Shown here in pieces: positions 1 through 64,000 of a stretch of 64,000 nt of DNA. The notes under the pieces were generated by a model. The model had not been told where the DNA came from. It saw only the letters and a program-made list of their open reading frames with translations, and did not search any database. Both the position numbers and the translations under genes were made by a program. How positions within the stretch are numbered: the first letter of the stretch is position 1; the number at the start of each line of letters is the position of its first letter. Source of the DNA: an uncultured bacterium (GTDB lineage Bacteria > Oederibacteriota > PGYV01 > CAWJRG01); contig CAWJRG010000010.1 of the NCBI GenBank assembly GCA_963845185.1, forward strand, positions 224,001 through 288,000, read 5' to 3'.

Positions 1-2372
1 CCCGTAAACCCTGTGGGCGTCGGTTGAAATATAAATTGTGTCCATTCCGCGCTCGGGACGCCGATGTTGGCTGTCAGGGAATATATTCCGTTGCCGACAG
101 GGGACGTGTAATACGGGTTTAAATACTGCCACTGGTCGCCAGAACTGCTTGACCAGTCGTCATAAACAGTAAAAGCCTGCGTCACTGCGCCACTGTTGTT
201 GCATATTACAATGTTAAAAGTAAGCTGGTCTGTGTTAACGATATTTGTTGTTTTGCTGGCTGTTTTTGATATTGTAAAATTCGGCGTAGGTGTAGGCGTC
301 ACTGTGACTGTCGGCGACGCGCATACCACGTTGAAAACTGTCTGGTTTGAGAATTGCGCTGCCGGGCCTCCTGATTGTGTTCCCGAGATGCCTGCTACAT
401 TTGTAAAGCTCTGGTTGCACGCCGAAGTGGATGCCCACCACGTATATGAGCCGCTCTGGTCGCTTATATTTCCAAGGTTCCATGTCAGCATGCTGCCGTT
501 CTGGCTTCCAGCCGGATTTGACCCCTGATATGTCAATCCTGCGGGTATCGTGTCAAAAAGCGCAGTATTTGCCGATACCCTGGTATTGTATGTCATAAAA
601 TTATTATATGAGTCCTGCGTTGTGCCGTCCTGATCGTTTCCCTGCTCGCCTACGCCGGGCCTCCAGTCTGAGTTTGTTCCGCCGTGGTCAGGGCATTCCC
701 AGTTCGGGTCTGTGTTTGATGTAGTGTCTGTCCATGTAAGCTGGTATGCTATCGGTTCAGGCTGGCCCACCTGCCACACTTTTGCCTGGAAAGTAAAGCC
801 GTTTCCGCTTATCAATATTTTTACCCTGTACCATGTGTTGCCTGTTAGGGCAAGTGATGCTGGGTCAACATAAGCGGGCCATGAGCATGTCCCTCCTCCG
901 CATTTCTGTATGCCAACATACCCGCCTGAAGGAGCAGTATCTATTGACAGAAGCAATCCGTATTCGTAACCGGCGTTTCCGGTTAGTCCGTTGCTGCGGA
1001 TTATTATAAATGCGTCCGAGCCTGTATAATTGCCCGGATTTATCATTACATCGGATTCTATTATTCCAGAATTGCACATCTGCACATTCGCTGGCGTCGG
1101 GTCGTCCAAAAGTAAAGCAGGATATTTCATGGGTGCCGAAACACTGCCTGTTATTATCCTGTCGCCTGTGTTGCACGCGTCGCTTATTGTCCATATGCCG
1201 GTCTGACCGCTTCCGTCCATATCAGGAAGGAATTTCCATCCCGGCGGCGGTGAACTGCTGTATGCCCCGTTTGCTGCATCGTCTAACATCCTTATTGCCT
1301 TTAATACATTTCCGTTTATCTGGTAATTCAAATAATATGTTATCGTAACTGTGGAACTTGGCAGTTTTAAAAATGAATTAATGCTTTGTTCTTTGTCCAG
1401 CGACAGTCCAACCGTGCCCACTGTAAGGTTCGCCGTAGACGAGCTGTTGGCTGATCCGTTTGTGCCTGTTGCCGTGTTTGATATTACCGTGCCTGTCGCT
1501 ATTGCGCATGTCATTTGCAGCAAAATCCAGACCGTGCCTGACTTGGTATAAGTCGTGCTCGGCATTGTCCATGACACTGTGCCTGAAGTGGAGCCGAGCG
1601 CAGGAGCGCTCACGCTGCCGCCCGATGGCGCAGGATTCGGGCCGTAGTCAATGAGAGCAAGGCACCCTCCGCCCGGTATCGGGTCGGTTATTGTCGCGCT
1701 TCCGTTGCCATATGTGTAGTCAACCGAGTAAAGCACTTTGTCTCCGACAAGCGCGAGCGTGCCCTGCACGTTCTTGTGCACGCTTACCGACTGCGCCGGC
1801 GTCGGTATCGGCCAGTTTAATGTTTGATAATCGCACACAGGCATAGCGCTGCTCCAACTCATAATGTTATTTTCAAAACCAGCAATCATGTTTAAATTTG
1901 TTATGCTGCTTCCGCATGATGCGCTTCCCATGTCGGCCGCATTCGGCATTGTAAGCGTATACTGTGCTGTTCGCATCATCCCGCTGGTTGAGCCGCCGCA
2001 TTCCGCGCAATTAGGGAGAAAGGGGCTTGGTATGGGTATATTGTAGCCTATATTTCCCGCCGGATTCGGATTTGTCGAATGGACATCAATGCCAAGATTG
2101 CTTACCAGGAATACCTGGCCCGCTGTGTTTATTGCTTGCGGCGTGCTGCTTGTGCTTATTGCGACATCCAGGGCTCCGGCGTTATACTGGTCTATGCAAT
2201 ATGAAATATTAAGCTCGAATTGCTGCCCCCATCCTGGATTCGTAGGATTCATTGTTGCCGAGATTATGCCGTCAGCTTCTAATATGGAAGGCATAAACAG
2301 GAATGATAAAATGATAAGGAATAAACTTCCGGTTTTTACCGCTTCTATTTTTTTATCTGTCATCGTTTTCAT
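1..2372 (-). CDS. Large secreted protein with DUF11-like domains and Thr/Pro linker; paralog of the gene starting at 9015; runs off the left edge
   Basis: Not in the ORF track because it is truncated. ATG at 2372 after AGGAG; reads MKTMTDKKIEAVKTGSLFLIILSFLFMPSILEA-DGIISATMNPTNPGWGQQF..., collinear with the 9015 protein (PANPGWGQ, CxxCGGS, GQPEPxAYQL, TQDSYNNF, FSNQT). Confidence 0.85.
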   Translation of the reverse strand, partial: MKTMTDKKIEAVKTGSLFLIILSFLFMPSILEADGIISATMNPTNPGWGQQFELNISYCIDQYNAGALDVAISTSSTPQAINTAGQVFLVSNLGIDVHSTNPNPAGNIGYNIPIPSPFLPNCAECGGSTSGMMRTAQYTLTMPNAADMGSASCGSSITNLNMIAGFENNIMSWSSAMPVCDYQTLNWPIPTPAQSVSVHKNVQGTLALVGDKVLYSVDYTYGNGSATITDPIPGGGCLALIDYGPNPAPSGGSVSAPALGSTSGTVSWTMPSTTYTKSGTVWILLQMTCAIATGTVISNTATGTNGSANSSSTANLTVGTVGLSLDKEQSINSFLKLPSSTVTITYYLNYQINGNVLKAIRMLDDAANGAYSSSPPPGWKFLPDMDGSGQTGIWTISDACNTGDRIITGSVSAPMKYPALLLDDPTPANVQMCNSGIIESDVMINPGNYTGSDAFIIIRSNGLTGNAGYEYGLLLSIDTAPSGGYVGIQKCGGGTCSWPAYVDPASLALTGNTWYRVKILISGNGFTFQAKVWQVGQPEPIAYQLTWTDTTSNTDPNWECPDHGGTNSDWRPGVGEQGNDQDGTTQDSYNNFMTYNTRVSANTALFDTIPAGLTYQGSNPAGSQNGSMLTWNLGNISDQSGSYTWWASTSACNQSFTNVAGISGTQSGGPAAQFSNQTVFNVVCASPTVTVTPTPTPNFTISKTASKTTNIVNTDQLTFNIVICNNSGAVTQAFTVYDDWSSSSGDQWQYLNPYYTSPVGNGIYSLTANIGVPSAEWTQFIFQPTPTGFT

Positions 2373-2422
2373 ATTTCACTTTCTCCTTTAGCGCTCCCTG
2401 CCTTAATTCAACCCTATGCCCT

Positions 2423-2451
2423 TTAGACAATTTATTTCTGTTTTTGTTCCA
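2423..2451 (-). promoter_or_regulatory. Putative ECF sigma promoter TGGAAC-N17-GTCTAA
   Basis: Minus strand TGGAACAAAAACAGAAATAAATTGTCTAA, ~50 nt upstream of the ATG; same motif at three other genes of the locus. Confidence 0.8.
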
Positions 2452-2522
2452 ACTATTTTGATTAATTTTAGTCCCACATAACCCTTAATATTCAACGGAA
2501 CCCTATATTTCCACATAAAAAT

Positions 2523-2556
2523 AAAAATCCGCGAAACATTTTAGCCGCGGATTTTT
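2523..2556 (-). terminator. Intrinsic terminator after the GH8 gene (possibly bidirectional)
   Basis: AAAAATCCGCG-N12-CGCGGATTTTT inverted repeat flanked by A/T tracts. Confidence 0.75.
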
Positions 2557-2688
2557 GCCTTTATCCCTTCCCTCCCGTAAGATAATTTTCAATTTCCAAT
2601 TTTCAATTATTTTCAATTTTATTAACAACCTTCAATTTCTTTAAGCCTTTCAATCCAAAAATCTACATTCTTAAATCTAAAACTATAT

Positions 2689-5600
2689 TTATCTTATAAC
2701 CGCCACTTTTTCTTTTCTTTCGCATTTGCCGAGTTTCATGTAAAGCAAATATATGCCCGAACTTACTGTCTGGCCATTGTCATTGGTCCCATCCCACGAA
2801 ATATCCCAATCCCCGTTTTCCCGGTCTTCTGCAATTGTTTTTACCAAAATGCCGTTCCTGTTATAAACCTTTATAACCACATCCATCTGTGTATAAAGCG
2901 AATAATGTATTGCCAGGTATTTGCCCAGCCCCGGGTAAATAATATTCTGGAAAAGTGTTAAAGTCTGGCACGGCGACTGGTTCGCCGGCGGCGCGCCGAC
3001 ACTCACAGGCGTCGCTGTTATTGTAACTGTTGCAGTCAAAGTTGCAGTAGTGACAGGCGGCGTGGCCATTGTCTGCGTAATAGTGGCTGTCTCCAATTGC
3101 GTCAATTCAGGCGTAAAGGTGGTTGTTGCCGATTGCGTTATTGCCATGGTTGCCGTATCTACCGGCGTATTTGTCGATGTAGCTGTTGTTGTCGCGCATG
3201 TGAACAGGTTGCTCGACGCTGACGCGCTGGTCATCACTGCTCCGTTAACAGCGTCTGTTCCGCTTGCAGTCCCGCTGAATGTCATATTGTTGCATATTAC
3301 AATATTATATACCCAGGTAAATGAGGCTCCTGAACCCGCTGCAATCGGTGTGCTCGCAGGGCTTACCCCGGAAACAATAACAGCAGCTCCCCCGCCGGAT
3401 TGTGATAAACTTGACGGCACCACGTTATTTGCTGTATTTGTTCCTGTATTTATCACCTGCATCACAACTGTTATATCCTCTTCGGACGAGGCACTCGCCG
3501 GCAGTATGGTAATACTGCTTATTGTAAGATTTATCGCTATTGTTGGTGTTGTTGTCAATGTCATTGTAGGCGACTGCGTCATTGGCATGGTTATCGTGTT
3601 TGTAGGAAACGGCGTGCATGTGGATGTGCCTGTGCCAAATACCGGAGTCAATGTAATGGTCACCGTGCATGTAGGCGTAACAGTAAAAGTCGATGTACTT
3701 GTAATATTCGGCGTGGCTGTCCATGACATTGCCGGCGTGTATGTCGGCGTTACTGTAAATGTGCATATGCAGGGCGGCGGGGTAAATGTCGGGGTTACTG
3801 TGCGCGTCGATATTGGCGTCGGCGTCCATCCCAGGCTCGGATAAAACCCCACGTCGTCTATTGATAAATCAACACCATGCCCGAAATCATATGTCTGCCA
3901 GTTTATCTGCAGCAGGTTTTGCAATACCAGCGTTAAGCTTACGCTTGTCCCCCATCCTGTTTCCTGCGTCAGGTCCGAAAACGGTATCTGCATTTGCGAC
4001 CATACAGTCGGCGGGAGAAATGTATATTTATAGTCGTTGGATCCTGTGCTTGTAACCGATGCCGGCGCAATAAACCTGATGCTGTACTGATGAATCCCGT
4101 CTCCTTTTACTGCCATTATAAATCCGGTAAAACCGCTGACATCCCTTGTTGTAATAGTGCTCGCGTCAACATTTGTCCCAAGGCCGACGTATGGATCAGT
4201 TTCTGCCGCCGGGCAATTAGGCGCGTTGTTGCAGCTGGCCGGACAATATGTTATATAAACATATCCGGTTACCCTGGCGCAATACGCCGTGCCGTACGGG
4301 CTTCCTGCCCAGCCGGGTGATGACATTACAAACGTTGCGCCTTGCTTTGGCCATACCGTGGTTGTATCATTTGCGCAAGTTGTTGTGCCGTAATACGAAT
4401 ACCACATGCCTCCCCAGTTATTTATCGCATTCCCATCCTCAAATGAATCAAGCAATGCCACTGGAACCAAATGCGTTGCTGTCGGCGTAAATGTCGGCGT
4501 CGCGCACATGCAGGTATCCCTTAAATCCCAAAGATTCCCTGTCATTAAAAGCAGAGACAATATCTGCCACGAGTCGGTGTAAAATGAGTTCGGCGCAAAA
4601 CTTCCTGTTTCTGTGCAGTAATTATTCAGGACTGACTGGTAACTTCCTGTCGCATTCCTCATGAAAGAACACCCTATGGGCCCTGTGAAACAGGCGTTGT
4701 GATTGGTTCCAATTATATTTCCGCTTGATACTGTATATCCGTCCTCTATTGCCGTGGCTGATACCCCGCTGAAAAATCCTGATATGTCCGCCTGTTCAGA
4801 CCCGGTGTCTACTCCATTCCACGAATAATATAACTCGAATTTCCATGGCACCCTGCATGAATTATATAAATAATCCAACCCGTTGCATGGGCCGTTTCCT
4901 CCGCTGCTGCACGGGTCTCCGTTCTCCACTGCGCCTCCCGACAAACACGAATCTCCTATCAGCCCGTTTGCCGGGTTCCTCGTTGCTCCCGCCATCCATG
5001 CAATCATTGAAGCCAACACGCTGTTCCATTTAGCCGAGTTTGTCGTGTCTACGTTTGCCCATATATAATAATATGCAGGGTCCCAGTATGACGGGTAATA
5101 CCATGTATTCCATTGGTCCCCCGGGTTTACGGCAGAGTTACCTGAATCTACGTCGTGTGCCAAAACATACCCTTCTTCCGTAATTGCCTGGGTTAATATG
5201 CTTGCATCGCTGTTGCCCGGCGACGGCCCAAATTGCCACGCTGCCATTAACACAGAAAATGCTATATCTTCGTCACCATCTGTTTCTGAATCTGCCGGGC
5301 TTGCTTTGTTGCTTCCGTCTGAATTCAGGTTCCATACCATGAGATTGTTTGAATCAAGATGAAATTGCATATAACTCCATAAATTATTAAATGTCGTCGC
5401 GTCTCCAAAATATACCGCCATCAGCATCCCGTATCCTATTCCCTCTGAAGTTGTGTCATTGCTCTGGTCCGGCCTCATCACCCGCTCGTAACCGTTGGCC
5501 CCGGAAGTCGAAATGTAATGTACCTTCCACGTGTTGTACAGGTTTAACAGGTTTGTATTGTTGTAACTTGTCGAGTATATCCCGTATGGATATGCATGGT

Positions 5601-5739
5601 TTATCGGAAATGGGAAATTGGCGTTTGTGTTGGTGATTATATTTGCGCCAAATGCCTGGCAGGACAGGATAATTATAAAAAACAGGAATATTCCTGCTTT
5701 TTTTATTGCTCTGGCCTCTTTATAGGTTTTTATATTCAT
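2689..5739 (-). CDS. Secreted glycoside hydrolase family 8 with CBM11/CIA30-like module, Thr/Pro linkers, Ig-like domain and FlgD-Ig-like CTD
   Basis: Signal peptide; GH8 motifs TTSEGIGYGML, TDGDEDIA, PSYWDPAYY; LLDSFEDG...WYSY...VKGDG binding module; CTD IKVYNRNG...WDGTNDNGQTVSSGIY...KVAVIR. Confidence 0.9.
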   Translation of the reverse strand: MNIKTYKEARAIKKAGIFLFFIIILSCQAFGANIITNTNANFPFPINHAYPYGIYSTSYNNTNLLNLYNTWKVHYISTSGANGYERVMRPDQSNDTTSEGIGYGMLMAVYFGDATTFNNLWSYMQFHLDSNNLMVWNLNSDGSNKASPADSETDGDEDIAFSVLMAAWQFGPSPGNSDASILTQAITEEGYVLAHDVDSGNSAVNPGDQWNTWYYPSYWDPAYYYIWANVDTTNSAKWNSVLASMIAWMAGATRNPANGLIGDSCLSGGAVENGDPCSSGGNGPCNGLDYLYNSCRVPWKFELYYSWNGVDTGSEQADISGFFSGVSATAIEDGYTVSSGNIIGTNHNACFTGPIGCSFMRNATGSYQSVLNNYCTETGSFAPNSFYTDSWQILSLLLMTGNLWDLRDTCMCATPTFTPTATHLVPVALLDSFEDGNAINNWGGMWYSYYGTTTCANDTTTVWPKQGATFVMSSPGWAGSPYGTAYCARVTGYVYITYCPASCNNAPNCPAAETDPYVGLGTNVDASTITTRDVSGFTGFIMAVKGDGIHQYSIRFIAPASVTSTGSNDYKYTFLPPTVWSQMQIPFSDLTQETGWGTSVSLTLVLQNLLQINWQTYDFGHGVDLSIDDVGFYPSLGWTPTPISTRTVTPTFTPPPCICTFTVTPTYTPAMSWTATPNITSTSTFTVTPTCTVTITLTPVFGTGTSTCTPFPTNTITMPMTQSPTMTLTTTPTIAINLTISSITILPASASSEEDITVVMQVINTGTNTANNVVPSSLSQSGGGAAVIVSGVSPASTPIAAGSGASFTWVYNIVICNNMTFSGTASGTDAVNGAVMTSASASSNLFTCATTTATSTNTPVDTATMAITQSATTTFTPELTQLETATITQTMATPPVTTATLTATVTITATPVSVGAPPANQSPCQTLTLFQNIIYPGLGKYLAIHYSLYTQMDVVIKVYNRNGILVKTIAEDRENGDWDISWDGTNDNGQTVSSGIYLLYMKLGKCERKEKVAVIR

Positions 5740-5786
5740 ATTTCACTCTTTCCTTAACGTTTCGGCTGTATTTAACTCAATACTAT

Positions 5787-5815
5787 TTAGACAATTTTAA
5801 ATTATTTTTGTTCCA
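5787..5815 (-). promoter_or_regulatory. Putative ECF sigma promoter TGGAAC-N17-GTCTAA
   Basis: Minus strand TGGAACAAAAATAATTTAAAATTGTCTAA upstream of the GH8 gene. Confidence 0.8.
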
Positions 5816-5869
5816 ATTTTTTCCATTTATTTACATGCAAAAATCTGCATTCTAAAATCTAAAGCTATA

Positions 5870-8800
5870 TTATCTTATAACCGCCACTTTTTCCGTTCTT
5901 TCGCACTGGCCGAGTTTCATGTAAAGCAAATATATGCCCGAACTTACTGTCTGGCCGCTGTCATTGGTACCGTCCCAGGCAATATTTATATCCCCGTTTT
6001 CCTGGTCGTCCGCGGCTGTTTTTACCAGGGTGCCGTTCCTGTTGTAAACCTTAATAACCACGGCCATCTGCTTATAAAGCGAGTAATGAATGGACATGTA
6101 TTTGCCTTCTCCCGGATAAATAATATTCTGTAGCAATGCTATTGACTGGCACGGCATTTGTTCGTTCGGCGGCGTAGGTTCAACCACAAGCGTCGGCGTA
6201 ATTGTGGGCGTTACTGTTGCCGTAAAAATTACAGGGGTACTTGTCAGCGTGGCCATTGTCTGCGTAATTGTTGCCGTCGGTGGCTGCGTCAATACTGATG
6301 TAAAAGTGTTTGTCGGTGTGCATATTGTAAAGGACGCGCTGGACATTGTCCCTGCGCTGTCCATGGCAGTGTTTGTAATATTGTCTGTGTCTGATATTAC
6401 TATGCCTGTCCAGGTCACAGAGCCCTTGTTTCCCGGCGCAAGCGCGGTATAAGTCCAGTTTATGACATTGCCTGTATTATTTCCGCCGCCGCTTATTTCC
6501 GACACATTCATTTGCGCCGGTATGGAATCCCATACTGTATAATTATTTATTGTAACCGCGCCAACATTAATAAAACTTATGCTGTAAGTCACCATATCGT
6601 TCAAAGCCGCGCAAGCAGCGCTTGCTGTTTTTGTCATTGATGTGGCTGCATTACCTGATATGGCCTGTGTAATTGTGACCGTCGGCGTAACTGTCATGGT
6701 TGCCGTATCCATGAAAGTCGCTGTCCATATCATGGTCGGTGACAGCGTCGGCGTGAATGTCAATGTTTCGGTTGATGTTATCCATATTATGGTATTCGTA
6801 TATGTCGGAGTAACAGTAGCAGTTGATGCACTTGTAACCACAGGCGTCGCTGTTGTCGTCACTTGTGGAGTCGATGTTATGGTCATGGTAAATGTCGGTG
6901 TCGCAGTGAACGAAGGTGTGGCAGTACTCGTGAATGTCGGCGAAATGCATAATACATTGAATGCTGTCTGGTTTGAAAATGCCGCGACCGGGTCCCGGCG
7001 CCCAATCCGGCAATACCGGCGACATTTGTAAAGCTCTGGCCGCACGCCGATGTCGTTGCCCACCAGGTATATGACCCGCTCTGGTCTGTTATGCTGCCCG
7101 GTGTCCAGTTTACCATGCCACCTGACAATGTTCCTGCCGGGTTTGAACCCTGATACGTCAGCCCTGTTGGTACCGTATCATATACTGTTGTGTTTGCCGG
7201 TGTCCTTGGTATTAATACAAAGAAATTATTATATGAATCCTGCGTGCTGCCGTCCTGGTCGTTTCCCTGCTCGACTACACCCGGCCTCCAGTCTGTATAT
7301 GTAGCGCCTGCGCCGCAGTTAAAATCAGTGGTTGCCGCGCCTGTGTCTGTCCAAGCGAGCTGGTACGCTGTCGGCTCAGGCTGGCCAACTGCCCACACCT
7401 TTGACTGGAACACATAATCATTGCCGTTTTGTGTCATCCATGTCTTTGTCCTGTACCATGTATTTGCGGTTAATGTCAGCCCTGTCGGATTTGCCGCTGC
7501 CGGCCAATTGCATGAACCCGAGCCTGTGCCCTGGCATTTCTGATAAGCTATATAACCGTTTGCCGGAGCCGTGTCCAATGATAATATCAGGCTGTATTCC
7601 CGTAAATTTGTATCTGTATAACCATTGCTCCGTAAAATTATCAGGGCATCAGCTCCCGGGTAATCGCCGGGATTAATCATGGCGTCTGCTTCAACTATGC
7701 CCGTGCATACCTGAACATTGGCAGGAGCCATGTCGTCCAAAAGCAGCCCCGGATACATCGCATTTCCTGTAACACTTCCTGTTATAATTCTATCGCCTGT
7801 TCCGCATGTATCTGATATAGTCCACGTGCCGTTATATGTTCCCTGAGGCAGGAATTTCCATCCCAGCGGCGGCGAGCTTGAATATGACCCTGTTGCAGTA
7901 TCGTCAAACATCCTTACTGCCTCGAGCCGGTCGCCGTCTATCTGGTAGTCCAAATAATATGTTATTGTCACCAAATCGCCTGGCAGTTTCATAAATGTAT
8001 TAATGCTCTGTGTTTTCTGTAATGCAAGCGAAGAACTGCCAATTGTAAGTGACGCCGTAGATGAGGCTACTGCCGCACCGTTCGTACCCGTGGCTGTGTT
8101 TGCTATTACCGTGCCTGTCGCTATCGAGCACGTCATCTGCAACAGCATCCATACTGTTCCGCTTGTGTTGTAGGTTGAGCTCGGCATTGTCCATTGTAAT
8201 GTGCCTGATGTTGAGCCTGTTGCAGGTGCTGATACGCTGCCTCCTAAAGGCGCAGGGTTTGGGCCGTAATCAACAAGCGCCAGGCATCCTCCGCCCGGCA
8301 TTGGTTCGCTTATTATGGCAGTGCCGTTGCCATATGTATAATCAACTGCGTAAAGCACCAGGTCTCCAACCTGCGCCAGCGTGCCTTCAACCCTATTATT
8401 AACGCTCACCGAGTATGCCCCCGGCGTAGGCAATGGCCATGACACTACGGTCATTTCACAGCCGGTTAAAGCAGGCCAGCCTCCCGATGAACCTTCGAGG
8501 TCATACTCTGCCGTGCCTACAAGTAAATAAAGTGTGTTTACGCTGCACGCTGATGAGTCAAGGTCGCTTTGATTTGGCATTGTAAGGTTATATTGCAGTG
8601 TGCGTAATCCGCCGTTTGAACCCCCGCAATCAGTGCATGAGTCCTCATTATATGCGACATTTGACACTGCCTCATACCCAAGTTCCCCTCCCTGCCATAA
8701 ATTCTGATATGTGCTTTTAACATTTACTCCGCCCACGCCGACAAGAAAAATCTGCTTTCCCGAACCCGGCGTTGATGGCGTGTTCTGAGTGCTGATTGCC

Positions 8801-9015
8801 ACAGCTATGTATGCACCCCCGCTGTCCTCATCGCATATCTGCATTGTCAGGATAAAATCCTGCCCCCATCCGGGATTTGCAGGGGACATTGATATGGACT
8901 CGATTTTGGGCCCTGCTGCATATATTGCTGTATATAATATGGAAATAAACGCTGATAATATTAGAATTATTTTTATTGCAGTTGTTTTATCTAGTTTTCC
9001 TGCGGCCTTTCTCAT
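5870..9015 (-). CDS. Large secreted DUF11-type protein with Thr/Pro linkers and FlgD-Ig-like CTD; one gene split by a 1-nt frameshift near 6995
   Basis: ORFs 6883..9015 and 5870..7063 join when one G is added to the GGG run at 6994-6996, giving GIAGLGAGDPVAAFSNQT, which aligns ungapped with the paralog GISGTQSGGPAAQFSNQT. Confidence 0.85.
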
Positions 9016-9061
9016 CTTTCTTTCTCCTCAATGCCCCCTCCTTTATTTGCTCACTACCCTT

Positions 9062-9090
9062 TTGGACAATTTATATGTTTTTTTGTTCCA
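9062..9090 (-). promoter_or_regulatory. Putative ECF sigma promoter TGGAAC-N17-GTCCAA
   Basis: Minus strand TGGAACAAAAAAACATATAAATTGTCCAA upstream of the 9015 start. Confidence 0.8.
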
Positions 9091-9120
9091 GTTTTTATTA
9101 ATCCTGAATTTGCAGTGTTC

Positions 9121-10026
9121 CTAAAAATTCCAGTCCAGGCTTAGCCTGTGCGTGTCGCCCAGGTTGCCAAAAGGCTGGTAAGCGTATGACAGCATTGCCT
9201 TTTTTTCTATCAGGAACCCGAGGCCTACCGATAAATTATTGTCGCTGTGCCGCAGCCCGAACCCCATCCTCAAATATACGATGTGATAAAAACCGCCTTC
9301 AACGCCCATGTCGAGAGTGGGCAGGTCATTGCTCACCATCAGCCTGTTTACGTCCAGGGCGGCGGTCAAATCAAAAAAATCAGTAAAGGTGTTTTTTAAC
9401 CCGAACCCGGCTTTTAAGTTCAATGGCAGGGTGTCCGGCACGCTGATATACGCAGTCTGGTACCCTATATTCTGCAGCGCCAGCCCGATAAAAGTGTCGG
9501 GATTGCTGTTCAGTTTCATCAGCATTCCCGCGTCCGCGGCAATGCCTTTTTTTGAATATTTATAAAGCTGGCTGAAAAAATATTTTAAATTCGCGCCTGC
9601 GGAAATGCCAGGCGCCAGTTCATAACCGTATGATGCAGTCAGCAGCATGTCGTAATTGTTCACTTTCCCCACTACGTTTCCGAAGCTGTCAATCTGGTCA
9701 AAATTATAAGTGCTGTCAAATAAAAGGCTTGCCCCAAACGTGCCGAGTTTCACGCCGCACGGCATTGCATAGCTTAAATATTCATAATCGGTGTCGACAA
9801 AAGAGGCAAAATGGGTAAGTGATATGGTTGATTTTGATACGTATGCCAGGCCAGCGGGGTTAAAAAGCGGGCCGTTTGAATCGTCGGCAATAGCGCAGAA
9901 AGCGTCGCTCATGGCAGCCGTACGCGCCGGAGGTTCTATCCTTAAAAAATCAGGGCCTACTGTCCCTGTCGCTAATACCAGGCACGGCAGGATAATAAGC
10001 GCTGTAACCGCGGAAAACTTTTTCAT
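9121..10026 (-). CDS. PorV/PorQ-family outer membrane beta-barrel
   Basis: Signal peptide; FLRIEPPARTAAMSDAF, FNPAGLA, LPLNLKAG and terminal YAYQPFGNLGDTHRLSLDWNF match the PorV-like pattern. Confidence 0.8.
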   Translation of the reverse strand: MKKFSAVTALIILPCLVLATGTVGPDFLRIEPPARTAAMSDAFCAIADDSNGPLFNPAGLAYVSKSTISLTHFASFVDTDYEYLSYAMPCGVKLGTFGASLLFDSTYNFDQIDSFGNVVGKVNNYDMLLTASYGYELAPGISAGANLKYFFSQLYKYSKKGIAADAGMLMKLNSNPDTFIGLALQNIGYQTAYISVPDTLPLNLKAGFGLKNTFTDFFDLTAALDVNRLMVSNDLPTLDMGVEGGFYHIVYLRMGFGLRHSDNNLSVGLGFLIEKKAMLSYAYQPFGNLGDTHRLSLDWNF

Positions 10027-10129
10027 TCAGTATAGCTCCCCATGGGATTCAACGTTGTACGGGCTTGGAACCGGTTATTGCAAAATAAATTTTTTGTATC
10101 TGCCCTTGATAAGGATTATTCTACCAGAT

Positions 10130-11119
10130 TTATTTTACAATGCAAACCTTTCTTTTCGTCTCCACAAGCCCGGTCTTTATGTATATCACGTAAATCCCGG
10201 CGCTCACCTGCGCGCCAGTATCGTCGTAGCCATTCCATGAATCCTCATATATCCCGGTTTCCCTGAACCCGGATTCTATCGTTTTTATCGGTTCGCCCCT
10301 CCTGTCATATACTTTAATCAGGATTTCCGAAGGCTGCGCCACTTTGTACTGCACGGTTACGCTTTCGCCTTTTTCAGGGTTAATGACATTGTTTTTTATC
10401 TGAAGGTCTTCTTTCATCTCTTCCTCTGTCGGCGTCTTTTGTACTTCCGCCGCGCTTACGCTGTTTCCGCTTTCAACTGCAGCCCCGGACCGCTGTTGCG
10501 CCGCGCCCGTGTTAACCTGCTTTCCTGCCAGCGCCAGCGATATATGCGGCACAGCCTGGCCGCCCTCATTTTGCGTGACCGCGGCCTCTTTTGCCTGCGT
10601 TGTCTTGTTCCCCTCTGCTTCCTGCTTTTTTGCTTGTGCCTGTTTATTTTCAGCAACCATCTGCTTTTCCTTGGCTGCGGCCTCCTGTTTCTTTGGCTGA
10701 GCAGCTGCCTGCAAAACCGGCATTTTTTTCTGTGCTGCTAAAGTCTGGGGCTTATTCGCCTGCGCAACCTTTTGCCCCTGCGTATTTGTGCTGAACCTGA
10801 CGCCAAAAACCAGTATTAATATCACGGCGAGCACTGCCGCGGCTGCCTGAGGCACCAGCGGCCTCTGTAATATGGATTTAACAGCCCTCTGCCATGTCAC
10901 GGGCGGCTGCTCTTTCAGCCTCAGCCACACAGCGTCGTTAAAATCCAAAGGGATGTTTACCTTTTCTTTTTCACGGAAAGCGGCTTTCATTTTGTTTATT
11001 ACGCTGAATTCCCTTGCGCACGCAGGGCATTCCCGCATGTGCTCCAGGGCATTTTCATTTAATGCTTTGCCTTCCGTGTATTCCTCTAATATCTTTTTAA
11101 ATTCCCTGCATTTCATCAC
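10130..11119 (-). CDS. Zinc-finger (zf-HC2) anti-sigma factor with TM helix, charged linker and C-terminal FlgD-Ig-like domain
   Basis: HMRECPAC (HxxxCxxC); hydrophobic AAAVLAVILILVFGV; C-terminus IKVYDRRG...WNGYDDTGAQVSAGIY...KVCIVK; overlaps the sigma stop codon. Confidence 0.85.
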   Translation of the reverse strand: MMKCREFKKILEEYTEGKALNENALEHMRECPACAREFSVINKMKAAFREKEKVNIPLDFNDAVWLRLKEQPPVTWQRAVKSILQRPLVPQAAAAVLAVILILVFGVRFSTNTQGQKVAQANKPQTLAAQKKMPVLQAAAQPKKQEAAAKEKQMVAENKQAQAKKQEAEGNKTTQAKEAAVTQNEGGQAVPHISLALAGKQVNTGAAQQRSGAAVESGNSVSAAEVQKTPTEEEMKEDLQIKNNVINPEKGESVTVQYKVAQPSEILIKVYDRRGEPIKTIESGFRETGIYEDSWNGYDDTGAQVSAGIYVIYIKTGLVETKRKVCIVK

Positions 11120-11697
11120 TTATCACCAAGTTTTTCCATGAGCCTTTTCCTCAGTTTTTCCCTCGCGCGCCACAGCTTTGATTTTACGCTGCCAACCGGC
11201 ATTTTCAATATCTTTGCCATCTCCTCGTATTCCATTCCTTCAATGTCCCGCAGTATCACCACTGATTTTTCCTCAGGCTCCAGGTTGTCAACTTCAGCCA
11301 TTATCACGGCACGTGTTTCTTTCGTTTCCATTTCCTCGTCCGCGAGCTGGTTTGTGTCTTTTACGTCAACCTGCCTTTCATTGTCTTCCTCGTCCGCTGT
11401 TAAAGAACCGGTTTCAAAAAACCTTCTCCTTTTCAGGAAGGTCCTCCTGTTCAGGCAAATGTTAACCGTTATCCTGTAAAGCCACGTTGAAACTTTTGAC
11501 TTAAACTCAAAGCTTTTTAATTCGGCATACGCCTTGCAGAAAACCTCCTGCGCGATATCCACCGCCTCGTCCGTGTTCCTCATGTACCTGTAGCAGAGTT
11601 CTGTAATGCGCTGCCTGTAAACTGTTATTATCCTTTCAAATATCTTTTTATCGCCTTTTTGCGCTTTTTTAATCTCGCTAAAATTCACTTCTTCCAT
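11116..11697 (-). CDS. ECF sigma-70 family RNA polymerase sigma factor
   Basis: DIAQEVF, STWLYRITVN, ILRDIEGMEYEEMAKILKMPVGSVKSKLWRAR. Confidence 0.95.
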   Translation of the reverse strand: MEEVNFSEIKKAQKGDKKIFERIITVYRQRITELCYRYMRNTDEAVDIAQEVFCKAYAELKSFEFKSKVSTWLYRITVNICLNRRTFLKRRRFFETGSLTADEEDNERQVDVKDTNQLADEEMETKETRAVIMAEVDNLEPEEKSVVILRDIEGMEYEEMAKILKMPVGSVKSKLWRAREKLRKRLMEKLGDK

Positions 11698-11716
11698 TTA
11701 TTCCTCTTCTGCCTCT

Positions 11717-11745
11717 TTTGACAATTTTTAGCCGGAAAAGTTCCA
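11717..11745 (-). promoter_or_regulatory. Putative autoregulatory ECF promoter TGGAAC-N17-GTCAAA
   Basis: Minus strand TGGAACTTTTCCGGCTAAAAATTGTCAAA, ~20 nt upstream of the sigma ATG. Confidence 0.8.
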
Positions 11746-11852
11746 ATTATTTTCATATTTTTTGGTTTAACTCCGGCTTTGGCCCCAATTATATAATAAA
11801 ATCGGCATTTTGTAACAGTTTTTTTGCGATGCCGGAAATACCGTATTTGCCT

Positions 11853-11885
11853 TTTTACTGCCGGCGCGTTGCCCCGGCAGTAAAA
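11853..11885. repeat. 12-bp perfect inverted repeat between the divergent sigma and glgP genes
   Basis: TTTTACTGCCGG-N9-CCGGCAGTAAAA. Confidence 0.5.
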
Positions 11886-12023
11886 TTTGTCTTTTCTGAA
11901 AAACCTTTTTATGCTAATATATGCGTGCTGTTTTGGGGCGTTTAATCCCCCGGGCTTTGTGCCCGTGAGACTCTAAAAATTAAAACCATTGGCTTTGTCA
12001 TTTATTATATGGAAGGAGCTTGA

Positions 12024-14582
12024 ATGAAATTCAGAGAATTCAGCGTAATACCGAATTTGCCCGACAAGCTTGAGCCTTTGATTGTACTGGCTTATAATTT
12101 GTGGTGGGCATGGGATTCAGAGGCGTTTGCGCTATTCAGGGATATTGACCCTGATTTATGGAGTGTTGTTTCGCATAACGCCGTAAAGCTTTTATACCAG
12201 GTCTCCCAGGAGCGCCTGGACGTGCTGTCAAACGACGAAGGGTTTTTATTCAGGATTAAGACCATCTTAAACCGGCTTAACCAGTACATGACAAGGTCCA
12301 CATGGTATGAGAAAGTCAAGAACAGCCTGCCTGAAAATTTCAGGATAGCATATTTCTCCGCCGAATACGGCATCGCTGAATGCCTGCCTGTATACTCCGG
12401 CGGCCTTGGTGTCCTGGCCGGCGACTATTTGAAATCGGCAAGCGACCTTGGCCTGCCGCTTGTTGCCGTGGGCCTTTTATATTCCCAGGGTTATTTTCAC
12501 CAGTATCTGACCCGCGACGGCTGGCAGCAGGAAAAATATGTCACATACGATTACCACATCTCGCCCATTTCAATCGTAAAAAATAACGACGGTTCGCCGA
12601 TGGTGCTCGAAATCGGCATGCCCAACGGCCCCATGAAATTCAGGATATGGAAAGCCCAGGTGGGCAGGGTTTCGCTTTACCTTCTTGACACAAACCTGCC
12701 TGAAAATCCACCTGAATACACTGCCATAACATCCCAGCTTTACGGCGGCGACCTGGAAATGAGGGTAAAGCAGGAATTCCTGCTTGGAATAGGCGGCATA
12801 GTCGCGCTTTCGGCGCTGGGCTTAAACCCGACGGTAACGCACATGAACGAGGGGCACTCAGCCTTTCTGTCTCTTGAGCGCATCAAAACTTTCATAAAAG
12901 ATAATAATTTTTCATTCGCCGAGGCGCGCGAGCTTGTTGCCGCGTCAAACGGGTTTACCACGCATACGCCCGTGCCTGCCGGGAACGACAGGTTCCCGCG
13001 GGACCTTATGGAAAAATATCTGAAAGGCTACGTAGAAAACAGCCTAAAAATATCCTTCGACGACTTTTTAAAGCTGGGCAAAGTTTACCCCGAGGATAAA
13101 AACGAGTTTTTCTGCATGACCGTGCTCGCGCTTAAGCTGTCAAACTTCAATAACGGCGTCAGCAAACTGCACGGGCACGTAAGCAGGACAATGTGGAAGG
13201 ACATATGGAGCGATATCCCGGTGGATGACGTGCCCATTACCCACATCACAAACGGCATACATATGAACTCATGGATTTCAAAGGAAATCTCGGATTTGTT
13301 TTTCAGGTACCTTGGGACCCGCTGGGTTGACGCGCCCGACGACCACGAGATATGGAAAAGGGTCGGAGAAATCCCGGACATCGAGCTCTGGCGCACGCAC
13401 GAGAGAAGGCGCGAGAGGCTCGTGGACTTTGTAAGGCGCAAAATAAAAAAACAGTTAAAGGACAAGGGCGCTTCCCAGGAGGAAATCGACAAAGCTTCCG
13501 AAGTGCTGGACCCGGAAGCGCTCACGATAGGCTTCGCGCGTAGGTTTGCCACTTATAAAAGGGCCACTTTGATATTCAAGGACATAGAACGGATAATCAA
13601 AATCCTCACGAATAAAACCATGCCTGTGCAGATAATTTTTGCCGGCAAGGCCCACCCGAAAGACGACGCCGGCAAGGAATTTATAAAACAGGTTTTTTTA
13701 ATGGCAGAAAAAGAGGAGCTAAAGAACAGGATAGTTTTCCTCGAGGACTACGACCTGAACTGCGCGCATTACCTGGTGCAGGGGGTCGACGTCTGGCTCA
13801 ACAACCCGCAGAGGCCGCTTGAAGCCAGCGGCACTTCCGGCATGAAGGTGAATTTTAACGGCGGCCTTAATTTAAGCACGGTGGACGGCTGGTGGGCTGA
13901 AAAGCCTGAAGCCGACAGCGGCTGGTCCATAGGAAACGGCGAGGAATACAACGACGGCGAGTACCAGGACAAGGTGGAGTCAGCCGCGCTGTACGAGCTT
14001 CTGGAAAACCATATTGTCCCGCTTTTTTACAAAAGGGGCGGCGATGACCTGCCTCATGAATGGATTAAAAAAATGAAAACTTCCATGCAGTCGCTTTGCC
14101 CCATATTCAACACAAACAGGATGGTAATGGAATACGCCGAGAAATTCTACAAGCCCGGCGCCGGGCAGTTTTTAAGCTTTATACCCAATAACTATGACAA
14201 ATTAAGGAACCTGGCGCGGTGGAAGGATAAAATACAGAAAAAATGGGAAGCGACGCGGGTAACCGAAGTAATAGAAGACAAGAAAAAAGACATAAAACTC
14301 GGGGAAGCGTTTAAGATAAGGGCGGTAGTGCACGTGGACGGCCTGGCTGCCGAGGACCTGCTTGCCGAAGTTTATTACGGTTACTCGGAAGTCGACGACG
14401 TTCTTGCCAATGTTGCGACATTAAAAATGAACCTGGTTGAAAAGCGGGACAACAATACTTTTGTTTTCGAGGCCAATATCCCCGCTTCCTCATCAGGAAT
14501 AGTAAAATATACAATACGGGTATTGCCCTATCACCCTGAATTAAAAGTTAAATTTATTCCCGGCTATGTTTGCTGGGCTTAA
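12024..14582 (+). CDS. glgP: Alpha-glucan (glycogen/maltodextrin) phosphorylase
   Basis: YSGGLGVLAGD, HMNEGH, GFARRFATYKRA, EASGTSGMK PLP-binding motif. Confidence 0.97.
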   Translation: MKFREFSVIPNLPDKLEPLIVLAYNLWWAWDSEAFALFRDIDPDLWSVVSHNAVKLLYQVSQERLDVLSNDEGFLFRIKTILNRLNQYMTRSTWYEKVKNSLPENFRIAYFSAEYGIAECLPVYSGGLGVLAGDYLKSASDLGLPLVAVGLLYSQGYFHQYLTRDGWQQEKYVTYDYHISPISIVKNNDGSPMVLEIGMPNGPMKFRIWKAQVGRVSLYLLDTNLPENPPEYTAITSQLYGGDLEMRVKQEFLLGIGGIVALSALGLNPTVTHMNEGHSAFLSLERIKTFIKDNNFSFAEARELVAASNGFTTHTPVPAGNDRFPRDLMEKYLKGYVENSLKISFDDFLKLGKVYPEDKNEFFCMTVLALKLSNFNNGVSKLHGHVSRTMWKDIWSDIPVDDVPITHITNGIHMNSWISKEISDLFFRYLGTRWVDAPDDHEIWKRVGEIPDIELWRTHERRRERLVDFVRRKIKKQLKDKGASQEEIDKASEVLDPEALTIGFARRFATYKRATLIFKDIERIIKILTNKTMPVQIIFAGKAHPKDDAGKEFIKQVFLMAEKEELKNRIVFLEDYDLNCAHYLVQGVDVWLNNPQRPLEASGTSGMKVNFNGGLNLSTVDGWWAEKPEADSGWSIGNGEEYNDGEYQDKVESAALYELLENHIVPLFYKRGGDDLPHEWIKKMKTSMQSLCPIFNTNRMVMEYAEKFYKPGAGQFLSFIPNNYDKLRNLARWKDKIQKKWEATRVTEVIEDKKKDIKLGEAFKIRAVVHVDGLAAEDLLAEVYYGYSEVDDVLANVATLKMNLVEKRDNNTFVFEANIPASSSGIVKYTIRVLPYHPELKVKFIPGYVCWA

Positions 14583-14606
14583 AATCATAAACAGGAGGCG
14601 CTGGAA

Positions 14607-14996
14607 ATGGCTGTAAGGAGTTTTCAAAACCAGGATTTCCACGATCACGTTATTAAAACCTTAAAAGAAGTCTACAGCCGGCGCAAGGATGTCAAAGAGG
14701 TTTACGTCAACCCGGCCCAGGAAAAAAACGCGGCTTTGCACGGCATATACCCGGACGTTATAGTCAAAAACCAGAGGGGTTATTTGATTTTCGAGGTTGA
14801 AACCATGGATTCTATAACCGACGATGAGGCAATGGAGTGGTCAAATATCTCGACTCTCGGCACTTTTTACCTTGTAGTTCCGGACTCGTCCCAGGAAGAC
14901 ACAGTAAAGCTTCTCGTGAAGCACGTTTTAAGAAAAGCCATTATCATTACTTACAAGCTGGCGGAAAACAAGCTGGTCTTTTCAAAACTCCCGTAA
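14607..14996 (+). CDS. Hypothetical protein with a PD-(D/E)xK-like motif
   Basis: Strong SD (GGAGG); YPDVIV...IFEVET. Confidence 0.6.
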   Translation: MAVRSFQNQDFHDHVIKTLKEVYSRRKDVKEVYVNPAQEKNAALHGIYPDVIVKNQRGYLIFEVETMDSITDDEAMEWSNISTLGTFYLVVPDSSQEDTVKLLVKHVLRKAIIITYKLAENKLVFSKLP

Positions 14997-15028
14997 TCTA
15001 TCCCCTTCCAGGCAAGAGTATAGCGGCA

Positions 15029-18000
15029 TTATAATAATTCCACTATCATATCCATGAACTGCTTTTCATCCTTGAATTCTGCTTCCATCTTGTTCCCGGA
15101 AAACTTCACATGAGGCCTGTATTTGTTCGCGAATTTCTGGAATTTGCCCTGGTCTATTCCCTTTTTATCTCCCCATAATATAATGAGTTTCCCGTCTTTT
15201 TCCGATATCTCGCCTGCCTTTAATTTCCTGCCGATGGCTTTTAACTTGCCTACAAAAAGTATGTTTTTTACTTCTTCGGGGTATTCGCCCCATATGTCCT
15301 TTAAATCCGCGCTTATTTTTTTTATGTCCTCAAGCTCGCGCGCCAGGAAAAGCCTGCGGTAAATCCTGAGTTTCTCAGCTGAATCCCATATATAACTTTC
15401 AGGTATAAAAGCCATAAACCCCACTTTTATTTTCGTGTCCACCTCATTTTCTATTTCCTCGCCTTTCATTTTCGAGACAGCCTCTTCCAGCATGCGGCAG
15501 TAAAGTTCAAACCCTATTTTCTCCATGTTTCCGTGCTGCTTTATGCCGAGTATGTTTCCTGCGCCGCGCAGTTCAAGGTCCTTCATCGCGATCCTGAACC
15601 CGGCGCCCGGGTCCACGTAGCTTTCTATTGTCTTTAACCGCTCTTCCGCTACTCCTGACATTGCCCGCCTGTCGTGCACCATGAGGTACGCGTAAGCCTG
15701 CCTGTCCCTGCGTCCAACCCTGCCCCTCAGCTGGTACAACTGGCCCAGGCCAAAATTTTCGGCGCTGCTTATTATTATCGTGTTCACGTCCGGCATGTCG
15801 AGGCCGGCCTCTATTATAGTGGTAGTTATAAGGACGTCGAATTTGCGCGCAAGAAAATCCGACATTATCTTCTCAAGCTCGTGCTTGGGCATCCTGCCGT
15901 GCGCCGTCCTGAATTTTACTTCAGGCAAATTCTGCTCGAGTATTTCCTTGAGCTTATTTATTGTCTTGATGTTGTTATGCACGTAAAAAACCTGGCCGTG
16001 CCTCAGGATTTCCCTCAGGATAATTTCCTTTGCCGCGTTTAATTTCTCCTCCACTATGTAAGTCTCAATCGGCTTTTTTCCGGCAGGCGGCGTATTTATC
16101 GTGCTTATGTCCCTTATTCCCGAAAGCGAGAAATAAAGCGTCCTTGGTATGGGCGTGGCCGTGAGCGTGAGTATATCTGCCTCGGGATATTTTTTCCTCA
16201 GCGACTCTTTGGCTTTCACCCCGAAATGCTGCTCCTCGTCTATTATTACAAGCCCGATATCCGGGATTTCAATGTCCTGGGACAGCACCGCGTGCGTGCC
16301 TATCAGTATGTCTATCTTCCCCTCTTTTAATTTTCTGATGATCTCCTTTCTTTTTTTAGCTGATACAAGCCGCGAAATCATCTCTATATTGACGGAATAA
16401 TCCGCCATCCTTTCCTTAAAAACCATGAAATGCTGCTGCGCCAGCAGCGTGGTCGAAGTCAGCATCAAGGCCCGGCTTCCGGCGTTTATTGCCTTAAAAG
16501 CCGCCCGCATGGCAACCTCGGTTTTGCCGAAACCCGCGTCCCCGCATACCAGCCTGTCCATCTGTTTCTGCCTTTCCATGTCGCGCTTGACGTCCTCTAT
16601 TGCCTTTGCTTGGTCAGGCGTCTCGTCATATATGAATGCGTCCTCGAATATTTTTTGTTCTTCCCCGTCTTCCGGGAACTGTATGCCGCCTGCCACCTGC
16701 CTTTTTGCGTAAATCCTTAAAAGCTCTTCTGCCATGGCGCGCATTTCTCGGTAAATTTCCTCTTTTGTCCTGCGCCACACAGGCGAGCCGAAAGCTGAAA
16801 GCGCTGGCACCCTGTCCGAGCCTATGTACTTGTCTATAAGGTTTATCTTGTAGATCGGCAGATAAAGCCTGTCATCGCCCGCGTATTTGATATGTATAAA
16901 ATCCCCGGTAAAATCTTCTATTGTCAACGTTTTAATGCCGGTGAATATCCCTATACCGTGGTCCACATGAACCACATGGTCTCCTTCTTTTAATTCCATA
17001 TAATGTTTTACCGGCTTTAAGAACCTGGATTTTATTTTTCTTGTCGGCTTGCCTGAGTACCTCTCAAAAACCTCCCTGTTTGAAATCACGCACAATTTTA
17101 TGTCGGGCAGGACGCAGCCCCTGTAGATATCGGCAATTAAAAACTTTATATTGGATAACGGCCTGCCCATAACGCTGGTTTCATGGTTTTTTATTATTTC
17201 TTTTATATGCTCGCTTTCTGCCTCGTTGTCTGATATCAGGCAGGTCGAGTATCCTTTGGCCTGCATCTGGCCGATGTAATCAAAAAATATACCCAAATTC
17301 CTTTTAAAAAGCGGGTTTATCCTTATCCTGAATTTTATTCCTCTTGCCTGTTTCGGTATAGAAAATGTCCTTAATTTCTGGAATCCGTTCAGTTTTCTAA
17401 AAATATTCCTGAGCGTGAAAAGGTTTTCCTCTGCCTCGTCGATATGCAGGTATTTTTCTATTTTCGAAATCTTCGCAATTATCTCGTTTTTCACCCTGTC
17501 CACGTCGTCGATTACTACAAGGGTGTCTTTGCCCGAAAAATAGTCTATTATCGAATGTTTTTTTTCGTTATTTTTGTTTCCGGGGTTGTAAAGAGACAGC
17601 TCTATTTTATCCAGCTGTTTTGTCGTGCTGTAAGTTTCAAGTGAAAAAAGCCTTATGCTTTCTATTTCGTCGCCGAAGACCGATATCCGCAGGGGATATT
17701 CGTAATCCGGGGAAAAAATGTCGATAATGTCGCCCCTTATGCTGTATTCAAAAACCTCCTCGACTTTCAGCGTCTTGCTGTAATTGTTCTCGGCAAGTAT
17801 TTCGTTCATTGCTTCTATCTTCAGTTTTTTGCCTTTTTCAAACGTCAAAAAATATTTTTTTGTTTGCGCCGGACCAGGTATTTTTTCAGAAAGGGCGTCT
17901 ATGTTGGTTACAATGACTTTTGATGCGCTCATGAATATCTGTTTGTAGGTCGCGGCACGCTCCTTTGAGATTTCCTTTGACGATTGTATGTGCCGGTAAA

Positions 18001-18265
18001 TAAGGCTGTCGTCAGCCGGGTAAAAAAGCACTTCCTTGCTTATTTTGAATATTTTTTTCAGGCTGTCTATTTCGGAGTAAATGGAATATATGTCTTCCGA
18101 AGAAGTTACTATGAATATGTCCTTTTTTACCTTTGCGGCCAAAAATGCGTAGAATATCCCCCTGAAACAGTCGGTCAGGCCCCCCGCGAAGATGTTGCGG
18201 CTGCCCGCCTCTGCCTCTTTTAAAACATCCTTTATTTCCCTGTATTGTTCGAGCAAGTCAAACAT
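15029..18265 (-). CDS. mfd: Transcription-repair coupling factor
   Basis: VVHVDHGIG, DRLVCGDAGFGKTEVA, DEEQHFGV, TATPIPRTL, QLRGRVGR, DLELRGAGN. Confidence 0.97.
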   Translation of the reverse strand: MFDLLEQYREIKDVLKEAEAGSRNIFAGGLTDCFRGIFYAFLAAKVKKDIFIVTSSEDIYSIYSEIDSLKKIFKISKEVLFYPADDSLIYRHIQSSKEISKERAATYKQIFMSASKVIVTNIDALSEKIPGPAQTKKYFLTFEKGKKLKIEAMNEILAENNYSKTLKVEEVFEYSIRGDIIDIFSPDYEYPLRISVFGDEIESIRLFSLETYSTTKQLDKIELSLYNPGNKNNEKKHSIIDYFSGKDTLVVIDDVDRVKNEIIAKISKIEKYLHIDEAEENLFTLRNIFRKLNGFQKLRTFSIPKQARGIKFRIRINPLFKRNLGIFFDYIGQMQAKGYSTCLISDNEAESEHIKEIIKNHETSVMGRPLSNIKFLIADIYRGCVLPDIKLCVISNREVFERYSGKPTRKIKSRFLKPVKHYMELKEGDHVVHVDHGIGIFTGIKTLTIEDFTGDFIHIKYAGDDRLYLPIYKINLIDKYIGSDRVPALSAFGSPVWRRTKEEIYREMRAMAEELLRIYAKRQVAGGIQFPEDGEEQKIFEDAFIYDETPDQAKAIEDVKRDMERQKQMDRLVCGDAGFGKTEVAMRAAFKAINAGSRALMLTSTTLLAQQHFMVFKERMADYSVNIEMISRLVSAKKRKEIIRKLKEGKIDILIGTHAVLSQDIEIPDIGLVIIDEEQHFGVKAKESLRKKYPEADILTLTATPIPRTLYFSLSGIRDISTINTPPAGKKPIETYIVEEKLNAAKEIILREILRHGQVFYVHNNIKTINKLKEILEQNLPEVKFRTAHGRMPKHELEKIMSDFLARKFDVLITTTIIEAGLDMPDVNTIIISSAENFGLGQLYQLRGRVGRRDRQAYAYLMVHDRRAMSGVAEERLKTIESYVDPGAGFRIAMKDLELRGAGNILGIKQHGNMEKIGFELYCRMLEEAVSKMKGEEIENEVDTKIKVGFMAFIPESYIWDSAEKLRIYRRLFLARELEDIKKISADLKDIWGEYPEEVKNILFVGKLKAIGRKLKAGEISEKDGKLIILWGDKKGIDQGKFQKFANKYRPHVKFSGNKMEAEFKDEKQFMDMIVELL

Positions 18266-18303
18266 ATAACATATAAAAACAAAATTACCGGTTTATAAAA
18301 CCA

Positions 18304-18759
18304 TCATAAGATTTTAAAATATATCAATGCCCAAATAAGTATATTTCCGTAGACTCCTGTTATCGCGTCATCCGCCATAATGCCGTTGCCTCCGTATAAT
18401 TCCTGCGACTGGTACGCCGGCGGCGGCTTGATGATGTCGAGTATTCTGGCTATAAAAAAACCCGCAATCATTCGTTTTAAAGTGTATGGTATAAACATCA
18501 TAGTGATGAGGAACCCCACAACCTCGTCAATCACCACTTTGTGAGGGTCCTTTTCTTTAAAAATCGCAGCCGCATAATTTGATGCCCATATACCGATAAA
18601 AAAAAGAGCGACGGTTATGATGAAATAAACAGCCGGGTGCATGTTCCTGAATAAAAAATAATAAAAAGGCAAAAAACACAGCGTGGCAAAAGTCCCTGAA
18701 CCTTTCGGTAAGTAACCGGTGTAAAAAAAAGTAGATATTATTATGATTAACTGCCGCAT
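18304..18759 (-). CDS. pgpA: Phosphatidylglycerophosphatase A
   Basis: GYLPKGSGT, DPHKVVIDEVVG, GIMADD. Confidence 0.93.
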   Translation of the reverse strand: MRQLIIIISTFFYTGYLPKGSGTFATLCFLPFYYFLFRNMHPAVYFIITVALFFIGIWASNYAAAIFKEKDPHKVVIDEVVGFLITMMFIPYTLKRMIAGFFIARILDIIKPPPAYQSQELYGGNGIMADDAITGVYGNILIWALIYFKIL

Positions 18760-18849
18760 GTTTGCACCTGTTCGAAAATTCCAAATTTTGTATGGAATTC
18801 TGTCGCGTCTTTTATATCTGAAATTTGAATTTTAAAATTTGAAATATAA

Positions 18850-19488
18850 CTACACTTCATTGTCAAAAAGTTTCCTGTTCCTGAAAAAATAATCAAAGCC
18901 CGATACAAGCGCAAGTATGGCAGCGACGAACATAAGCCAGTATGGCGCGTAATAAATCAGGTAAAGAATTGCCTTGCCTGCGTTACCGCCGTCCATCAGG
19001 GCTTTTTCCCACGGGGAAGCGTAAAATTCGATGGTATTCTGAATGGCAATCAAGGCCAGTATTATGATTATTGCCAGTATCTGCATTAGTGTTTTTGTTT
19101 TGCCCCAACCAGACGCCTCGATAATATCCCCGCCTTTTTTCGCTGCCATTATCCTGACGCCTGAAACAAAGAAATCCCTGCTTATTATTATTATCACCAT
19201 CCATGCCTGCACTATACCGAGCTGGACAAAACAAATAAAAGCGGAAAAAACGAGCAGCTTGTCCGCCACGGGGTCCATTATTTTGCCGAAATCGCTGACT
19301 ATTTTATATTTCCTAGCTATGTAACCGTCAAGGTAATCCGTGAACGCCCCAAGCGCGAAAAGCAAAAGTGCGGTGTAATTCAATATTATGTTGTTTGTCA
19401 GCACGCATGGTATGAATGCTATCGGCACGACCATTCTTAACAACGTGAGTCTGTTGGGCCATTTTTCAAACTTAATAATTTTTTTCAA
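18850..19488 (-). CDS. pgsA: CDP-diacylglycerol--glycerol-3-phosphate 3-phosphatidyltransferase
   Basis: PNRLTLLR and DYLDGYIAR...FGKIMDPVADK. Confidence 0.95.
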   Translation of the reverse strand: MKKIIKFEKWPNRLTLLRMVVPIAFIPCVLTNNIILNYTALLLFALGAFTDYLDGYIARKYKIVSDFGKIMDPVADKLLVFSAFICFVQLGIVQAWMVIIIISRDFFVSGVRIMAAKKGGDIIEASGWGKTKTLMQILAIIIILALIAIQNTIEFYASPWEKALMDGGNAGKAILYLIYYAPYWLMFVAAILALVSGFDYFFRNRKLFDNEV

Positions 19489-20843
19489 CGCACCTCTCCT
19501 GCAAGGTCATAGCCTTTAAATCCTTTGATTTCAGCTTTATAAAATTCCCCTATCTTCAGGGATTTCCGTGATTTAATTATAATGTTACAGTCAATATCCG
19601 GTGCGTTGTGCTCGTCCCTGGCCATAAATAAATTTTTTCCTGCCCTGCTCACTATAAGTACCCTCTTAATTTTTCCCTTTTCCTTTCCGTTATTATAATA
19701 ATAAACCCTTTTGCTTGCAAGCAATAATCTTTTTTTTCTTTCTTCTGCCTTTTTCCCACTTACTTTTCCGCCCAGCCTATAGGCGCCTGTGCCGGGCTCG
19801 TCAGAATAAGTGAAAAACCCGGCCTTTCCTACCCTGCCTTCTTTTATAAACCCGAGCAGCTCGCTGAATTTTTCCTTATCCTCGCCGGGATAGCCTGTAA
19901 TAAACGAGCTCCTTATGGTTATGCCCGGGACATTTTTTCCGGAGTAATCAAGGATTTTTAAGATATCTTTCTTCCCGTATCCCCTTTTCATGCTTTTAAG
20001 TATCGCGTCGTTCACGTGCTGGAAAGGTATGTCAAGGTACCTGCATATGATTTTCCTTTTATCTTTCCTCATTACGCTTATTACCTGTTTTACGGCGTCA
20101 AAATCCGGGTACAAGTAAAGCAGCCTCAGCCAGAATTTTTTATCCGTCCTTTTTATTATCTCAGATAGCAGCGCACCGATTTTTTTTGTTTTATACATAT
20201 CCTTGCCGTAAAAAGTCAGGTCCTGGCTTATAAGGTTGATTTCTTTTATTCCCGAATCGACAAGAATGTTTATTTCTTTTACTATGTCGGCTATTTTTCT
20301 GCTTTGGTATTTCCCTTTTATCGCCGGTATCGTACAAAAAGAGCACCTATGGTTGCAGCCATCCGAAATTTTTACGTAAGCAGAATACGGATTTAAAAGC
20401 ACGCGCCGGTCCCGGCAGGAATATATATATGGCTTGGCTTCGGCATACACTCCTCTTTTGTTTAAGGCCAGGGCAGCGTTCTTAATATCATTTACCCCGA
20501 GCCACGAATATACAGCCGGGAATTTTTTTATAAGGCGGTTTTTATCCCTGGTTACATGGCAGCCGGCGACAATAATCTTTAAATCCCTATTTTTTTTTCT
20601 ATAAGCCAGCATTTCCCTGATTGTCTTCTCGGTTTCATCCCTTGCCTCTTTTAGAAAAGCGCATGTGTTTATAAGTATGACATCCGCATCTTCAGGAGAG
20701 CGTGTGATTGAATATTCACCGAGGGATGATATCATGCATTCGGTATCAACAATATTCTTCGGGCAGCCGAGATTTACGATCCCAAGTTTCAAATTGTGCC
20801 TTTTGGGTTTAAATGATGATTTGATTTTTTCGCGGATTAGCAT
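19485..20843 (-). CDS. rimO: Ribosomal protein S12 methylthiotransferase
   Basis: LGCPKNIVD, INTCAF, CNHRCSFC, RLLYLYP, APDID. Confidence 0.93.
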   Translation of the reverse strand: MLIREKIKSSFKPKRHNLKLGIVNLGCPKNIVDTECMISSLGEYSITRSPEDADVILINTCAFLKEARDETEKTIREMLAYRKKNRDLKIIVAGCHVTRDKNRLIKKFPAVYSWLGVNDIKNAALALNKRGVYAEAKPYIYSCRDRRVLLNPYSAYVKISDGCNHRCSFCTIPAIKGKYQSRKIADIVKEINILVDSGIKEINLISQDLTFYGKDMYKTKKIGALLSEIIKRTDKKFWLRLLYLYPDFDAVKQVISVMRKDKRKIICRYLDIPFQHVNDAILKSMKRGYGKKDILKILDYSGKNVPGITIRSSFITGYPGEDKEKFSELLGFIKEGRVGKAGFFTYSDEPGTGAYRLGGKVSGKKAEERKKRLLLASKRVYYYNNGKEKGKIKRVLIVSRAGKNLFMARDEHNAPDIDCNIIIKSRKSLKIGEFYKAEIKGFKGYDLAGEVR

Positions 20844-20920
20844 GTATTGTTTTGTGGTAGGAGTTATGTTGGAAGTGTTATGTGCCTAATTCTTGTTTTC
20901 AAACACATAGCACATACCAC

Positions 20921-21418
20921 TCATCGGTAATTCGTAAATTGCGTGTCTATGCCGAAATCCTTTTGTTTAAGCGCCGCAATCACGTCCTGCAAATCATCTT
21001 TTTTCCTGCCTGATACCCTTATTACATCCTTCTGGATTGAAGGCTGGACTTTAAGTTTGGTGTCCTTTATAAATTTCACTATATCTTTTGCTTTTTCCTG
21101 CGGGATACCTTCCTGGATTGTCACTTTGATAAAAAAGCTTTTGATGCCCGACTCCACCGGCTCGTCGGCCTTAAGCGCCTTCAGCGGCACTCCTCTTTTG
21201 GCCATTTTGTTCATCATGACGTCAAGAGCCGTCCTAACCTTATAATCGTCGATTGACTTTACTGTTATTGTCCTTTCTTCCTTATTAAACTCTATTGTAG
21301 TATTTGTGTCCTTGAAATCATACCGCCCAATAATCTCTTTATCCGCCTGGTTTATTGCGTTGACAACTTCCTGCATATCCACTTTTGACACTATATCGAA
21401 CGAGAAATCTTCAGGCAT
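20921..21418 (-). CDS. yajQ: YajQ-family nucleotide/c-di-GMP-binding protein
   Basis: SFDIVSKVD, RYDFK, RVSGRKKDDLQ, QFTNYR. Confidence 0.95.
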   Translation of the reverse strand: MPEDFSFDIVSKVDMQEVVNAINQADKEIIGRYDFKDTNTTIEFNKEERTITVKSIDDYKVRTALDVMMNKMAKRGVPLKALKADEPVESGIKSFFIKVTIQEGIPQEKAKDIVKFIKDTKLKVQPSIQKDVIRVSGRKKDDLQDVIAALKQKDFGIDTQFTNYR

Positions 21419-21456
21419 GTTTCACCTCGCAAAGAATTTCAAATTTCATATTTTAT

Positions 21457-22375
21457 TTACGGCGAAACAGTCGCTGTATCTTTTAGAACAGGCTGCGCTT
21501 CAGCGGACTTGGTTGTTGCCGCCGCTGACGGTTTTTCTCCTGTAGGCGGGTTCGCCGAGGTTTTCTCGCCTTCCGGAGAGTTGACTTTCATCCTTTTAAA
21601 ACCCTGCCCTTTGTCAATATACCAGTTTTTACCTGCTTCAAAAATAAGGCCGTTTATTACCTCGCCTTCCTGCCCAATTACGCCGATTTTATCGCCGTTT
21701 ACGTTAAATTCAACTCCACCGGCATTGCCGACTAGAAAAACCATCTTGTTTATGCCGCTCCACTGTTTTTCATCGTTTTTCTTCAGGTAATATTCCTCTT
21801 CCTTGTCGCCGAATTTTGCTTTCAGCCACACGTCTTCCTTTGCCTTAATTTCCACTTTTATGCTTTCCTCCGGCACAGGCGTCGTGTAAACTTCCTTGGT
21901 TCCGGCAGGTTTTGCCCTATTGCATCCTTTGAAAACAACTGCGAGTAATAATATAATTATTATTAAAGCTGCTGCAGCGGCACAAATCACCAAAATGTTG
22001 TTCTGCTTGAAAAAGCTCTGCAGGGTTTCTGTCTTCCTGTCTATTTCATTTATCATATCCTGCTTTGCAGAGCTTGAATTTTGCCTGCTGCGGTTCCTGC
22101 TTTTTTATTGTTTCCTTTCTTTCATCAGCCAAAATGGTTTCCGGCTCGGGCGTTAAAAGCGCCATGATTTCATCTATATTTAACTTTAAAAATTTTGCGT
22201 AGGTCTTTAAAAACAACCTGTGATAAATAGGTTTATCAAAAGCTCCTACGTCCTCATCCTCCAGGGCTTTTAGGTACCTTGCGTCTATCTTAAGGATTTT
22301 TTCTATTTCGGGATATTTTAAATTCTTTTCTTCCCTGCGGCTTTTTAAGAGCTCTCCGTATCCTTTCTTATTCAT
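21457..22375 (-). CDS. rodZ: RodZ-like protein (HTH, TM, DUF4115), split by a frameshift near 22080
   Basis: 22046..22375 encodes the HTH (GELLKSRRE, YLKALE, LKTYAKFL); 21457..22056 encodes the TM and VGNAGGV domain. Removing one base near 22079-22082 fuses them. lolA-rodZ-rimO-pgsA context. Confidence 0.85.
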
Positions 22376-23370
22376 TTTTCTTCTCCTTTATTTTTCTTTT
22401 CAGCGCCCGCCCCGGACCCTTCACTTTCTCCGGTCAAAGCACTCCCGTCTATTTCCTCCACGCCTTCAGGCGCCTTGAAAACAAATTTATCATCACTCAA
22501 TGCCGGAGTTTCACCCAGCTGCGCGGAATTATAGGTCACTATATCCGAAAATTCGACCTCAACCATTGTGTTTGCCATTTTCATGCTCATGTATGAAGGC
22601 AACAGGTCTTTTTTACCTATTTTCACTTCTATCGAGTCAAAATCCATGTCTTTTTTATGCAGGGGAATCATTTTCAGGTCATAATAATTCTCGTTTTGCT
22701 CGTCAAGCTTTGTTTTGCTGTTCTTGGCAAAAAATGCTATCGATGTCTCAAGGTCTATATAAAAGTGCATGTTAAGGTTTGCTTCCTTCACGTTCTGCTT
22801 TATTACCTGGTTTAATTTCGGCGTATATATCCACAGCATCTTGCCGTCAGATATCATCGCCTGTTCGTTTGGCTCGGTATAATGCACGTAAAATTTATCC
22901 GGTTTTTTTATCATGACGTCGCCTTTTACTTTTTGCGTCATGTCGGCGTCAAGATAAGTTGTCTTGATTTCTATTTTCGCCGTAAGGGCTTTCCTGTCTT
23001 TTTGCTCACGTATTAATTTGTCGATAAAAAGCTTGATTTTTCCTGTTTGTGCGGCTGTTTTTGCAGGCTTCTTTTTCGGATTTATTGACGGAGTTGCCTG
23101 GCCCGAAGGGATTTCAACTGCCGATTCCGTGGGAGAAGGTGATACTGCCTCTGCCTCTTTCATTCCTGATGTCGGGGTTGCTTGCCTAGCCACGGCATTT
23201 GTCGGCGATGGGCTGATTAATGCCTGCGGCTGCGCTGTCACGCTTGATTTCTGCGGCGACTGCGTATTGGCCTGGTTTTCGGTTATCTCGGCTTTACCGA
23301 AAGCGCAGTTGCAGAAAAAAATTATTACGCTAAAAAGGATTACAATATGTATTATTTTCATAATTTTCAT
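22372..23370 (-). CDS. lolA: LolA-family lipoprotein carrier with Pro/Ser/Thr-rich N-terminal extension
   Basis: KKPDKFYVHYTEP, ISDGKMLWIYTPKLNQV, FVFKAPEGVE. Confidence 0.85.
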   Translation of the reverse strand: MKIMKIIHIVILFSVIIFFCNCAFGKAEITENQANTQSPQKSSVTAQPQALISPSPTNAVARQATPTSGMKEAEAVSPSPTESAVEIPSGQATPSINPKKKPAKTAAQTGKIKLFIDKLIREQKDRKALTAKIEIKTTYLDADMTQKVKGDVMIKKPDKFYVHYTEPNEQAMISDGKMLWIYTPKLNQVIKQNVKEANLNMHFYIDLETSIAFFAKNSKTKLDEQNENYYDLKMIPLHKKDMDFDSIEVKIGKKDLLPSYMSMKMANTMVEVEFSDIVTYNSAQLGETPALSDDKFVFKAPEGVEEIDGSALTGESEGSGAGAEKKNKGEEK

Positions 23371-23593
23371 CCAATCCTCCTGAAAGTCAGTTGATTTTGT
23401 CCGGTATATCTTTTATGCGGCAAAATCTTTTAAAACTATTATACCCTTGGGTATCCTTAGGCTTTGCACGGCAGCAACAGTCCCAAATGATATTATTGTG
23501 TCTTTAAAAGTTTAAAGCCCCGGAAATTCAGCCAGGGGCCTTATGCGGTTAAGTATTTTATACCCGAAGTGCTTTAAAATCAATAAAAATCTT

Positions 23594-23689
23594 AGATATC
23601 GTTTGTTTTGTCAAGCTTCTCAGCGCAGACAAAACATTACGATATTTTATACCCGCTCAAGTCACGAGCTTGCAAGTGACAAGAGGTAT
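23594..23689 (-). repeat. Double-hairpin leader element, copy A
   Basis: ATACC-TCTT-GTCAC..GTGAC-TTGAGCGGGTAT, then AATATCGT-AA-TGTTTTGTC..GACAAAACA-A-ACGATAT. Confidence 0.85.
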
Positions 23690-24504
23690 TAAATGTCTTT
23701 TGTTAATTTATTATTTATCCATGAGTAGATGTCACCAAATACCTGTTTTCTGTTCTTCTCTATTGTCAGCGCGTGGAAGGAATCCTTGTATAAGTGATAT
23801 TCCTTGTCGCATTTAAGCTTATTGAATAATTTCAGGGAAGAGGAGTTTTTTCCCAGGTAATCTTTCCCGGCAAGCAGAAACAGAACCGGTATTTTTATTT
23901 TCGCCGTGTTTAGCATTGCTTTTATCTGGATTAAAAGTATGCCAAGTAAAAGCCCTGCCGAGGCAAACCTGTGTTCGCGCTTGTCACTTTTCAGCCTTTT
24001 TAATATGGAAACATCCCTCGACAGTTCCTCGGACTTAAAAGGCATTAGAATTGGTTTTGCCGGAATAAACAAGGCAGTAAAACCTATCAAAATCTTTTTC
24101 ATCAGGCTGATTTTCATTGAATCCTCATAAACCGGTACAACCTCAATAAGACCTTTGTAATTGCTGTCGCAATCAAGCACGGTCATATGTGCTATGAGGG
24201 CGCCCATGCTTTCGCCAATGATAAAAATTGGTTTTTTGGAATTTTCCGACTTTATTATTTCCTTCAGGATGGCTATGTCCTTATAATAAATATTGATTGC
24301 TTCCACATATCCCGGCCTTTGAGAAAGTTCGCCAAACCCGCGCAATGCAAGTGCGTAAACTGAAATTCTCTTTGTCTTAAAAAAATTTCCCATTTCAGCA
24401 AACCTTTCAGAATGTGCGCCCATGCCGTGCACAGCAAGAATAACTGCTTTCGAATTTTTCGTCTGCCACTTTCTATAGTATATCCCGTTTTTATTTATAA
24501 GCAT
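23689..24504 (-). CDS. Alpha/beta hydrolase (lysophospholipase/monoglyceride lipase family)
   Basis: VHGMGAH, LRGFG, GESMG nucleophile elbow, catalytic His in SFHAL. Confidence 0.9.
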   Translation of the reverse strand: MLINKNGIYYRKWQTKNSKAVILAVHGMGAHSERFAEMGNFFKTKRISVYALALRGFGELSQRPGYVEAINIYYKDIAILKEIIKSENSKKPIFIIGESMGALIAHMTVLDCDSNYKGLIEVVPVYEDSMKISLMKKILIGFTALFIPAKPILMPFKSEELSRDVSILKRLKSDKREHRFASAGLLLGILLIQIKAMLNTAKIKIPVLFLLAGKDYLGKNSSSLKLFNKLKCDKEYHLYKDSFHALTIEKNRKQVFGDIYSWINNKLTKDI

Positions 24505-24518
24505 GCATGCCCCGCATT

Positions 24519-25076
24519 TTACTTTTTTTGCCCGTTTTCGGCAGAAAGCATTTCAACAAGGCGTTTTGTTTCTTCTTCAGTTATATACCTATCTGAAGGC
24601 GAGCGCAGTATAGTTTTGTTTTTCATGCTTACTGCCCTTCCGAACGAAAGTGCCATATCGTATACTGATTCTGCCTGTGGAAGGAAACTTACAAATACTG
24701 GCACATCCGGTTTTGACATGTACCACCTGCCGGCGTTGCTAAAATAAAGGCTCGTAGTTATAACGCCAAGCCTTGCCTGCTTTTTCCTGTCATTGTCTGT
24801 TTGCCCTGCGGCGATTTCAAGAAACTTTTTGCACAGCGCGAAAAATTCGTTTTTTATCTTTTCGTTAAGGACTATTGCATAATCGCCCATGACGTCTTCA
24901 AAGTACATGTAGGTTGTTTTGCTTCGTACGTCGTACTTTAATGTACTTTTTTTATCTACCATTTGACGGCTGGAATCCAAATATTCCTGTACTTTAATTT
25001 CGCCGATAGGCATTTGTCCTGCATAAACAAATATGGAAGTCAGGAAAAGGAAAATGATAAATAATATTCTTTTCAT
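24519..25076 (-). CDS. Hypothetical exported protein
   Basis: Signal peptide; upstream TTGACA-N17-TAATAT at 25181-25209. Confidence 0.65.
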   Translation of the reverse strand: MKRILFIIFLFLTSIFVYAGQMPIGEIKVQEYLDSSRQMVDKKSTLKYDVRSKTTYMYFEDVMGDYAIVLNEKIKNEFFALCKKFLEIAAGQTDNDRKKQARLGVITTSLYFSNAGRWYMSKPDVPVFVSFLPQAESVYDMALSFGRAVSMKNKTILRSPSDRYITEEETKRLVEMLSAENGQKK

Positions 25077-25258
25077 TTTTTACCCGGACATGCGTCAATA
25101 TAGGTATTATTCATAAAACCACACCTCTTAAAAAAGTCTTTGACTCCGGTCCACCGGCGCCTTTTTTGATGACAAATCATATATTAACATTAAATAAAAC
25201 AGGTGTCAAACAATCCGTAAAATTCGATCCCTTCTTCGAAAATGGCGGCTTATATCGT

Positions 25259-26059
25259 TCACTTTTCCGCAGTACCTTTAAAGAAAGTATAACAAAAAAC
25301 CCCGCCTTTTCTTGCCGATTTACTTAAATCTCTTATCCCTTTATTCCATGTTTTTTTATCAATCATCCCGCAGGCAATAGCCTGTTTTTCCACTCCTTTT
25401 ACCATAGCTATATATGTTTTTTTTGTAAACCCTTCGGTCATTTTCGGCCTGCTCTCGTCTGCATAAACAAATCTTGGCGAAATATTTATATTATTAAACC
25501 CTGCTTTTTTCAGCAAAGGATAAAGGCGCCTGCCGATAAGGGAATCCCCTCCCAGCTTTTTCTGAATATCAATCAAACAGCGTATTGTTTTCATAGCGTC
25601 CTTGCTTTCAGGGTAAAAAAGCGATGTTTCATGATCCCCTTCTATAACGGTTAATGTGCCTTCTTTTTTTAAGACTTTTTTTAAATTCTTCAAAGCCTTA
25701 ATTGGCTCACGCAAATGCTCAAGCACAAAACAGACAAAAACATGGTCAAAGGTATTGTCTTCAAAAGGCAGGTCAAAAATATCAGCTATCCTGAATTCTA
25801 CATTATTTATTCTTGATTTTTTTATTAGAGAGCGTGCTTTATCCAGCGATTCCGAAGAAATATCCATGGATATTATCAGGGCTCCCGGGCTGTTTTTGGC
25901 GAGTATTACTGTCTGCGCACCGACACCGCATCCTGCTTCAAGCACTTTGCTGCCTTTTGGGTAATGCGTATCGCCGTGCAAAAGTCCAGTAAGAGTATTA
26001 GCCTGGTCAAACAATCGTGTATGTTCTCTCTTTGTATAACCATGTACATAATTCCGCAT
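25259..26059 (-). CDS. Class I SAM-dependent methyltransferase
   Basis: VLEAGCGVG, LPFEDNTFDHVFVCFVLEHL. Confidence 0.92.
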   Translation of the reverse strand: MRNYVHGYTKREHTRLFDQANTLTGLLHGDTHYPKGSKVLEAGCGVGAQTVILAKNSPGALIISMDISSESLDKARSLIKKSRINNVEFRIADIFDLPFEDNTFDHVFVCFVLEHLREPIKALKNLKKVLKKEGTLTVIEGDHETSLFYPESKDAMKTIRCLIDIQKKLGGDSLIGRRLYPLLKKAGFNNINISPRFVYADESRPKMTEGFTKKTYIAMVKGVEKQAIACGMIDKKTWNKGIRDLSKSARKGGVFCYTFFKGTAEK

Positions 26060-26098
26060 ATCATGATCCTTTAAATACAGGGCATACTATATATTTTG

Positions 26099-26590
26099 TC
26101 AGGCCTTGTTTAAATAAATATCTTTAATTCTGTTATGCTCTATCCAGGTCAATAAAATCATTACTGTATCAAAAACAGTAAGGGCAATCAGCCAAAAAGA
26201 ATGGGTATATGAATACCGGTATATCTGATAGCCGACGAATAAAACGAGAAAAATAACCGCAAGTGGATAAGCCCATAGCCTTTTTTCCAGCAGCATGGCA
26301 ACAAGAAATATTTTAACCACACCGTGGGACAACAGGTAAAAAATTCCAAAATGCTGTGAACTGGCTGTAAATTCATGGCTTATTTTTATTAAATAATTAG
26401 CGATCATATCATTCGGGTCTTCAGATAATTCATGCTGGGTCAATAGAAGAATTATTTTGCTTAACCTGACCGGGCTGGTCAGCATAAGCAAAAAACCGCC
26501 CAAAATCTCAAGGATTCCGTCAAAGCCTTTTATATAAATTCCGATTAAAAATCCGTCATGAAGCAAATTCTTTTTAATATCCGTTTTCAT
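26099..26590 (-). CDS. DUF2127-family membrane protein
   Basis: KGFDGILE, HELSEDPND, YLLSHG, WAYP; start either 26590 or 26605. Confidence 0.85.
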   Translation of the reverse strand: MKTDIKKNLLHDGFLIGIYIKGFDGILEILGGFLLMLTSPVRLSKIILLLTQHELSEDPNDMIANYLIKISHEFTASSQHFGIFYLLSHGVVKIFLVAMLLEKRLWAYPLAVIFLVLFVGYQIYRYSYTHSFWLIALTVFDTVMILLTWIEHNRIKDIYLNKA

Positions 26591-26613
26591 ATAATAGTTT
26601 ATCACCAGCCTTT

Positions 26614-26732
26614 TATGGAGCCCCCGCCTTCACAGGCGGGGCACCTTTAAAAATTTTCTGATATGCTCCCTCCCCGGAGCGCTATCAATCCTGCCTCAAC
26701 AATAGGCGGGGTTTTTCGCGAAGCGGGATTCA
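26614..26732. mobile_element. Small palindrome-pair element resembling a non-autonomous IS200/IS605 derivative
   Basis: Two related GC-rich hairpins (CCCCGCCT-TCAC-AGGCGGGG and CCTGCCT-CAACAAT-AGGCGGG) ~50 nt apart; no transposase. Confidence 0.5.
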
Positions 26733-26777
26733 TATTATCAGGCAATAAATACAAAAAATCAAGCGTTGAAACCGAAC

Positions 26778-26805
26778 TTGACAATTTTAAACACAGGAAT
26801 ATAAT
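26778..26805 (+). promoter_or_regulatory. Consensus sigma-70 promoter
   Basis: TTGACA-N16-TATAAT. Confidence 0.8.
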
Positions 26806-26819
26806 TGGGGTAATATTGA

Positions 26820-26917
26820 GTACCACTTGTCCTCAGCCTGGCGGCTTCGGACTGGAGCGGGTACAAGATAGCGTAATATTTTATCATCGCTTTCGGCTTG
26901 ATAAAATAAACGCTATC
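26820..26917 (+). repeat. Double-hairpin leader element, copy B
   Basis: GTACC-ACTT-GTCC..GGAC-TGGAGCGGGTAC, then GATAGCG-TAA-TATTTTATCA..TGATAAAATA-AA-CGCTATC, followed by AGGAGG. Confidence 0.85.
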
Positions 26918-26932
26918 ATAGGAGGTGATTGC

Positions 26933-27472
26933 ATGAGAAAAAATACAGTCGCAATTCTCGCTGTTTTGCTCTTTTTAACGCTTATCTTTACAGGAGGAAA
27001 AAAGAAAATGGAAAAAATTATCGTAACAAGCAGCGCATTTAAGCAGGGCGAAGCCATCCCGGTAAAATATACATGCAAAGGCGCTGATGTTTCGCCGGAA
27101 ATCAGCTGGCTGGGCACACCCCAAAACACGAAATCAATTGTTTTGATTGCCGATGACCCTGATGCGCCGGGCGGCATGTGGGTTCACTGGGTGGTTTATA
27201 ACATCCCATCATTGGTCACTTCACTTAATGAGAACTTTCCAAAAACCGTTGAGTTAAAGGATGGCACGAAACAAGGCCGTACTGATTTCGGCAAATATGG
27301 ATACGGTGGCCCGTGTCCGCCGTCAGGCACACACAGGTATTTTTTCAAGGTCTACGCGCTTGACATTGTTTTAAGCCTCGAACCTGCGGCTGCGACCAAG
27401 ATGTCGGTAACAAAATCAACGGAAGGACACGTGCTTGGCTATGGTGAACTGATGGGAACTTTTAAAAAATAA
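26933..27472 (+). CDS. YbhB/YbcL (PEBP) family protein
   Basis: DDPDAP, WVHW, GYGGPCPP, HRYFFKVYALD; start moved to the ATG after AGGAGG. Confidence 0.93.
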   Translation: MRKNTVAILAVLLFLTLIFTGGKKKMEKIIVTSSAFKQGEAIPVKYTCKGADVSPEISWLGTPQNTKSIVLIADDPDAPGGMWVHWVVYNIPSLVTSLNENFPKTVELKDGTKQGRTDFGKYGYGGPCPPSGTHRYFFKVYALDIVLSLEPAAATKMSVTKSTEGHVLGYGELMGTFKK

Positions 27473-27498
27473 TTTCAACCAATAAAATCGACAGCAAT

Positions 27499-28755
27499 TC
27501 ATTTTTTAAATTTCTTATTAATATTGCCGTTGCTGTCTGTTTTTATCAGATATACATCCCAACCGCCTGCGCGATATGACTCGGTATACCCGGTGATGAT
27601 ATATCCACCGTCTTTAGTCTGCTGCACCGACCTGCCTATATCATCTTTGCTTCCCCCGAAAGTTTTATGCCATTTCTGTTTTCCGTCGCTGTCTGTTTTT
27701 ACCAGATACACATCGGCATTACCCGCCCCGTATGAATGTGTGCTCCCCGCAACAATGTATCCCTCGTCGTTTGTCTGCTGCATCGAATAGCCTTCGTCGC
27801 TATTTTTTCCACCGTATGTCTTATACCAATTCTGGTTTCCATTGTTGTCTATTTTTATTAAACAAACATCATTATTGCCGGCCAAGCTTGAACTCGTGCT
27901 GCCTGCAACTATATATCCGTTGTCTGTTGTTTGTTGTACCGAATATCCATAACTATCCCCGCTTCCGCCCAAAGTCCTTGTCCACATGCCATCACCATTC
28001 CTGTCTGTCTTTATAAGATATATCTCATTATAACCCGGGCTGTAGGAATTTGTGGTCCCTGCAATGATGTACCCGCCGTCTCTTGTCTGCTGCACTGAAC
28101 GGCCTTCGTCACTTCCGCTTCCGCCGAATGTCCTTGTCCACACACAATCGCCGTTGCTGTCTGTCTTTATCAAATATATATCAACACCACCCGTGCCGAA
28201 TGAATTTGTGCTTCCTACAACAATATATCCGCCGTCTTTTGTCTGTTGTACTGAATATCCGTAATCATCGTTGTTACCGCCGAATGTCCTTGTCCATACG
28301 CAATCGCCGCTGCTGTCGGCCTTTATCAAATAAACATCCCAGCCGCCCGCACCGCACGCCTTCGTGCTTCCTGCAATAATGTATCCCCTGTCTTTTGTCT
28401 GTTGTATTGAATTTCCTTCATTTTCACCGTTTCCGCCGAATATTTTGTACCAGTTCTGGTTTCCGTTGCTGTCGGTTTTTATCAGGTATATTAGGGGATT
28501 AGCAGGCGTACTGTATGATGTCGTGTTTTCAGTAATGACATAACCGCCATCGGCTGTCTGCTGCACAGACTCGCCTTTATCATCGCCATCTCCTCCGAAT
28601 GTGGCTGCAAATTTGACGGCTGCATCCGAGACCTGCGTTTCGACGGCTTTTTGGGGAAAAACCAAGGAAGTCATTAAAAACATTATAATAACCAGGCAGG
28701 GCTTTACCGGGTTCATTTGTTCTTTGGCGTTGATTTTTTTATAATCGCGTATCAT
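27499..28755 (-). CDS. Exported beta-propeller repeat protein
   Basis: Seven ~50-aa repeats GxSVQQTxDGGYIxAG...YLIKTDSNG...WxxTFGG. Confidence 0.85.
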   Translation of the reverse strand: MIRDYKKINAKEQMNPVKPCLVIIMFLMTSLVFPQKAVETQVSDAAVKFAATFGGDGDDKGESVQQTADGGYVITENTTSYSTPANPLIYLIKTDSNGNQNWYKIFGGNGENEGNSIQQTKDRGYIIAGSTKACGAGGWDVYLIKADSSGDCVWTRTFGGNNDDYGYSVQQTKDGGYIVVGSTNSFGTGGVDIYLIKTDSNGDCVWTRTFGGSGSDEGRSVQQTRDGGYIIAGTTNSYSPGYNEIYLIKTDRNGDGMWTRTLGGSGDSYGYSVQQTTDNGYIVAGSTSSSLAGNNDVCLIKIDNNGNQNWYKTYGGKNSDEGYSMQQTNDEGYIVAGSTHSYGAGNADVYLVKTDSDGKQKWHKTFGGSKDDIGRSVQQTKDGGYIITGYTESYRAGGWDVYLIKTDSNGNINKKFKK

Positions 28756-29335
28756 TTATCAAAATCCTTTCTTGTGATTGCGTAGCTTTTTACATCATGC
28801 ACTCTTCCTCTGACCGTTATTATCCTGCTCCTCTGCATGCCTTCAAACTTCATTCCTGCTTTTTCCATAACTCTTGACGAGCCGATATTTTTAATATCAC
28901 ACACCGCCTCGATCCTGTTTAAACCCATTTTTTTAAATCCAAATTCTATTATTTTTTTACAGCTTCTGTCATATATCCTTTATTCCAACCGTCTGGTGAT
29001 AATGCATAGCCTATTCCCGCAGTTTTATGGGTGTCAGAATATGTTTCATATCCCGCTGTGCCTATCACTTTCCTGGATTTTTTATCAGTCACTGCCCAGG
29101 AAGCAGGCTCCCCGCGCTTGTATTTTGCCAAAACATGTTTAATAAATGCTTTAGTATCTTTTTTTGTCCTGTGATATTCCCATATTGTATATTTCGTCAC
29201 CATTGGCCGCGAAGCATAATTAAATATGTCGTCAATATCTGTTTTTATTATCCTGCGCAATAAAAGCCTTTTTGTTGATAATTCAGGCAGGTTTTTAAAA
29301 ACCCGCTTATTGGAATCCATCGTTTTCAATCCCAC
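28752..29335 (-). CDS. RimJ/RimL-family GNAT acetyltransferase, frameshifted in an A-run at 28952-28958
   Basis: Adding one A extends WNKGYMTEAVKK into IIEFGFKKMGLNRIEAVCDIKNIGSSRVMEKAGMKFEG, ending in an ATGA overlap with the next gene. Confidence 0.88.
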
Positions 29336-29895
29336 GCTATCTCATAACTCGTTTTACCATCTTTATTATCGGTAAATTTTATGATTTTTACCGACACATT
29401 TTTGCAGCCGCTTATTTCCAATGCCTTTTCTATCCACCCGCCTATGCGGTTTTCAATTACCGGTGATATTTCCGAAAACTCAAGTATTTCTACTTTAGTA
29501 CTTTTCGCCCCGGTCTGTGTAGCCCTTATTTCGCTGGGACGGTAATAGGTCGGGAGTATCCTGTCGGCCTTTTTTATTATGAACTGCGGATTCGCCAATT
29601 GCACAAAAAACCTGTAAATGCCTTTTAACCCGTAATCGGCGCTGTGCCTGCCCATTTCCCATGCGCCTTTTAAATCGCCGTTATAAAACATAGCGCACGC
29701 GCGTTTGGTCGGTTCCACAAGATATTCGTTCATTGAATACCAGTTGGCAGAAATGATGGCAGACGAAAAAACACTCTGCGCCTCTTCCGGCAGCGATGCG
29801 ACCCATTTCTTTAATCCTGTTTCTCCAAAATTTAGTTTTATGAATTCCCTGGCAGCCACAAGTGTGGAACCTTTTACATCCATAAATGCCTCCAT
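29326..29895 (-). CDS. Hypothetical protein (DUF2378/H-NOX-like architecture)
   Basis: VKGSTL...FGETGLKKW...WY...GWIEKALEISG pattern; family assignment tentative. Confidence 0.55.
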   Translation of the reverse strand: MEAFMDVKGSTLVAAREFIKLNFGETGLKKWVASLPEEAQSVFSSAIISANWYSMNEYLVEPTKRACAMFYNGDLKGAWEMGRHSADYGLKGIYRFFVQLANPQFIIKKADRILPTYYRPSEIRATQTGAKSTKVEILEFSEISPVIENRIGGWIEKALEISGCKNVSVKIIKFTDNKDGKTSYEIAWD

Positions 29896-30061
29896 TGTTT
29901 TTCAAAAAAATTTATTCGCGGTCATAATAACATTTATAATTATAAACGACAATAATATTTTTTTATGTGGTAGAATTCCCCTTGTAATTTCATAAAAGAC
30001 GTGCTGACTATATATTCATATCAAGACGCTCTTTCTTTAATGGCGTCTTCGGGAAAACCTC

Positions 30062-31549
30062 TTACGCGCCTGCCAGGCTTTTCGCCATCACCCTGCGGAA
30101 ATGAAAACCATATATAGCCAGTGTGATAGCTTCTGCCAAAAGTTCTGGTTTTTTAAATGCGGTCCAGAAAACCATTTTCCAGAAATAAATTTTTCCCTCG
30201 CCCCATATACCCATCCGCCATATTGCCTTTACCAGCGCATTTATCTTTACATCAAGCGAAAGCTTTCTTTCAGTGGCCACTTTTTTGTATTCTTTAAGGA
30301 ATGTAATTACCCTGTTATAGTAGTTTTCAGGGGTAAAAATTGTGTTCAGTATTCTTTTGTAGCCTTCTATCAGTTTTTCCTTGTCCATTTTCGGTAAAAA
30401 ATTTATGGTAAAATCCGTATTGCTTCCCGTGGGCATTTTCAATATCCTGCCCGTATCCTGCAGCCTTTGATAAAGTTTTGTCTCGGGCAGCGCGTTTAAA
30501 AGCCCGACCATTGCCGTCACAATGCCGCTTTTCTGGATGAATTTTATCATGTTGTCGAAAGTTTTTGAAGTGTCCGTGTCAAAACCTACTATAAATCCTC
30601 CCTGGACCTGCAGCCCGTTCCGTTGGAGTATCTTTACTTTTTCCTCAAGGTTCTTGCCTGTATTCTGCACCTTGCCGCATGAAAAAAGGCTGTCCTCCTC
30701 GGGTGTTTCGATGCCAACAAAAACCGAATCAAAATTGGCTTTCTGCATCAGCGTCATGAGCTCCTGGTCGTCGGCAAGGTTTATCGACGCTTCTGTATAA
30801 AGAGTGAAAGGCCTTTTCTTTTTCTCCATCCACGTGCCAATTTCCTTTAGTATCAGTTTTACCTTTTCCTTATTACCTATAAAGTTGTCGTCGACTACAA
30901 ACACGCTGCCGCGCCATCCTGAAGCGTATATCGCGTCAAATTCCGCATTTACCTGTGCCGGGGACTTCACCCTCGGTACCCTTCCGTTAATAACTATTAT
31001 GTCACAGAATTCGCAGCTGAAAGGGCAACCCCTGGAAACCTGCATCGCAAGCGAAGCGTAATAATTTGTATTCAAAAGGCTCCAATCCGGCACTGGTGTC
31101 TTTGAAATGTCCGGCCTTTCATTTGAAGAGTATATGAGTTTTACTGCCCCTGTTTCCAAATCCTTTAAAAACATGGGATAAGTAACTTCTCCTTCGTTTA
31201 AAACAAAACAATCGACGTTGCTGAAATCTGTATGCCCTGTCGTAAAAAGCGGCCCGCCCGCAACGACAAATTTGCCGAGCGCTTTTGCTCTGTTTATTAC
31301 TTCCTGCGCGGATTTTTTTTGCACAATCATGCCACTCACATAGACATGATCCGCCCATTTGATATCAGCGTCTTTCAATTTTGTGACGTTTAGGTCGACG
31401 ACTCTCTTTTCCCACTGCGCCGGCATCATTGACGCAAGCGTCAAAAGCCCGAGCGGCGGAAGTGCTGCTCTTTTATTGACAAACGGGAGTGCGTGTTTGA
31501 AACTCCAGAACGTGGCTGGATACTCCGGATAAACCATTAGAACTTTCAT
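30062..31549 (-). CDS. B12-binding radical SAM protein (DUF4070)
   Basis: PPLGLLT, SRGCPFSCEFC, DDNFIGNK, FIVGFD; start set at MKVLMVYP. Confidence 0.92.
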   Translation of the reverse strand: MKVLMVYPEYPATFWSFKHALPFVNKRAALPPLGLLTLASMMPAQWEKRVVDLNVTKLKDADIKWADHVYVSGMIVQKKSAQEVINRAKALGKFVVAGGPLFTTGHTDFSNVDCFVLNEGEVTYPMFLKDLETGAVKLIYSSNERPDISKTPVPDWSLLNTNYYASLAMQVSRGCPFSCEFCDIIVINGRVPRVKSPAQVNAEFDAIYASGWRGSVFVVDDNFIGNKEKVKLILKEIGTWMEKKKRPFTLYTEASINLADDQELMTLMQKANFDSVFVGIETPEEDSLFSCGKVQNTGKNLEEKVKILQRNGLQVQGGFIVGFDTDTSKTFDNMIKFIQKSGIVTAMVGLLNALPETKLYQRLQDTGRILKMPTGSNTDFTINFLPKMDKEKLIEGYKRILNTIFTPENYYNRVITFLKEYKKVATERKLSLDVKINALVKAIWRMGIWGEGKIYFWKMVFWTAFKKPELLAEAITLAIYGFHFRRVMAKSLAGA

Positions 31550-31740
31550 AAAATGCCTCTTTTCCTCCAAGCCTGGTATGCGTGGAAATATAACTAATAT
31601 AAGGTTATCCCCCAGAAACATATTAAACAAGGCTTGTTTCCACTTATAATTGACTTATATCCCGGTTGAATTTGTTGGATTTATATCAGGAATGGAAATT
31701 CGAAAAGCATTTTTCGCGGAATTGAAAACTAATAATTCCT

Positions 31741-33285
31741 TTACTTCCCCTGAATTTTTTTTACTATGTCATATGCAGTCTTATATCCTAACTCTCCTGC
31801 TTTGTTTAAATCTCTGATAGCGCCTTTATTGTCGCCTAATTTATATTTGGCAACCCCGCGGTTATAATAAGCATCCACGGATTTCGGTTCAAGCTCTATT
31901 TCTATGTTAAAATCCTTGATTGCCCCTGTATAGTCACCTAATGCGCCCTTAATCACCCCGCGCTCGACATAAGCCTTTGCATATTCCGGATTCAATTCTA
32001 TGGCCCTGTTAAAATCTTGAATTGCTTCTTTTAAATCGCCTAAATTTTTTTCGGCAACTCCGCGGTTATAATAAGCATCTGCGTATTTAGGGTTAAGTTC
32101 TATTGCCTTGTTAAAATCCTTCATTGCCCCTTTGTTGTGGCCTGATTTGCCCTTGGCAATACCGCGGTTGCTGTAGGCATTCGCGTCCAATGGGTCAATT
32201 TTGATTGTCTTGTCATAATCTATAACAGCGTTCTTTAAGTCGCCAAATTTGCATTTAGCAAGCCCACGGTTTTCATAAGCCGGCACATATTTCGGGTCAA
32301 GTGCAATTGCCGTATCAAAATCTTTAATCGCTTCTTCAAGCCTGTTTAAGTTATATTCGACAATACCGCGCCCGGTGTAAGCTTTCGCATCCTTCGGGTC
32401 AAATTCAATTGCCTTGTCAAAATCTTTGATCGCTTCTTTAAAATCCTTTAAATTGTATTTGGCAATGCCGCGCCCGGTATAGGCTCTCGCGCCCTTCGGG
32501 TCAAACGCTATTGCCTTGTTAAAATCTTCAATAGCACTATTAAGGTCATGTAAATTATATTTGGCAGTTCCGCGGTTGTAATAAGCATCTGCGTTCCTAG
32601 GATCAAACTCTAATAATTTGTCATAATCCCTAACCGCATTATTAAAATCGCGTAGATTTATTTCGGCAAGACCCCTGCCAAAATAAGCCTGCGCATCCGC
32701 AGGGACAAGCTCTATTGCCCTGTCGTAATTAATAATAGCACCTGTATAATTGCCCAATTGATATTTGGCAAATCCACATGTATCAAATGCATAAACAGAC
32801 TTTGGGTCAAGCGTGATTGCTTTGGTGCAATCCTTAATTGCGCCTTTATAGTCGCCCAGGTTGTTTTTGGTTAACGCGCGGCTTGAAAAATTTGCCGAAT
32901 CCTCCGGGTCAAGTTCTATTGCCCTGTTAAAATCCTTGATTGCGCCCGAAAAATCCTTTAACGCATTTTTGGCATTCCCTCGGCCATAGTAGGCTTTTGA
33001 AAGAGACGAGTCTAACTTTATTGCTTTGTTACAGTCTTCAATGGCTCCTTTGTTGTCAATATTGCATTTCGCCCTTCCGCGGTAAGAGTACGCTTCGGCA
33101 TTCTTGGGTTCAAGATCAATTACTTTGTCAAACCATTTTATTGCTTCGTCAAATTTTCCTGAGTCAAATGCAGTTTTACCTTCCGAAAAACATTTATCAG
33201 CATCATTATTATCAGAATAAATAAAAACTCCAAAATAAAATATAAATACAAAAAAAATTGATATATTCAAAATTTTTTTTCCCAT
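31741..33285 (-). CDS. Exported TPR repeat protein
   Basis: About 13 34-aa repeats AYxNRGxAK...AIxDFxKAIELxP; upstream TTGACA-N17-TATACT at 33325-33353. Confidence 0.92.
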   Translation of the reverse strand: MGKKILNISIFFVFIFYFGVFIYSDNNDADKCFSEGKTAFDSGKFDEAIKWFDKVIDLEPKNAEAYSYRGRAKCNIDNKGAIEDCNKAIKLDSSLSKAYYGRGNAKNALKDFSGAIKDFNRAIELDPEDSANFSSRALTKNNLGDYKGAIKDCTKAITLDPKSVYAFDTCGFAKYQLGNYTGAIINYDRAIELVPADAQAYFGRGLAEINLRDFNNAVRDYDKLLEFDPRNADAYYNRGTAKYNLHDLNSAIEDFNKAIAFDPKGARAYTGRGIAKYNLKDFKEAIKDFDKAIEFDPKDAKAYTGRGIVEYNLNRLEEAIKDFDTAIALDPKYVPAYENRGLAKCKFGDLKNAVIDYDKTIKIDPLDANAYSNRGIAKGKSGHNKGAMKDFNKAIELNPKYADAYYNRGVAEKNLGDLKEAIQDFNRAIELNPEYAKAYVERGVIKGALGDYTGAIKDFNIEIELEPKSVDAYYNRGVAKYKLGDNKGAIRDLNKAGELGYKTAYDIVKKIQGK

Positions 33286-33379
33286 GAAGCCTCCGCCTGA
33301 AATTAAAAACAATAACCAATTATTAGTATAACTCCTGTTTATGGGCCTGTCAATGATGAGCGCTGAATTATATTAACTC

Positions 33380-33443
33380 AAAAAAAAGAGGCAGGCCAAG
33401 GGAGTTGGAGGGGAATAAATGGGGGGGGTAAATGGCCTGCCCC
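33380..33443 (-). terminator. Hairpin with a large C-rich loop and U-tail, copy 1 (3' of the YHS gene)
   Basis: GGGGCAGGCC-[ATTTACCCCCCCCATTTATTCCCCTCCAACTCCCTT]-GGCCTGCCTC-T8. Confidence 0.7.
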
Positions 33444-33462
33444 AGGTGTTTCTACTCTATGT

Positions 33463-33948
33463 TTACTTTACATATTTATCTGGATTGTTTGCGAACTCGT
33501 CTATGCACTGATTGCAGCAAACGTAATATGTTTTGCCTTTATAGGCAAGCACTGCAGTAGCGTCTTTCTTTTTTAGTTTTTTTCCCATGACAGGGCACTG
33601 TACCATGTCATTTGGGTTTCCTTCAAGCTTTGCCTCGGTCACTCCATTTTTTGGAGTGATAGCCCCTGCTTTCTTTCCACAGCAGAATTTCGTGAATTTG
33701 GCGCCTTTTTCCTGTATCTCTTTGATTGTTGCTTTGTCCGCTGATGTCACCAGCACCTGAATGCCGTCTTTCGTGTTCACAACCTTTACTGTTGCACCCT
33801 TAACGCAAAATGGGCAGTTGCAGTTATCCATCATTTTACATTGGCCGCCGTTTTTCATATCTTTCATGTCGCTGCAGGCCGCATATATGCCAGATGTGGC
33901 GATCGCTGTGATTACTGTAAAAAATAGAATCATTATCGACTTTTTCAT
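33463..33948 (-). CDS. Exported Cys/Met-rich YHS-domain protein
   Basis: Signal peptide; CKMMDNCNCPFC; C-terminal CPVMG...YKGKTYYVCCNQC...F..NPDKY. Confidence 0.85.
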   Translation of the reverse strand: MKKSIMILFFTVITAIATSGIYAACSDMKDMKNGGQCKMMDNCNCPFCVKGATVKVVNTKDGIQVLVTSADKATIKEIQEKGAKFTKFCCGKKAGAITPKNGVTEAKLEGNPNDMVQCPVMGKKLKKKDATAVLAYKGKTYYVCCNQCIDEFANNPDKYVK

Positions 33949-34068
33949 TTATTTCACCTCCTTTCATGTTATTCATTTGTTATTCACTTTATAGTTCATT
34001 TTACTTTACTTCTTTATTTGCGCATTCAACGAATCCGCTAACAATGTTGCGGAAATCTTTTTTATTTT

Positions 34069-34332
34069 TCATCCTCCAATCATTTTAATGGATTTTAGTA
34101 ATTCCGGCCATTTAACAACGGCAATCACGGCAATGACAATTATATAAGCCGTACCGAGTATGATGCCGGCATATGCGAATTTTTTCCCGCTTTTTCCCTC
34201 ATAAAATATTTCTCTTAATCCCAACCATCCCGCTATTATCGCGATTACGGCTTTTTCAATACCAAAAAAATGTACAAATGACAAAATCCCGATGACAAGA
34301 CTCAATACTGCTATCTTACTTTTGTTGTTCAT
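34069..34332 (-). CDS. Small membrane protein (DUF4190-like)
   Basis: AVLSLVIGILS...GKKFAYAGIILG; GGAGG SD. Confidence 0.7.
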   Translation of the reverse strand: MNNKSKIAVLSLVIGILSFVHFFGIEKAVIAIIAGWLGLREIFYEGKSGKKFAYAGIILGTAYIIVIAVIAVVKWPELLKSIKMIGG

Positions 34333-34852
34333 GTATATTCCCTCCCTGCATGCATTTATTTTCACAGTTTTTATTCTTGCAGCACTGGCAAAGCATCATG
34401 CCGCATTTGTCGCAAAAATCTGAAAAATTTAGAGGCGCTAAAATCTTCTGGCCTGCGTTGTTGAAAAATGACGCTTGTGCAATATCCAGCGCCTGTTTTT
34501 GCGCCCCAGCGTTATTAATTCCGTATATTCTGGGCGATGCAATTAGTAAAAAAGTAAACATGACTATCAAAGCCGACAACGCAACAGGCACAGGCAACCA
34601 TTTAAACAAAGGAAACATAATTTTTTCAGGTTGTATTGCGCTAGCTTTTTCATTGAATTTGCTTCTGAAATAATTTGACGGTTCAATATCTTTTATAGAC
34701 TTTAAAATTTCCACCTGGCTCAAAAACAGTTTATACTCTTTATTGCACTCCTGGCAGCCTGAAATATGTTGCCATATTGCCTCTTTTTCCGTCTCTTTTA
34801 CTTCACCATCTATAAAAGTTGACATCTTTTTCCTTGCTTCATTATGTTCCAT
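34316..34852 (-). CDS. zf-HC2 anti-sigma factor with a Cys-rich C-terminus
   Basis: HISGCQEC; TM helix; tail CDKCGMMLCQCCKNKNCENKC. Confidence 0.85.
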   Translation of the reverse strand: MEHNEARKKMSTFIDGEVKETEKEAIWQHISGCQECNKEYKLFLSQVEILKSIKDIEPSNYFRSKFNEKASAIQPEKIMFPLFKWLPVPVALSALIVMFTFLLIASPRIYGINNAGAQKQALDIAQASFFNNAGQKILAPLNFSDFCDKCGMMLCQCCKNKNCENKCMQGGNIHEQQK

Positions 34853-34986
34853 AATTTTACCTCTTTTTTTATTCTCACTTATATAAACGCAATTGGAACG
34901 AAAAACTTGCGGTAAATTTTGTTATGATCCCGTTTTTAATTTTAGTATGAATGAAAGGGCTTGAAAAAAAGAAAAATATATGCTTT

Positions 34987-35574
34987 TTATAAGTTTTTAT
35001 CTGTTTTTACTAATATCTTTTTTAGTTCCTGCCTTGCCCTGAAAAGTAATGATTCGACTGATGGGACGGTAACTTCCATTATTCTTGATATTTCTTCGTA
35101 GGACTTTTCCTCGTAAATCCTGAGAATAACAGCTATTCTCTGGCTTTCAGGAAGCGATGCCAGCGCCTTTTTTACTGTTTCCTCTGTTTCCCTTTCTTCA
35201 AGTGATTTATCGGCAGATGCTGATTTGTCCTCCACATCCATTAATATCTTGCTGTCTTCGCCTTTTGTTGTTTTGCCCGCTCCAAAATCCCTATGCATTG
35301 ACGTGTCCCTCCTTATTTTCCTTTTATAATCAATGCATACATTTGTCGCGATTTTGTAAAGCCATGTTGAAAACTTGGCGTTTGGCAGGTAATTTTTTGC
35401 TGCTTTATAAACGCGCAAAAATACTTCCTGTGCAAGATCTTCCGAGCTATTTTTATCCCATGTAAAGCGATAGGCAAAATTAATTATAGGTTTTTCATAT
35501 TTATCCATTATTTTATCAAAAGCGGATTTGTCCCCGTTTTTAAATTCCAGCATTATTTTTATATCTTCATCCAA
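34987..35574 (-). CDS. ECF sigma-70 family RNA polymerase sigma factor
   Basis: EDLAQEVF, FSTWLYKIATN, SYEEIS...SVESLLFRAR; TTG start after GGAGG. Confidence 0.95.
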   Translation of the reverse strand: MDEDIKIMLEFKNGDKSAFDKIMDKYEKPIINFAYRFTWDKNSSEDLAQEVFLRVYKAAKNYLPNAKFSTWLYKIATNVCIDYKRKIRRDTSMHRDFGAGKTTKGEDSKILMDVEDKSASADKSLEERETEETVKKALASLPESQRIAVILRIYEEKSYEEISRIMEVTVPSVESLLFRARQELKKILVKTDKNL

Positions 35575-35647
35575 GCCGAAATCCCTCCTTTAATATGCAG
35601 TTTTTAATTCATACCGTTTTGCAATTAAGTATGGCAATTATACTAAT

Positions 35648-35707
35648 AAAAAAGGGGGGCAGGCCAAGGGGGGTTTGGAGGGGAATGGGGGATAAAGGCC
35701 TGCCCCC
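35648..35707 (-). ncRNA. Hairpin with C-rich loop and U-tail, copy 2; candidate small RNA or attenuator
   Basis: GGGGGCAGGCC-[TTTATCCCCCATTCCCCTCCAAACCCCCCTT]-GGCCTGCCCCC then a T-run, ~40 nt downstream of an ECF-like promoter. Confidence 0.5.
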
Positions 35708-35747
35708 ACATTAAAATTATATTCTGATAACTTTATTTATTTACATA

Positions 35748-35776
35748 TTAGACGTTTCTGCACCCTGATTAGTTCA
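35748..35776 (-). promoter_or_regulatory. ECF-like promoter TGAAC-N17-CGTCTAA
   Basis: Minus strand TGAACTAATCAGGGTGCAGAAACGTCTAA. Confidence 0.45.
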
Positions 35777-35989
35777 TATATAATTATGGTTTTTTATTTT
35801 TCACTCCTTACTTTCAACCTAATATAATCAATATAATTTATTTCTTTTGTCTTCGGGAGTTTTCTCCATTTATAAATCTTACCTCCAAGTAAGATTTATC
35901 ACCACTTCACTGATAATACAATATCAAATTTATCTTATTTCGTCAAGTATTTTTTTATTGTTGTTAAAACTGCTCAATAGTTGCAAAAA

Positions 35990-36298
35990 TTATCCCCATT
36001 TATTTTCTCCTTTTTCAATATTAAGTTCTCTAGTTAAAAACATACTACCGTCAGAATCTTTTTTTTCCTGTTGCGGGTTTATTGCACCCTTTAACCTTAT
36101 TATTACACCGTCTTTTGCCCCTGGCAGAGCGTCAGTCAGGCTCTTTATCAATTTCTTTGTCTTTTCAGAACTTAAATAAATATTGGGAGTATCAGGAAGC
36201 ACCAAGAATGATGTGGGTTTTAAAATAAAAATATCAACTTCCAAATCCACCATTGCCCTATCCACCTTTTCCTTTTTTACCGACTTTATATTTTTCAC
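35990..36298 (-). CDS. Hypothetical protein, paralog of 36317..36625
   Basis: Shared VDLxxxIFIxKP...IxxKGxINP pattern. Confidence 0.65.
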   Translation of the reverse strand: MKNIKSVKKEKVDRAMVDLEVDIFILKPTSFLVLPDTPNIYLSSEKTKKLIKSLTDALPGAKDGVIIRLKGAINPQQEKKDSDGSMFLTRELNIEKGENKWG

Positions 36299-36316
36299 AG
36301 CATTACCTTCATTTGC

Positions 36317-36625
36317 TTACTCTTCACCTTTCATTTCCTCCATAATAATAAAGCTATAATCTTCTGCAGTCTCTTTCTTCGGATTTATTTCACCTTTGAT
36401 ATTTATCCTTACGAAGTCTTCAGAACCCGCAACAGCTCGCGAAAATTCGTCTTGAAATTTTTTTGCTTTTCTTTTTGAAATTATTATCATAGGATACTCA
36501 GCAATACTTGTCTGCGTGCTTGGCTTTTTAATAAAAATGTTTAAATTGAGGTCCACTCCGTTTTCGGGAATGCTATCTTTTGTTTTGCTTTTAAAAAACA
36601 TTTTTTTTATTTTTTCAAACATCAT
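36317..36625 (-). CDS. Hypothetical protein, paralog of 35990..36298
   Basis: Same pattern; start overlaps the upstream stop codon. Confidence 0.65.
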   Translation of the reverse strand: MMFEKIKKMFFKSKTKDSIPENGVDLNLNIFIKKPSTQTSIAEYPMIIISKRKAKKFQDEFSRAVAGSEDFVRINIKGEINPKKETAEDYSFIIMEEMKGEE

Positions 36626-36948
36626 CCACCGCCACTTTCTTGGTTTTCAAAAATCCTTTTTATTTCACTTACCACCTTCTGTCTTTCATAATTTTTCATC
36701 TTTTCTGCATAATATATCGCTACATTTAAAATCCCTGTGCCATGGCACTGTTTTGCCCATGTAATTTTCTTGTCGCTTGTTTCTATCTCGGTCCTCGGCT
36801 TTTCCGATTCTCCTATATCAATAAGGTAATACTTGTTGTCTTCACGAATATCTTTACATAGCATTGCATAAACGGCAGGTTTGTCATAAACCATTTTTGT
36901 TGAAGGGAAAGGTCCCTCAAAAGAATAATTTCCGAATTTTATTGTCAT
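36622..36948 (-). CDS. Hypothetical protein with a GIY-YIG-like motif
   Basis: PAVYAML...LIDIGES; strong SD. Confidence 0.55.
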   Translation of the reverse strand: MTIKFGNYSFEGPFPSTKMVYDKPAVYAMLCKDIREDNKYYLIDIGESEKPRTEIETSDKKITWAKQCHGTGILNVAIYYAEKMKNYERQKVVSEIKRIFENQESGGG

Positions 36949-37004
36949 AAATCTCCTTTCATTAATTCAAATTATTATATAACAAAACCACAAAATATTG
37001 AAGT

Positions 37005-38691
37005 TCAAACTGTACTTTTATTTATTATCATTTCTTTTTGTAGTTCTTTTCCTGCAAAATCTTTCTGTACAAATATCTTTTCACTGGTAAATGGGTCTAC
37101 GCCGGTATAATACATAAACGACGACCAAGTTGACGGTGACGGCGTAAAAATCTGGGCTTGTTCCGGATTTATATGCAACTCTCTTATAATAAATTTTCTA
37201 AGTTCTTTCATTTCATCCATGCCGCATCCGGGATGCGCCGCCATCAAATAATAAGTCAAAAACTGTTTCTTACAGGCCTTTTTATTTGCTTTTTCAAATT
37301 CATTTTTAAACCGTAAAAGCGCCCCTGCGTCCGGTTTATTCATAAGGTTCAATACTTTATCATTCGTATGTTCTGGTGCTATCTTAAGCTGACCCGATAT
37401 ATGGCCGGCAGTTATTTCCTCTATGTATTCTATTCCATATTCTTTGTCGTCAAGCACAAGGTCGTAACGTATTCCGGACGCAACAAATACTTTTTTTATC
37501 CCTTTTATTTTTACTGTTTTTCTTAAAAGTTCAATTTGTTTTTTATGGCTTATTTTTAGATTTTTACAGGCTCTAGGGGACATGCATTTTTTATTTTTAC
37601 ATATATTTTCCTTGCCGCAATACATTCCGTACATATTTGCCGTTGGCCCTCCCATGTCAAGTATATAGCCTTTAAAATCCGGCAGCTTGGATATTATTTT
37701 CTACCTCATTCAGTATTGATTCCTCGCTTCTCGAAATTATTTTTCTACCCTGATGAATTGCTATTGAACAAAAATTACATTCGCCAAAACATCCCCTGTG
37801 TGTTGTTATGGAAAACCTAATAGTATCCATGGCAGCTATCCTGCCTTGTTTTTTGTAATAAGGATGAGCGTCCCTTTCGTAATCAAGGCCGTAAATTTCG
37901 TCAAGTTTCTTTTGTGTGAGGTAATAAGCCGGCGGGTTCTGGATTAAATACCTAGTGTCCTGCTTTTGAATAATACCATTCGCGAAATCAGGCTCGTTAT
38001 TTTCATAAAATTTAATAAACATATCCAAAAAATTTTTCTTGTCGGATTTTACCTCTTCAAAGGATGGCAATTCAATATATCCTTGCTTTTTTTGAGCCGA
38101 AATATAGCATATTCCCCTAGCGTTGTTTACGTTCATATTGTTTTTTAATCTACCTGCTAGTTCAATGACAGCCTTTTCCCCCATGCCGTAAATCAGGTAA
38201 TCCGCTTTTGCGTCGAATAAAATGGATTTCCTTATGCCATCAGACTGGAAATCGTAATGCGCTATGCGCCTCAGGCTTGCTTCTATGCCGCCCAGCACAA
38301 TTGGTTTTGTTTTCTTAAAATACTGTCTTATAAGGTTTGAATAAACTATTACTGCCCTGTCCGGCCTTCTAGTATTGCGTCCCCCCGGTGTAAAATCATC
38401 ACTTTTACGTCGTTTATTTAAAGGCGTAAAATTTGTGATCATTGAATCGACACAGCCGGCAGTTACTCCCCAAAAAAGTTTCGGTTCCCCAAGCCGCATT
38501 ATATCATTCCCGTTTTTTATATCCGGCTGTCCTATTATTCCAGTTTTATAACCCGCCTCCAAAAGGACTTTGCCTATGATTGAAACGCCCGAATATGGGC
38601 TGTCGATATAGGCATCACCTGTTACAAGTATGACGTCAAGGTAATCCCACTTTAATTTTTGCAATTCTTCCTTTACGGTAGGTAAAAACAC
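37005..38691 (-). CDS. YgiQ-family radical SAM protein, split by a frameshift near 37700
   Basis: TGDAYIDSP, GGIEASLRR, HRGCFGECNFC; removing one base at 37697-37700 gives EVEIISKLPDFKGYILDMGGPTANM and joins the second ORF. Confidence 0.9.
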
Positions 38692-38709
38692 TTTGCCCTC
38701 ATTTTTATA

Positions 38710-40092
38710 TCAGCTTTTGTATTCCAGCTTTGACATTGTCTCAATATGGTAGGTGTGTGGAAAAAGGTCAAGGGCCGTTATTTCTTTCACGGAATACATT
38801 TCCTTTAAATCGCCCAGATCCCTCGCGAACGTCGCAGGGTCACAGGAAATATAAATGATGTTTTTGATTTTATGTTTTTTTATGGCCTCTATTGTGCCTT
38901 GAGCCAAGCCTTTTCTCGGCGGGTCAAGTATCAGCGTGCTCGCCGTGTTTCTTTTAAAAACATCGTCTATTATTTGTTCGGCATCGGCGTTGATAACTTC
39001 CGTATTTTTTATATCGTTCCTTTTTATGATTTCATTAAGCATATCAATACTGTTTTTGTTGATTTCCACTATGATTATTTTTTTTAATTTTTTGTAAAAC
39101 GGCAGCGAAAGTGTTCCGACCCCGCCGTAAAGGTCTACCACCACATCACCTTCGTTTATATACTTCTCGATAAAACCCGTCATATTCTCCAGCATGTCGG
39201 TGTTTACCTGAAAAAAGGTATCCGAACCAAGCAGGTATTCTATGCCTTTAAACTTTTTGCTTATATAACTTTCCCCCCACAAAACAATTTCTTTTTCGCC
39301 GAATATCCTGTTGCCTTTTGCCTTGTTTATGTTGGCAATTATCCCTTTAATTCCTGGTATTTTTTCCCTCATATATTTTACAAGCCCCTGCATAAAAAAG
39401 TATTTTGCCGGCTCTTCTGTGACAACAAAAGTAATCAGGCTTTCGCCCTGTCTGTTTACCCTGACCGTTATATACCGTAAAAAACCCTCTTCTTTATTTT
39501 CGTTATATACAGAAATATCTTCCTTGTGCTTTAAATAAATTTTAATATGATCTATTATATCGTTGATTTTCTCGTTTATTATATAGCACCTGTGTATATC
39601 CACCACTTCATGCGTATCTGCCTTGTAAAATCCTACTGACAAACTGCCGTTTTCAAGCAAAACTTTATACTGCGCTCTGTTCCTATAGAAAAATGGGCTT
39701 TTATAGGTTATTATTTTTTCCGCTTTTACCCCGCTGGTTTTCGCTATTTTATCGAGCATGCTGTTTAAAATCTTCAGTTTATATTTCGCTTGGGCTGTAT
39801 AAATTACGTTTAGCCAGTGGCAGCCTCCGCATATGGTAAAATGCGGGCACATTGCTTTTGTGTGAAGTGGAGATTTTGTCAGGACTTCTTTTATGCGTGC
39901 TACTGCAAAATTCTTTTTTAAATCCGTAATTTTTGCTTTTACACTGTCGCCCGGCACACCGTAAGGCACAAATATCGTAAAACCTTTATTTTTTGCCACA
40001 CCTTTGCCTTCGTATGCCAGGTCTTCAATGGAAACAACTACCTCCTGGCCCTCAGCTAAATTAACCGTGCTCTCATTTTTTTTCAAACTCAA
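38710..40092 (-). CDS. rlmD: 23S rRNA m5U1939 methyltransferase
   Basis: TRAM domain, CPHFTICGGC, FFQVN, LDPPRKG, YISCDPATFARD, FPHTYHIE. Confidence 0.93.
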   Translation of the reverse strand: MSLKKNESTVNLAEGQEVVVSIEDLAYEGKGVAKNKGFTIFVPYGVPGDSVKAKITDLKKNFAVARIKEVLTKSPLHTKAMCPHFTICGGCHWLNVIYTAQAKYKLKILNSMLDKIAKTSGVKAEKIITYKSPFFYRNRAQYKVLLENGSLSVGFYKADTHEVVDIHRCYIINEKINDIIDHIKIYLKHKEDISVYNENKEEGFLRYITVRVNRQGESLITFVVTEEPAKYFFMQGLVKYMREKIPGIKGIIANINKAKGNRIFGEKEIVLWGESYISKKFKGIEYLLGSDTFFQVNTDMLENMTGFIEKYINEGDVVVDLYGGVGTLSLPFYKKLKKIIIVEINKNSIDMLNEIIKRNDIKNTEVINADAEQIIDDVFKRNTASTLILDPPRKGLAQGTIEAIKKHKIKNIIYISCDPATFARDLGDLKEMYSVKEITALDLFPHTYHIETMSKLEYKS

Positions 40093-40126
40093 TTCAGGCC
40101 TGCCTTTCTTAAATTTATAATCTTGA

Positions 40127-41599
40127 TTATTTCTGATCCTTTATCTTTTTTCTGAGAATCTCGTTTACCATTTGAGGGCTGGCTTTTCCTTTTGATTCTT
40201 TCATCGCCTGGCCCACAAGAAAACCAAGCCCTTTTTCCTTGCCGCCTTTTATTTCCATGGCAATTTGCTGATTCTCGGATATCACCTTGTCAATCAATGC
40301 CTCAATTTCCTTTGTGTTGGTTATCTGCGTAAGCCCTTTATCGCTTACTATTTTTTCAGGGTCATTGCCGTGTTCAAACATCTCGTCAAATACAGTCTTT
40401 GCTATTTTTCCGCTTATGATATTTTTTGTTATCATCTGTATCATTTTGCCCAAGGCCGCGGGCGCTATCTTTGTTGCCGTTATGTTCTTTACGCCCGCAT
40501 TGTTCATGCGGCCTAAAAGCTCTACCATTATCCAGTTGCTTGAGAGCTTGGGTTCATTGCATGCTTTTACCGTATTTTCATAAAAGCCGGCTGTTTCCTG
40601 GTCCTCGGTCAGAACTTCCGCGTCATACTTTGGCAGGCCGTATTCCTTGATAAATCTTTCCATTTTTTGGCCGGGCAATTCGGGTATTTCCTTTTTTATA
40701 CTTTCAATATAAATTTTGTCTGTTTCCATGGGCGGAAGGTCTGGCTCAGGAAAATACCTGTAGTCATGAGATTCTTCCTTACTCCTCATCGAAAATGTTT
40801 TGTCTTTGTTTGCGTCCCACAGCCTTGTTTCCTGCGTTACACGCTCACCCGATTCAAGCATTTTCATCTGGCGTTCCGCCTCAAATTCCAACGCTTTTTG
40901 TGCGTTGTTGAATGAGTTCATGTTTTTAATCTCGACTTTAGCTCCTAGCTTTTCTTCGCCTTTCTTCCTCACCGAAATATTTGCGTCGCAGCGCAGGCTT
41001 CCTTCTTCCATATTGCAGTCTGAAACATCAATATAACGCAGTATTGACTTTACCTGCTTTAAATAAAGGTATGCTTCTTCCGGCGTGCTTAAATCAGGCT
41101 CGCTCACAATCTCAATCAAAGGCACACCTGCCCTATTATAATCCACGAGGCTTTCCTCGGCGTCGCCTATCTGGCCTGTTTTTGTCAGGTGAAGCAGTTT
41201 ACCTGCGTCCTCTTCCATATGAAGCCGTGTTATCCCTATTCTTTTCTTTACGTCTTTATCCGCGATTTCTATAAATCCTTTTATAGCAATGGGCATGTCG
41301 TACTGGGATATCTGGTAGGCTTTGGGAAGGTCCGGGTAATAATAATTTTTCCTGTCAAATTTCGATTTATACGCGATTGTGCAGTTTAAGGCAAGGCCTG
41401 CTTTGATGGCGTGGTGCACTACCTGTTTGTTTATTACAGGCAGACTTCCCGGCAAACCGAGGCATACCGGGCATATGTGCGTGTTGGGTTCGGCTCCGAA
41501 TTCAGTCGGGCACCCGCAGAATATCTTGCTTTTTGTATTAAGCTCGGCATGCACCTCGAGCCCTATAACCACTTCATATTTTTCCTTCAGATTTTCCAT
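40127..41599 (-). CDS. gatB: Asp/Glu-tRNA amidotransferase subunit B
   Basis: VIGLEVH, FDRKNYYYPDLPK, HMEEDAGK, DYRYFPEPDL. Confidence 0.98.
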   Translation of the reverse strand: MENLKEKYEVVIGLEVHAELNTKSKIFCGCPTEFGAEPNTHICPVCLGLPGSLPVINKQVVHHAIKAGLALNCTIAYKSKFDRKNYYYPDLPKAYQISQYDMPIAIKGFIEIADKDVKKRIGITRLHMEEDAGKLLHLTKTGQIGDAEESLVDYNRAGVPLIEIVSEPDLSTPEEAYLYLKQVKSILRYIDVSDCNMEEGSLRCDANISVRKKGEEKLGAKVEIKNMNSFNNAQKALEFEAERQMKMLESGERVTQETRLWDANKDKTFSMRSKEESHDYRYFPEPDLPPMETDKIYIESIKKEIPELPGQKMERFIKEYGLPKYDAEVLTEDQETAGFYENTVKACNEPKLSSNWIMVELLGRMNNAGVKNITATKIAPAALGKMIQMITKNIISGKIAKTVFDEMFEHGNDPEKIVSDKGLTQITNTKEIEALIDKVISENQQIAMEIKGGKEKGLGFLVGQAMKESKGKASPQMVNEILRKKIKDQK

Positions 41600-41619
41600 T
41601 TACTATTTTATGCCTCTTG

Positions 41620-42018
41620 TCATTCTGCCTTATTCTCGCTGCTGCCGGGTTCCTGTTCCTGTGTCTCCTGTTTCGGCTGTTCCTGCGTTTCCTGCTTTGG
41701 CTCTTCCTTGTTTTCCTCGCCTGTTTCCGCTTCCTCTTCTTCTTTTTCCTCTTTCTTGAACTCCGCGGTTTTTTCCTCCCACTCATTTTCCTGCAGGATA
41801 ACAAGCGGCCTATCCGGATACATGGACATATCAAAATTTTCCATAGCAATATCCTGCGATCCGCAAGAAGCGCACTGGACTTCAATATCCACATCCCCGG
41901 AATCTTTCTGGCAGTAACGTGTCAGCACACCTGCGTTAAATTCCCACAGCTCAAGTGGTTTGTAATCAGTAACAACGCTTAAAAAGCCTTTGTCGTTTCC
42001 ACATTTTCTGCAAATCAT
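41620..42018 (-). CDS. Hypothetical Zn-ribbon protein with an acidic tail
   Basis: CRKC...CASC; GGAGGT SD; Glu-rich tail with EPKQETQEQ repeat. Confidence 0.75.
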   Translation of the reverse strand: MICRKCGNDKGFLSVVTDYKPLELWEFNAGVLTRYCQKDSGDVDIEVQCASCGSQDIAMENFDMSMYPDRPLVILQENEWEEKTAEFKKEEKEEEEAETGEENKEEPKQETQEQPKQETQEQEPGSSENKAE

Positions 42019-42029
42019 ATGCTACCTCC

Positions 42030-43490
42030 TTATATATTTGGCCTTTTTTTATGCCAATCAGTGTTTTGCTGGTAGATATTCGCGATGTCGAACATATCCT
42101 GCTCGCAAAAAGGCTTTCCCAGTATCTGCATTCCCACAGGCAAGCCTTTTTTGTCGAAACCGCACGGTATGGACAACCCTGGCAGTCCGGCAAGGTTTGG
42201 CGCTATGGTAAATATGTCGGATAAATACATTGTCATGGGATCCTCTGTCTTTTCTCCGACCTTAAAAGCCGTCGTAGGCGATACCGGAGTTATTATTATG
42301 TCAACTTTTTCAAATGTCTTGTCAAAATCTTTTTTTATCAACGTCCTCACCTTCTGTGCTTTTTTATAATATGCGTCGTAATAACCCGAAGAAAGCACAT
42401 ATGTACCAAGCATTATCCTTCTTTTTGTTTCCTTACCGAATCCTTTTTGCCTACTTTTCTTATACATATCAATCATATTGTCAGTCGTCGTGTCCCTGAG
42501 CCCGTATTGTACGCCGTCGAACCTGGCGAGGTTCGATGAAGCTTCGGCCGGCGCTATAATATAATAAACATCTATAGCGTAATCCGTGTGCGGCAAACTG
42601 ATTTTTTCTGTTTTTGCGCCGAGTTTCTCAAGCACCTTAACCGCGTCAATAATACTTACCTTGACTTCCGGCTGCATTCCCTCGATAAAATATTCTTCCG
42701 GAAGCCCTATAACCTTATTTTTTATGTCACTTTTTAAATTCTTATAATAATCCGCTACCTCAACAGGCGCCGATGTCGAATCACGGTTATCTTTCCCTGC
42801 TATATATTTCAGCAATACGGCGTTATCTCTCGCTGTTTTTGTAATCGGGCCTATCTGGTCAAGCGATGACGCGAACGCTATCAGGCCGTATCTAGATACC
42901 CTTCCGTATGTAGGCTTGAGCCCTGTTATTCCGCAAAGCCCGCTTGGCTGTTTTATCGAGCCCCCGGTATCCGAACCAAGCGCCGCTATGCACATGTCTG
43001 CAGCTACCACAGCTGCGGAACCACCACTTGAACCTCCTGGAACCCTTTCAATGTCCCACGGATTGCGCGTAGTAAAAAAAGCCGAGTTTTCTGTTGAAGA
43101 ACCGAATGCATATTCATCCATGTTTGTTTTTCCTATAAAAACCGCGCCTGCTTCCTGCAGCTTTTCAAGTACAGTAGCAGTATAAGGTGGCCTGTATCCC
43201 TCGAGCATTTTTGCCGAACAAGTGGTTGGATAGCCGTCAAGCACCATATTATCCTTTATTGCTATTGGTATGCCTGTAAGTTCCGTGACGTTTTGATTTT
43301 TTGATAATCTAGCCTCGGCAGCCTCAGCCGACTTATACGCAAGGTCTTCTGTCAAAGACACAAAGCCTTTTACCTTTGGATCAACCTGCTTTATCCTTTT
43401 ATAAACGCTGTCAAGGATATCTTTTGGCTTTATTTTCTTTTCTTTCAACTGCGTGCTCAGTTCCTCTATTGTCTGCTGGTACAGTTCCAT
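42030..43490 (-). CDS. gatA: Asp/Glu-tRNA amidotransferase subunit A
   Basis: GKTNMDE, PGGSSGGS, GSDTGGS, SSNLARFDG. Confidence 0.98.
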   Translation of the reverse strand: MELYQQTIEELSTQLKEKKIKPKDILDSVYKRIKQVDPKVKGFVSLTEDLAYKSAEAAEARLSKNQNVTELTGIPIAIKDNMVLDGYPTTCSAKMLEGYRPPYTATVLEKLQEAGAVFIGKTNMDEYAFGSSTENSAFFTTRNPWDIERVPGGSSGGSAAVVAADMCIAALGSDTGGSIKQPSGLCGITGLKPTYGRVSRYGLIAFASSLDQIGPITKTARDNAVLLKYIAGKDNRDSTSAPVEVADYYKNLKSDIKNKVIGLPEEYFIEGMQPEVKVSIIDAVKVLEKLGAKTEKISLPHTDYAIDVYYIIAPAEASSNLARFDGVQYGLRDTTTDNMIDMYKKSRQKGFGKETKRRIMLGTYVLSSGYYDAYYKKAQKVRTLIKKDFDKTFEKVDIIITPVSPTTAFKVGEKTEDPMTMYLSDIFTIAPNLAGLPGLSIPCGFDKKGLPVGMQILGKPFCEQDMFDIANIYQQNTDWHKKRPNI

Positions 43491-43544
43491 ACCCTTCCTC
43501 TTTTTTTTAACATTAAACTTTTAACTTTAAACATTAAACTGTTT

Positions 43545-43829
43545 TTAAATAATTTTCGGTACCTTAAACCCATTATTTTCTATCGAAGGCGCCGCGTCAA
43601 AAACTTTCTTTCTGTCAACTGTTTGCTTTATTTCATCTTCCCTATAAACATTTTTCATATCAATAGTGTAAAAAGTCGGCTCAATATTGTCCGTATCAAG
43701 CTTTTGAAGTTTATTAATATGTTCAAGAATATTCGAAAGCTGCTGCGCATATTTATCTTTTTCTTCCTCTGCTATCTCCAGCCGTGATAAATGCGCAATA
43801 TACTCAACGTCTTTCTTTGTTATTGCCAT
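43545..43829 (-). CDS. gatC: Asp/Glu-tRNA amidotransferase subunit C
   Basis: VEYIAHLSRL, RED, FKVPKII. Confidence 0.95.
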   Translation of the reverse strand: MAITKKDVEYIAHLSRLEIAEEEKDKYAQQLSNILEHINKLQKLDTDNIEPTFYTIDMKNVYREDEIKQTVDRKKVFDAAPSIENNGFKVPKII

Positions 43830-43840
43830 GTTTCACTCCT

Positions 43841-43939
43841 AAATATCGTTTGTTTTGTCAAGCTTCCAGCGCAGACAAAACATTACGAGATTTTGTACCC
43901 GCTCAAGTCCGAGGCCACTGGGCCGAGGACAAGTGGTGC
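43841..43939 (-). repeat. Double-hairpin leader element, copy C (upstream of gatC)
   Basis: GCACC-ACTT-GTCC..GGAC-TTGAGCGGGTAC, then AAATCTCGT-AA-TGTTTTGTC..GACAAAACA-A-ACGATATTT, then AGGAG. Confidence 0.85.
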
Positions 43940-44101
43940 TTTAAAAATGCAAATAAATAACTTACGCCCGTTTTTGCGGGGTACTTTTAAACTTATCTTT
44001 TTTACCTGTACAAAAGAATTTATCATAAAAAAATAAAGTATTCAAGGTCTATCTGGAGATTGGAGGTTGATTGTATCCCCAAAAAACCGAATTTTACTGA
44101 T

Positions 44102-45919
44102 TTATTCAGGCTTACTATTATTTTTTGCAGCATTTAAAAGCGTTTTTATTTCTGCGGTCTTTTTCTCGGATCTGGTCCATATATCCACTGCTTTTTTATA
44201 TTCCCCCATGTCATAATATATGTTGCCCAACAGATTGTAAAGCGCGCTGTAATTACCGTGCGCAGTTATAATTCTATTTAAGTATTCTATCGCTTGTTCC
44301 CTATTTTTATCCAAATACATTATCGCAAGCATCAAGCAGGCTTTTTCTGACGGATAATCTGTTGTAAAGTCCTTAAGCTCGCTGAAAGCCTTTTTAAAAT
44401 TAGCTTTGGTATAAAATTCAGAGTCATCTGCAGGTGTTAAATACTTAAAATATTTATCGATTTTTTGGGGGTTTACAAAAATAATAGCTTCATCGTCAAA
44501 ATATACAGCTTTATAATTAAGTCCGGATAACTTATCAATAACTGGTGCCCCATAGGAAAGTAAAAAACTGTTTATGTTGTTTTTTGCAATGAAATCCTTA
44601 TAATTCCCTTGCGTGTAATATATATTAGAATATTCCTGAATTACTGTAAACAGCGCGTTAAGCCTGCCGTTTACCATTATTTTATATTCCGGGAAAAGCA
44701 TATACTCAAAATATCCGCCCCATTCGTAATTTGAAAACAAATTTGGCGGTACTTTTGATTTCGTAATATATTTAAGCGCCTGCTCAGGATAAATACTTTT
44801 TGGAACTGCTGCTATTTTGAATGCCCCAAAAGCAAGCAGTAGCAAAGTCACGGCAATATAAATTTTATTGTTGAATGTAACAAGGTCTTTGTTTTCAGTC
44901 AACAAAACATCCTTCTTAATAGCCAAAAAGATATAATAGGATAAAATTGGCAAGGATGTTATTATAAACAAGGGTATGTTTTTCCTGACTGCTAGACCGG
45001 CTGTCAGGAATAAAAGGATTATAACGCCGTCCTTTAGAAATACCGCGTTTCTCCTTATATCTGAGTCTTTCAAGTTGCGAAAAAATACCAGTATAACCGT
45101 TGCCGAATAAATAAAAAAAACTGAAAAATATGCTGCGTTATCAATATTCGAAAAATCAAATCCAGTCTGCCATTCTTTTATATATTGTTTGATTCCGAAA
45201 TCCTGCATGAAAAAAATTAAACTTTTCGGGCCCTCGGGGCTTATAAACGATGCGAGTATTACGCCGGCAAGTGAAATCAGTAATATTCTAAAATCGTAGG
45301 ATTGTCTCTTTTCCTTTAACTTATATAAATTAACGCTGTAAAAAACACAATATATAAACATAACAATCGCGCCGATTATTTCTGTCGCGTGTATGTTCAC
45401 CCATAAAACAGCTGCAACAGGAAGCGAATAGTATAATATTTTATGGCTTTTTACCGGCTCATGCTCAAGTACATATATGAAATACAGAATGAATAAAAAA
45501 GTGAAAAACTGGGGCCTTAAAACCAGGAAAGGCGACAGCAAATATACGGCAAGAAGCCAAAAAGGCAGTACCGGCTCAAGGTATTTGGCCTGCTGCCTCA
45601 CTCGTATAACAAGAAAAAGCAGGCCAAAAAGTCCTGCTGCCATGAGTATTTTGAAATATAAAAGGTTGTTTATTCCAATAAAAATCGACAACAAATAAAT
45701 AATAACGTCAAAAAGCCATTCATGCGAATACCATTTTTGATTCGCAGCATAGGAAAAAGTATCATATTTCGGCAGGCCGTGAGCTTTTATTATTTCCCTG
45801 CCCGATGACATATGCCACCATGTGTCGCTGTCGAGAAAGTTGTTGTAAGAAATGGAAAAAAGGACAAATAAGGCGGCCAAAAGGAAAAAACCTTTTATTA
45901 GAGTGCTTTTTACGGCCAT
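44102..45919 (-). CDS. Polytopic membrane protein (GT-C-like) with C-terminal TPR
   Basis: DTWWHMSSGREI, SHEWL, LRPQ, LWVNIH, YEWGGY; many TM segments. Confidence 0.75.
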   Translation of the reverse strand: MAVKSTLIKGFFLLAALFVLFSISYNNFLDSDTWWHMSSGREIIKAHGLPKYDTFSYAANQKWYSHEWLFDVIIYLLSIFIGINNLLYFKILMAAGLFGLLFLVIRVRQQAKYLEPVLPFWLLAVYLLSPFLVLRPQFFTFLFILYFIYVLEHEPVKSHKILYYSLPVAAVLWVNIHATEIIGAIVMFIYCVFYSVNLYKLKEKRQSYDFRILLISLAGVILASFISPEGPKSLIFFMQDFGIKQYIKEWQTGFDFSNIDNAAYFSVFFIYSATVILVFFRNLKDSDIRRNAVFLKDGVIILLFLTAGLAVRKNIPLFIITSLPILSYYIFLAIKKDVLLTENKDLVTFNNKIYIAVTLLLLAFGAFKIAAVPKSIYPEQALKYITKSKVPPNLFSNYEWGGYFEYMLFPEYKIMVNGRLNALFTVIQEYSNIYYTQGNYKDFIAKNNINSFLLSYGAPVIDKLSGLNYKAVYFDDEAIIFVNPQKIDKYFKYLTPADDSEFYTKANFKKAFSELKDFTTDYPSEKACLMLAIMYLDKNREQAIEYLNRIITAHGNYSALYNLLGNIYYDMGEYKKAVDIWTRSEKKTAEIKTLLNAAKNNSKPE

Positions 45920-45920
45920 A

Positions 45921-46238
45921 TTAATCTTTTATTTTGATAAAAACCATTTTTACCGTGTCTTTTGTGTCGTTTGTTATACTGTGGTTTTCTTTTTTCTCCG
46001 CGGTGAACGCGTCGCCTGCTTTTACCCTGAATTCTTTCCCGCCTGCCATAAACTTAGGTGCCCCGGACACAAAATAAAAAAGCTCAATCTCGTCTTCATG
46101 CGAGTGCTCGTTTATGGCATCTCCGGGCTTTATATAAGCCACGCCAAGTGCATATTTTTCCGCGGTAAAAAGGTACTTCGAGCCAGACTGTTTTTCCTTA
46201 TTTTTAAACTCCACCTCATTGTCGTTTACATGTTTCAT
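45921..46238 (-). CDS. Cupin-domain protein
   Basis: EHSHEDEIELFYFVSG...GD...ENHSITN. Confidence 0.9.
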   Translation of the reverse strand: MKHVNDNEVEFKNKEKQSGSKYLFTAEKYALGVAYIKPGDAINEHSHEDEIELFYFVSGAPKFMAGGKEFRVKAGDAFTAEKKENHSITNDTKDTVKMVFIKIKD

Positions 46239-46248
46239 TTTTCCTCCT

Positions 46249-46344
46249 AAGTAAGAGTTTATTTTGTAAACCCGCAGAGTGAAGCAAAATATTACTCTTG
46301 CTTACACCCGCTCAAGTCCCGATTTTACGAGGGACAAGAGGTGT
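46249..46344 (-). repeat. Double-hairpin leader element, copy D (upstream of the cupin gene)
   Basis: ACACC-TCTT-GTCCC..GGGAC-TTGAGCGGGTGT, then AAGCAAGAGT-AA-TATTTTG..CAAAATA-A-ACTCTTACTT, then AGGAGG. Confidence 0.85.
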
Positions 46345-46345
46345 T

Positions 46346-46436
46346 AAAGTCCGTCGATTTTGCCGGGTGTAAAAACCAAAGCCAAAATCTTACGGAATCT
46401 TGCACCCGTTCTTGTCTCCATAAGGAGTAAGTGGTT
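46346..46436 (-). repeat. Diverged double-hairpin element, copy E, in tandem with copy D
   Basis: ACC-ACTT-ACTCC..GGAG..CGGGTGC, then TCCGT-AA-GATTTTG..CAAAATC-G-ACGGA. Confidence 0.6.
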
Positions 46437-46443
46437 TCTTTTA

Positions 46444-47892
46444 TCATTTTTTTTTCTTATATAAAATAATATCCTTTGTTTCGATTTGTTTGTCGTAAAA
46501 AGATCTGAACAATTGCGAAAATGCTTCTTCTTTTTCCTGCCGCGTAAGGACAAAAAAATCAGGCGGGTTATCCGCCATTTTCGCCCCAAACGTTTCCATG
46601 TCGTGCTGATAATACCCGAAAGCGTAAGCGTATACAAACCTGGAAGGCGCTTTAATGCCTGTCAGGAAATATATTTCAGGCTCGTTTGGCCATACAAACA
46701 AAGTGGTTTTGTCTGTTTTTCCCCTGTTTATTATTTCTGCCACGGCGCTGCTCTCATAAAACATTTCCTTGGTATATACACCGCTTTTATAAAATTCTAT
46801 CAATTTTAAATAATTGATGAAAAAAAATATATTAGCGATGAAAAAAACTGCTAATACCGTTAAAGCCGCCTTGTAATTAGTTTTTTTTGTAATCATTGTA
46901 TAAAAATCCCTGAACATTATTGCCGCAAGGATAGCAAGTGCAGGAATAAAAACCATGTAATAATGTGCGTATGTATCCTTAAGTATTCTTATTCCTATAT
47001 ACATTGTTATTACAGAGAAACAAATTAAAAAATTGACCCTGTCTTTTGGAGCTTTGAAAAGCTTGTATGCCGACCATAAAAAGGCCATAAGAAGCAACGC
47101 ATTCGAGTTTATTATTAACCTTAAAACCGCAAAAAGTTCGTCGTTGTTAGTTCCGGTTGCTTTTGCGCCTATATAAAAAAGGTTGTACATGATGTTACAG
47201 TCAATAAAATAATTCAATATACCGTTTTTTACGCACCATATTAATACCAGCAGGGTTATTGTCAGGAACCCAGCTGTGTACCATGCTGCGTAACTGATTA
47301 GGTCTTTTTTATTTTTATAGTAAAAAATAAGGTAAATAACCGGCGCCACAAACACGAATAAAACCATGGTTTTTATGTACACGGCTATGCCTATGAAAAT
47401 GCCTGAAATAAAAAAGTTGACATGCGCATATTTTTTTTCAATATCCGTTAAAAACAGCAATGATAAAATCAGGGGTATCTGCAGAAAAACCTCGGTATTG
47501 GCTGTTTCGCCCCCCATCATATAATTATTCTGGTATACCATGTATATAAGCGCTGCGAGCAGAGATAACCACCTACCGCTTATATGCCGCATAAAAATAA
47601 AAACAAGTATCATGGTTACAATGACGCATAAAGTTGTAAATGTCCTTATGGCATATACGGAAATCCCAAAAAAATCAAAAGCGGTTTTGTAAATATAATA
47701 AATAAAGGGCGGTTTCTGGTCAAAAGTGTCCTTATAGGGCAGTTCGTTATGGTATATGTGCTGCGCCATGTAGGCGTATGTGCCCTCATCCCTGTCAAGC
47801 GGCATGCCGGTAAACGGCACTCTTATGGCAGCCATAATTATTATTAACAGCAGCAGCATGCAGATTTCCAGTATGGTTATTTTCTTTTCCAT
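46444..47892 (-). CDS. GT39/ArnT-like (PMT_2) membrane glycosyltransferase
   Basis: RDEGTYAYMA, LPYKDTFDQKPP, ANTE; multiple TM segments. Confidence 0.85.
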   Translation of the reverse strand: MEKKITILEICMLLLLIIIMAAIRVPFTGMPLDRDEGTYAYMAQHIYHNELPYKDTFDQKPPFIYYIYKTAFDFFGISVYAIRTFTTLCVIVTMILVFIFMRHISGRWLSLLAALIYMVYQNNYMMGGETANTEVFLQIPLILSLLFLTDIEKKYAHVNFFISGIFIGIAVYIKTMVLFVFVAPVIYLIFYYKNKKDLISYAAWYTAGFLTITLLVLIWCVKNGILNYFIDCNIMYNLFYIGAKATGTNNDELFAVLRLIINSNALLLMAFLWSAYKLFKAPKDRVNFLICFSVITMYIGIRILKDTYAHYYMVFIPALAILAAIMFRDFYTMITKKTNYKAALTVLAVFFIANIFFFINYLKLIEFYKSGVYTKEMFYESSAVAEIINRGKTDKTTLFVWPNEPEIYFLTGIKAPSRFVYAYAFGYYQHDMETFGAKMADNPPDFFVLTRQEKEEAFSQLFRSFYDKQIETKDIILYKKKK

Positions 47893-49007
47893 CAGACTGC
47901 CGCTTTAATTATTTTCATTACTTTTTCTTTGTCCATTTCCACCGGGTTATAAGCCATTGAGCCTGTGTAAATTGTCTTTTCCATAATCTCCTGAATCTTT
48001 TCTTTGATATTTTTGTCTATGCCCGTTAATTTCAGCGGGATTCCCATTTTCCTGTTCAGGCTTCTTACACCTTTGATAATGTTAAACTCGAGTATCTTAT
48101 TCAATTTATTGAATTCTTTTCTGCGCTGCCTTGAGTTGAATTCAAGTACATGAGGCATAAGCACAGCGTTTACAAGGCCGTGCGGTACTTTAAGTACTGC
48201 TCCGATCGGGTGCCCAATACCATGTATCGCGCCCAATCCTGCGTTTGCGAAAGCCATGCCTGCTGTAAGGCTTGCCAAAAGCATATCATAGCGTGCTTTC
48301 CTGTTATTGCCGCTTTTATATGCTTTATAAATGCTCAGGAATACAGTCTCGATTGCCTTTACGGACAAGGCCCTTGTGCATTCGTTAGCCGATTTGGAAA
48401 AATACGACTCGGCTGCGTGGCTTAAGGCATCCATGCCGCTGTATGCTGTTATTTTTGGCGGCATTGTGAGGGTCAATTCGGGGTCAGCTATAACAGCGTC
48501 TGATATCAGCGAATCTCCCCTTAAGCTTATTTTAATGCCTTTTAATGTATAAGTCAAAACCGCATTTTTGGTTGTTTCTGAACCCGAGCCCGCGGTTGTT
48601 GGTATGGCTATAAAATAGGCGCCTTTCTGAATTACCTTTGCCTTCTCGTCAAGAAAATCCTTTACGCTTAAATTGTGCCTGAATATGCCTGCCGCGGCTT
48701 TTGCGCAGTCAAGCGCGCTGCCGCCGCCCATGCCTATTATGCAGTCTATATTGTTTTGCCTGGCATAAGAAGCGCAGTAATCAACCGTTTCCACTGAAAC
48801 TTCAGGCTCAACCCTGTCAAATATAAATATTTTTTTTTGCAGGCCGTTTAATATATTTAAGACGCTGTTTAAAACCCCTGATTTTTTTGCTGAATTTTTG
48901 CCTGTAACGACAAGGATATTCTCCCCTTTTACCAGCCCGCCCAGTTTTCCCATGCTGCCGTACCCAAAAAATATCTTCGGAGGGAAAACCATGCTGAATT
49001 CCTTCAT
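47892..49007 (-). CDS. Iron-containing alcohol dehydrogenase
   Basis: GGGSALD, IPTTAGSGSE, DALSH, HGIGH, PHG; start at MKEFS overlaps the upstream stop (ATGA). Confidence 0.93.
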   Translation of the reverse strand: MKEFSMVFPPKIFFGYGSMGKLGGLVKGENILVVTGKNSAKKSGVLNSVLNILNGLQKKIFIFDRVEPEVSVETVDYCASYARQNNIDCIIGMGGGSALDCAKAAAGIFRHNLSVKDFLDEKAKVIQKGAYFIAIPTTAGSGSETTKNAVLTYTLKGIKISLRGDSLISDAVIADPELTLTMPPKITAYSGMDALSHAAESYFSKSANECTRALSVKAIETVFLSIYKAYKSGNNRKARYDMLLASLTAGMAFANAGLGAIHGIGHPIGAVLKVPHGLVNAVLMPHVLEFNSRQRRKEFNKLNKILEFNIIKGVRSLNRKMGIPLKLTGIDKNIKEKIQEIMEKTIYTGSMAYNPVEMDKEKVMKIIKAAV

Positions 49008-49801
49008 ATAATAACTGCCCCGCCGTAACCAACAACCTGGCTGTAATCCCCGCTCGCATCCCCGGAATTCATATATCTGATTATCCTTCCTTCTTTTGCT
49101 CCAAGGAGTTTGCACGCATGCAGAAGTACAAAAGTAGGCATCCATCCGCACATTGATATGTCATGTTCCTGAACAGCCTCGACCAGGGCGTTTTCGTCCA
49201 TTTTCTCTATGGCAGAAAGTACAAAAGAATCTTTTGTATGCGCTGTTTTTGAATCCTCATAATGGGTCAGGTCGGTTGACGAAATAAGCAGCACATCCCT
49301 GTCTTTAATGCTTTCGCTTATCGCCCTTGCTGTTTCTTTCAGGTGCTCTATATTGTAATCCCTGAATATGATTGGAACAAAGGTAAAATTTTTCTTGATT
49401 TCCTGCAAAAAGGGCAGCTGCACTTCAATTGAATGCTCCCTTATATGCGCCGAAGTGTCCTTTAGCGCGTTATCTGAATTTTTTAATATGTCGTTTGCCA
49501 GCGGCTGGTTTATTTTGACATCGCCGAGCGGCGTCCTCCATACTCCTTCGTTCATGATTGAAATCGCCGGCCCCATGCCCGTATGGTTCGGCCCCATTAT
49601 TATTGCTATGTCCGGTATGTTTATTGACGAATACACTTCGCCCGCCACTTTCCCGGAATAAATATATCCTGCGTGTGGCACGACAATACCTTTAACGTCG
49701 AGCTTTTTTTCTTTTTCTACGATGTATTTATTGACATGCTTTTTCAGGGCATAAGCATCTGCCTCGTAAAACATTCCTGCGACAGCAGGGTCCCTTAGCA
49801 T
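49004..49801 (-). CDS. amrB: AmmeMemoRadiSam system protein B (MEMO1 family)
   Basis: RDPAVAGMFY, PHAGYIYSG, GPNHTG, EHSIEVQLPFLQ, STDLTHY, SMCG, VVGY. Confidence 0.93.
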   Translation of the reverse strand: MLRDPAVAGMFYEADAYALKKHVNKYIVEKEKKLDVKGIVVPHAGYIYSGKVAGEVYSSINIPDIAIIMGPNHTGMGPAISIMNEGVWRTPLGDVKINQPLANDILKNSDNALKDTSAHIREHSIEVQLPFLQEIKKNFTFVPIIFRDYNIEHLKETARAISESIKDRDVLLISSTDLTHYEDSKTAHTKDSFVLSAIEKMDENALVEAVQEHDISMCGWMPTFVLLHACKLLGAKEGRIIRYMNSGDASGDYSQVVGYGGAVII

Positions 49802-49813
49802 TTTAAACTCCTT

Positions 49814-49913
49814 ACGATAGCTTTTGTTTTGTCCAGCCGAAGGCGCCGGCAAAACATTACGCTATCTTGTACCCGCTCCAGTCCGAAGCCTACAGGCCGA
49901 GGACAAGCGGTGC
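49814..49913 (-). repeat. Double-hairpin leader element, copy F (upstream of the MEMO1 gene)
   Basis: GCACC-GCTT-GTCC..GGAC-TGGAGCGGGTAC, then GATAGC..GTTTTG..CAAAAC..GCTATC, then AAGGAG. Confidence 0.85.
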
Positions 49914-49947
49914 TACAATATCGTTTTGACTTTTTTTATCCTAAAGC

Positions 49948-49976
49948 ATTTTACTCAATTTTCCTACTTGTGTCAA
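49948..49976 (-). promoter_or_regulatory. Sigma-70 promoter
   Basis: TTGACA-N17-TAAAAT. Confidence 0.7.
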
Positions 49977-50030
49977 TCGGCTAGGCAGTTTCTAAAACTA
50001 CTTGTCCCAATATGTCTTTTCTAATTTAGA

Positions 50031-51953
50031 CTATTGATTAAAAAATTCTTTTACGTCATCAATATTGCGGGTAATATTTACTTCCGGCAAAGCTGCGATA
50101 AATTCCCTGCCATAAGATTTTGTCGTTATCCTTTTATCAAGAATCATCACAACCCCGGTATCTTCCTTTGACCTTATAAGCCTTCCAAATCCCTGTTTCA
50201 GCATAAAAATGGCTCTTGGAAGCGAATACTCCCGGAAAGCGTCGTCTCCCCTATCTTCGATATACCGGTGTATTGCCTTTTGCAAAGGGTGCTCGGGCAT
50301 CTCAAAAGGCAGGCGCGTAATAACCACACATTTCAAAATATTCCCGCTTATATCTATGCCCTGCCAGAATGTGTTTGTCGCGAACAGCACGGATCGCCTG
50401 TTTTTAAAATTCGCAATAAGCTCGTTCGGGTTCAGTTCTCCCTGCATCATAAATTCCCTGTCCCTGTTTTCCCTTTTCAGGGTTTTATAGGTTTTTTTCA
50501 TGAACTCGGTATTTGTGAAAAGTATTAACATGTTGCCTGATACCGTACCGATTATATCCGCCAGCTTATTTGCCAGGCTTTCCGAATAATTGCTGTCCTG
50601 CGGCGAGGCTATGTCGCTTTCAAGGTATAAAAGCGCCTGCTTTTTGTAATCAAACGGCGATTTCAGGAGCTTTGTCCGTGGGCCTGAAAACCCAAGCTGT
50701 TTTATTATATAATCAAAATCCTTTCCCGTCGAAAGCGTTGCCGAAGTAAAAATAGTGCTGTCGTAATTATCCAGCACCGTAGCAGCGAATATTTTATCAA
50801 TCCTGTAAGGAGTAATATAAAACACCGCGTTGTCTTTGCCCTCCATGGCGACCCAGTAAAAAAACTCCTCTTCATCGCGCTCTTGCCAGTGCTCCATGGT
50901 GCTTATGTATTCGTTGCACCTTGAAAGCAGGAACTCATAGTACTTTTTTAAATCCTCATTCCTTCCGGTTTCATACGCTATTGATTCAGCCAGCTCGAAC
51001 AGGGTGTCTTTAAGCCTGGTGTGGATGTCTATTTTATCCTTAAAAGGGAAATCAATAAGCACTGCTTCTTTTTCGTAAAGCCTTAATTCTGGGTTATTGT
51101 AAACAGCTTTGCTAAATTCCGTAAAATCCTTCCGCGCGGATATCAGGTGGCTGTGCAGGTTGCTGTATGTTTTTTTAGTGAGCCTGTCTTTTTGCCTTAA
51201 AAATTCCTCAAGCTCGGATATTAATTTCAAATATCCCTGCGTTGAAAAACGCCTGCTAAGCATGTCCCTGGCCACGTCTTCCACCCTGTGGCCCTCGTCA
51301 AAAAGCGCTATTGAGGAAGCCGGCAGGATCTTGTTGTCCACAGCCATGTCGCTGAAAAAAAGATGGTGATTTATGACTATAATATGCGCTTTTGTGAGTT
51401 TCCTTTTCATCTTGAAATAATAGCATTTAAAAAAATCCTCGCAACTTTCGTCCCTGCACAGTTCCGGCATCCTGTTTACTTCGCTCCATGCCTCGTCCGG
51501 TATATGAAACCTGCTGTTCCCGCGCAGTCCTGCCCCGTCCTTTAAAAACTCGAGCATTTCGTTGATTGAGTTTGTATTCATAAAAAGCGTGCCTTTATTT
51601 TTAAATTCAGCAGCCCTACGCATGCACATGTAATTTTCCGCGCCAAAAGCCACCTCGTACTTGAGCTCGGGGAATATTTTTTTAATGACAGGAAGGTCTT
51701 TTTTGTATATTTGCTGCTGCAGGGCCTTGGTATAGGTTGAAACAAAAACCTTTTTCTTGTTTGTTATTGCGTATTCCGCCAGCGGCATGAGATAGGCAAA
51801 AGTTTTCCCTATGCCCGTGCCTGCTTCTATTATAAGGTTGCCCTTGCCGTTATTTATTGTTTCTTTTATTATCTCGGCCATCATGACCTGCTGTAATCTT
51901 TCCTCGTAATTTTCTATGTGAAGGGGCAGCTCTTTTTCAAAATATTTCTTCAT
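50031..51953 (-). CDS. DinG/YoaA-family ATP-dependent DNA helicase
   Basis: EAGTGIGKT, Fe-S cysteines, DEGH, SATL, FWQGID, QGFGRLIR. Confidence 0.93.
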   Translation of the reverse strand: MKKYFEKELPLHIENYEERLQQVMMAEIIKETINNGKGNLIIEAGTGIGKTFAYLMPLAEYAITNKKKVFVSTYTKALQQQIYKKDLPVIKKIFPELKYEVAFGAENYMCMRRAAEFKNKGTLFMNTNSINEMLEFLKDGAGLRGNSRFHIPDEAWSEVNRMPELCRDESCEDFFKCYYFKMKRKLTKAHIIVINHHLFFSDMAVDNKILPASSIALFDEGHRVEDVARDMLSRRFSTQGYLKLISELEEFLRQKDRLTKKTYSNLHSHLISARKDFTEFSKAVYNNPELRLYEKEAVLIDFPFKDKIDIHTRLKDTLFELAESIAYETGRNEDLKKYYEFLLSRCNEYISTMEHWQERDEEEFFYWVAMEGKDNAVFYITPYRIDKIFAATVLDNYDSTIFTSATLSTGKDFDYIIKQLGFSGPRTKLLKSPFDYKKQALLYLESDIASPQDSNYSESLANKLADIIGTVSGNMLILFTNTEFMKKTYKTLKRENRDREFMMQGELNPNELIANFKNRRSVLFATNTFWQGIDISGNILKCVVITRLPFEMPEHPLQKAIHRYIEDRGDDAFREYSLPRAIFMLKQGFGRLIRSKEDTGVVMILDKRITTKSYGREFIAALPEVNITRNIDDVKEFFNQ

Positions 51954-52035
51954 TAAATACCTCTTATAGCTTGGCATATAGAAAGGCTTAATTCATCCCC
52001 CAACCGGATTTGGGTATTTCTTCCCGGATTAAATC

Positions 52036-52758
52036 CTACCAGTTCTTTTCGTTATTATTCTGTTTCGGCTGGTTAAGGTTTCCGTTCATTCTTCTTTCCA
52101 TGTACTGCATTATTTGCTCGGGGCTCATGTTGAATAAATCAGGCATGTCCTGGTTCATAGCTTTCTGCTGCTGCTGTTTTTGCTGGCTTAAATACCCCTT
52201 AACCTGTTTTTCCTGGTTTTTCATCGCGTTAAGCATAGCCTGAATCTCATCGTCTGACATGTTTGGCCTTGGTTTAGCCGCTTGCTGTTGTTGGCCTTGT
52301 TGGCCATTGCCTGCCTGCTGCTGTTGGCTCTGGCCGTTTTGCTTATTTTGTTGCGCCTGATTTTGCTGGCCCTTCTGCCCCCGGCTTTGCTGTCCCTGCC
52401 CCTGCTTGTTTTGCTGATTCTGGTTTTGATTATTTGGGGGGGTTTTCTGCTGTTCCTCAAGTTTTCTTTTTGTCACATCTATATTAAATTGCGTGTCCTC
52501 ATCATCTGGCTTTAATTTTAATGCATAATTATATGCTGCAAGCGCCTTATCATACTGCTCTGTCCTGAAAAAAGCGTTCCCCAGGTTATAAAATCCCTCA
52601 AACCTGTCCGGATTTTTATTTACAAAATCCGAATATTCCTTTAACGCATCCTGGTATTGGCCCTTTAAATATGATTCATTGCCATTTTTAAACTGGTTGT
52701 CTGCTTGCGCGATTATCGGAAGCAAAAACATACAGGTTAATATAAGCATCTTCTTCAT
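52036..52758 (-). CDS. BatC-like exported TPR protein with a Gln-rich linker
   Basis: YNLGNAFFR TPR, Q/N-rich segment, terminal EKNW. Confidence 0.8.
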   Translation of the reverse strand: MKKMLILTCMFLLPIIAQADNQFKNGNESYLKGQYQDALKEYSDFVNKNPDRFEGFYNLGNAFFRTEQYDKALAAYNYALKLKPDDEDTQFNIDVTKRKLEEQQKTPPNNQNQNQQNKQGQGQQSRGQKGQQNQAQQNKQNGQSQQQQAGNGQQGQQQQAAKPRPNMSDDEIQAMLNAMKNQEKQVKGYLSQQKQQQQKAMNQDMPDLFNMSPEQIMQYMERRMNGNLNQPKQNNNEKNW

Positions 52759-52875
52759 TTCAAAACCTCTTGATAAAATATTTGCTATATTGTATCAACA
52801 GTTTTTTATAAAATCAAGTATATCCCCGCCCATTTCCCGGGTCCCTAATCCCATTTCTCGGATCCCGTATTCAAA

Positions 52876-54018
52876 TCATTCCACTGTTTTTCTGAACTGT
52901 TTAATAGCTATTGAAAAAACTATTATTCCAAACGCGAACAATGCAAATGTCTGCGGCAGCAGTTCAATAAAAGTCATGTCCTTGAGAAAAATTCCCCTGA
53001 CTATTATCAGATAATACCTCATTGGTATGATGTAAGTAAGCAACTGTATCGCCTCAGGCATGTTCTTTATCGGGAATATGAACCCCGACAAAAGCATCTG
53101 CGGCAGCATGAAGAATATCGCCGACAGCATTGCCTGCTGCTGCGTAGTCAATATCGTCAATATCAGTATGCCTAACCCCAGGTTTGTAAGTATCACAAAA
53201 AACGAGAGCGCGAGCAGCAGCAAAAAACTTCCCTTAAAAGATATATGGAAAAGCAGCAGGCTTATTACCACTATAGTAATTATGTCCACAAAAGAGATAA
53301 AAATATATGGGATTATTTTTCCGGCTATTATCTGCCACGGTTTTATGGGGCTTACCAGCATCTGCTCTATGTTCCCTGACTCCTTTTCCCTGACAAGCGC
53401 GAGCGCAGTGATCACCATGGTGACCACTGCGAGTATCAGTGCCAATACTCCCGGGACCATGTCGTACGCACTCAGCAGCTCGGGGTTGTACCAGGCGCGC
53501 TCTTCCATGACCACGGACGGCAGCGCACCTACTATATTGTGCATTGCGGTTATTTTATCCGCGAAAATTTCGTTTGAAAACGCCATTATTATCTGTATTG
53601 CCCTTGTCATGCTTATCCCGCCGGAATTTGAGTCTGTGCCGTCCACTATTACCTGCACCGGCGACCTTTTGCCTTTTTTAATGTTCTCCTCGAAACGCTG
53701 CAATATCCTGATGCATATTTTCGCCTTGTTACCGCCTATGGCTCTTTGTATGTCTTCTGGCGTCCGCGTAAAACCCGTAACCCGAAAATATTCCGTATGC
53801 ATAAATTTGTCAGCTAGTTTCCTGCTAAGCGCTGTGTTGTCCTCGTCGCATATCAGCGTCCTGACATGCGTCACGTCCGTGGTGGCCACGTAACCGAAAA
53901 CAATTGTCATTATTATGGGGGCCACCAGCAGGAAAGCTATGAGCCTCGTCCTCCTGAGCTCAATGAATTCTTTTTCTATAATATGCCTAACCGGCCCCAT
54001 CATTAATTTAATGTCCAT
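52876..54018 (-). CDS. ABC-2 transporter permease (YbhR-like)
   Basis: VDGTDSN, WYNPEL, VREKESGNIEQ, LSGFIFPI. Confidence 0.92.
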   Translation of the reverse strand: MDIKLMMGPVRHIIEKEFIELRRTRLIAFLLVAPIIMTIVFGYVATTDVTHVRTLICDEDNTALSRKLADKFMHTEYFRVTGFTRTPEDIQRAIGGNKAKICIRILQRFEENIKKGKRSPVQVIVDGTDSNSGGISMTRAIQIIMAFSNEIFADKITAMHNIVGALPSVVMEERAWYNPELLSAYDMVPGVLALILAVVTMVITALALVREKESGNIEQMLVSPIKPWQIIAGKIIPYIFISFVDIITIVVISLLLFHISFKGSFLLLLALSFFVILTNLGLGILILTILTTQQQAMLSAIFFMLPQMLLSGFIFPIKNMPEAIQLLTYIIPMRYYLIIVRGIFLKDMTFIELLPQTFALFAFGIIVFSIAIKQFRKTVE

Positions 54019-54047
54019 AATTTTCCAATCTGTAATTTATATACATT

Positions 54048-55211
54048 CTATCCGAGGTCCTTCCTGAATCTTTTCGCAGCCACAAGCATGAAAAACATGC
54101 CGAAAATAAAGAGAAAAAACGCCTCATTCCACAATGTCAATATCCCCGTATCTGCTTTTAAAAATATTGTCCTCAGCGCCGTAATAAAATACCGCGCCGG
54201 CATGAAATATGTCACTGCCTGCAGTATCCATGGCATCGAGTCAATCGAAAAAACAAACCCTGAAAGCAAAAATGACGGCAGCACTGTCCCGAAAGCCGTA
54301 CCTACCACCGCTATCTGCTGATTTGGCGCCACGGCTGAGATGAAAAGACCCATGCCCAGCGCGCAAAAAAGGAAAAGCAGAGTGAACAATATAAGAGTCA
54401 GGACATTTCCGCGGAAAGGCACTTTAAAAAGGAATACCCCCACCAGCACTATAAGCGCGACGTCTATAAGGCATATGAGGATGTACGGCACCAGCTTGCC
54501 CGCCATAAGTTCTATAGACTTTATCGGCGTTGCTATCAGCTGCTCAAAAGTCCCGTTTTCTTTTTCCTTGACCACGGTCAGGGACGTGAGCATGGCCGCG
54601 ACAAGCATCATGATTATCGCCGAAAGCCCCGGCACTATGTAATCTGTGCTTACAAGGTCCGGATTGTACCAGACGCGCGGCACCGGCTCGACCATTGGTA
54701 TGACCCTGGGGTTGAACCCGCGCTTTTGCACCGCGTTAAGCATAATATTTTGCGAAAATGAAGCTATTATGACGTTGGCGTACCCTATTGCCACGTTTGT
54801 CGTGTTGGAGTCCGAACCGTCGCCTATTACCTGGAGCCTTACTGTCCGGTTTTTCTTTATGTCGGTTTGCAGGTCTTTCGGCAGTGTAAGAATCATTTTT
54901 ATCCTGTTAAGCTTCAGCGCTTCCACGCATTTTTTCATGTCATTTTCCGTGGGATTGTAAACATCGAAATACCCGCTTGCCGTAAACTTCTGGATTATTG
55001 TCCTGCTGAGTGATGACTGGTCATAGTCCACCACGCCAAGATCTATCTTTTTTATGTCAAAATTAACTGCGTAACTGAAAAGTGCAAGCATCGCTATCGG
55101 CGCTGCAATGACTATTCCAAGTGACCTCGCATCCCTGATTATATGCAGGAACTCTTTTTTCATGACAGGAATTATTCTCTTGGGGTCTATTCTTCCTTTT
55201 TCGTTTGCCAT
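54048..55211 (-). CDS. ABC-2 transporter permease (YbhS-like)
   Basis: KEFLHIIRD, DGSDSN, WYNPDL, EKENGTFEQL. Confidence 0.92.
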   Translation of the reverse strand: MANEKGRIDPKRIIPVMKKEFLHIIRDARSLGIVIAAPIAMLALFSYAVNFDIKKIDLGVVDYDQSSLSRTIIQKFTASGYFDVYNPTENDMKKCVEALKLNRIKMILTLPKDLQTDIKKNRTVRLQVIGDGSDSNTTNVAIGYANVIIASFSQNIMLNAVQKRGFNPRVIPMVEPVPRVWYNPDLVSTDYIVPGLSAIIMMLVAAMLTSLTVVKEKENGTFEQLIATPIKSIELMAGKLVPYILICLIDVALIVLVGVFLFKVPFRGNVLTLILFTLLFLFCALGMGLFISAVAPNQQIAVVGTAFGTVLPSFLLSGFVFSIDSMPWILQAVTYFMPARYFITALRTIFLKADTGILTLWNEAFFLFIFGMFFMLVAAKRFRKDLG

Positions 55212-55231
55212 AATTTCACTCCAAGCAACAG

Positions 55232-56176
55232 CTAAGTGCTGGCTTTCTCATATTGTTTTACCAGGTTCACGAACACGTCTTCCATTGTAGGGTCCACTTT
55301 TTCTGGTTCTGTGGCTTTGATGCCTGCCGGCTCAAGTATGGCTTTTATCGCCGCTGCTGTCTCCTCAACGCCGTCGGAAGGTATCACGTGGAGAAGCGCC
55401 CCATGTATGGACACTTCCCCGAGCTTTTCTTTGTTCAGTGAGAGCAGTTTGTGCGCCTCTACTGGGGTGTCGCTTTCTATCTCAAGTATAGGTTTGTTGA
55501 AAACCGCGGCTTTTATGTCGTGTATGGTGCCTTCCATTATTATTTTTCCCGAGTGCATCAGCGCTATGCGGTTGCAGTGTTCCACTTCGTCCATGTAATG
55601 CGTGGTCACAAATACCGTGGTGCCTGTAGATGACAGCTGGGCTATTATCTCCCAGAACCTGCGGCGCAGCATTGGGTCCACGCCTGCGGTCGGCTCGTCA
55701 AGAAATAGCACTTCTGGGTGATGCGCTATGGAGCAGGCAAGCGACACCCTCTGCTTCAGCCCACCCGGCAAATCTCCGACTATCCTGTCTTCATACCCCT
55801 CAAGCCCTACTCTTTTCGCAACTTCTACAGCCCTTTCCTTTATTAAAGCGTCGTCAAGCCCGTATATTCCACCGTAAAAAGCTATATTTTCCCTAACCGT
55901 CAGCACAGGGTAAAGAGAAAACTTCTGCGACATGTACCCGAGCCGTTTTTTGATTTCCTCGGGCTGCTCCTTTATGCTGAACCCGGCCACGACAGCGTCA
56001 CCTGACGTAGGCGCCAGCAGACCGCAAAGCATACGTATAGTTGTGGTTTTTCCCGCGCCGTTGGCGCCCAGGAACCCGTAAATTTCTCCTTTTTTAACTT
56101 CAAAAGAAATTGAGTCCACTGCTGTGAACTTGTCGAATCTCTTTGTCAGGTCTTTTGCGCTTACCGATATTTCCAT
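55232..56176 (-). CDS. ABC transporter ATP-binding protein
   Basis: GANGAGKTT, FLDEPTAGVDP. Confidence 0.95.
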   Translation of the reverse strand: MEISVSAKDLTKRFDKFTAVDSISFEVKKGEIYGFLGANGAGKTTTIRMLCGLLAPTSGDAVVAGFSIKEQPEEIKKRLGYMSQKFSLYPVLTVRENIAFYGGIYGLDDALIKERAVEVAKRVGLEGYEDRIVGDLPGGLKQRVSLACSIAHHPEVLFLDEPTAGVDPMLRRRFWEIIAQLSSTGTTVFVTTHYMDEVEHCNRIALMHSGKIIMEGTIHDIKAAVFNKPILEIESDTPVEAHKLLSLNKEKLGEVSIHGALLHVIPSDGVEETAAAIKAILEPAGIKATEPEKVDPTMEDVFVNLVKQYEKAST

Positions 56177-56252
56177 TTTTTCTCCAATTTGTTTTTTCTT
56201 TTCCTGTATTAATTTTTCAATCAAAAATCCAAAATATAAACTCTAAAATGCC

Positions 56253-57155
56253 TTACTTGATTTTATCCACAAACACATCTTCCACATTCGCTGCGATTCT
56301 CCGGACACGCGCCCCTCCGGATTTTTTATTCAGGTCTTCTGCTGCTGCCTCGTCCCTGACCACCACATGGAAACGCTCGCCGAGCTGCTGCCAGTCCTTT
56401 ACATAGTCCACGGAATTCAGCATGGCCTCTACCTCAGCACCTTTTCCTTCCGGGAATATTTCCAGCACCACCCCGTCCAGCGCTTTTTTCATGTTTTTTG
56501 GCGTGTCGCTGGAAATTATTTTCCCCTTAAACATCAGGCCAATACGCGAGCACTGCTCTGCCTCGTCCATGTACGGCGTACTTACCACTATGGTCACACC
56601 CTCGGAGTGTATCTGCTGCAGTATTTCCCAGAAATCCCTGCGCGACACAGGGTCTACGCCTGTGGTCGGCTCGTCAAGGAAAAGTATTTTCGGCCTGTGT
56701 ATGAGCGTGCATATTAGGGCGAGTTTCTGTTTCATGCCGCCTGACAGCTTACCTGCCTGCCTGTCCTTAAAAGGCTCCAGCCTTGTCATGTCAAGCAGCG
56801 GCCCTAGGCGCTTATCCAGTGTATCTTTTTCTATATTATATACATCAGCGAAAAACCTTATATTTTCCTCGACCGTCAGGTCTGTATAAAGGCTGAACTT
56901 CTGGCACATGTAACCTATGTGTTCCTTCAGCCCCTCTGCCCCCTGCGGCAGCTTGAACCCGAGCACCTCCACGCTCCCGGCACCCGGCAGCATAATGCCT
57001 GAGAGTATCCGCAATGTTGTTGTCTTCCCTGCGCCGTCGGGCCCTATGAGCCCGAATATTTCTCCTGCCATTACCTCAAAACTCAGCTTGTCCACTGCAA
57101 TTATGTCTTTAAACTTTTTAACAAGCTCTTTTACCTGAATAACTGTTTCAGCCAT
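56253..57155 (-). CDS. ABC transporter ATP-binding protein
   Basis: GPDGAGKTT, LSGGMKQ, LDEPTTGVDP. Confidence 0.95.
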   Translation of the reverse strand: MAETVIQVKELVKKFKDIIAVDKLSFEVMAGEIFGLIGPDGAGKTTTLRILSGIMLPGAGSVEVLGFKLPQGAEGLKEHIGYMCQKFSLYTDLTVEENIRFFADVYNIEKDTLDKRLGPLLDMTRLEPFKDRQAGKLSGGMKQKLALICTLIHRPKILFLDEPTTGVDPVSRRDFWEILQQIHSEGVTIVVSTPYMDEAEQCSRIGLMFKGKIISSDTPKNMKKALDGVVLEIFPEGKGAEVEAMLNSVDYVKDWQQLGERFHVVVRDEAAAEDLNKKSGGARVRRIAANVEDVFVDKIK

Positions 57156-57235
57156 AAAACCTCTTTATTAGTTTTTAATTCCGGGGTACAAACTTATAGC
57201 CTTTCAACTCGAAACTGGAAACCTGAAACTTTAAA

Positions 57236-58000
57236 CTATTTCGTTGCTATTTCCACATCCGCTGGTATTCCCGGCTTCAGTATATAATCCGGGTTCGGCA
57301 CCGTAACCTGTACTTCAAAAACTTCCTTTATTCTTTCGTCCTGTGTCTGCACATTTTTCGGCGTGAACTCGGCTTCGCTTGATATGAATGTAATCTTGCC
57401 TTCAAACCATTTCTTGGGATACGAGTCAATCTTTACCTTGGCGGCCTCTCCGTAAGTTATTTTTCCTATGTCAACAAGCGGCAAATAAATGGTCACTTTG
57501 GATAACGCGACATCGCCGAGCGTGAAAAGCGGGGTTCCTGAAGAAACAAGCTCTCCCTCTTCCACGTGCTTTTTCAGTATTACTCCGCTCCATGGAGCAA
57601 TGACTTTTGCCTCGTTAAGCATGACTTCCGCCTCTATTAGCTGGTTCTGCGCTGAAATGTAGTTTGTCCTGGCGTTGTCCAGCGACTGCTGCGAAGTGGA
57701 AGCCGTCTCAAAGAGGTTTTTTGTCCTGCTGTAATAGTCCTGCGCCTGCTTGTACATGCTTGCCGCGGCGTCTTTCTGCGCCACTACTATGGACGGGTCA
57801 AGCTCGGCAAGCACATCTCCCTTTTTCACCATTGAGCCCTCGTCAACGTAGAGCTTTGTGACTCGGCTCGATATGCGCGAAGCCAGGTCTGCTTCTGTGT
57901 CTTCCACTGTCCCGGACGCGGTTATCACGTTCGCTTTCCCGCACCCGCAAATAACCGCTGCTGCCGCTGCAAATATTATTGCAATTGCTGCCTTTTTCAT
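57236..58000 (-). CDS. HlyD-family periplasmic adaptor (YbhG-like)
   Basis: Lipoprotein-type signal; VDEGSMVKKGD; AEFTPKNVQT; LKPGIPA. Confidence 0.92.
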   Translation of the reverse strand: MKKAAIAIIFAAAAAVICGCGKANVITASGTVEDTEADLASRISSRVTKLYVDEGSMVKKGDVLAELDPSIVVAQKDAAASMYKQAQDYYSRTKNLFETASTSQQSLDNARTNYISAQNQLIEAEVMLNEAKVIAPWSGVILKKHVEEGELVSSGTPLFTLGDVALSKVTIYLPLVDIGKITYGEAAKVKIDSYPKKWFEGKITFISSEAEFTPKNVQTQDERIKEVFEVQVTVPNPDYILKPGIPADVEIATK

Positions 58001-58022
58001 GTCAACCTCCTGTAATATTTGT

Positions 58023-58658
58023 TTATTTAATTACTCCTTCTTTCATCACATCCAGCACAAATTTCTTCCTGTCCTTTACGAATTTATTAAGCGCCATGTC
58101 ACCAATGCCAAAAAGTTTTGCTTTGTCTCCTATAAACGATTTTGCAACATAAACCGGCGCTACCTGGGCTATTAAACTTATAAGCAGGTGAAAAACGTTT
58201 ATGTTTTTTATTTTTCCGGCTTTCATTTGGCTTTTAAAATATTTGTAAATCTTTCCGTTCACCGGATTCATGGGTACAATCATAAAATTTTCCTTTGCTA
58301 TTTTAGCCAGCTTATCTCCGCCTCTTATAATTTCATAAAGAAGCAGCTTTACATACAGGCTGTTATCCGTAAATATTTCAATAAAGGCGTCCAGTATCTG
58401 GCTCATCTTTTTTTCCGGATCCACAGGTTCGTCGCTGATGCTGTTTAGCCTCTGCATAAGCCTAAAAAACAGGGTTTTCAGTGTTTCCTCGTATATGTTT
58501 TCCTTGTTCCGGAAATAATAGTGAAGCATTGCCTTGTTGACCTTGGCGCGGTTGGCTATATTTTGTGTGCGCGCCCCGTAAAACCCGTACTCCACAAATT
58601 CCTCTATTGCAGCTTTTAGTATCCTGTCTTTTGTTTCAACTTCGTTCTTTTTTATCAT
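58023..58658 (-). CDS. TetR/AcrR-family transcriptional regulator
   Basis: RILKAAIEEF..GFYGART..IA..AKVNKAMLHYYFRNKE. Confidence 0.95.
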   Translation of the reverse strand: MIKKNEVETKDRILKAAIEEFVEYGFYGARTQNIANRAKVNKAMLHYYFRNKENIYEETLKTLFFRLMQRLNSISDEPVDPEKKMSQILDAFIEIFTDNSLYVKLLLYEIIRGGDKLAKIAKENFMIVPMNPVNGKIYKYFKSQMKAGKIKNINVFHLLISLIAQVAPVYVAKSFIGDKAKLFGIGDMALNKFVKDRKKFVLDVMKEGVIK

Positions 58659-58676
58659 ATTAGCCCTCCTGTTATT

Positions 58677-58805
58677 TCAGTTTATCCATCGGGCAAGAAT
58701 AAACGCAACGTAATTCATTATATTTTCCCTTTTACGGGTTAATCTTTTAATTCCGTACTGTTTTTTCTTATATATCTTTTTTGCTCTATTTTTTTGCTTT
58801 CCCAT
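58677..58805 (-). CDS. Putative 42-aa basic small protein
   Basis: MGKQKNRAKKIYKKKQYGIKRLTRKRENIMNYVAFILARWIN; purine-rich SD; fills the gap between the promoter and tetR. Confidence 0.4.
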   Translation of the reverse strand: MGKQKNRAKKIYKKKQYGIKRLTRKRENIMNYVAFILARWIN

Positions 58806-58850
58806 GAAATTTGTCCTTTTCCTCGTTTTTAGCATATCAACCATAAATAA

Positions 58851-58908
58851 TTAACCATTTGGTTTAACCATCTGGTTAAAAAATACAACATAAGAATGTT
58901 TTTGTCAA
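58851..58908 (-). promoter_or_regulatory. Promoter with tandem TetR-type operators
   Basis: TTGACA-N17-TATTTT followed by two adjacent AACCAnnTGGTT palindromes (58853-58877). Confidence 0.75.
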
Positions 58909-59029
58909 GTATTTTTTGTTTGATTTATTATATTTTACCGGAGGTTTAACTTAAAAATGAAAGTTGACTTATTGATTTATGTCGATTTAATAATATGGTA
59001 TTCTAACCCTAATAATAATTTTATATTGT

Positions 59030-60037
59030 CTACGGCCCAAATACCTGAATCCTGTTATTTCCGTAATCCGCCACATACACATCTCCGATTCCATCAACCG
59101 CGACTCCCATGGGCCATCCAAACTCTCCAAATGCGGTTCCGAGAAATCCCCATTGCGTTATATATCCGCCGGTGGAATTGAATTTCTGGATTCTGTCATT
59201 GTATTTGTCTGTAACATACACATTGTTGTTTCCATCTACGGCAATTCCGCAGGGAATGTTAAATTTTCCCTCAGTGTCTCCATGGCTGCCCCATGTCAAT
59301 ATATAATTACCGAATGAATCAAATTTCTGTACCCTGTAATTGCCGGAATCCGTAACATATATATTGCCGCTGCTGTCTGCAGCAACTCCCATAGGCGTGT
59401 TAAATTGCCCATTGCCACTGCCCTGCGTTCCCCATTCCGCTGAAATCGCTGCTACCACTCCCGGTGAACTGAATTTTTCTATCCTGTCATTGCCGGCATC
59501 AGCGACATATATATTGCCGGCTCCATCCACGGCTATCCCGTAAGGACTATTAAATTGTCCGATTGCTGGACCGTAGCTTCCCCATTGTGTTACATAACCG
59601 CCGCCGGGAGCAAATTCCTGAACCCTGGCGTTTCCTATATCTGTGACATATATGTTACCGGCACCATCAACGGCAATTCCGACAGGATCATTGAATTGCC
59701 CTGCATTTGTTCCAAGAGTTCCCCATTGCGTTATATATGTGCCCGTACTGCTGAATTCTTCAATTCTATTATTAATAAAATCAGTAACATAAACAATTCC
59801 GCCTCCATACACCGCTACCCCATAAGGATAAACAAGTTGACCGGAACCGCTTCCCTGGTTTCCAAAAACTGCCAAAGGTGTTCGAGGAGTCGGAACCGCA
59901 GTTGGGGTTAATAATGATGAAGAGTCTCCTGGTGATGGTGATGATGATGAGCTGCTTGTCGGTGAAGTGCCTGAATTTTGCGAACATGCGCAAAGGAATA
60001 ACAAAGGTATCAATATTATAAGCACTGATTTTTTCAT
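59030..60037 (-). CDS. NHL-repeat beta-propeller lipoprotein
   Basis: Lipobox LCAC, Ser linker, six repeats GQFxxPxGIAVD..GNIYVxDxxNxRIQxF. Confidence 0.9.
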   Translation of the reverse strand: MKKSVLIILIPLLFLCACSQNSGTSPTSSSSSSPSPGDSSSLLTPTAVPTPRTPLAVFGNQGSGSGQLVYPYGVAVYGGGIVYVTDFINNRIEEFSSTGTYITQWGTLGTNAGQFNDPVGIAVDGAGNIYVTDIGNARVQEFAPGGGYVTQWGSYGPAIGQFNSPYGIAVDGAGNIYVADAGNDRIEKFSSPGVVAAISAEWGTQGSGNGQFNTPMGVAADSSGNIYVTDSGNYRVQKFDSFGNYILTWGSHGDTEGKFNIPCGIAVDGNNNVYVTDKYNDRIQKFNSTGGYITQWGFLGTAFGEFGWPMGVAVDGIGDVYVADYGNNRIQVFGP

Positions 60038-60184
60038 TATTCTTTCTCCTTTTTTATTATTTATTTTCACATAATTATACATCATGTATAGTATTTTGTC
60101 AAATATCATTACCTTTTTATTTTTCGTAGGTTGACTTTTACTAAAATTTAAAATAAAATCTTTTTATTACGTTCCAGGAGGCAT

Positions 60185-62203
60185 ATGATATTGACTGATA
60201 TTTCTTTGGTTAAAAAATACTTAAATAAACTTCTGCATTTTACTCTTTATACGATTTTTTTTATCGTTCCAATTTCTTTCTGGCTCTCAGCTCATGAAAG
60301 TTTCGAAACGCCCAAAAGCATCAATTTTTATGTCCTGCTTGTTTTATCCGTAGTTCTGTTTATTATCCAGCAGGCCTTAAACAAAAATTTATGCCTTAAA
60401 TGGACTACCTTTTCCGTTCCGGTTATTCTATTGCTGCTTGTCTTTTTTGCCTCGTTGATGAAAAGCATTGCCATAAACAAATATGCTTTCCCGCTTCACT
60501 GGCAGTTTTTTAAGCTTATACTTGGAAATGTTATACTTTACTTTCTTATTATAAACATCTTTTCAAAAAACGACATTTTAAAATTGATTTTTTTCGTGCT
60601 TCTATCCCATTTTGTGGTTGTTGTTTACGGTGTGCTGCAGTATTTAGGCGTTGATTTTATACACTGGGTTTCTTTCGGCGAAGGGCGGGTTTACTCGACC
60701 ATGGGCAACCCCGATTATATGGCAACCCAGTTCAGCGACCTTATCCCGCTGCTCATAATACTCTCGCTTGCCGATATAAGGCGCGTATACAAATTCATTA
60801 TTTCCCTTTTCCTCGCCATGATGTTTTTCCTTGTCCTGGTGTCTCACGGCCGTGGCGCCTGGATTGGTTTTCTGGGTTCCCTTTTTTACATGCTTGTCAT
60901 GTTTGCTATGTTTTACGGTAAAATTTTCTTCCAAAAATACAGGTTTTTCTTTACGGGCATAATCGCGTTTGTTATCTTCCTGGTATGTATTTTTTCCTTC
61001 CCAAACCCTTTGAATAAAAACGCAAATACCGTTTTTGAAAGGCTGAAAAACGGGTTTAGCCTTACAAGCGATGCCGTAGCCGTGAGGCTTTTATACTATG
61101 AATCCGCCTTGCAGATGGTAAAATACAACCCTTTATTCGGCGTCGGCGTTGGGGGTTTTTCCCTGAACACGGCTTATTACCAGAAAAAAGTTTATGACAG
61201 GTGGCTCAGGGTTTATCCGCCGCTTGCGGACAAAATCCAGCCCCATGTTGAATTATATACCCACAATGATTTTCTTCAGACAATGTCTGAAATCGGGCTT
61301 GTAGGTTTTGGGGTTTTTCTGTGGCTTTTTGTCTGTTTATTTGTTCTCGCAATTTCAAAATTATCAAAAGAGGAACAACCGCTTTATAAAAACATACTTC
61401 TCGGCATAACGGCGTCGGCAATAGCTTTTTTGTTGAACGGATTGCTTAATTTCCCCTGGCGCGTCGTGCCTACTCTCGTTCTTTTGTGGACAGTATTTGG
61501 CTTTTTCTCTCTCGTTGAAAATAAAAAAATATTAAGAATCAATTTTAACATCAATATAAAATGGCTCGCTCCGCTGCTCGCGGTCCTGCTTTTGTTCGTT
61601 TCGGCGCTGCAGGTAAAAGCTTTATACGCGGATATTTGCATCAAATACGGCCAGGCATCTTTTGCCGCAGGCAAATACGAGGAAGCAAGAGTCACCTTTG
61701 AAAAAGCCCTTGCCAGTAACCCGCGCGGCACCGATATAATCGAACTTGTGCTTTATACCGGTAACGCGTATAACGCCTTAAAAAACATCAACAAAGCTTT
61801 GTATTATTATAAGGAAGGGCTTGCTATGTTCCCCAATTTCATAGAGTCTCATTATAATATAGCCAACGTATACATGAATAACTCCATGACCGACGACGCC
61901 ATAAGGGAATATAATATTGTGTTGTCCTTAAACCCGAAATTCACTGCTGCCATAAACAACCTTGCCAATATCTATTACGCAAAAAAAGATTACGCAAGGG
62001 CCCGTGACCTGTACCTGGACTCAATTAAATATAACCCGAACGGCGTTGAGTCACTCTACAACCTCGGCGCTGTATATTTCATGTTGAAACAATACCCCCA
62101 GGCTGCCCTGGAGTTTCAAAAAGTGCTTGAGATAGACCCGAATTATCAGCTTGCAAAAGACTGGCTGCAAAAAATGAAATCATTCGGCCTGGTAAAGCCA
62201 TAG
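60185..62203 (+). CDS. O-antigen ligase-family (Wzy_C) protein with C-terminal TPRs
   Basis: STMGNPDY, GRGAWIG, PLFGVGVGGF, HNDFLQ...EIGLVG; TPR tail. Confidence 0.88.
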   Translation: MILTDISLVKKYLNKLLHFTLYTIFFIVPISFWLSAHESFETPKSINFYVLLVLSVVLFIIQQALNKNLCLKWTTFSVPVILLLLVFFASLMKSIAINKYAFPLHWQFFKLILGNVILYFLIINIFSKNDILKLIFFVLLSHFVVVVYGVLQYLGVDFIHWVSFGEGRVYSTMGNPDYMATQFSDLIPLLIILSLADIRRVYKFIISLFLAMMFFLVLVSHGRGAWIGFLGSLFYMLVMFAMFYGKIFFQKYRFFFTGIIAFVIFLVCIFSFPNPLNKNANTVFERLKNGFSLTSDAVAVRLLYYESALQMVKYNPLFGVGVGGFSLNTAYYQKKVYDRWLRVYPPLADKIQPHVELYTHNDFLQTMSEIGLVGFGVFLWLFVCLFVLAISKLSKEEQPLYKNILLGITASAIAFLLNGLLNFPWRVVPTLVLLWTVFGFFSLVENKKILRINFNINIKWLAPLLAVLLLFVSALQVKALYADICIKYGQASFAAGKYEEARVTFEKALASNPRGTDIIELVLYTGNAYNALKNINKALYYYKEGLAMFPNFIESHYNIANVYMNNSMTDDAIREYNIVLSLNPKFTAAINNLANIYYAKKDYARARDLYLDSIKYNPNGVESLYNLGAVYFMLKQYPQAALEFQKVLEIDPNYQLAKDWLQKMKSFGLVKP

Positions 62204-62209
62204 TCTCTA

Positions 62210-62668
62210 TTATTTTTCATCCATAAATTCCCTTAATTTTTTCATTATTTTATCGTAATGAGTCCCGTGCCAGAATACTCTGCCGCAGTTTTCACATATA
62301 TAAAACTCGTTCATTATCGAAAAAACACGTTCGGGTACTTTTTCCTTTATTGATTCTTTCGGTATTTTTACGAGGGGTTTGTTGCATTCGACACACAGGG
62401 TAAAAGCGTTTTTATAATCCAGTTTAAAATCCTTCACTGCCTTTTTAATCTGCCCGTTCAAATTATTTTCCGTAAGAAAATAGATTCTGGTATCCGGGCT
62501 TTTTATTTTGCTGTCTTTTGTTATTATAACTCTCTGTTCGGAAACGGCCAGGGGTATTAGTTTTTCCCTCTCATTATGCTTTACATATACGGTATCATAC
62601 CCTGCCACGCGCAGGAACTTTGCCAGCTTTCCGAACATGTTGTCCAAAATGAATTTCATTTTTCCCAT
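62210..62668 (-). CDS. Mut7-C RNase domain protein
   Basis: FILDNMFGKLAKFLRVAGYD, CVECN, CENCGRVFWHGTH. Confidence 0.92.
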   Translation of the reverse strand: MGKMKFILDNMFGKLAKFLRVAGYDTVYVKHNEREKLIPLAVSEQRVIITKDSKIKSPDTRIYFLTENNLNGQIKKAVKDFKLDYKNAFTLCVECNKPLVKIPKESIKEKVPERVFSIMNEFYICENCGRVFWHGTHYDKIMKKLREFMDEK

Positions 62669-62740
62669 TTTTAGTCTATATATCCTGTATCCTTATCCCT
62701 ACCCCCATCTTTTCTTGTTTTTCCCCTCGCCCCTTATTTA

Positions 62741-64000
62741 TTATCCTCCGTAATTAATAGCCTCTGTTATTATTTCCGAATAAGACGGGTGTATGTGAAC
62801 AGCGTCTTTTATGTCTTCTGTTTTCATTCTATTTTTTACTATTACTGACAGCTCGTTCATAATATCCGCTATTTCCTCGCCTACAGCAGCCGCGCCGAGT
62901 ATCTGCCCGGTCGTTTTGTCGGCTATGAGCTTTAAAAACCCGCTGTCTTTGCCTTCCATTACAGCCTTGCCTATTGCCTTGAAAAAGTATTTGTAAATTT
63001 TGCAGTCCAAATTTTTTTCTTTGGCTTCTTTTTCGTTAAGCCCTATGCTCCCGAGCGCCGGGCTTGAAAAAACAAGCTTGGGAATCACTTTGTAATCAAT
63101 ATTGCCCTCTTTGCCTTCGGCTATATGCATGATTGCGGTTTCAGCTTCTTTATAAGCTGTGTATGCGAGCATGGGCGTTTCTATGCAGTCGCCCACAGCG
63201 TAAATATTCGGTATATTCGTCCGCATATTGTTGTTTACTTCAATAAACATGTTTTTCTTTAGTTTCACGCCTGCCTTGCCAAGTCCAATGGTTTCGGTGT
63301 TTGGCTTCCTGCCTGTTGCCTCAAAAATCATATCGTATTTTTCCATGCTGTCGCCTTCAGGCGTTTTAATTACTGCCGTGTTATCGCCCGTGATTTCTTT
63401 TACTTTGCTTTTTTCAAGTAGTTTTATGTTTTTCTTTTTGAATTCCCTGGACAGCGTCCTCACAGCCTCTTCGTCCTCGCCAAAAAGTATAGTGTCGAGT
63501 ATTTCAGCTATCGTGACGTCAACGCCCAAATTGCTGAGGAAAGATGCGTATTCGCACCCTATAACCCCGCCTCCTATTATAAGGGTTTTTTTCGGTACTT
63601 TTTCCAGGTCAAATATTTTTTCCGAGGAAAAAACTTCCGGCATGTTAAACAGCCTTTTAGACGATGACCCTGAAGCAATAATAAAATATTTTGCCCTGAT
63701 TGTCCTGTTCCCGGCCATAATCTCGCTGCTTGATATGAATTTAGCATCTGCGTTTATTATTTCTATTTTATGGGTCTCGAGCCTTGCCTTTAATCCCGCC
63801 TGCAAAAATTTTGTTTTTTGCATTACATCATTTTTTATTTTAAAATAGTCCTTTGTAAGTAAAGAATAATGCAAAAGGCCTTTTAAGGGTATGCACCCCT
63901 CGTTCAGGCAGACGCCGCCGAGTTTACCGGCATCCTTTTCAAAAATAGCTATTTTGTATTTATGCTTCACAGCCTCAAGCGCGGCAGTGTAACCTGCCGG
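62741..64000 (-). CDS. lpdA: Dihydrolipoyl dehydrogenase-family flavoprotein; 5' end outside the window
   Basis: PAGYTAA at the edge, GGVCLNEGCIP, IGGGVIGCE, HIHPSYSE. Confidence 0.88.
   Translation of the reverse strand, partial: PAGYTAALEAVKHKYKIAIFEKDAGKLGGVCLNEGCIPLKGLLHYSLLTKDYFKIKNDVMQKTKFLQAGLKARLETHKIEIINADAKFISSSEIMAGNRTIRAKYFIIASGSSSKRLFNMPEVFSSEKIFDLEKVPKKTLIIGGGVIGCEYASFLSNLGVDVTIAEILDTILFGEDEEAVRTLSREFKKKNIKLLEKSKVKEITGDNTAVIKTPEGDSMEKYDMIFEATGRKPNTETIGLGKAGVKLKKNMFIEVNNNMRTNIPNIYAVGDCIETPMLAYTAYKEAETAIMHIAEGKEGNIDYKVIPKLVFSSPALGSIGLNEKEAKEKNLDCKIYKYFFKAIGKAVMEGKDSGFLKLIADKTTGQILGAAAVGEEIADIMNELSVIVKNRMKTEDIKDAVHIHPSYSEIITEAINYGG

Follow-up and report, generated by a model that had tools for sequence, protein, structure and literature searches.

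The locus lies on the minus strand of a 64-kb stretch of contig DNA from an uncultured bacterium (the window, meaning the whole stretch that was analyzed), where a sigma factor gene is followed by genes for an anti-sigma factor, a PorV-like barrel and three large cargo proteins (Table 1). All elements that an earlier note on this DNA had described were found in place on that strand. The sigma and anti-sigma genes overlap by 4 nt (11116-11119). Profile matches identify the sigma factor as ECF type with regions 2 and 4 only (Pfam Sigma70_r2, 1.6e-12; Sigma70_r4_2, 2.1e-13; Sigma70_ECF, 4.4e-5), and it scored 83.4 bits against the TIGR02937 sigma70-ECF model, which has a cut-off of 42.9.

Table 1. 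Features of the sigma/anti-sigma/barrel/cargo locus, with positions in the 64-kb window.
Feature	Position	Strand	Evidence or remark
ECF-type promoter motif GGAAC-N16-TGTC	11720..11744	-	Motif start 47 nt before sigma start codon; probable autoregulated promoter of the sigma gene
ECF sigma factor, 193 aa	11116..11697	-	Sigma70_r2, Sigma70_r4_2, Sigma70_ECF, TIGR02937
Anti-sigma factor, whole gene, 329 aa	10130..11119	-	HxxxCxxC, one TM helix, FlgD_ig
Anti-sigma N-terminal helical ZAS-type domain, aa 1-85, predicted cytoplasmic	10865..11119	-	H27, C31, C34 invariant
Anti-sigma single transmembrane helix, aa 89-107	10799..10855	-	Kyte-Doolittle and AF2
Anti-sigma disordered linker, A/Q/K/E-rich, aa 108-238	10406..10798	-	pLDDT, composition
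Anti-sigma C-terminal beta-sandwich, cargo sorting-domain type, aa 239-329, end KVCIVK	10133..10405	-	FlgD_ig, AF2, Foldseek, BLASTP
PorV/PorQ-family outer-membrane barrel, 14 strands, 301 aa	9121..10026	-	NF033709, AF2
ECF-type promoter motif before cargo gene 1	9065..9089	-	Motif search
Cargo gene 1, two overlapping frames (6883-9015 and 5870-7063)	5870..9015	-	tblastn with intact paralogue
ECF-type promoter motif before GH8 cargo gene	5790..5814	-	Motif search
Cargo gene 2, 1016-aa glycoside hydrolase family 8 protein with CTD	2689..5739	-	Glyco_hydro_8 2.1e-38, FlgD_ig 1.1e-9
ECF-type promoter motif before cargo gene 3	2426..2450	-	Motif search
Cargo gene 3, paralogue of cargo 1, with CTD	3..2372	-	Runs off window; 1234 aa in contig

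The HxxxCxxC motif of the anti-sigma factor was invariant in all 22 homologues (alignment A2), and AF2 placed helices at residues 4-49 with a pLDDT of about 95. Pfam zf-HC2 matched 11 of the 22 family members at E ≤ 0.1 and gave no match to the window copy at that threshold; the NCBIfam anti-sigma model NF052375 matched 18 of 22 at E ≤ 0.1, with the window copy at 24.7 bits against a cut-off of 100. No cleavable signal peptide is present. The protein has instead a predicted cytoplasmic domain and an internal membrane anchor, residues 89-107 being its best hydrophobic 19-mer (Kyte-Doolittle mean, 2.51) and residues 90-108 the membrane helix of the AF2 model. From this single helix and the usual topology of ZAS anti-sigma factors, we infer that the C-terminal domain (CTD) lies outside the cytoplasm and not within it, as the earlier proposal needs. 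The linker that leads to it, about 130 residues long here, has a pLDDT below 50 over residues 113-235. Among 55 family representatives, its length ranged from 94 to 184 residues, with a median of 136, and its mean pairwise identity was 15.3%.

No other region of the anti-sigma factor is as conserved as the CTD (mean pairwise identity, 36.8%). Residues 245-314 matched FlgD_ig (E = 3.5e-9; 37 bits, cut-off 27), as did all 22 family members. Against the T9SS type A models, the window copy scored below cut-off (TIGR04183, 18.0 versus 23; PF18962, 13.7 versus 27), and 16 of the 22 family members matched TIGR04183 at E ≤ 0.1, the best at 1e-8. AF2 modeled the domain, 85 aa in size, as a beta-sandwich with seven strands at 239-327 (pLDDT 96-98), for which the top Foldseek match was PorZ (5m11), with FlgD (3osv) and PorU (6za2) also listed. 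The CTD ends the protein in 22 of 22 homologues. Its residue K324, at least 90% conserved, matches the near-invariant lysine close to the C-terminus that has been described for type A CTDs (PMC10994853).

The earlier note had proposed that this domain is the same as that of the neighboring secreted proteins, and sequence comparison bears this out. The alignment with the cargo C-termini spans the whole of the last 85 to 105 residues. BLASTP gave 33% identity with the frame at 5870-7063 (E = 8e-18) and 35% with the GH8 protein at 2689-5739 (E = 5e-19), and 30 of 87 columns are invariant in a three-way alignment, a likeness far above chance at the sequence level. The note had also called both of these neighbors complete; their CTD alignment stands, but a frameshift divides cargo gene 1, and the frame at 5870-7063 is only its 3′ portion, the rest being read as 6883-9015. 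Searching cargo gene 1 by tblastn with its intact 1234-aa paralogue matched frame −2 and then frame −1. Its predicted product is a large exported protein with a DUF11 repeat, PT-rich linkers and a CTD. A second anti-sigma paralogue in the genome also has a frameshifted CTD, and both frameshifts could reflect either decay or assembly error.

The resemblance extends to the subfamily of the operon's own cargo. When the CTDs of a genome were ranked by their match to the anti-sigma CTD, the three operon cargo proteins took ranks 2 to 4 among the 118 other CTDs of the window's genome (67.4, 65.5 and 61.2 bits). Cognate cargo ranked 1 and 3 of 20 in a second genome (G027) and 3 of 12 in a third (G004); in a fourth (G029), each of the top 8 of 18 was either an anti-sigma paralogue or a cargo protein from such an operon, the next match scoring 39 bits. 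One genome (G009) counts against a subfamily match, with cognate cargo only at ranks 7 and 8 of 21. A tree built from 164 CTDs placed all 23 that belong to anti-sigma factors in one group of 53 leaves, together with their cognate cargo (support 0.84).

The gene directly after the anti-sigma gene was confirmed as PorV-like. Its product scored 156.8 bits against NF033709, the PorV/PorQ family model (cut-off 90), and AF2 gave a 14-stranded barrel of the FadL-like type (pLDDT 81). Assignment to PorV proper (NF033710; 69.1 versus 250 bits) or to PorQ (NF033711; 88.8 versus 220 bits) was rejected. The sole sequence relative in the PDB was Flavobacterium johnsoniae PorV (6h3i_F; E = 1.6e-11). The barrel is one of 38 PorV-like paralogues in the genome, where 29 matches exceed the NF033709 cut-off. 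Half of these paralogues (19 of 38) directly follow a CTD gene, and at this locus the anti-sigma gene takes that position.

A complex of the barrel (residues 21-301) with the anti-sigma CTD (residues 236-329), the modeling that the earlier note had suggested, gave a confident predicted interface. The score was 0.93 for this one of the 38 barrels, and the best of three controls reached 0.00. Of 157 solved complexes, 116 reached this mark, as did 2 among 215 mismatched pairs; these figures apply only roughly to our model, which used its own alignments. Runs agreed in at least 94% of contacts, and partner pLDDT was at least 89. Note that solved PorV-CTD complexes exist and are listed with 6h3i_F, so the score may reflect likeness to them. 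The predicted contacts involve all seven loops at the end of the barrel facing away from its termini, the side on which PorV binds CTDs (PMC10994853). The model thus predicts that the barrel binds the anti-sigma CTD on its outer loops. Such a site faces outward, so an anti-sigma factor still attached to the inner membrane could reach it only by sending its CTD and linker through the outer membrane. We know of no such passage in the T9SS.

A shared promoter motif links the regulatory genes to the cargo. The pattern GGAAC-N16-18-TGTC occurs 4 times in the window against 0.60 expected, a count reached by 1 of 100 shuffles. All four sites are intergenic, one before the sigma gene and one before each of the three cargo genes, which supports the earlier suggestion that the system regulates its neighbors. 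The barrel gene has no such motif of its own. Related sigma genes have GGAAC...TG(T/A)C at the matching position in 11 of the 12 upstream regions compared. In orthologous loci, the motif was kept before both sigma and cargo genes (10 of 10), and it lies between the barrel gene and the cargo in 10 of 10 as well (L045-L054). The fourth genomic GGAACAAA-subclass site lies upstream of an operon encoding a PQQ-propeller protein, the CTD of which is the single best match to the anti-sigma CTD in the genome.

The arrangement is conserved in relatives, with synteny running from sigma factor through CTD-bearing anti-sigma factor and PorV-like barrel to CTD cargo. Every one of the 24 searched genomes of the order encodes a full-length fusion of anti-sigma factor and CTD (in one of them, a contig end cuts it short), as do 17 to 20 further genomes among 99 in the phylum, and the cassette also occurs in other families of this FCPU426/Goldbacteria-like phylum. 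The best 150 cluster representatives included 64 matches shorter than 400 aa, and 55 of these 64 had all three features (Table 1). The fusion family therefore comprises at least 55 sequence-cluster representatives. Sigma and anti-sigma genes follow each other in this order in 19 related loci as well.

The genome was also searched for SprA, PorU and GldKLMN, with a mixed result. SprA gave four weak collinear stretches (69, 56, 43 and 29 bits; cut-off 200) in one ORF of 2145 aa in which Pfam recognized nothing. GldK matched only through its FGE-like part and PorU only through CTDs, its catalytic domain not being detected. GldL, GldM and GldN had no match in this genome, a weak blank given that the named control genomes were silent too. 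With GldL, GldM, GldN and PorU undetected and SprA weak, the export route, judged by these searches, does not look like a canonical Bacteroidota T9SS.

Here, a putative membrane-bound inhibitor carries the export tag of the cargo and is encoded next to a barrel predicted to hold that tag. The cell thus probably links production of the cargo enzymes to the route by which they are exported or anchored. We consider it likely that sigma activity is coupled through the CTD, in some way, to the barrel or cargo route. On balance, the best explanation is an envelope signaling cassette with four parts: an ECF sigma factor, a single-pass ZAS-type anti-sigma factor, a dedicated PorV/PorQ-family barrel and CTD-tagged surface or secreted proteins. 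The sigma factor would transcribe the cargo, that is, the GH8 hydrolase and the two large DUF11/PT-rich proteins. The anti-sigma factor, presumably its inhibitor, would retain it in the cytoplasm, and the disordered tether of about 130 residues would bring a cargo-type sorting domain to the outer membrane. There, the tethered CTD would sit in the CTD-binding site of the barrel and compete with cargo for the slot.

Release could then follow when a free barrel or a T9SS-like export route engages the tethered CTD, leaving the anti-sigma factor open to regulated proteolysis. A site-1 cut would precede cleavage by an M50 site-2 protease, which the genome encodes; the sigma factor would be freed and the cargo promoters switched on. 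New cargo would fill the barrels, outcompete the anti-sigma factor and shut the system down again. We offer this version, with competition and proteolysis, tentatively and at somewhat below an even chance, and the sign of regulation in it is a guess. It is rather doubtful that the anti-sigma factor is a true T9SS-like substrate, with its CTD and disordered tether threaded through the outer membrane, the CTD parked on the outer loops, cargo of the same CTD subfamily competing for the place and slot occupancy setting sigma activity. If it were, a single polypeptide would connect the cell surface to RNA polymerase, and a secretion signal would have been re-used as a sensor.

The pair of anti-sigma factor and barrel might instead be a static trans-envelope sensor similar to Dma, responding to substrate polymer, damage to the outer membrane, vesiculation or other events at the surface, with neither competition from cargo nor a read-out of export capacity. 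The order of anti-sigma domain, membrane helix, long disordered linker and outer-membrane module is that described for Dma1 (PMC10927553). The barrel lies within the sigma/anti-sigma transcription unit and lacks its own ECF promoter, as would a part of the sensor, and the confident complex model and a linker kept at 94 to 184 residues fit as well. This reading nevertheless leaves unexplained why the anti-sigma CTD shares the subfamily of the cargo it controls, and why a cargo-type tag replaces a Dma-style barrel fusion. We regard it as unlikely.

Less likely still is a tethered CTD that stays in the periplasm and reports cargo jammed before export, through CTD-CTD contacts or a common periplasmic CTD receptor or chaperone, much as DegS/RseA senses unassembled porins. 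The periplasm is the default location for a single-pass anti-sigma factor, no crossing of the outer membrane would be necessary, and anti-sigma factor and cargo share a CTD subfamily. However, the predicted regulon is the cargo itself, so a jam would call forth still more cargo, which makes little sense without an inverted output. This reading also leaves unexplained the predicted barrel interface and the conserved position next to one particular barrel orthologue, and a periplasmic partner would not need a long conserved tether. It is highly improbable that the CTD is a generic Ig-like ectodomain, shuffled in from a neighbor to bind an unrelated ligand or shield against proteases with no link to export: although its best Pfam match is FlgD_ig and not a T9SS model, Foldseek gives FlgD, C5a peptidase and other Ig-like domains at similar E-values, and duplication from adjacent cargo alone would yield the subfamily likeness, the fusion is old and kept with barrel and cargo across the order and several families, the CTD is the best conserved part of the protein, its extreme C-terminal position and K-x-x-V-I/V-K end are maintained, and in distant genomes it still groups with the cargo of its own operon.

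The circuit proposed in the earlier note, in which engagement, export or cleavage of an anti-sigma factor with a cargo-like signal could release the sigma factor, is supported in part: of the note's refuting conditions, none that could be computed went against it, and the machine does not look like a canonical Bacteroidota T9SS. For type IX-like systems, little is understood of how the synthesis of surface and secreted proteins is matched to export or anchoring capacity. PorA-PorXY-SigP is the one case that has been studied, and it still lacks a link from surface to inner membrane; in the envelope signaling cassette, this link would be direct, through an anti-sigma tether long enough to cross the periplasm and carrying the sorting tag of the cargo. 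The cassette is a compact four-gene system and takes the notion of anti-sigma factors that span the envelope to a group outside Bacteroidota. Our literature search found no description of an anti-sigma factor with a cargo sorting domain that couples a sigma factor to a barrel or export route.

Several known systems share single elements with this one. In FecI-FecR-FecA and in the Bacteroidota trios of ECF sigma factor, anti-sigma factor and SusC-like protein, the anti-sigma ectodomain presumably touches the barrel, and the genes under control are functionally linked to that barrel. Only the gene order (sigma, anti-sigma, outer-membrane barrel) is alike. Neither the anti-sigma factor nor the barrel matched FecR or TonB-dependent receptor families; the barrel here belongs to the PorV/PorQ family, and contact is predicted on its outer loops via a secretion-signal domain. 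The earlier note had drawn on FlgM-FliA, where the anti-sigma factor FlgM is itself a substrate of the flagellar type III apparatus, so that export competence frees FliA. FlgM is soluble, secreted whole and unrelated in sequence, whereas the present anti-sigma factor is membrane-anchored and would need cleavage.

A functional parallel comes from Porphyromonas gingivalis, where the CTD-bearing PorA binds PorV and feeds surface or secretion information to the ECF sigma factor SigP (Yukitake et al. 2020, PMC7712824). In that circuit, the signal passes via the two-component system PorY/PorX to SigP, which controls T9SS-related genes (PMC7712824). In both systems, a CTD-bearing protein links surface or secretion to an ECF sigma factor. 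PorA, as described there, is a free exported cargo-like protein, whereas the CTD here is part of the anti-sigma polypeptide, the operon holds a dedicated barrel paralogue, and the putative regulon is cargo, not machinery.

Dma proteins are anti-sigma factors that bridge both membranes by a disordered linker, for which proteolytic release has been proposed (2024, PMC10927553). The two families have in common an anti-sigma domain, one membrane helix, a long disordered periplasmic linker, an outer-membrane module and a paired ECF sigma factor. The C-terminus of Dma is an 8-stranded outer-membrane beta-barrel (OMP_b-brl_2, PMC10927553). The C-terminus here matched no barrel family and is a soluble beta-sandwich (FlgD_ig), for which the model predicts docking on a 14-stranded PorV-like barrel with a gene of its own. 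Dma is reported only from Bacteroidota (PMC10927553), whereas the present family occurs in an FCPU426/Goldbacteria-like phylum.

Type B CTDs of Flavobacterium johnsoniae have cognate shuttle barrels that are PorP/SprF-like (Paillat et al. 2025, PMC12618676), and PorV binds type A CTDs (Lauber et al. 2024, PMC10994853). The resemblance lies in cargo genes linked to a dedicated barrel, a CTD on extracellular loops (here predicted) and a lysine near the C-terminus. The cassette also suggests that these uncultured polymer degraders use their many PorV-like paralogues as cargo-specific shuttles or anchors. The dedicated barrels here differ from the PorP/SprF-like and PorV shuttles of those accounts in being PorV/PorQ paralogues (38 in this genome) for FlgD_ig-type CTDs outside Bacteroidota. 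And unlike the shuttle cargo described there, one of these CTDs sits on a regulator.

The 329-aa protein encoded behind the ECF sigma gene has the build of an anti-sigma factor and carries a sorting domain on a tether (here CTD, a C-terminal FlgD_ig-type β-sandwich likened to the sorting domain of T9SS cargo). The earlier note had read this C-terminus as matching those of the adjoining secreted proteins, and it does. In BLASTP, the last 85 to 105 residues align with cargo C-termini without large gaps (identities of 33% and 35%, with E-values of 8e-18 and 5e-19, respectively), and 30 of 87 columns are invariant in the three-way alignment. Anti-sigma and cargo C-termini alike exceed the Pfam FlgD_ig cut-off, and their matches to T9SS sorting-domain models (CHU_C, TIGR04183) are sub-threshold. 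An AlphaFold2 model built on an alignment of 22 homologues has a helical N-terminal domain (pLDDT about 95), a transmembrane (TM) helix at residues 90-108 (hydropathy maximum at 89-107), a disordered stretch at 113-235 (pLDDT below 50) and the CTD as a seven-stranded β-sandwich at 239-329 (pLDDT 96-98). H27, C31 and C34 of the HxxxCxxC motif are invariant in the same alignment, as are five positions of the CTD, and K324 is conserved at 90% or above. Foldseek against the PDB placed PorZ (5m11) first, then FlgD (3osv, 7eha) and PorU (6za2) among other Ig-like domains with similar E-values. Family scans of the 22 members (E ≤ 0.1) matched FlgD_ig in all 22, the NCBIfam 'antisigma' and RsrA-type models in 18 each, TIGR04183 in 16 and zf-HC2 in 11; the window's own copy has no zf-HC2 match at E ≤ 0.1 and scores 18.0 with TIGR04183, under the cut-off of 23. 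By the established behavior of single-TM ZAS anti-sigma factors, the N-terminus presumably lies in the cytoplasm and the CTD outside it. Two other CTD-bearing ORFs close to 325 aa in length (C10:745191-746159 and C9:85418-86392; C5, C9 and C10 are contigs of the source genome) were rejected as further anti-sigma factors, having neither HxxxCxxC nor a sigma neighbor.

The source genome (3.5 Mb, 11 contigs, 99.4% complete) carries the anti-sigma gene within a cassette that also encodes a barrel and three cargo proteins. The barrel scores far under the cut-offs for PorV proper and PorQ. The neighbors had been called two complete secreted proteins; their CTD likeness stands, and the completeness of one does not, as the 397-aa protein corresponds to the 3' portion of a gene interrupted by a frameshift. 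When the intact 1234-aa paralogue was compared with cargo gene 1 by tblastn, it matched frame -2 and then frame -1, which reflects either a real frameshift (a pseudogene) or an assembly error.

Genes of the cassette, in window coordinates
Feature	Position	Strand	Remarks
ECF sigma factor	11116-11697	-	Sigma70_r2, r4_2 and ECF models
Anti-sigma factor, 329 aa	10130-11119	-	4-nt overlap with sigma gene
PorV/PorQ-family protein, 301 aa	9121-10026	-	NF033709, 156.8 bits (cut-off 90)
Cargo gene 1, large DUF11/PT-rich protein	5870-9015	-	overlapping frames 6883-9015 and 5870-7063
Cargo gene 2, GH8 enzyme, 1016 aa	2689-5739	-	
Cargo gene 3, cargo-1 paralogue, running past the window end	3-2372	-	1234 aa in contig

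The CTD of the anti-sigma factor belongs, on sequence comparison, to the same CTD subfamily as those of the adjoining cargo. Among 118 other C-terminal CTDs of the source genome (a domain counted if it lay within 12 aa of the protein end and covered at least 55 profile positions), the best BLASTP match was a PQQ-propeller protein (72.8 bits), directly followed by the three operon cargo (67.4, 65.5 and 61.2 bits), which count as about one event because their CTDs are close paralogues. Rank 6 (59.7 bits) is near the operon cargo, and scores are at most 47 bits from rank 7 onward. We repeated the ranking in four other genomes, where the query was the anti-sigma CTD native to each. Cognate cargo took ranks 1 and 3 of 20 non-self hits in G027, rank 3 of 12 in G004, ranks 4, 5 and 7 of 18 in G029, and ranks 7 and 8 of 21 in G009, the weakest case. 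The remaining members of the top eight in G029 were all anti-sigma paralogues or their operons' cargo, and the ninth hit reached only 39 bits. A FastTree phylogeny combined 118 CTDs of the source genome with 23 from anti-sigma factors and 23 from locus cargo, 164 in all, and every anti-sigma CTD fell within one 53-leaf group together with cognate cargo (support 0.84). The tree is built on a short domain, and its supports are modest; CTDs outside the loci were sampled from the source genome and these four genomes only. Anti-sigma CTDs of the order form a clade (0.91) next to a cargo clade, and those of distant genomes pair with cargo from their own operons (0.85 at locus L056).

The architecture and its synteny with sigma and barrel genes, which the earlier note had proposed to check, are conserved. 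Full-length matches to the window's anti-sigma factor were found in most of 40 relatives, and in 19 related loci a sigma gene is followed by one for an HxxxCxxC/TM/CTD protein. Ten orthologous loci keep a PorV-like barrel and a CTD cargo of 1189-1828 aa downstream; in one of them (L050), the first cargo is a 650-aa CTD protein, and behind it lie another barrel and a cargo of 1490 aa. A profile scan of 99 genomes from the phylum detected the fusion at full length in every one of the order's 24 genomes, one copy being truncated where its contig ends. Six other families contributed 17 further genomes with a full-length fusion and three in which the N-terminus is only partly covered; at the chosen threshold, the largest family (31 genomes) and several others yielded none. 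Scanning genome contigs with the barrel alignment gave 30 loci, which are not an independent sample because most close loci lie on contigs already found. The order sigma, anti-sigma-CTD, barrel occurs in 11 of the 30; in two, a cargo gene separates anti-sigma from barrel, in one the upstream DNA is missing, and in another sigma is followed by an unflagged 323-aa ORF. The 15 most distant (≤37% identity) are plain cargo-barrel pairs or lone barrels. These loci are labeled candidate division FCPU426, Candidatus Goldiibacteriota or Firestonebacteria, or were labeled automatically.

Exhaustive profile searching was needed to reveal the family. Against 1.84 billion cluster representatives, the profile retrieved 283 proteins at E ≤ 1e-30, whereas word-indexed protein search, which was insufficient, returned two relatives besides the protein itself for the whole anti-sigma factor and one for residues 1-110. 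Among the best 150 of the 283, 64 are under 400 aa. The full set of HxxxCxxC, TM helix and C-terminal CTD is found in 55 of the 64; in eight the motif alone is missing, and in one the C-terminal CTD alone. Seven of the eight match the profile just from about position 40-55 on. Across the 55 representatives, the linker from TM helix to CTD spans 94-184 aa (median 136). Mean pairwise identity is 15.3% in the linker, 26.8% in the N-terminal domain and 36.8% in the CTD, the best conserved part. Ten representatives are annotated 'hypothetical protein', 'anti-sigma factor RsiW', 'FlgD Ig-like domain' or not at all. The ESM Atlas gave nothing at 0.9 or above; its best match (0.85) was to Bacteroidota clusters in which roughly every second protein carries CHU_C, a lead only.

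That the cassette's regulatory genes control the cargo, as had been suggested, gains support from a shared promoter motif. In 11 of 12 aligned regions upstream of related sigma genes, GGAAC is followed after 16-17 nt by TGTC or TGAC, and the pattern GGAAC-N16-18-TG(T/A)C was derived from these regions. A strict sigma-E-like pattern (GGAACTT-N15-17-TCAAA), with nine genomic matches, was discarded, being kept in just one or two of 19 related loci. GGAAC-N16-18-TGTC occurs exactly four times in the 64-kb window, both strands counted (0.60 expected; four reached in 1 of 100 shuffles). All four copies are intergenic and on the operon strand, starting 47 nt ahead of the sigma start codon and 74, 75 and 78 nt ahead of those of the three cargo genes; none precedes the barrel gene. 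Each of the ten orthologous loci (L045-L054) has one motif ahead of sigma and another between barrel and cargo, and the paralogous locus L055 has it at neither place. A looser pattern gave six further matches within ORFs of the compared loci, which we take as chance. A crude scan for terminator-like sites on the minus strand found none in the cassette's intergenic gaps, which says little because its 20 hits are not above shuffles (15.4 expected). Sigma, anti-sigma and barrel genes apparently form one transcription unit with an autoregulated promoter, acting as the putative sensor, and the cargo genes would be its outputs, each with its own promoter copy. Sensor and outputs together are a conserved unit. 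We also noted a sigma-70-like promoter match at 11788-11816 (-) (GTTACA, 17 nt, TATAAT; 10/12) upstream of the sigma gene's ECF-type motif, which could give basal expression of the sensor genes; TATAAT-like boxes also lie upstream in several related loci.

Over the whole genome, there are 42 copies of GGAAC-N16-TGTC, where shuffled sequence has about 20. An ORF begins 30-160 nt behind 23 of them, and in 10 cases this ORF has a CTD at its end; the core motif may be common to several sigma factors. The GGAACAAA subclass has four members, namely the three window cargo promoters and one ahead of the PQQ-propeller operon. Because the propeller with this promoter also has the CTD best matching that of the anti-sigma factor, predicted regulon and CTD subfamily coincide. 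The sigma factor probably transcribes the cargo genes. The propeller operon (L099:1416-4013, or C10:720415-723012 (+)) comprises a 149-aa ORF of no known family, which overlaps the propeller start by 4 nt, and the 694-aa PQQ/BamB-like propeller itself. Its promoter (GGAACAAA...TTGTC) is of the window cargo subclass, which suggests that the pair is a remote member of the cassette regulon.

Barrels of the PorV/PorQ family and CTD ORFs are massively expanded in the source genome, which has 38-40 such barrel genes (29 over the NF033709 cut-off) and some 120 ORFs with a FlgD_ig-type CTD at their end. A same-strand CTD gene lies within 400 bp of 21 of 38 barrels and directly upstream in 19; in the cassette, the anti-sigma gene occupies this 'cargo' position. 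Seventeen barrel ORFs reach at least 450 aa, several with internal FlgD_ig-like repeats after the barrel. Export machinery of the T9SS type was also looked for. A distantly SprA-like 2145-aa ORF (C9:181574-188011) has four collinear TIGR04189 stretches, each under cut-off, and no Pfam recognition. GldL, GldM and GldN gave no match in the source genome (weak evidence of absence, as the named control genomes were silent too), GldK matched through a generic domain only, and PorU matched through CTDs only, with no catalytic domain detected. Given the distant SprA-like protein, the missing GldL/M/N matches, the generic GldK match and the CTD-only PorU matches, the export route looks T9SS-like rather than canonical.

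A second sigma/anti-sigma-CTD locus, of another type, lies at C5:181226-182158 (-). Its order is PorV-like, LacI-family regulator, PorV-like, sigma, anti-sigma and two giant CTD cargo genes, the latter with their own GGAACTTTTTTGG...GTTGTC promoters. Here the anti-sigma CTD is frameshifted, with its remainder in another frame; it is intact in relatives (L057, L061). Two other ECF sigma genes (C10:693396-694276 and C9:871649-872663) are paired with short HxxxCxxC anti-sigma factors of 135-146 aa without a CTD. Both pairs lie just upstream of CTD cargo, one also upstream of a PorV-like barrel with Ig repeats, and sigma control of cargo-barrel modules may therefore also occur without a tethered CTD.

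Modeling favors the pairing of barrel and anti-sigma CTD that the earlier note had proposed to model. With barrel residues 21-301 (12-row alignment) and anti-sigma residues 236-329 (22 rows), the predicted complex scored 0.93 in three runs, against 0.00 for the best of three controls. The runs share at least 94% of contacts, with partner pLDDT of at least 89. A score of 0.93 was attained in 116 of 157 cases among solved complexes and in 2 of 215 among mismatched pairs, counts that are only approximate here because our own alignments were used. Furthermore, the score may reflect likeness to solved complexes, because the barrel's sole PDB sequence relative is PorV (6h3i_F), with substrate-bound entries under the same sequence; the model is uninformative on specificity among the 38 barrel paralogues. 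Predicted barrel contacts are at residues 21-30, 75-79, 106-124, 154-159, 192-199, 233, 259-263 and 286-289. In the AlphaFold2 model the barrel has 14 strands, and all contacts bar the N-terminal 21-30 fall on its seven loops opposite the termini. In outer-membrane proteins the side opposite the termini is usually the extracellular face, so the predicted CTD contacts would lie there. PorV is reported to hold type A CTDs at this face inside the SprA translocon (PMC10994853).

The common CTD subfamily and the cargo gene position before the barrel argue that anti-sigma factor and cargo would share one site on the same barrel. We therefore favor a decoy or competition circuit, in which we infer the binding, outer-membrane crossing, cleavage and sign of the response. 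The tethered CTD would be engaged by a free barrel or export route; engagement would expose the anti-sigma factor to regulated proteolysis, for which an M50 site-2 protease, present in the source genome, is a candidate; the sigma factor set free would drive cargo synthesis; and new cargo would fill the barrels. Less favored alternatives are a static surface sensor of the Dma type, which would work without competition, a sensor of a periplasmic jam, and a generic Ig-like ectodomain.

In the full-text literature outside subscription journals, we found no anti-sigma factor with a T9SS-type or FlgD_ig sorting domain and no description of such a circuit, in line with the earlier note. The main text and one supplement of the ECF reclassification paper contain no FlgD, PF13860, Por_Secre_tail, PorV or UPF0164 (PMC7826278). 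Two published systems offer precedents. Anti-sigma factors of the Dma family have a disordered linker that lets them bridge both membranes (PMC10927553), and the cassette's anti-sigma factor likewise has a long disordered linker behind its TM helix. PorA is a PorV-binding CTD protein that feeds into an ECF sigma factor (PMC7712824), and the cassette would likewise connect a CTD and a PorV-like barrel to such a factor. The cassette would be a case of ECF/anti-sigma envelope signaling in which the sensor module and its outer-membrane partner are new.

Follow-up and report, generated by a model that had tools for sequence, protein, structure and literature searches.

Six copies of a double-hairpin element in the 64-kb window

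The 64-kb window, by which we mean the whole stretch of DNA analysed, contains six copies of a double-hairpin element. All six are present at the coordinates and on the strands of the original prediction, and an nhmmer profile trained on the genome gives just these six in the window. The limits of the unit were refined from two empty sites (see below), with a precision of 1-2 nt. The copies and the features used to interpret them are:

23592..23688 (-), copy 1, covariance-model score 101.6 bits
26616..26691 (-), 'empty' member of repeat family B, an unoccupied reference site
26778..26805 (+), sigma-70-like promoter, TTGACA-16-TATAAT, consensus score 12/12, ending 15 nt upstream of copy 2
26821..26920 (+), copy 2, the sole plus-strand copy in the window, 97 bits
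43840..43938 (-), copy 3, 96.9 bits
46248..46343 (-), copy 4, second unit of a tandem pair, 96.4 bits
46344..46436 (-), copy 5, diverged first unit of the tandem pair, 65.5 bits
49812..49912 (-), copy 6, 95 bits
49948..49976 (-), sigma-70-like promoter, TTGACA-17-TAAAAT, consensus score 11/12, upstream of copy 6

Copy 2 is placed between the promoter at 26778-26805 and a GGAGG at 26921-26925, which is followed by the ATG of a PEBP/YbhB-like gene at 26933, and copy 6 between the promoter at 49976-49948 and a GGAG at 49811-49808, with the ATG of a Memo-like gene at 49801. As originally described, these two copies are just downstream of sigma-70 promoters. Copy 3 is directly 5′ of GGAG (43839-43836; gatC ATG at 43829) and copy 4 directly 5′ of GGAGG (46247-46243; cupin ATG at 46238), so that the AGGAG noted 0-2 nt past the initially drawn ends is found after four copies, and the four downstream genes (PEBP/YbhB-like, GatC, cupin and Memo) are indeed unrelated. 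Copy 5, which is only a partial nhmmer match with a folding z-score of -2.2, starts 8 nt past the TGA stop codon of a PMT_2 glycosyltransferase gene (46444-47892). Copy 1 starts 1 nt past the TAA stop codon of an alpha/beta-hydrolase gene (23689-24504), and its 3′ flank is GATTTTT; since no Shine-Dalgarno (SD) sequence follows, it is best described as a 3′-UTR or intergenic copy.

Structure and conservation of the element

The element is ~97-100 nt long and consists of Y-ACC, hairpin 1, a linker, hairpin 2 and a further 3 nt, with the feet of the hairpins only 1-3 nt from the element ends. A direct reading of the flank and end profile of 104 copies reveals no inverted repetition between these two ends, Y-ACCGCTTG... 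and ...AAACGNNNNC-WWR. The proposal that pairing is kept through base changes was examined by covariation. For the six window copies, RNAalifold predicts 31 pairs, among which 12 show compensatory change. In an alignment of 51 distinct sequences, which had been fitted to the covariance model's own structure, 95.6% of cells pair and 19/29 pairs change on both sides, while slid controls pair at 35-49%. The paired fraction and compensatory changes of this alignment were matched by 0/500 shuffles, far beyond chance, and folding z-scores of single copies range from -2.2 to -5.4.

Over 109 distinct copies, 19 of 96 columns are near-invariant (≥98% identical). The conserved unpaired nucleotides are GTAA, TTTT and CGGGT, and a U-G pair is kept in 48/51 sequences; the GTAA, reported at first as a GT-AA bulge in hairpin 2, is invariant in all six window copies. 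Private changes amount to 0-1% in the core versus 5-14% in the apices, and differences between nearest neighbours to 7.9% in the core versus 12.9% elsewhere. Discrete subfamilies can be told apart by their basal stems, and in a long variant (14 copies) the apex of hairpin 2 carries two extra structured hairpins.

The functional strand had been left uncertain. This stands as far as folding is concerned, since both strands fold about equally well, but the genomic context favours the transcribed strand, because the element lies in the sense orientation relative to genes here and is preceded by a -10 box of its own in a sister family (see below).

Copies throughout the genome mostly follow transcription and precede Shine-Dalgarno sequences

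The genome that contains the window has 146 covariance-model matches at E≤1e-3, of 150 scored, and 127 near-full nhmmer matches. The near-full copies are dispersed over 8 contigs (126 copies), not forming an array; a six-unit tandem array is found at C9:916577-917176. Among the dispersed copies there is no identical pair and nearest-neighbour identity is mostly 80-95%, with 100% identity confined to tandem or segmental duplicates. This indicates that the activity of the element is not recent.

The same strand as the downstream gene is used by 114/127 copies, which extends to the whole genome the orientation rule first seen in the window. Even among the copies on the minority strand of their contig, 24/27 are co-oriented with the gene, so the rule tracks transcription and not replication; elements on the majority strand (100/127) are about as frequent as expected from how the gene strands themselves distribute. 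SD adjacency also holds genome-wide: an SD and a start codon follow 92/151 of the 3′ ends, versus 203/20,000 random intergenic positions (~1%). The other 3′ ends are followed by a tandem copy (11), by an SD core only (7) or by something else (41). The 5′ end is unanchored, with an upstream stop codon within 3 nt in only 3/113 copies.

The downstream proteins sampled have no common theme (16/22 with Pfam matches), and the products include a Mur ligase, an FGGY kinase, OmpA, a GH5 cellulase and PhoU. The SD is predicted to be unpaired with probability 0.50 after the native element; shuffling the element lowers this to 0.32 (p=3.5e-8), and in 90 genes lacking the element the value is 0.43. The element is thus predicted to leave the SD as accessible as in ordinary genes. 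The unrelated genes, and an SD that is not occluded in these predictions, are not as expected for a riboswitch or other ligand-sensing leader.

Filled and empty sites

Among the 127 copies searched, only two independent empty-site cases were found, both intragenomic. The filled site C9:213412-213510 was compared with two empty paralogous promoter-SD regions, and in repeat family B three filled members were aligned with seven empty ones. Both comparisons show the element as a clean block located directly 5′ of GGAGG, with no target-site duplication. In the filled members of family B, which are elsewhere in the genome, it sits between ...CTCCGG and GGAGGGAGC. In the alignment, read by eye, the GGAGG of family B has no start codon at SD distance, which argues for targeting at the DNA level and against selection for translation. 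The empty sites had been suggested as a check on mobility, and these two, together with SD adjacency and orientation, agree with the suggestion of a REP/MITE-like element that targets ribosome-binding sites. A MITE derived from a DDE transposon was nevertheless discarded as a candidate, as the end profile shows no terminal inverted repeats and the two comparisons no target-site duplication. The trinucleotides that flank the element match in 12/85 copies versus 6.0 expected, a weak signal that does not amount to a duplication rule.

In four comparisons between paralogues, homology picks up again at (W)AAGGAGG, and unusual SD variants are common to both members. The SD and start codon are also common to element-free paralogues and empty sites, and the promoters are upstream of the unit. 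These alignments indicate that the SD belongs to the host gene and not to the element.

None of the 22 gatCA loci scanned in relatives has an element at the orthologous site, which shows, at the level of sequence comparison, a gain of copy 3 at the gatC site in this lineage. The relatives carry 0-15 copies versus 146 in this genome, and a search with the exact core pattern among 185,579 species retrieved 11 stretches in three genomes, one of which is from candidate division FCPU426. In our reading, the element is restricted to the FCPU426/Goldbacteria lineage. In a sister family (f10), a -10-like box immediately precedes the first base of the copies, and a hairpin immediately follows the element. 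At the loci of one genome of this family (G014), 10/11 are antisense to both neighbouring genes, pointing to independent transcription units. The module of this sister family thus appears to be a stand-alone unit, with its own predicted -10 box and abutting terminators.

Search for known families and for a mobilising enzyme

With Rfam 15 at the gathering score, 0 matches were obtained in the whole window. At E≤10 over 23400-50100 the only match is a 22.8-bit AfaR match at 29127-29226, unrelated and outside any copy, and nothing relevant was obtained on the loci of relatives. The description of the element as unrecognised is therefore retained in the comparison with Rfam.

The linked HUH/RAYT or IS110 enzyme that the original prediction proposed to look for did not emerge. 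Y1_Tnp (PF01797) has 0 matches in this genome, which is 99.4% complete, and is found in 14/23 relatives, as genes of about 325-345 aa. Across 24 genomes, element and Y1 occur together in 6, the element only in 5, Y1 only in 9 and neither in 4, with no association. Of six Y1 loci tested, five have no element-like flank; at the sixth, in the relative G021, the stop codon of the Y1 gene is directly followed by a degenerate and weak look-alike (18.1 bits, E 0.01). DEDD_Tnp_IS110 gives 7 matches in this genome, and a 1288-bp IS is present in four near-identical copies, inserted in a different pyrimidine-rich repeat. The ends of this IS are unrelated to the element, and a covariance-model search of two IS110 loci found no element; an IS110/IS1111 derivative was also rejected on the ground that its ends are not in common with the resident IS110-family element. 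A group II intron is present in six 1.93-kb copies (99.3-99.8% identical), each placed just after the GGAGG-N-ATGA of a different gene, and has no sequence or structure in common with the element (13.9 bits, E 0.09).

A probable mobile leader module and its alternatives

We propose that the element is probably a lineage-restricted, non-autonomous mobile module that inserts one-way 5′ of the SD and is co-transcribed as part of the leader. A module with no terminal inverted repeats and no target duplication would insert with a fixed orientation immediately 5′ of a purine motif, which in this genome would be (W)A-GGAGG, the SD itself. Since this target is asymmetric and on the sense strand, every copy would be co-oriented and co-transcribed with its gene, becoming the last ~100 nt of the 5′ leader or of the intercistronic spacer. 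The transcript may then fold into two self-contained hairpins, leaving the SD free and translation unblocked, which is probably why ~150 copies are tolerated. A trans-acting enzyme, perhaps lost, would recognise the folded single strand and an A-rich/GG target. The RNA could also bring a modest benefit, by a 5′ hairpin that protects the mRNA or by insulation of the SD from upstream sequence, which could account for the conservation of core positions in inserted copies. A cis-regulatory or stabilising role of the RNA, as in the original prediction, is a plausible possibility. Several observations point away from a mobile module: no enzyme was found, there are only two empty-site cases, dispersed copies are never identical, about a quarter of the 3′ ends (41/151) are away from an SD, and the core is more conserved than expected from neutral decay.

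The main alternative is that the element serves the host as a cis-acting RNA leader. It would bind a protein, ion or second messenger and control translation or stability for many diverse genes, with the stand-alone copies of sister lineages and perhaps the tandem copies here acting in trans (as an sRNA or decoy, Csr-like) and mobility being secondary. The high conservation of the unpaired GTAA, TTTT and CGGGT and of the U-G pair, the depletion of post-insertion changes in the core, the six-unit array and the long variant, whose added apex hairpins are of a kind often seen in structured RNAs, all agree with it. So do the sister-family copies with their -10-like box and hairpin and the antisense G014 loci, and core conservation above neutral decay, together with these -10 boxes, is at least as well explained by a host RNA function as by a purely selfish element. 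We nevertheless consider this explanation unlikely, because the downstream genes are functionally heterogeneous, the SD is left unsequestered, the insertions are clean within otherwise identical repeats (in one case beside a GGAGG that lacks a start codon at SD distance), 0/22 orthologous gatC leaders carry the element, and the basal stems form discrete subfamilies instead of varying freely. To our knowledge, the element has no partner protein or ligand. A relic of a single-stranded DNA transposon, of the IS200/IS605-PATE or REP/RAYT kind, would read the antisense strand as the top strand, with the target CCTCC(TT) 5′ of the element, the hairpins as left and right ends, and a Y1 enzyme since lost. 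The absence of terminal inverted repeats and duplication, the hairpin near each end and the oriented insertion beside a short motif are as expected for it; Y1_Tnp genes are common in the order, the weak look-alike follows a Y1 gene in G021, and the age of the copies fits a lost enzyme. This origin is however distinctly improbable, as the genome with by far the most copies has no Y1_Tnp, element and Y1 are not associated, and most tested Y1 loci lack an element-like flank. Insertion of IS608 shows replication-strand bias, and its hairpin feet are not so near the ends; here there is no such bias beyond gene orientation, and the feet are at 1-3 nt.

In a SINE-like scenario, the element would have spread via an RNA intermediate: transcripts of an sRNA gene (the stand-alone units of f10) would have been turned into DNA beside SD sites by the reverse transcriptase that the resident group II intron provides, an intron whose own targets are SD-ATG regions. 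In its favour, copies of the element always lie on the transcribed strand (sense here, with their own -10 box in f10) and have neither terminal inverted repeats nor target duplication, and the six intron copies each follow GGAGG-N-ATGA. Against this, element and intron have neither sequence nor structure in common, and the former is inserted 5′ of GGAGG, the latter 9-10 nt to its 3′ side. A 3′ tail and other marks of retroposition are also missing, and the intron copies are young while those of the element are old. We know of no bacterial precedent for such a process, which we regard as very improbable. An integron attC-like site or a self-cleaving ribozyme would account for imperfect hairpins, conserved bulged bases and uniform orientation relative to genes, but is hardly credible: the copies are spread over 8 contigs with no cassette-type array, the copies match neither a ribozyme nor any other family of Rfam with a threshold as loose as E≤10, and the sister-family copies are promoter-to-terminator units.

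The mobile leader module that we favour may show how mobile DNA can join many mRNAs without stopping translation. A further reading, which we put forward as a doubtful speculation, is that of a portable RNA domain with its own function: a multi-copy sRNA gene family of the sister FCPU426 lineages would have been planted here, by SD-guided insertion, before >100 ribosome-binding sites, with one trans factor reading the handle and the free or tandem copies acting as decoys. If true, a protein or the ribosome would recognise this one two-hairpin handle in about 3-4% of all mRNAs, and a genome-wide post-transcriptional regulon would have been built by a mobile element.

Comparison with known systems

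A full-text literature search for a sense-oriented structured repeat that sits systematically at the SD found no such case, and we know of no repeat of the BOX, ERIC/IRU or Correia type that does so. BOX, ERIC/IRU and Correia are small, structured, non-coding repeats that are incorporated into mRNAs, whose stability or processing they can change. The element is like them in being small, structured and non-coding and in entering mRNAs, whereas Correia and other MITEs differ in having terminal inverted repeats and in duplicating a TA or other target. Riboswitch and T-box leaders likewise present a conserved structured domain that precedes an SD in one lineage and a terminator-like hairpin in another. 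Unlike these leaders, the element precedes unrelated genes, does not occlude the SD and is inserted as a mobile block, and its f10 units are antisense to the neighbouring genes instead of leading into them.

The PATEs of IS200/IS605 and the REP/BIME elements have no terminal inverted repeats or duplication, a hairpin near each end, and oriented insertion beside a short motif. The element resembles PATE and REP-RAYT systems in its subterminal hairpins, in the lack of inverted repeats and duplication, and in oriented insertion at a motif. In contrast to them, it is found in a genome with no Y1 and does not co-occur with Y1 in 24 genomes, and its length and complexity far exceed those of a REP. 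MIRUs are 40-100 bp repeats that lie between the cistrons of operons and are co-transcribed with them, with 4-nt direct repeats at filled sites and small ORFs whose ends overlap the stop and start codons of the neighbours. On this description, both are short, intercistronic and co-transcribed, but the element has no duplication, its 5′ end is free of the stop codon (3/113), and only its 3′ end is anchored, at the SD.

A further likeness in description is to REP2 of Neisseria, which is 120-150 bp long, is present in about 26 copies and carries its own promoter, ribosome-binding site and ATG (Delihas 2011, PMC3184786). REP2 and the IR-A/IR-B of Borrelia plasmids are, like the element, interspersed, with no terminal inverted repeats and two internal stem-loops, located upstream of unrelated genes at the ribosome-binding site, and the way in which REP2 spreads is, as for the element, not established (PMC3184786). 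Compared by description only, the element differs from REP2 in being ~100 nt long and present in at least 146 copies; it stops 0-1 nt before the GGAGG of the host gene and brings no promoter for the downstream gene. Also unlike REP2 as described there, the element has homologues in a sister family that are predicted stand-alone units located at terminators.

Copies and fold of the two-hairpin element

All six copies in the original prediction were confirmed, aligning over ~97-100 nt (mean column identity 71-76%), and a profile built from 122 copies across the genome gives exactly six matches in the window and no more:

23592-23688, minus strand, two-hairpin element, copy 1
26821-26920, plus strand, two-hairpin element, copy 2
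43840-43938, minus strand, two-hairpin element, copy 3
46248-46343, minus strand, two-hairpin element, copy 4
46344-46436, minus strand, two-hairpin element, copy 5
49812-49912, minus strand, two-hairpin element, copy 6

The proposed two-hairpin fold was upheld by RNAalifold, which gives 31 pairs for the six copies, 12 of them with compensatory change. A larger alignment was based on R1, the covariance model of the element, and holds 53 matches (47 from the same genome and 6 from relatives; 51 distinct). In the 51 distinct sequences, 95.6% of the pairing cells pair and both sides change at 19 of 29 pairs; none of 500 shuffles matches any of the five measures, and sliding the partners by 1-3 columns leaves only 35-49% pairing, a gap that is large even though an alignment fitted to R1 favours structure. 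Individual copies have folding z-scores of -2.2 to -5.4.

The element was also rightly called unrecognised, since Rfam 15 gives no gathering-score match and its sole match at E ≤ 10 (22.8 bits, unrelated) lies outside every copy. The two promoters noted beside copies agree with the consensus at 12/12 and 11/12 positions, and the four downstream genes were verified as PEBP, GatC, cupin and Memo.

Genome-wide number and placement

The genome (3.50 Mb in 11 contigs, 99.4% complete; the window is C10:224001-288000) contains 146 R1 matches at E ≤ 1e-3 from 150 candidates scored, and 190 nhmmer matches, 127 of them near full length. Fourteen copies are of a long variant with two added conserved hairpins at the apex of hairpin 2, and tandem arrays are present, the largest with six units (C9:916577-917176).

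The 3' end of the element is most often placed at a ribosome-binding site: 92 of 151 3' ends have a Shine-Dalgarno (SD) core within 9 nt and, after it, a start codon that opens an ORF of ≥30 aa, compared with 1.0% (203 of 20,000) when intergenic positions and orientations are drawn at random. The other 3' ends have the SD core only (7), a further tandem unit (11) or something else (41). The next downstream gene is co-oriented with the element in 114 of the 127 full copies. These include 24 of the 27 that lie on a contig's minority strand, which indicates that the orientation rule tracks transcription and not replication. Pfam matches were found in 16 of the 22 downstream proteins scanned, with no shared theme; they include Mur ligase, FGGY kinase, OmpA, SDR, DAP decarboxylase, GH5 cellulase, ABC ATPase, beta-CASP nuclease, radical SAM and PhoU.

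The 5' end follows no comparable rule. An upstream stop codon lies within 3 nt in just 3 of 113 copies and more than 100 nt away in 75, and a MIRU-like tie to the upstream stop codon was therefore rejected. A promoter within the unit was likewise rejected, as the TTGACA of hairpin 2 lacks a properly spaced -10 box in the consensus of the element.

Insertion sites and origin of the SD

In four pairs of paralogues with one member carrying the element and one without it, homology restarts each time at (W)AAGGAGG, and filled and element-free paralogues have odd SD variants (e.g. GGGGAGGTT/GGGGGTT) in common; the SD is therefore not carried in by the element. The suggested search for empty sites was successful in two cases, the only ones with both flanks from 127 copies searched. 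At C9:213412-213510 the element is placed between TATAAT...TAGAA and GGAGGTTAAAAAGAATG, while its empty counterparts, the paralogous C9:361k and C9:772k, read TAGAA-A-GGAGGTT.... The second case is in family B, another dispersed repeat, where the element lies between ...CTCCGG and GGAGGGAGC in three members, and seven aligned members, including the one at window 26616-26691, are uninterrupted at the insertion point. Both comparisons define a clean inserted block, from Y-ACC to the basal stem plus 3 nt, without target duplication, and in both the base that follows is the first G of GGAGG. The family B GGAGG has, by eye, no start codon at SD distance, so that placement looks like sequence targeting and not like selection for translation. 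A target-site duplication was also rejected as a genome-wide rule: over all offsets and k = 2-5, the best result is 12 of 85 matching trinucleotides versus 6.0 expected.

Family B itself is ~90-150 nt long, with a CCCCGCC...GGCGGGG hairpin and an internal GGAGGGAGC, and gives no Rfam match. It occurs at window 26616-26736 (both strands), in the divergent DUF2127-PEBP intergenic region, and at no fewer than eight other sites, e.g. C9:28481-28573 and C10:331669-331751.

Predicted effect on the mRNA

The SD core has a mean unpaired probability of 0.50 with the native element and 0.32 with a shuffled one (71 copies, Wilcoxon p = 3.5e-8), and of 0.43 in 90 element-free genes with an equal length of native upstream sequence, which is not significantly different from 0.50. 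These values suggest a self-contained module that would not hide the SD, and by this modelling an OFF switch looks unlikely.

The gap from promoter to element is 15 nt at copy 2 and ~11 nt at the C9:213k case. Across 113 copies, 19 have a -10 box ending 5-9 nt upstream, against ~8 per 5-nt bin elsewhere, a mild enrichment. Some copies are thus placed where they are predicted to form the extreme 5' end of the transcript, and a 5'-terminal hairpin could protect the mRNA.

Distribution among relatives

The genome is the sole representative of its family and genus among those compared. R1 matches were found in 10 of 23 same-order genomes (1-15 each), whereas the 17 genomes scanned from the phylum's other orders have none. 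The exact conserved-core pattern, scanned over one genome per species (185,579 species) and by design excluding the present genome, occurs in 11 stretches of three genomes, one of them titled 'candidate division FCPU426', a name that is equated with Candidatus Goldbacteria in PMC7031533.

At the gatCA locus the element is absent from all 22 loci scanned in relatives, and the recovered upstream regions of gatC in relatives show a conserved promoter and leader where the present genome has the element. Near-universal in these relatives is TGGCAY-N5-TTGCT, 5-20 nt upstream of the gatC SD (L061-L084, compared with window 43940-44040), which resembles a sigma-54 -24/-12 promoter and is preceded by a sigma-70-like promoter, CTTGAAA...TGATAAATT. 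Upstream of gatC in the present genome TGATAAATT is retained and the TGGCAC-TTGC motif is missing.

A metagenome scan for close relatives with an Fe-ADH protein query gave 15 loci, all at ≤37% identity and none with the element, and did not help in locating empty sites. A search of sequencing runs gave one DNA run, with a small share (0.07), and no RNA run. The DNA run yielded six short contig pieces, without joints and without any piece spanning the element, and is uninformative on polymorphism or expression. Literature searches on Neisseria REP2, stem-loop repeats near the SD or RBS, Goldbacteria and FCPU426, together with a term search in the article text of the Goldbacteria genome paper PMC7031533, gave no description of the element family.

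A free-standing sister family

In the sister family f10 (genome G014 and kin; features were read by eye and ORFs taken from our own simple caller), the two-hairpin core is directly preceded by a -10-like box, e.g. TTATTATAT followed by ATACC or ACTATTATATT followed by ATCCC, and ~45 nt of upstream sequence is common within some subgroups. On its 3' side the core has an A-run plus a GC-rich inverted repeat, which on the other strand read as the terminator of the neighbouring gene, and the unit is antisense to both flanking ORFs in 10 of 11 G014 loci. Taken together, the f10 unit appears to abut the T-run end of a terminator and to have its own predicted promoter. In both lineages the 3' end of the element meets an A-rich stretch and then GG (AAAAAGGCC... 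in f10, WAAGGAGG in the present genome).

One such unit occupies the radC-TPR intergenic region of four f10 genomes. Three of these (L031, L032, L034) conserve the radC side, and in the fourth (L037) the TPR side alone is conserved. The orthologous site in the present genome has the terminator only and no unit, which rules out an ancestral gene common to both.

The 3' side of hairpin 2 in f10 is almost always GCTCCTCAAAGC (L086-L093, L108-L117), a CUCCUC stretch that is SD-complementary and lies partly within an internal loop; it could be the anti-SD seed of a putative trans-acting small RNA. Copies of the present genome have no such CUCCUC in hairpin 2, but many carry two CCUC stretches in hairpin 1. 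Units with hairpin 2 only, which retain the GTAAT...AAAC loop, occur in genomes G003 and G021 (L035:1501-1631, where two copies are in tandem, and L036:1501-1594), so hairpins 1 and 2 may be modules that are separable.

The original prediction had left the functional strand uncertain. Folding energies are near equal on both strands, and although a U-G pair in hairpin 1 is kept in 48 of 51 sequences, the remaining wobble counts (25 G-U vs 22 A-C) make wobble asymmetry uninformative as a strand indicator. The element is on the transcribed strand in both f10 and the present genome, and this genomic context favours the transcribed strand as the functional one.

Candidate mobilising enzymes

Neither of the enzymes proposed as partners was borne out. 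For HUH/RAYT, the present genome has no match to PF01797 (Y1_Tnp, or Y1), while Y1 genes are present in 14 of 23 same-order relatives. Relatives and the present genome divide into 6 with both element and Y1, 5 with the element only, 9 with Y1 only and 4 with neither, so Y1 does not track the element. Nothing element-like flanks 5 of 6 Y1 loci; the remaining one, in G021, has a degenerate look-alike just past the stop codon, weak at 18.1 bits, which is at most a lead. The Y1_Tnp-domain ORFs, at ~325-345 aa, are about twice as long as a classical IS200 TnpA, and number up to 8 matches per genome (G001, G014, G019, G021, G013 and others).

The IS110-family element of the genome (1288 bp) has unrelated ends and another target. 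Its four near-identical copies are at C1:323041, C5:335702, C9:330368 and C10:445859 (L056-L059), and at three of these sites the IS follows a pyrimidine-rich repeat (CACCCTCACCCT...CTCCC type), which suggests that another small repeat family is targeted.

A resident group II intron was also considered as a relation of the element, and has nothing in common with it:

C9:700695, C9:811636, C9:845477, C10:383780, C10:832145 and C11:62007 (L102-L107), group II intron of 1.93 kb with RT ORF (RF02005, RF00029)

The six intron copies, all outside the window, are 99.3-99.8% identical. Each lies directly after GGAGG-N(4-6)-ATGA, the SD and start of a different gene, so the intron appears to target translation starts; its 3' end bears AGGAGG-N8-ATG, which could serve as a replacement start. 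The C11 copy and a further fragment at C1:269912 also have the two-hairpin element in the 5' exon.

Age, conservation and rival explanations

Dispersed copies of the element are not young: pairs of copies average 67% identity, most nearest neighbours share 80-95%, and 100% identity is confined to tandem or segmental duplicates. They fall into discrete basal-stem subfamilies (GCTATC, TCTTGC, GAAATC, GGACTC, GATATC), of which at least GAAATC and GGACTC each have one dominant 3'-terminal trinucleotide, which fits amplification from few source copies. In 109 distinct copies, 19 of 96 columns are ≥98% identical; within subfamilies, the rate of singleton changes is 0-1% at core positions and 5-14% at the apices, and nearest neighbours differ at 7.9% in the core versus 12.9% elsewhere (odds ratio 0.58, p = 9e-6, with core columns set from relatives). 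This pattern differs from the expectation of neutral decay. It could reflect selection on each copy, implying a host or RNA function, or source-copy diversity that was left unsampled.

A host RNA function is a live rival. Of the readings in the original prediction, a REP/MITE-like element targeting ribosome-binding sites is the best supported, with the limit that the element fails the tests that define MITEs, REP/RAYT systems, IS110 derivatives, MIRU and attC. Confirmed targeting would point to a novel mechanism of site-specific insertion with GGAGG as the sequence that is read. A functional RNA would illustrate how a mobile element can place many unrelated genes under a single post-transcriptional input. 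In practical terms the predicted fold makes the module a natural 'insulating leader', self-folding and without hold on the ribosome-binding site. The element family also matters for annotation of the candidate phylum FCPU426/Goldbacteria, which would otherwise overlook or miscall it.

Comparison with known repeats

Small interspersed repeats that join mRNAs include REP, BOX, ERIC, Correia, MIRU and REP2. To our knowledge, none inserts without duplication, sense-oriented and right before the SD of ~100 genes, and we know of no such repeat with free-standing, promoter-to-terminator relatives in a sister family. The nearest described analogue is REP2 of Neisseria (and IR-A/B of Borrelia). According to PMC3184786, REP2 has no terminal inverted repeats, contains two stem-loops and is found at gene starts; unlike the element described here, it holds a promoter, RBS and ATG of its own.
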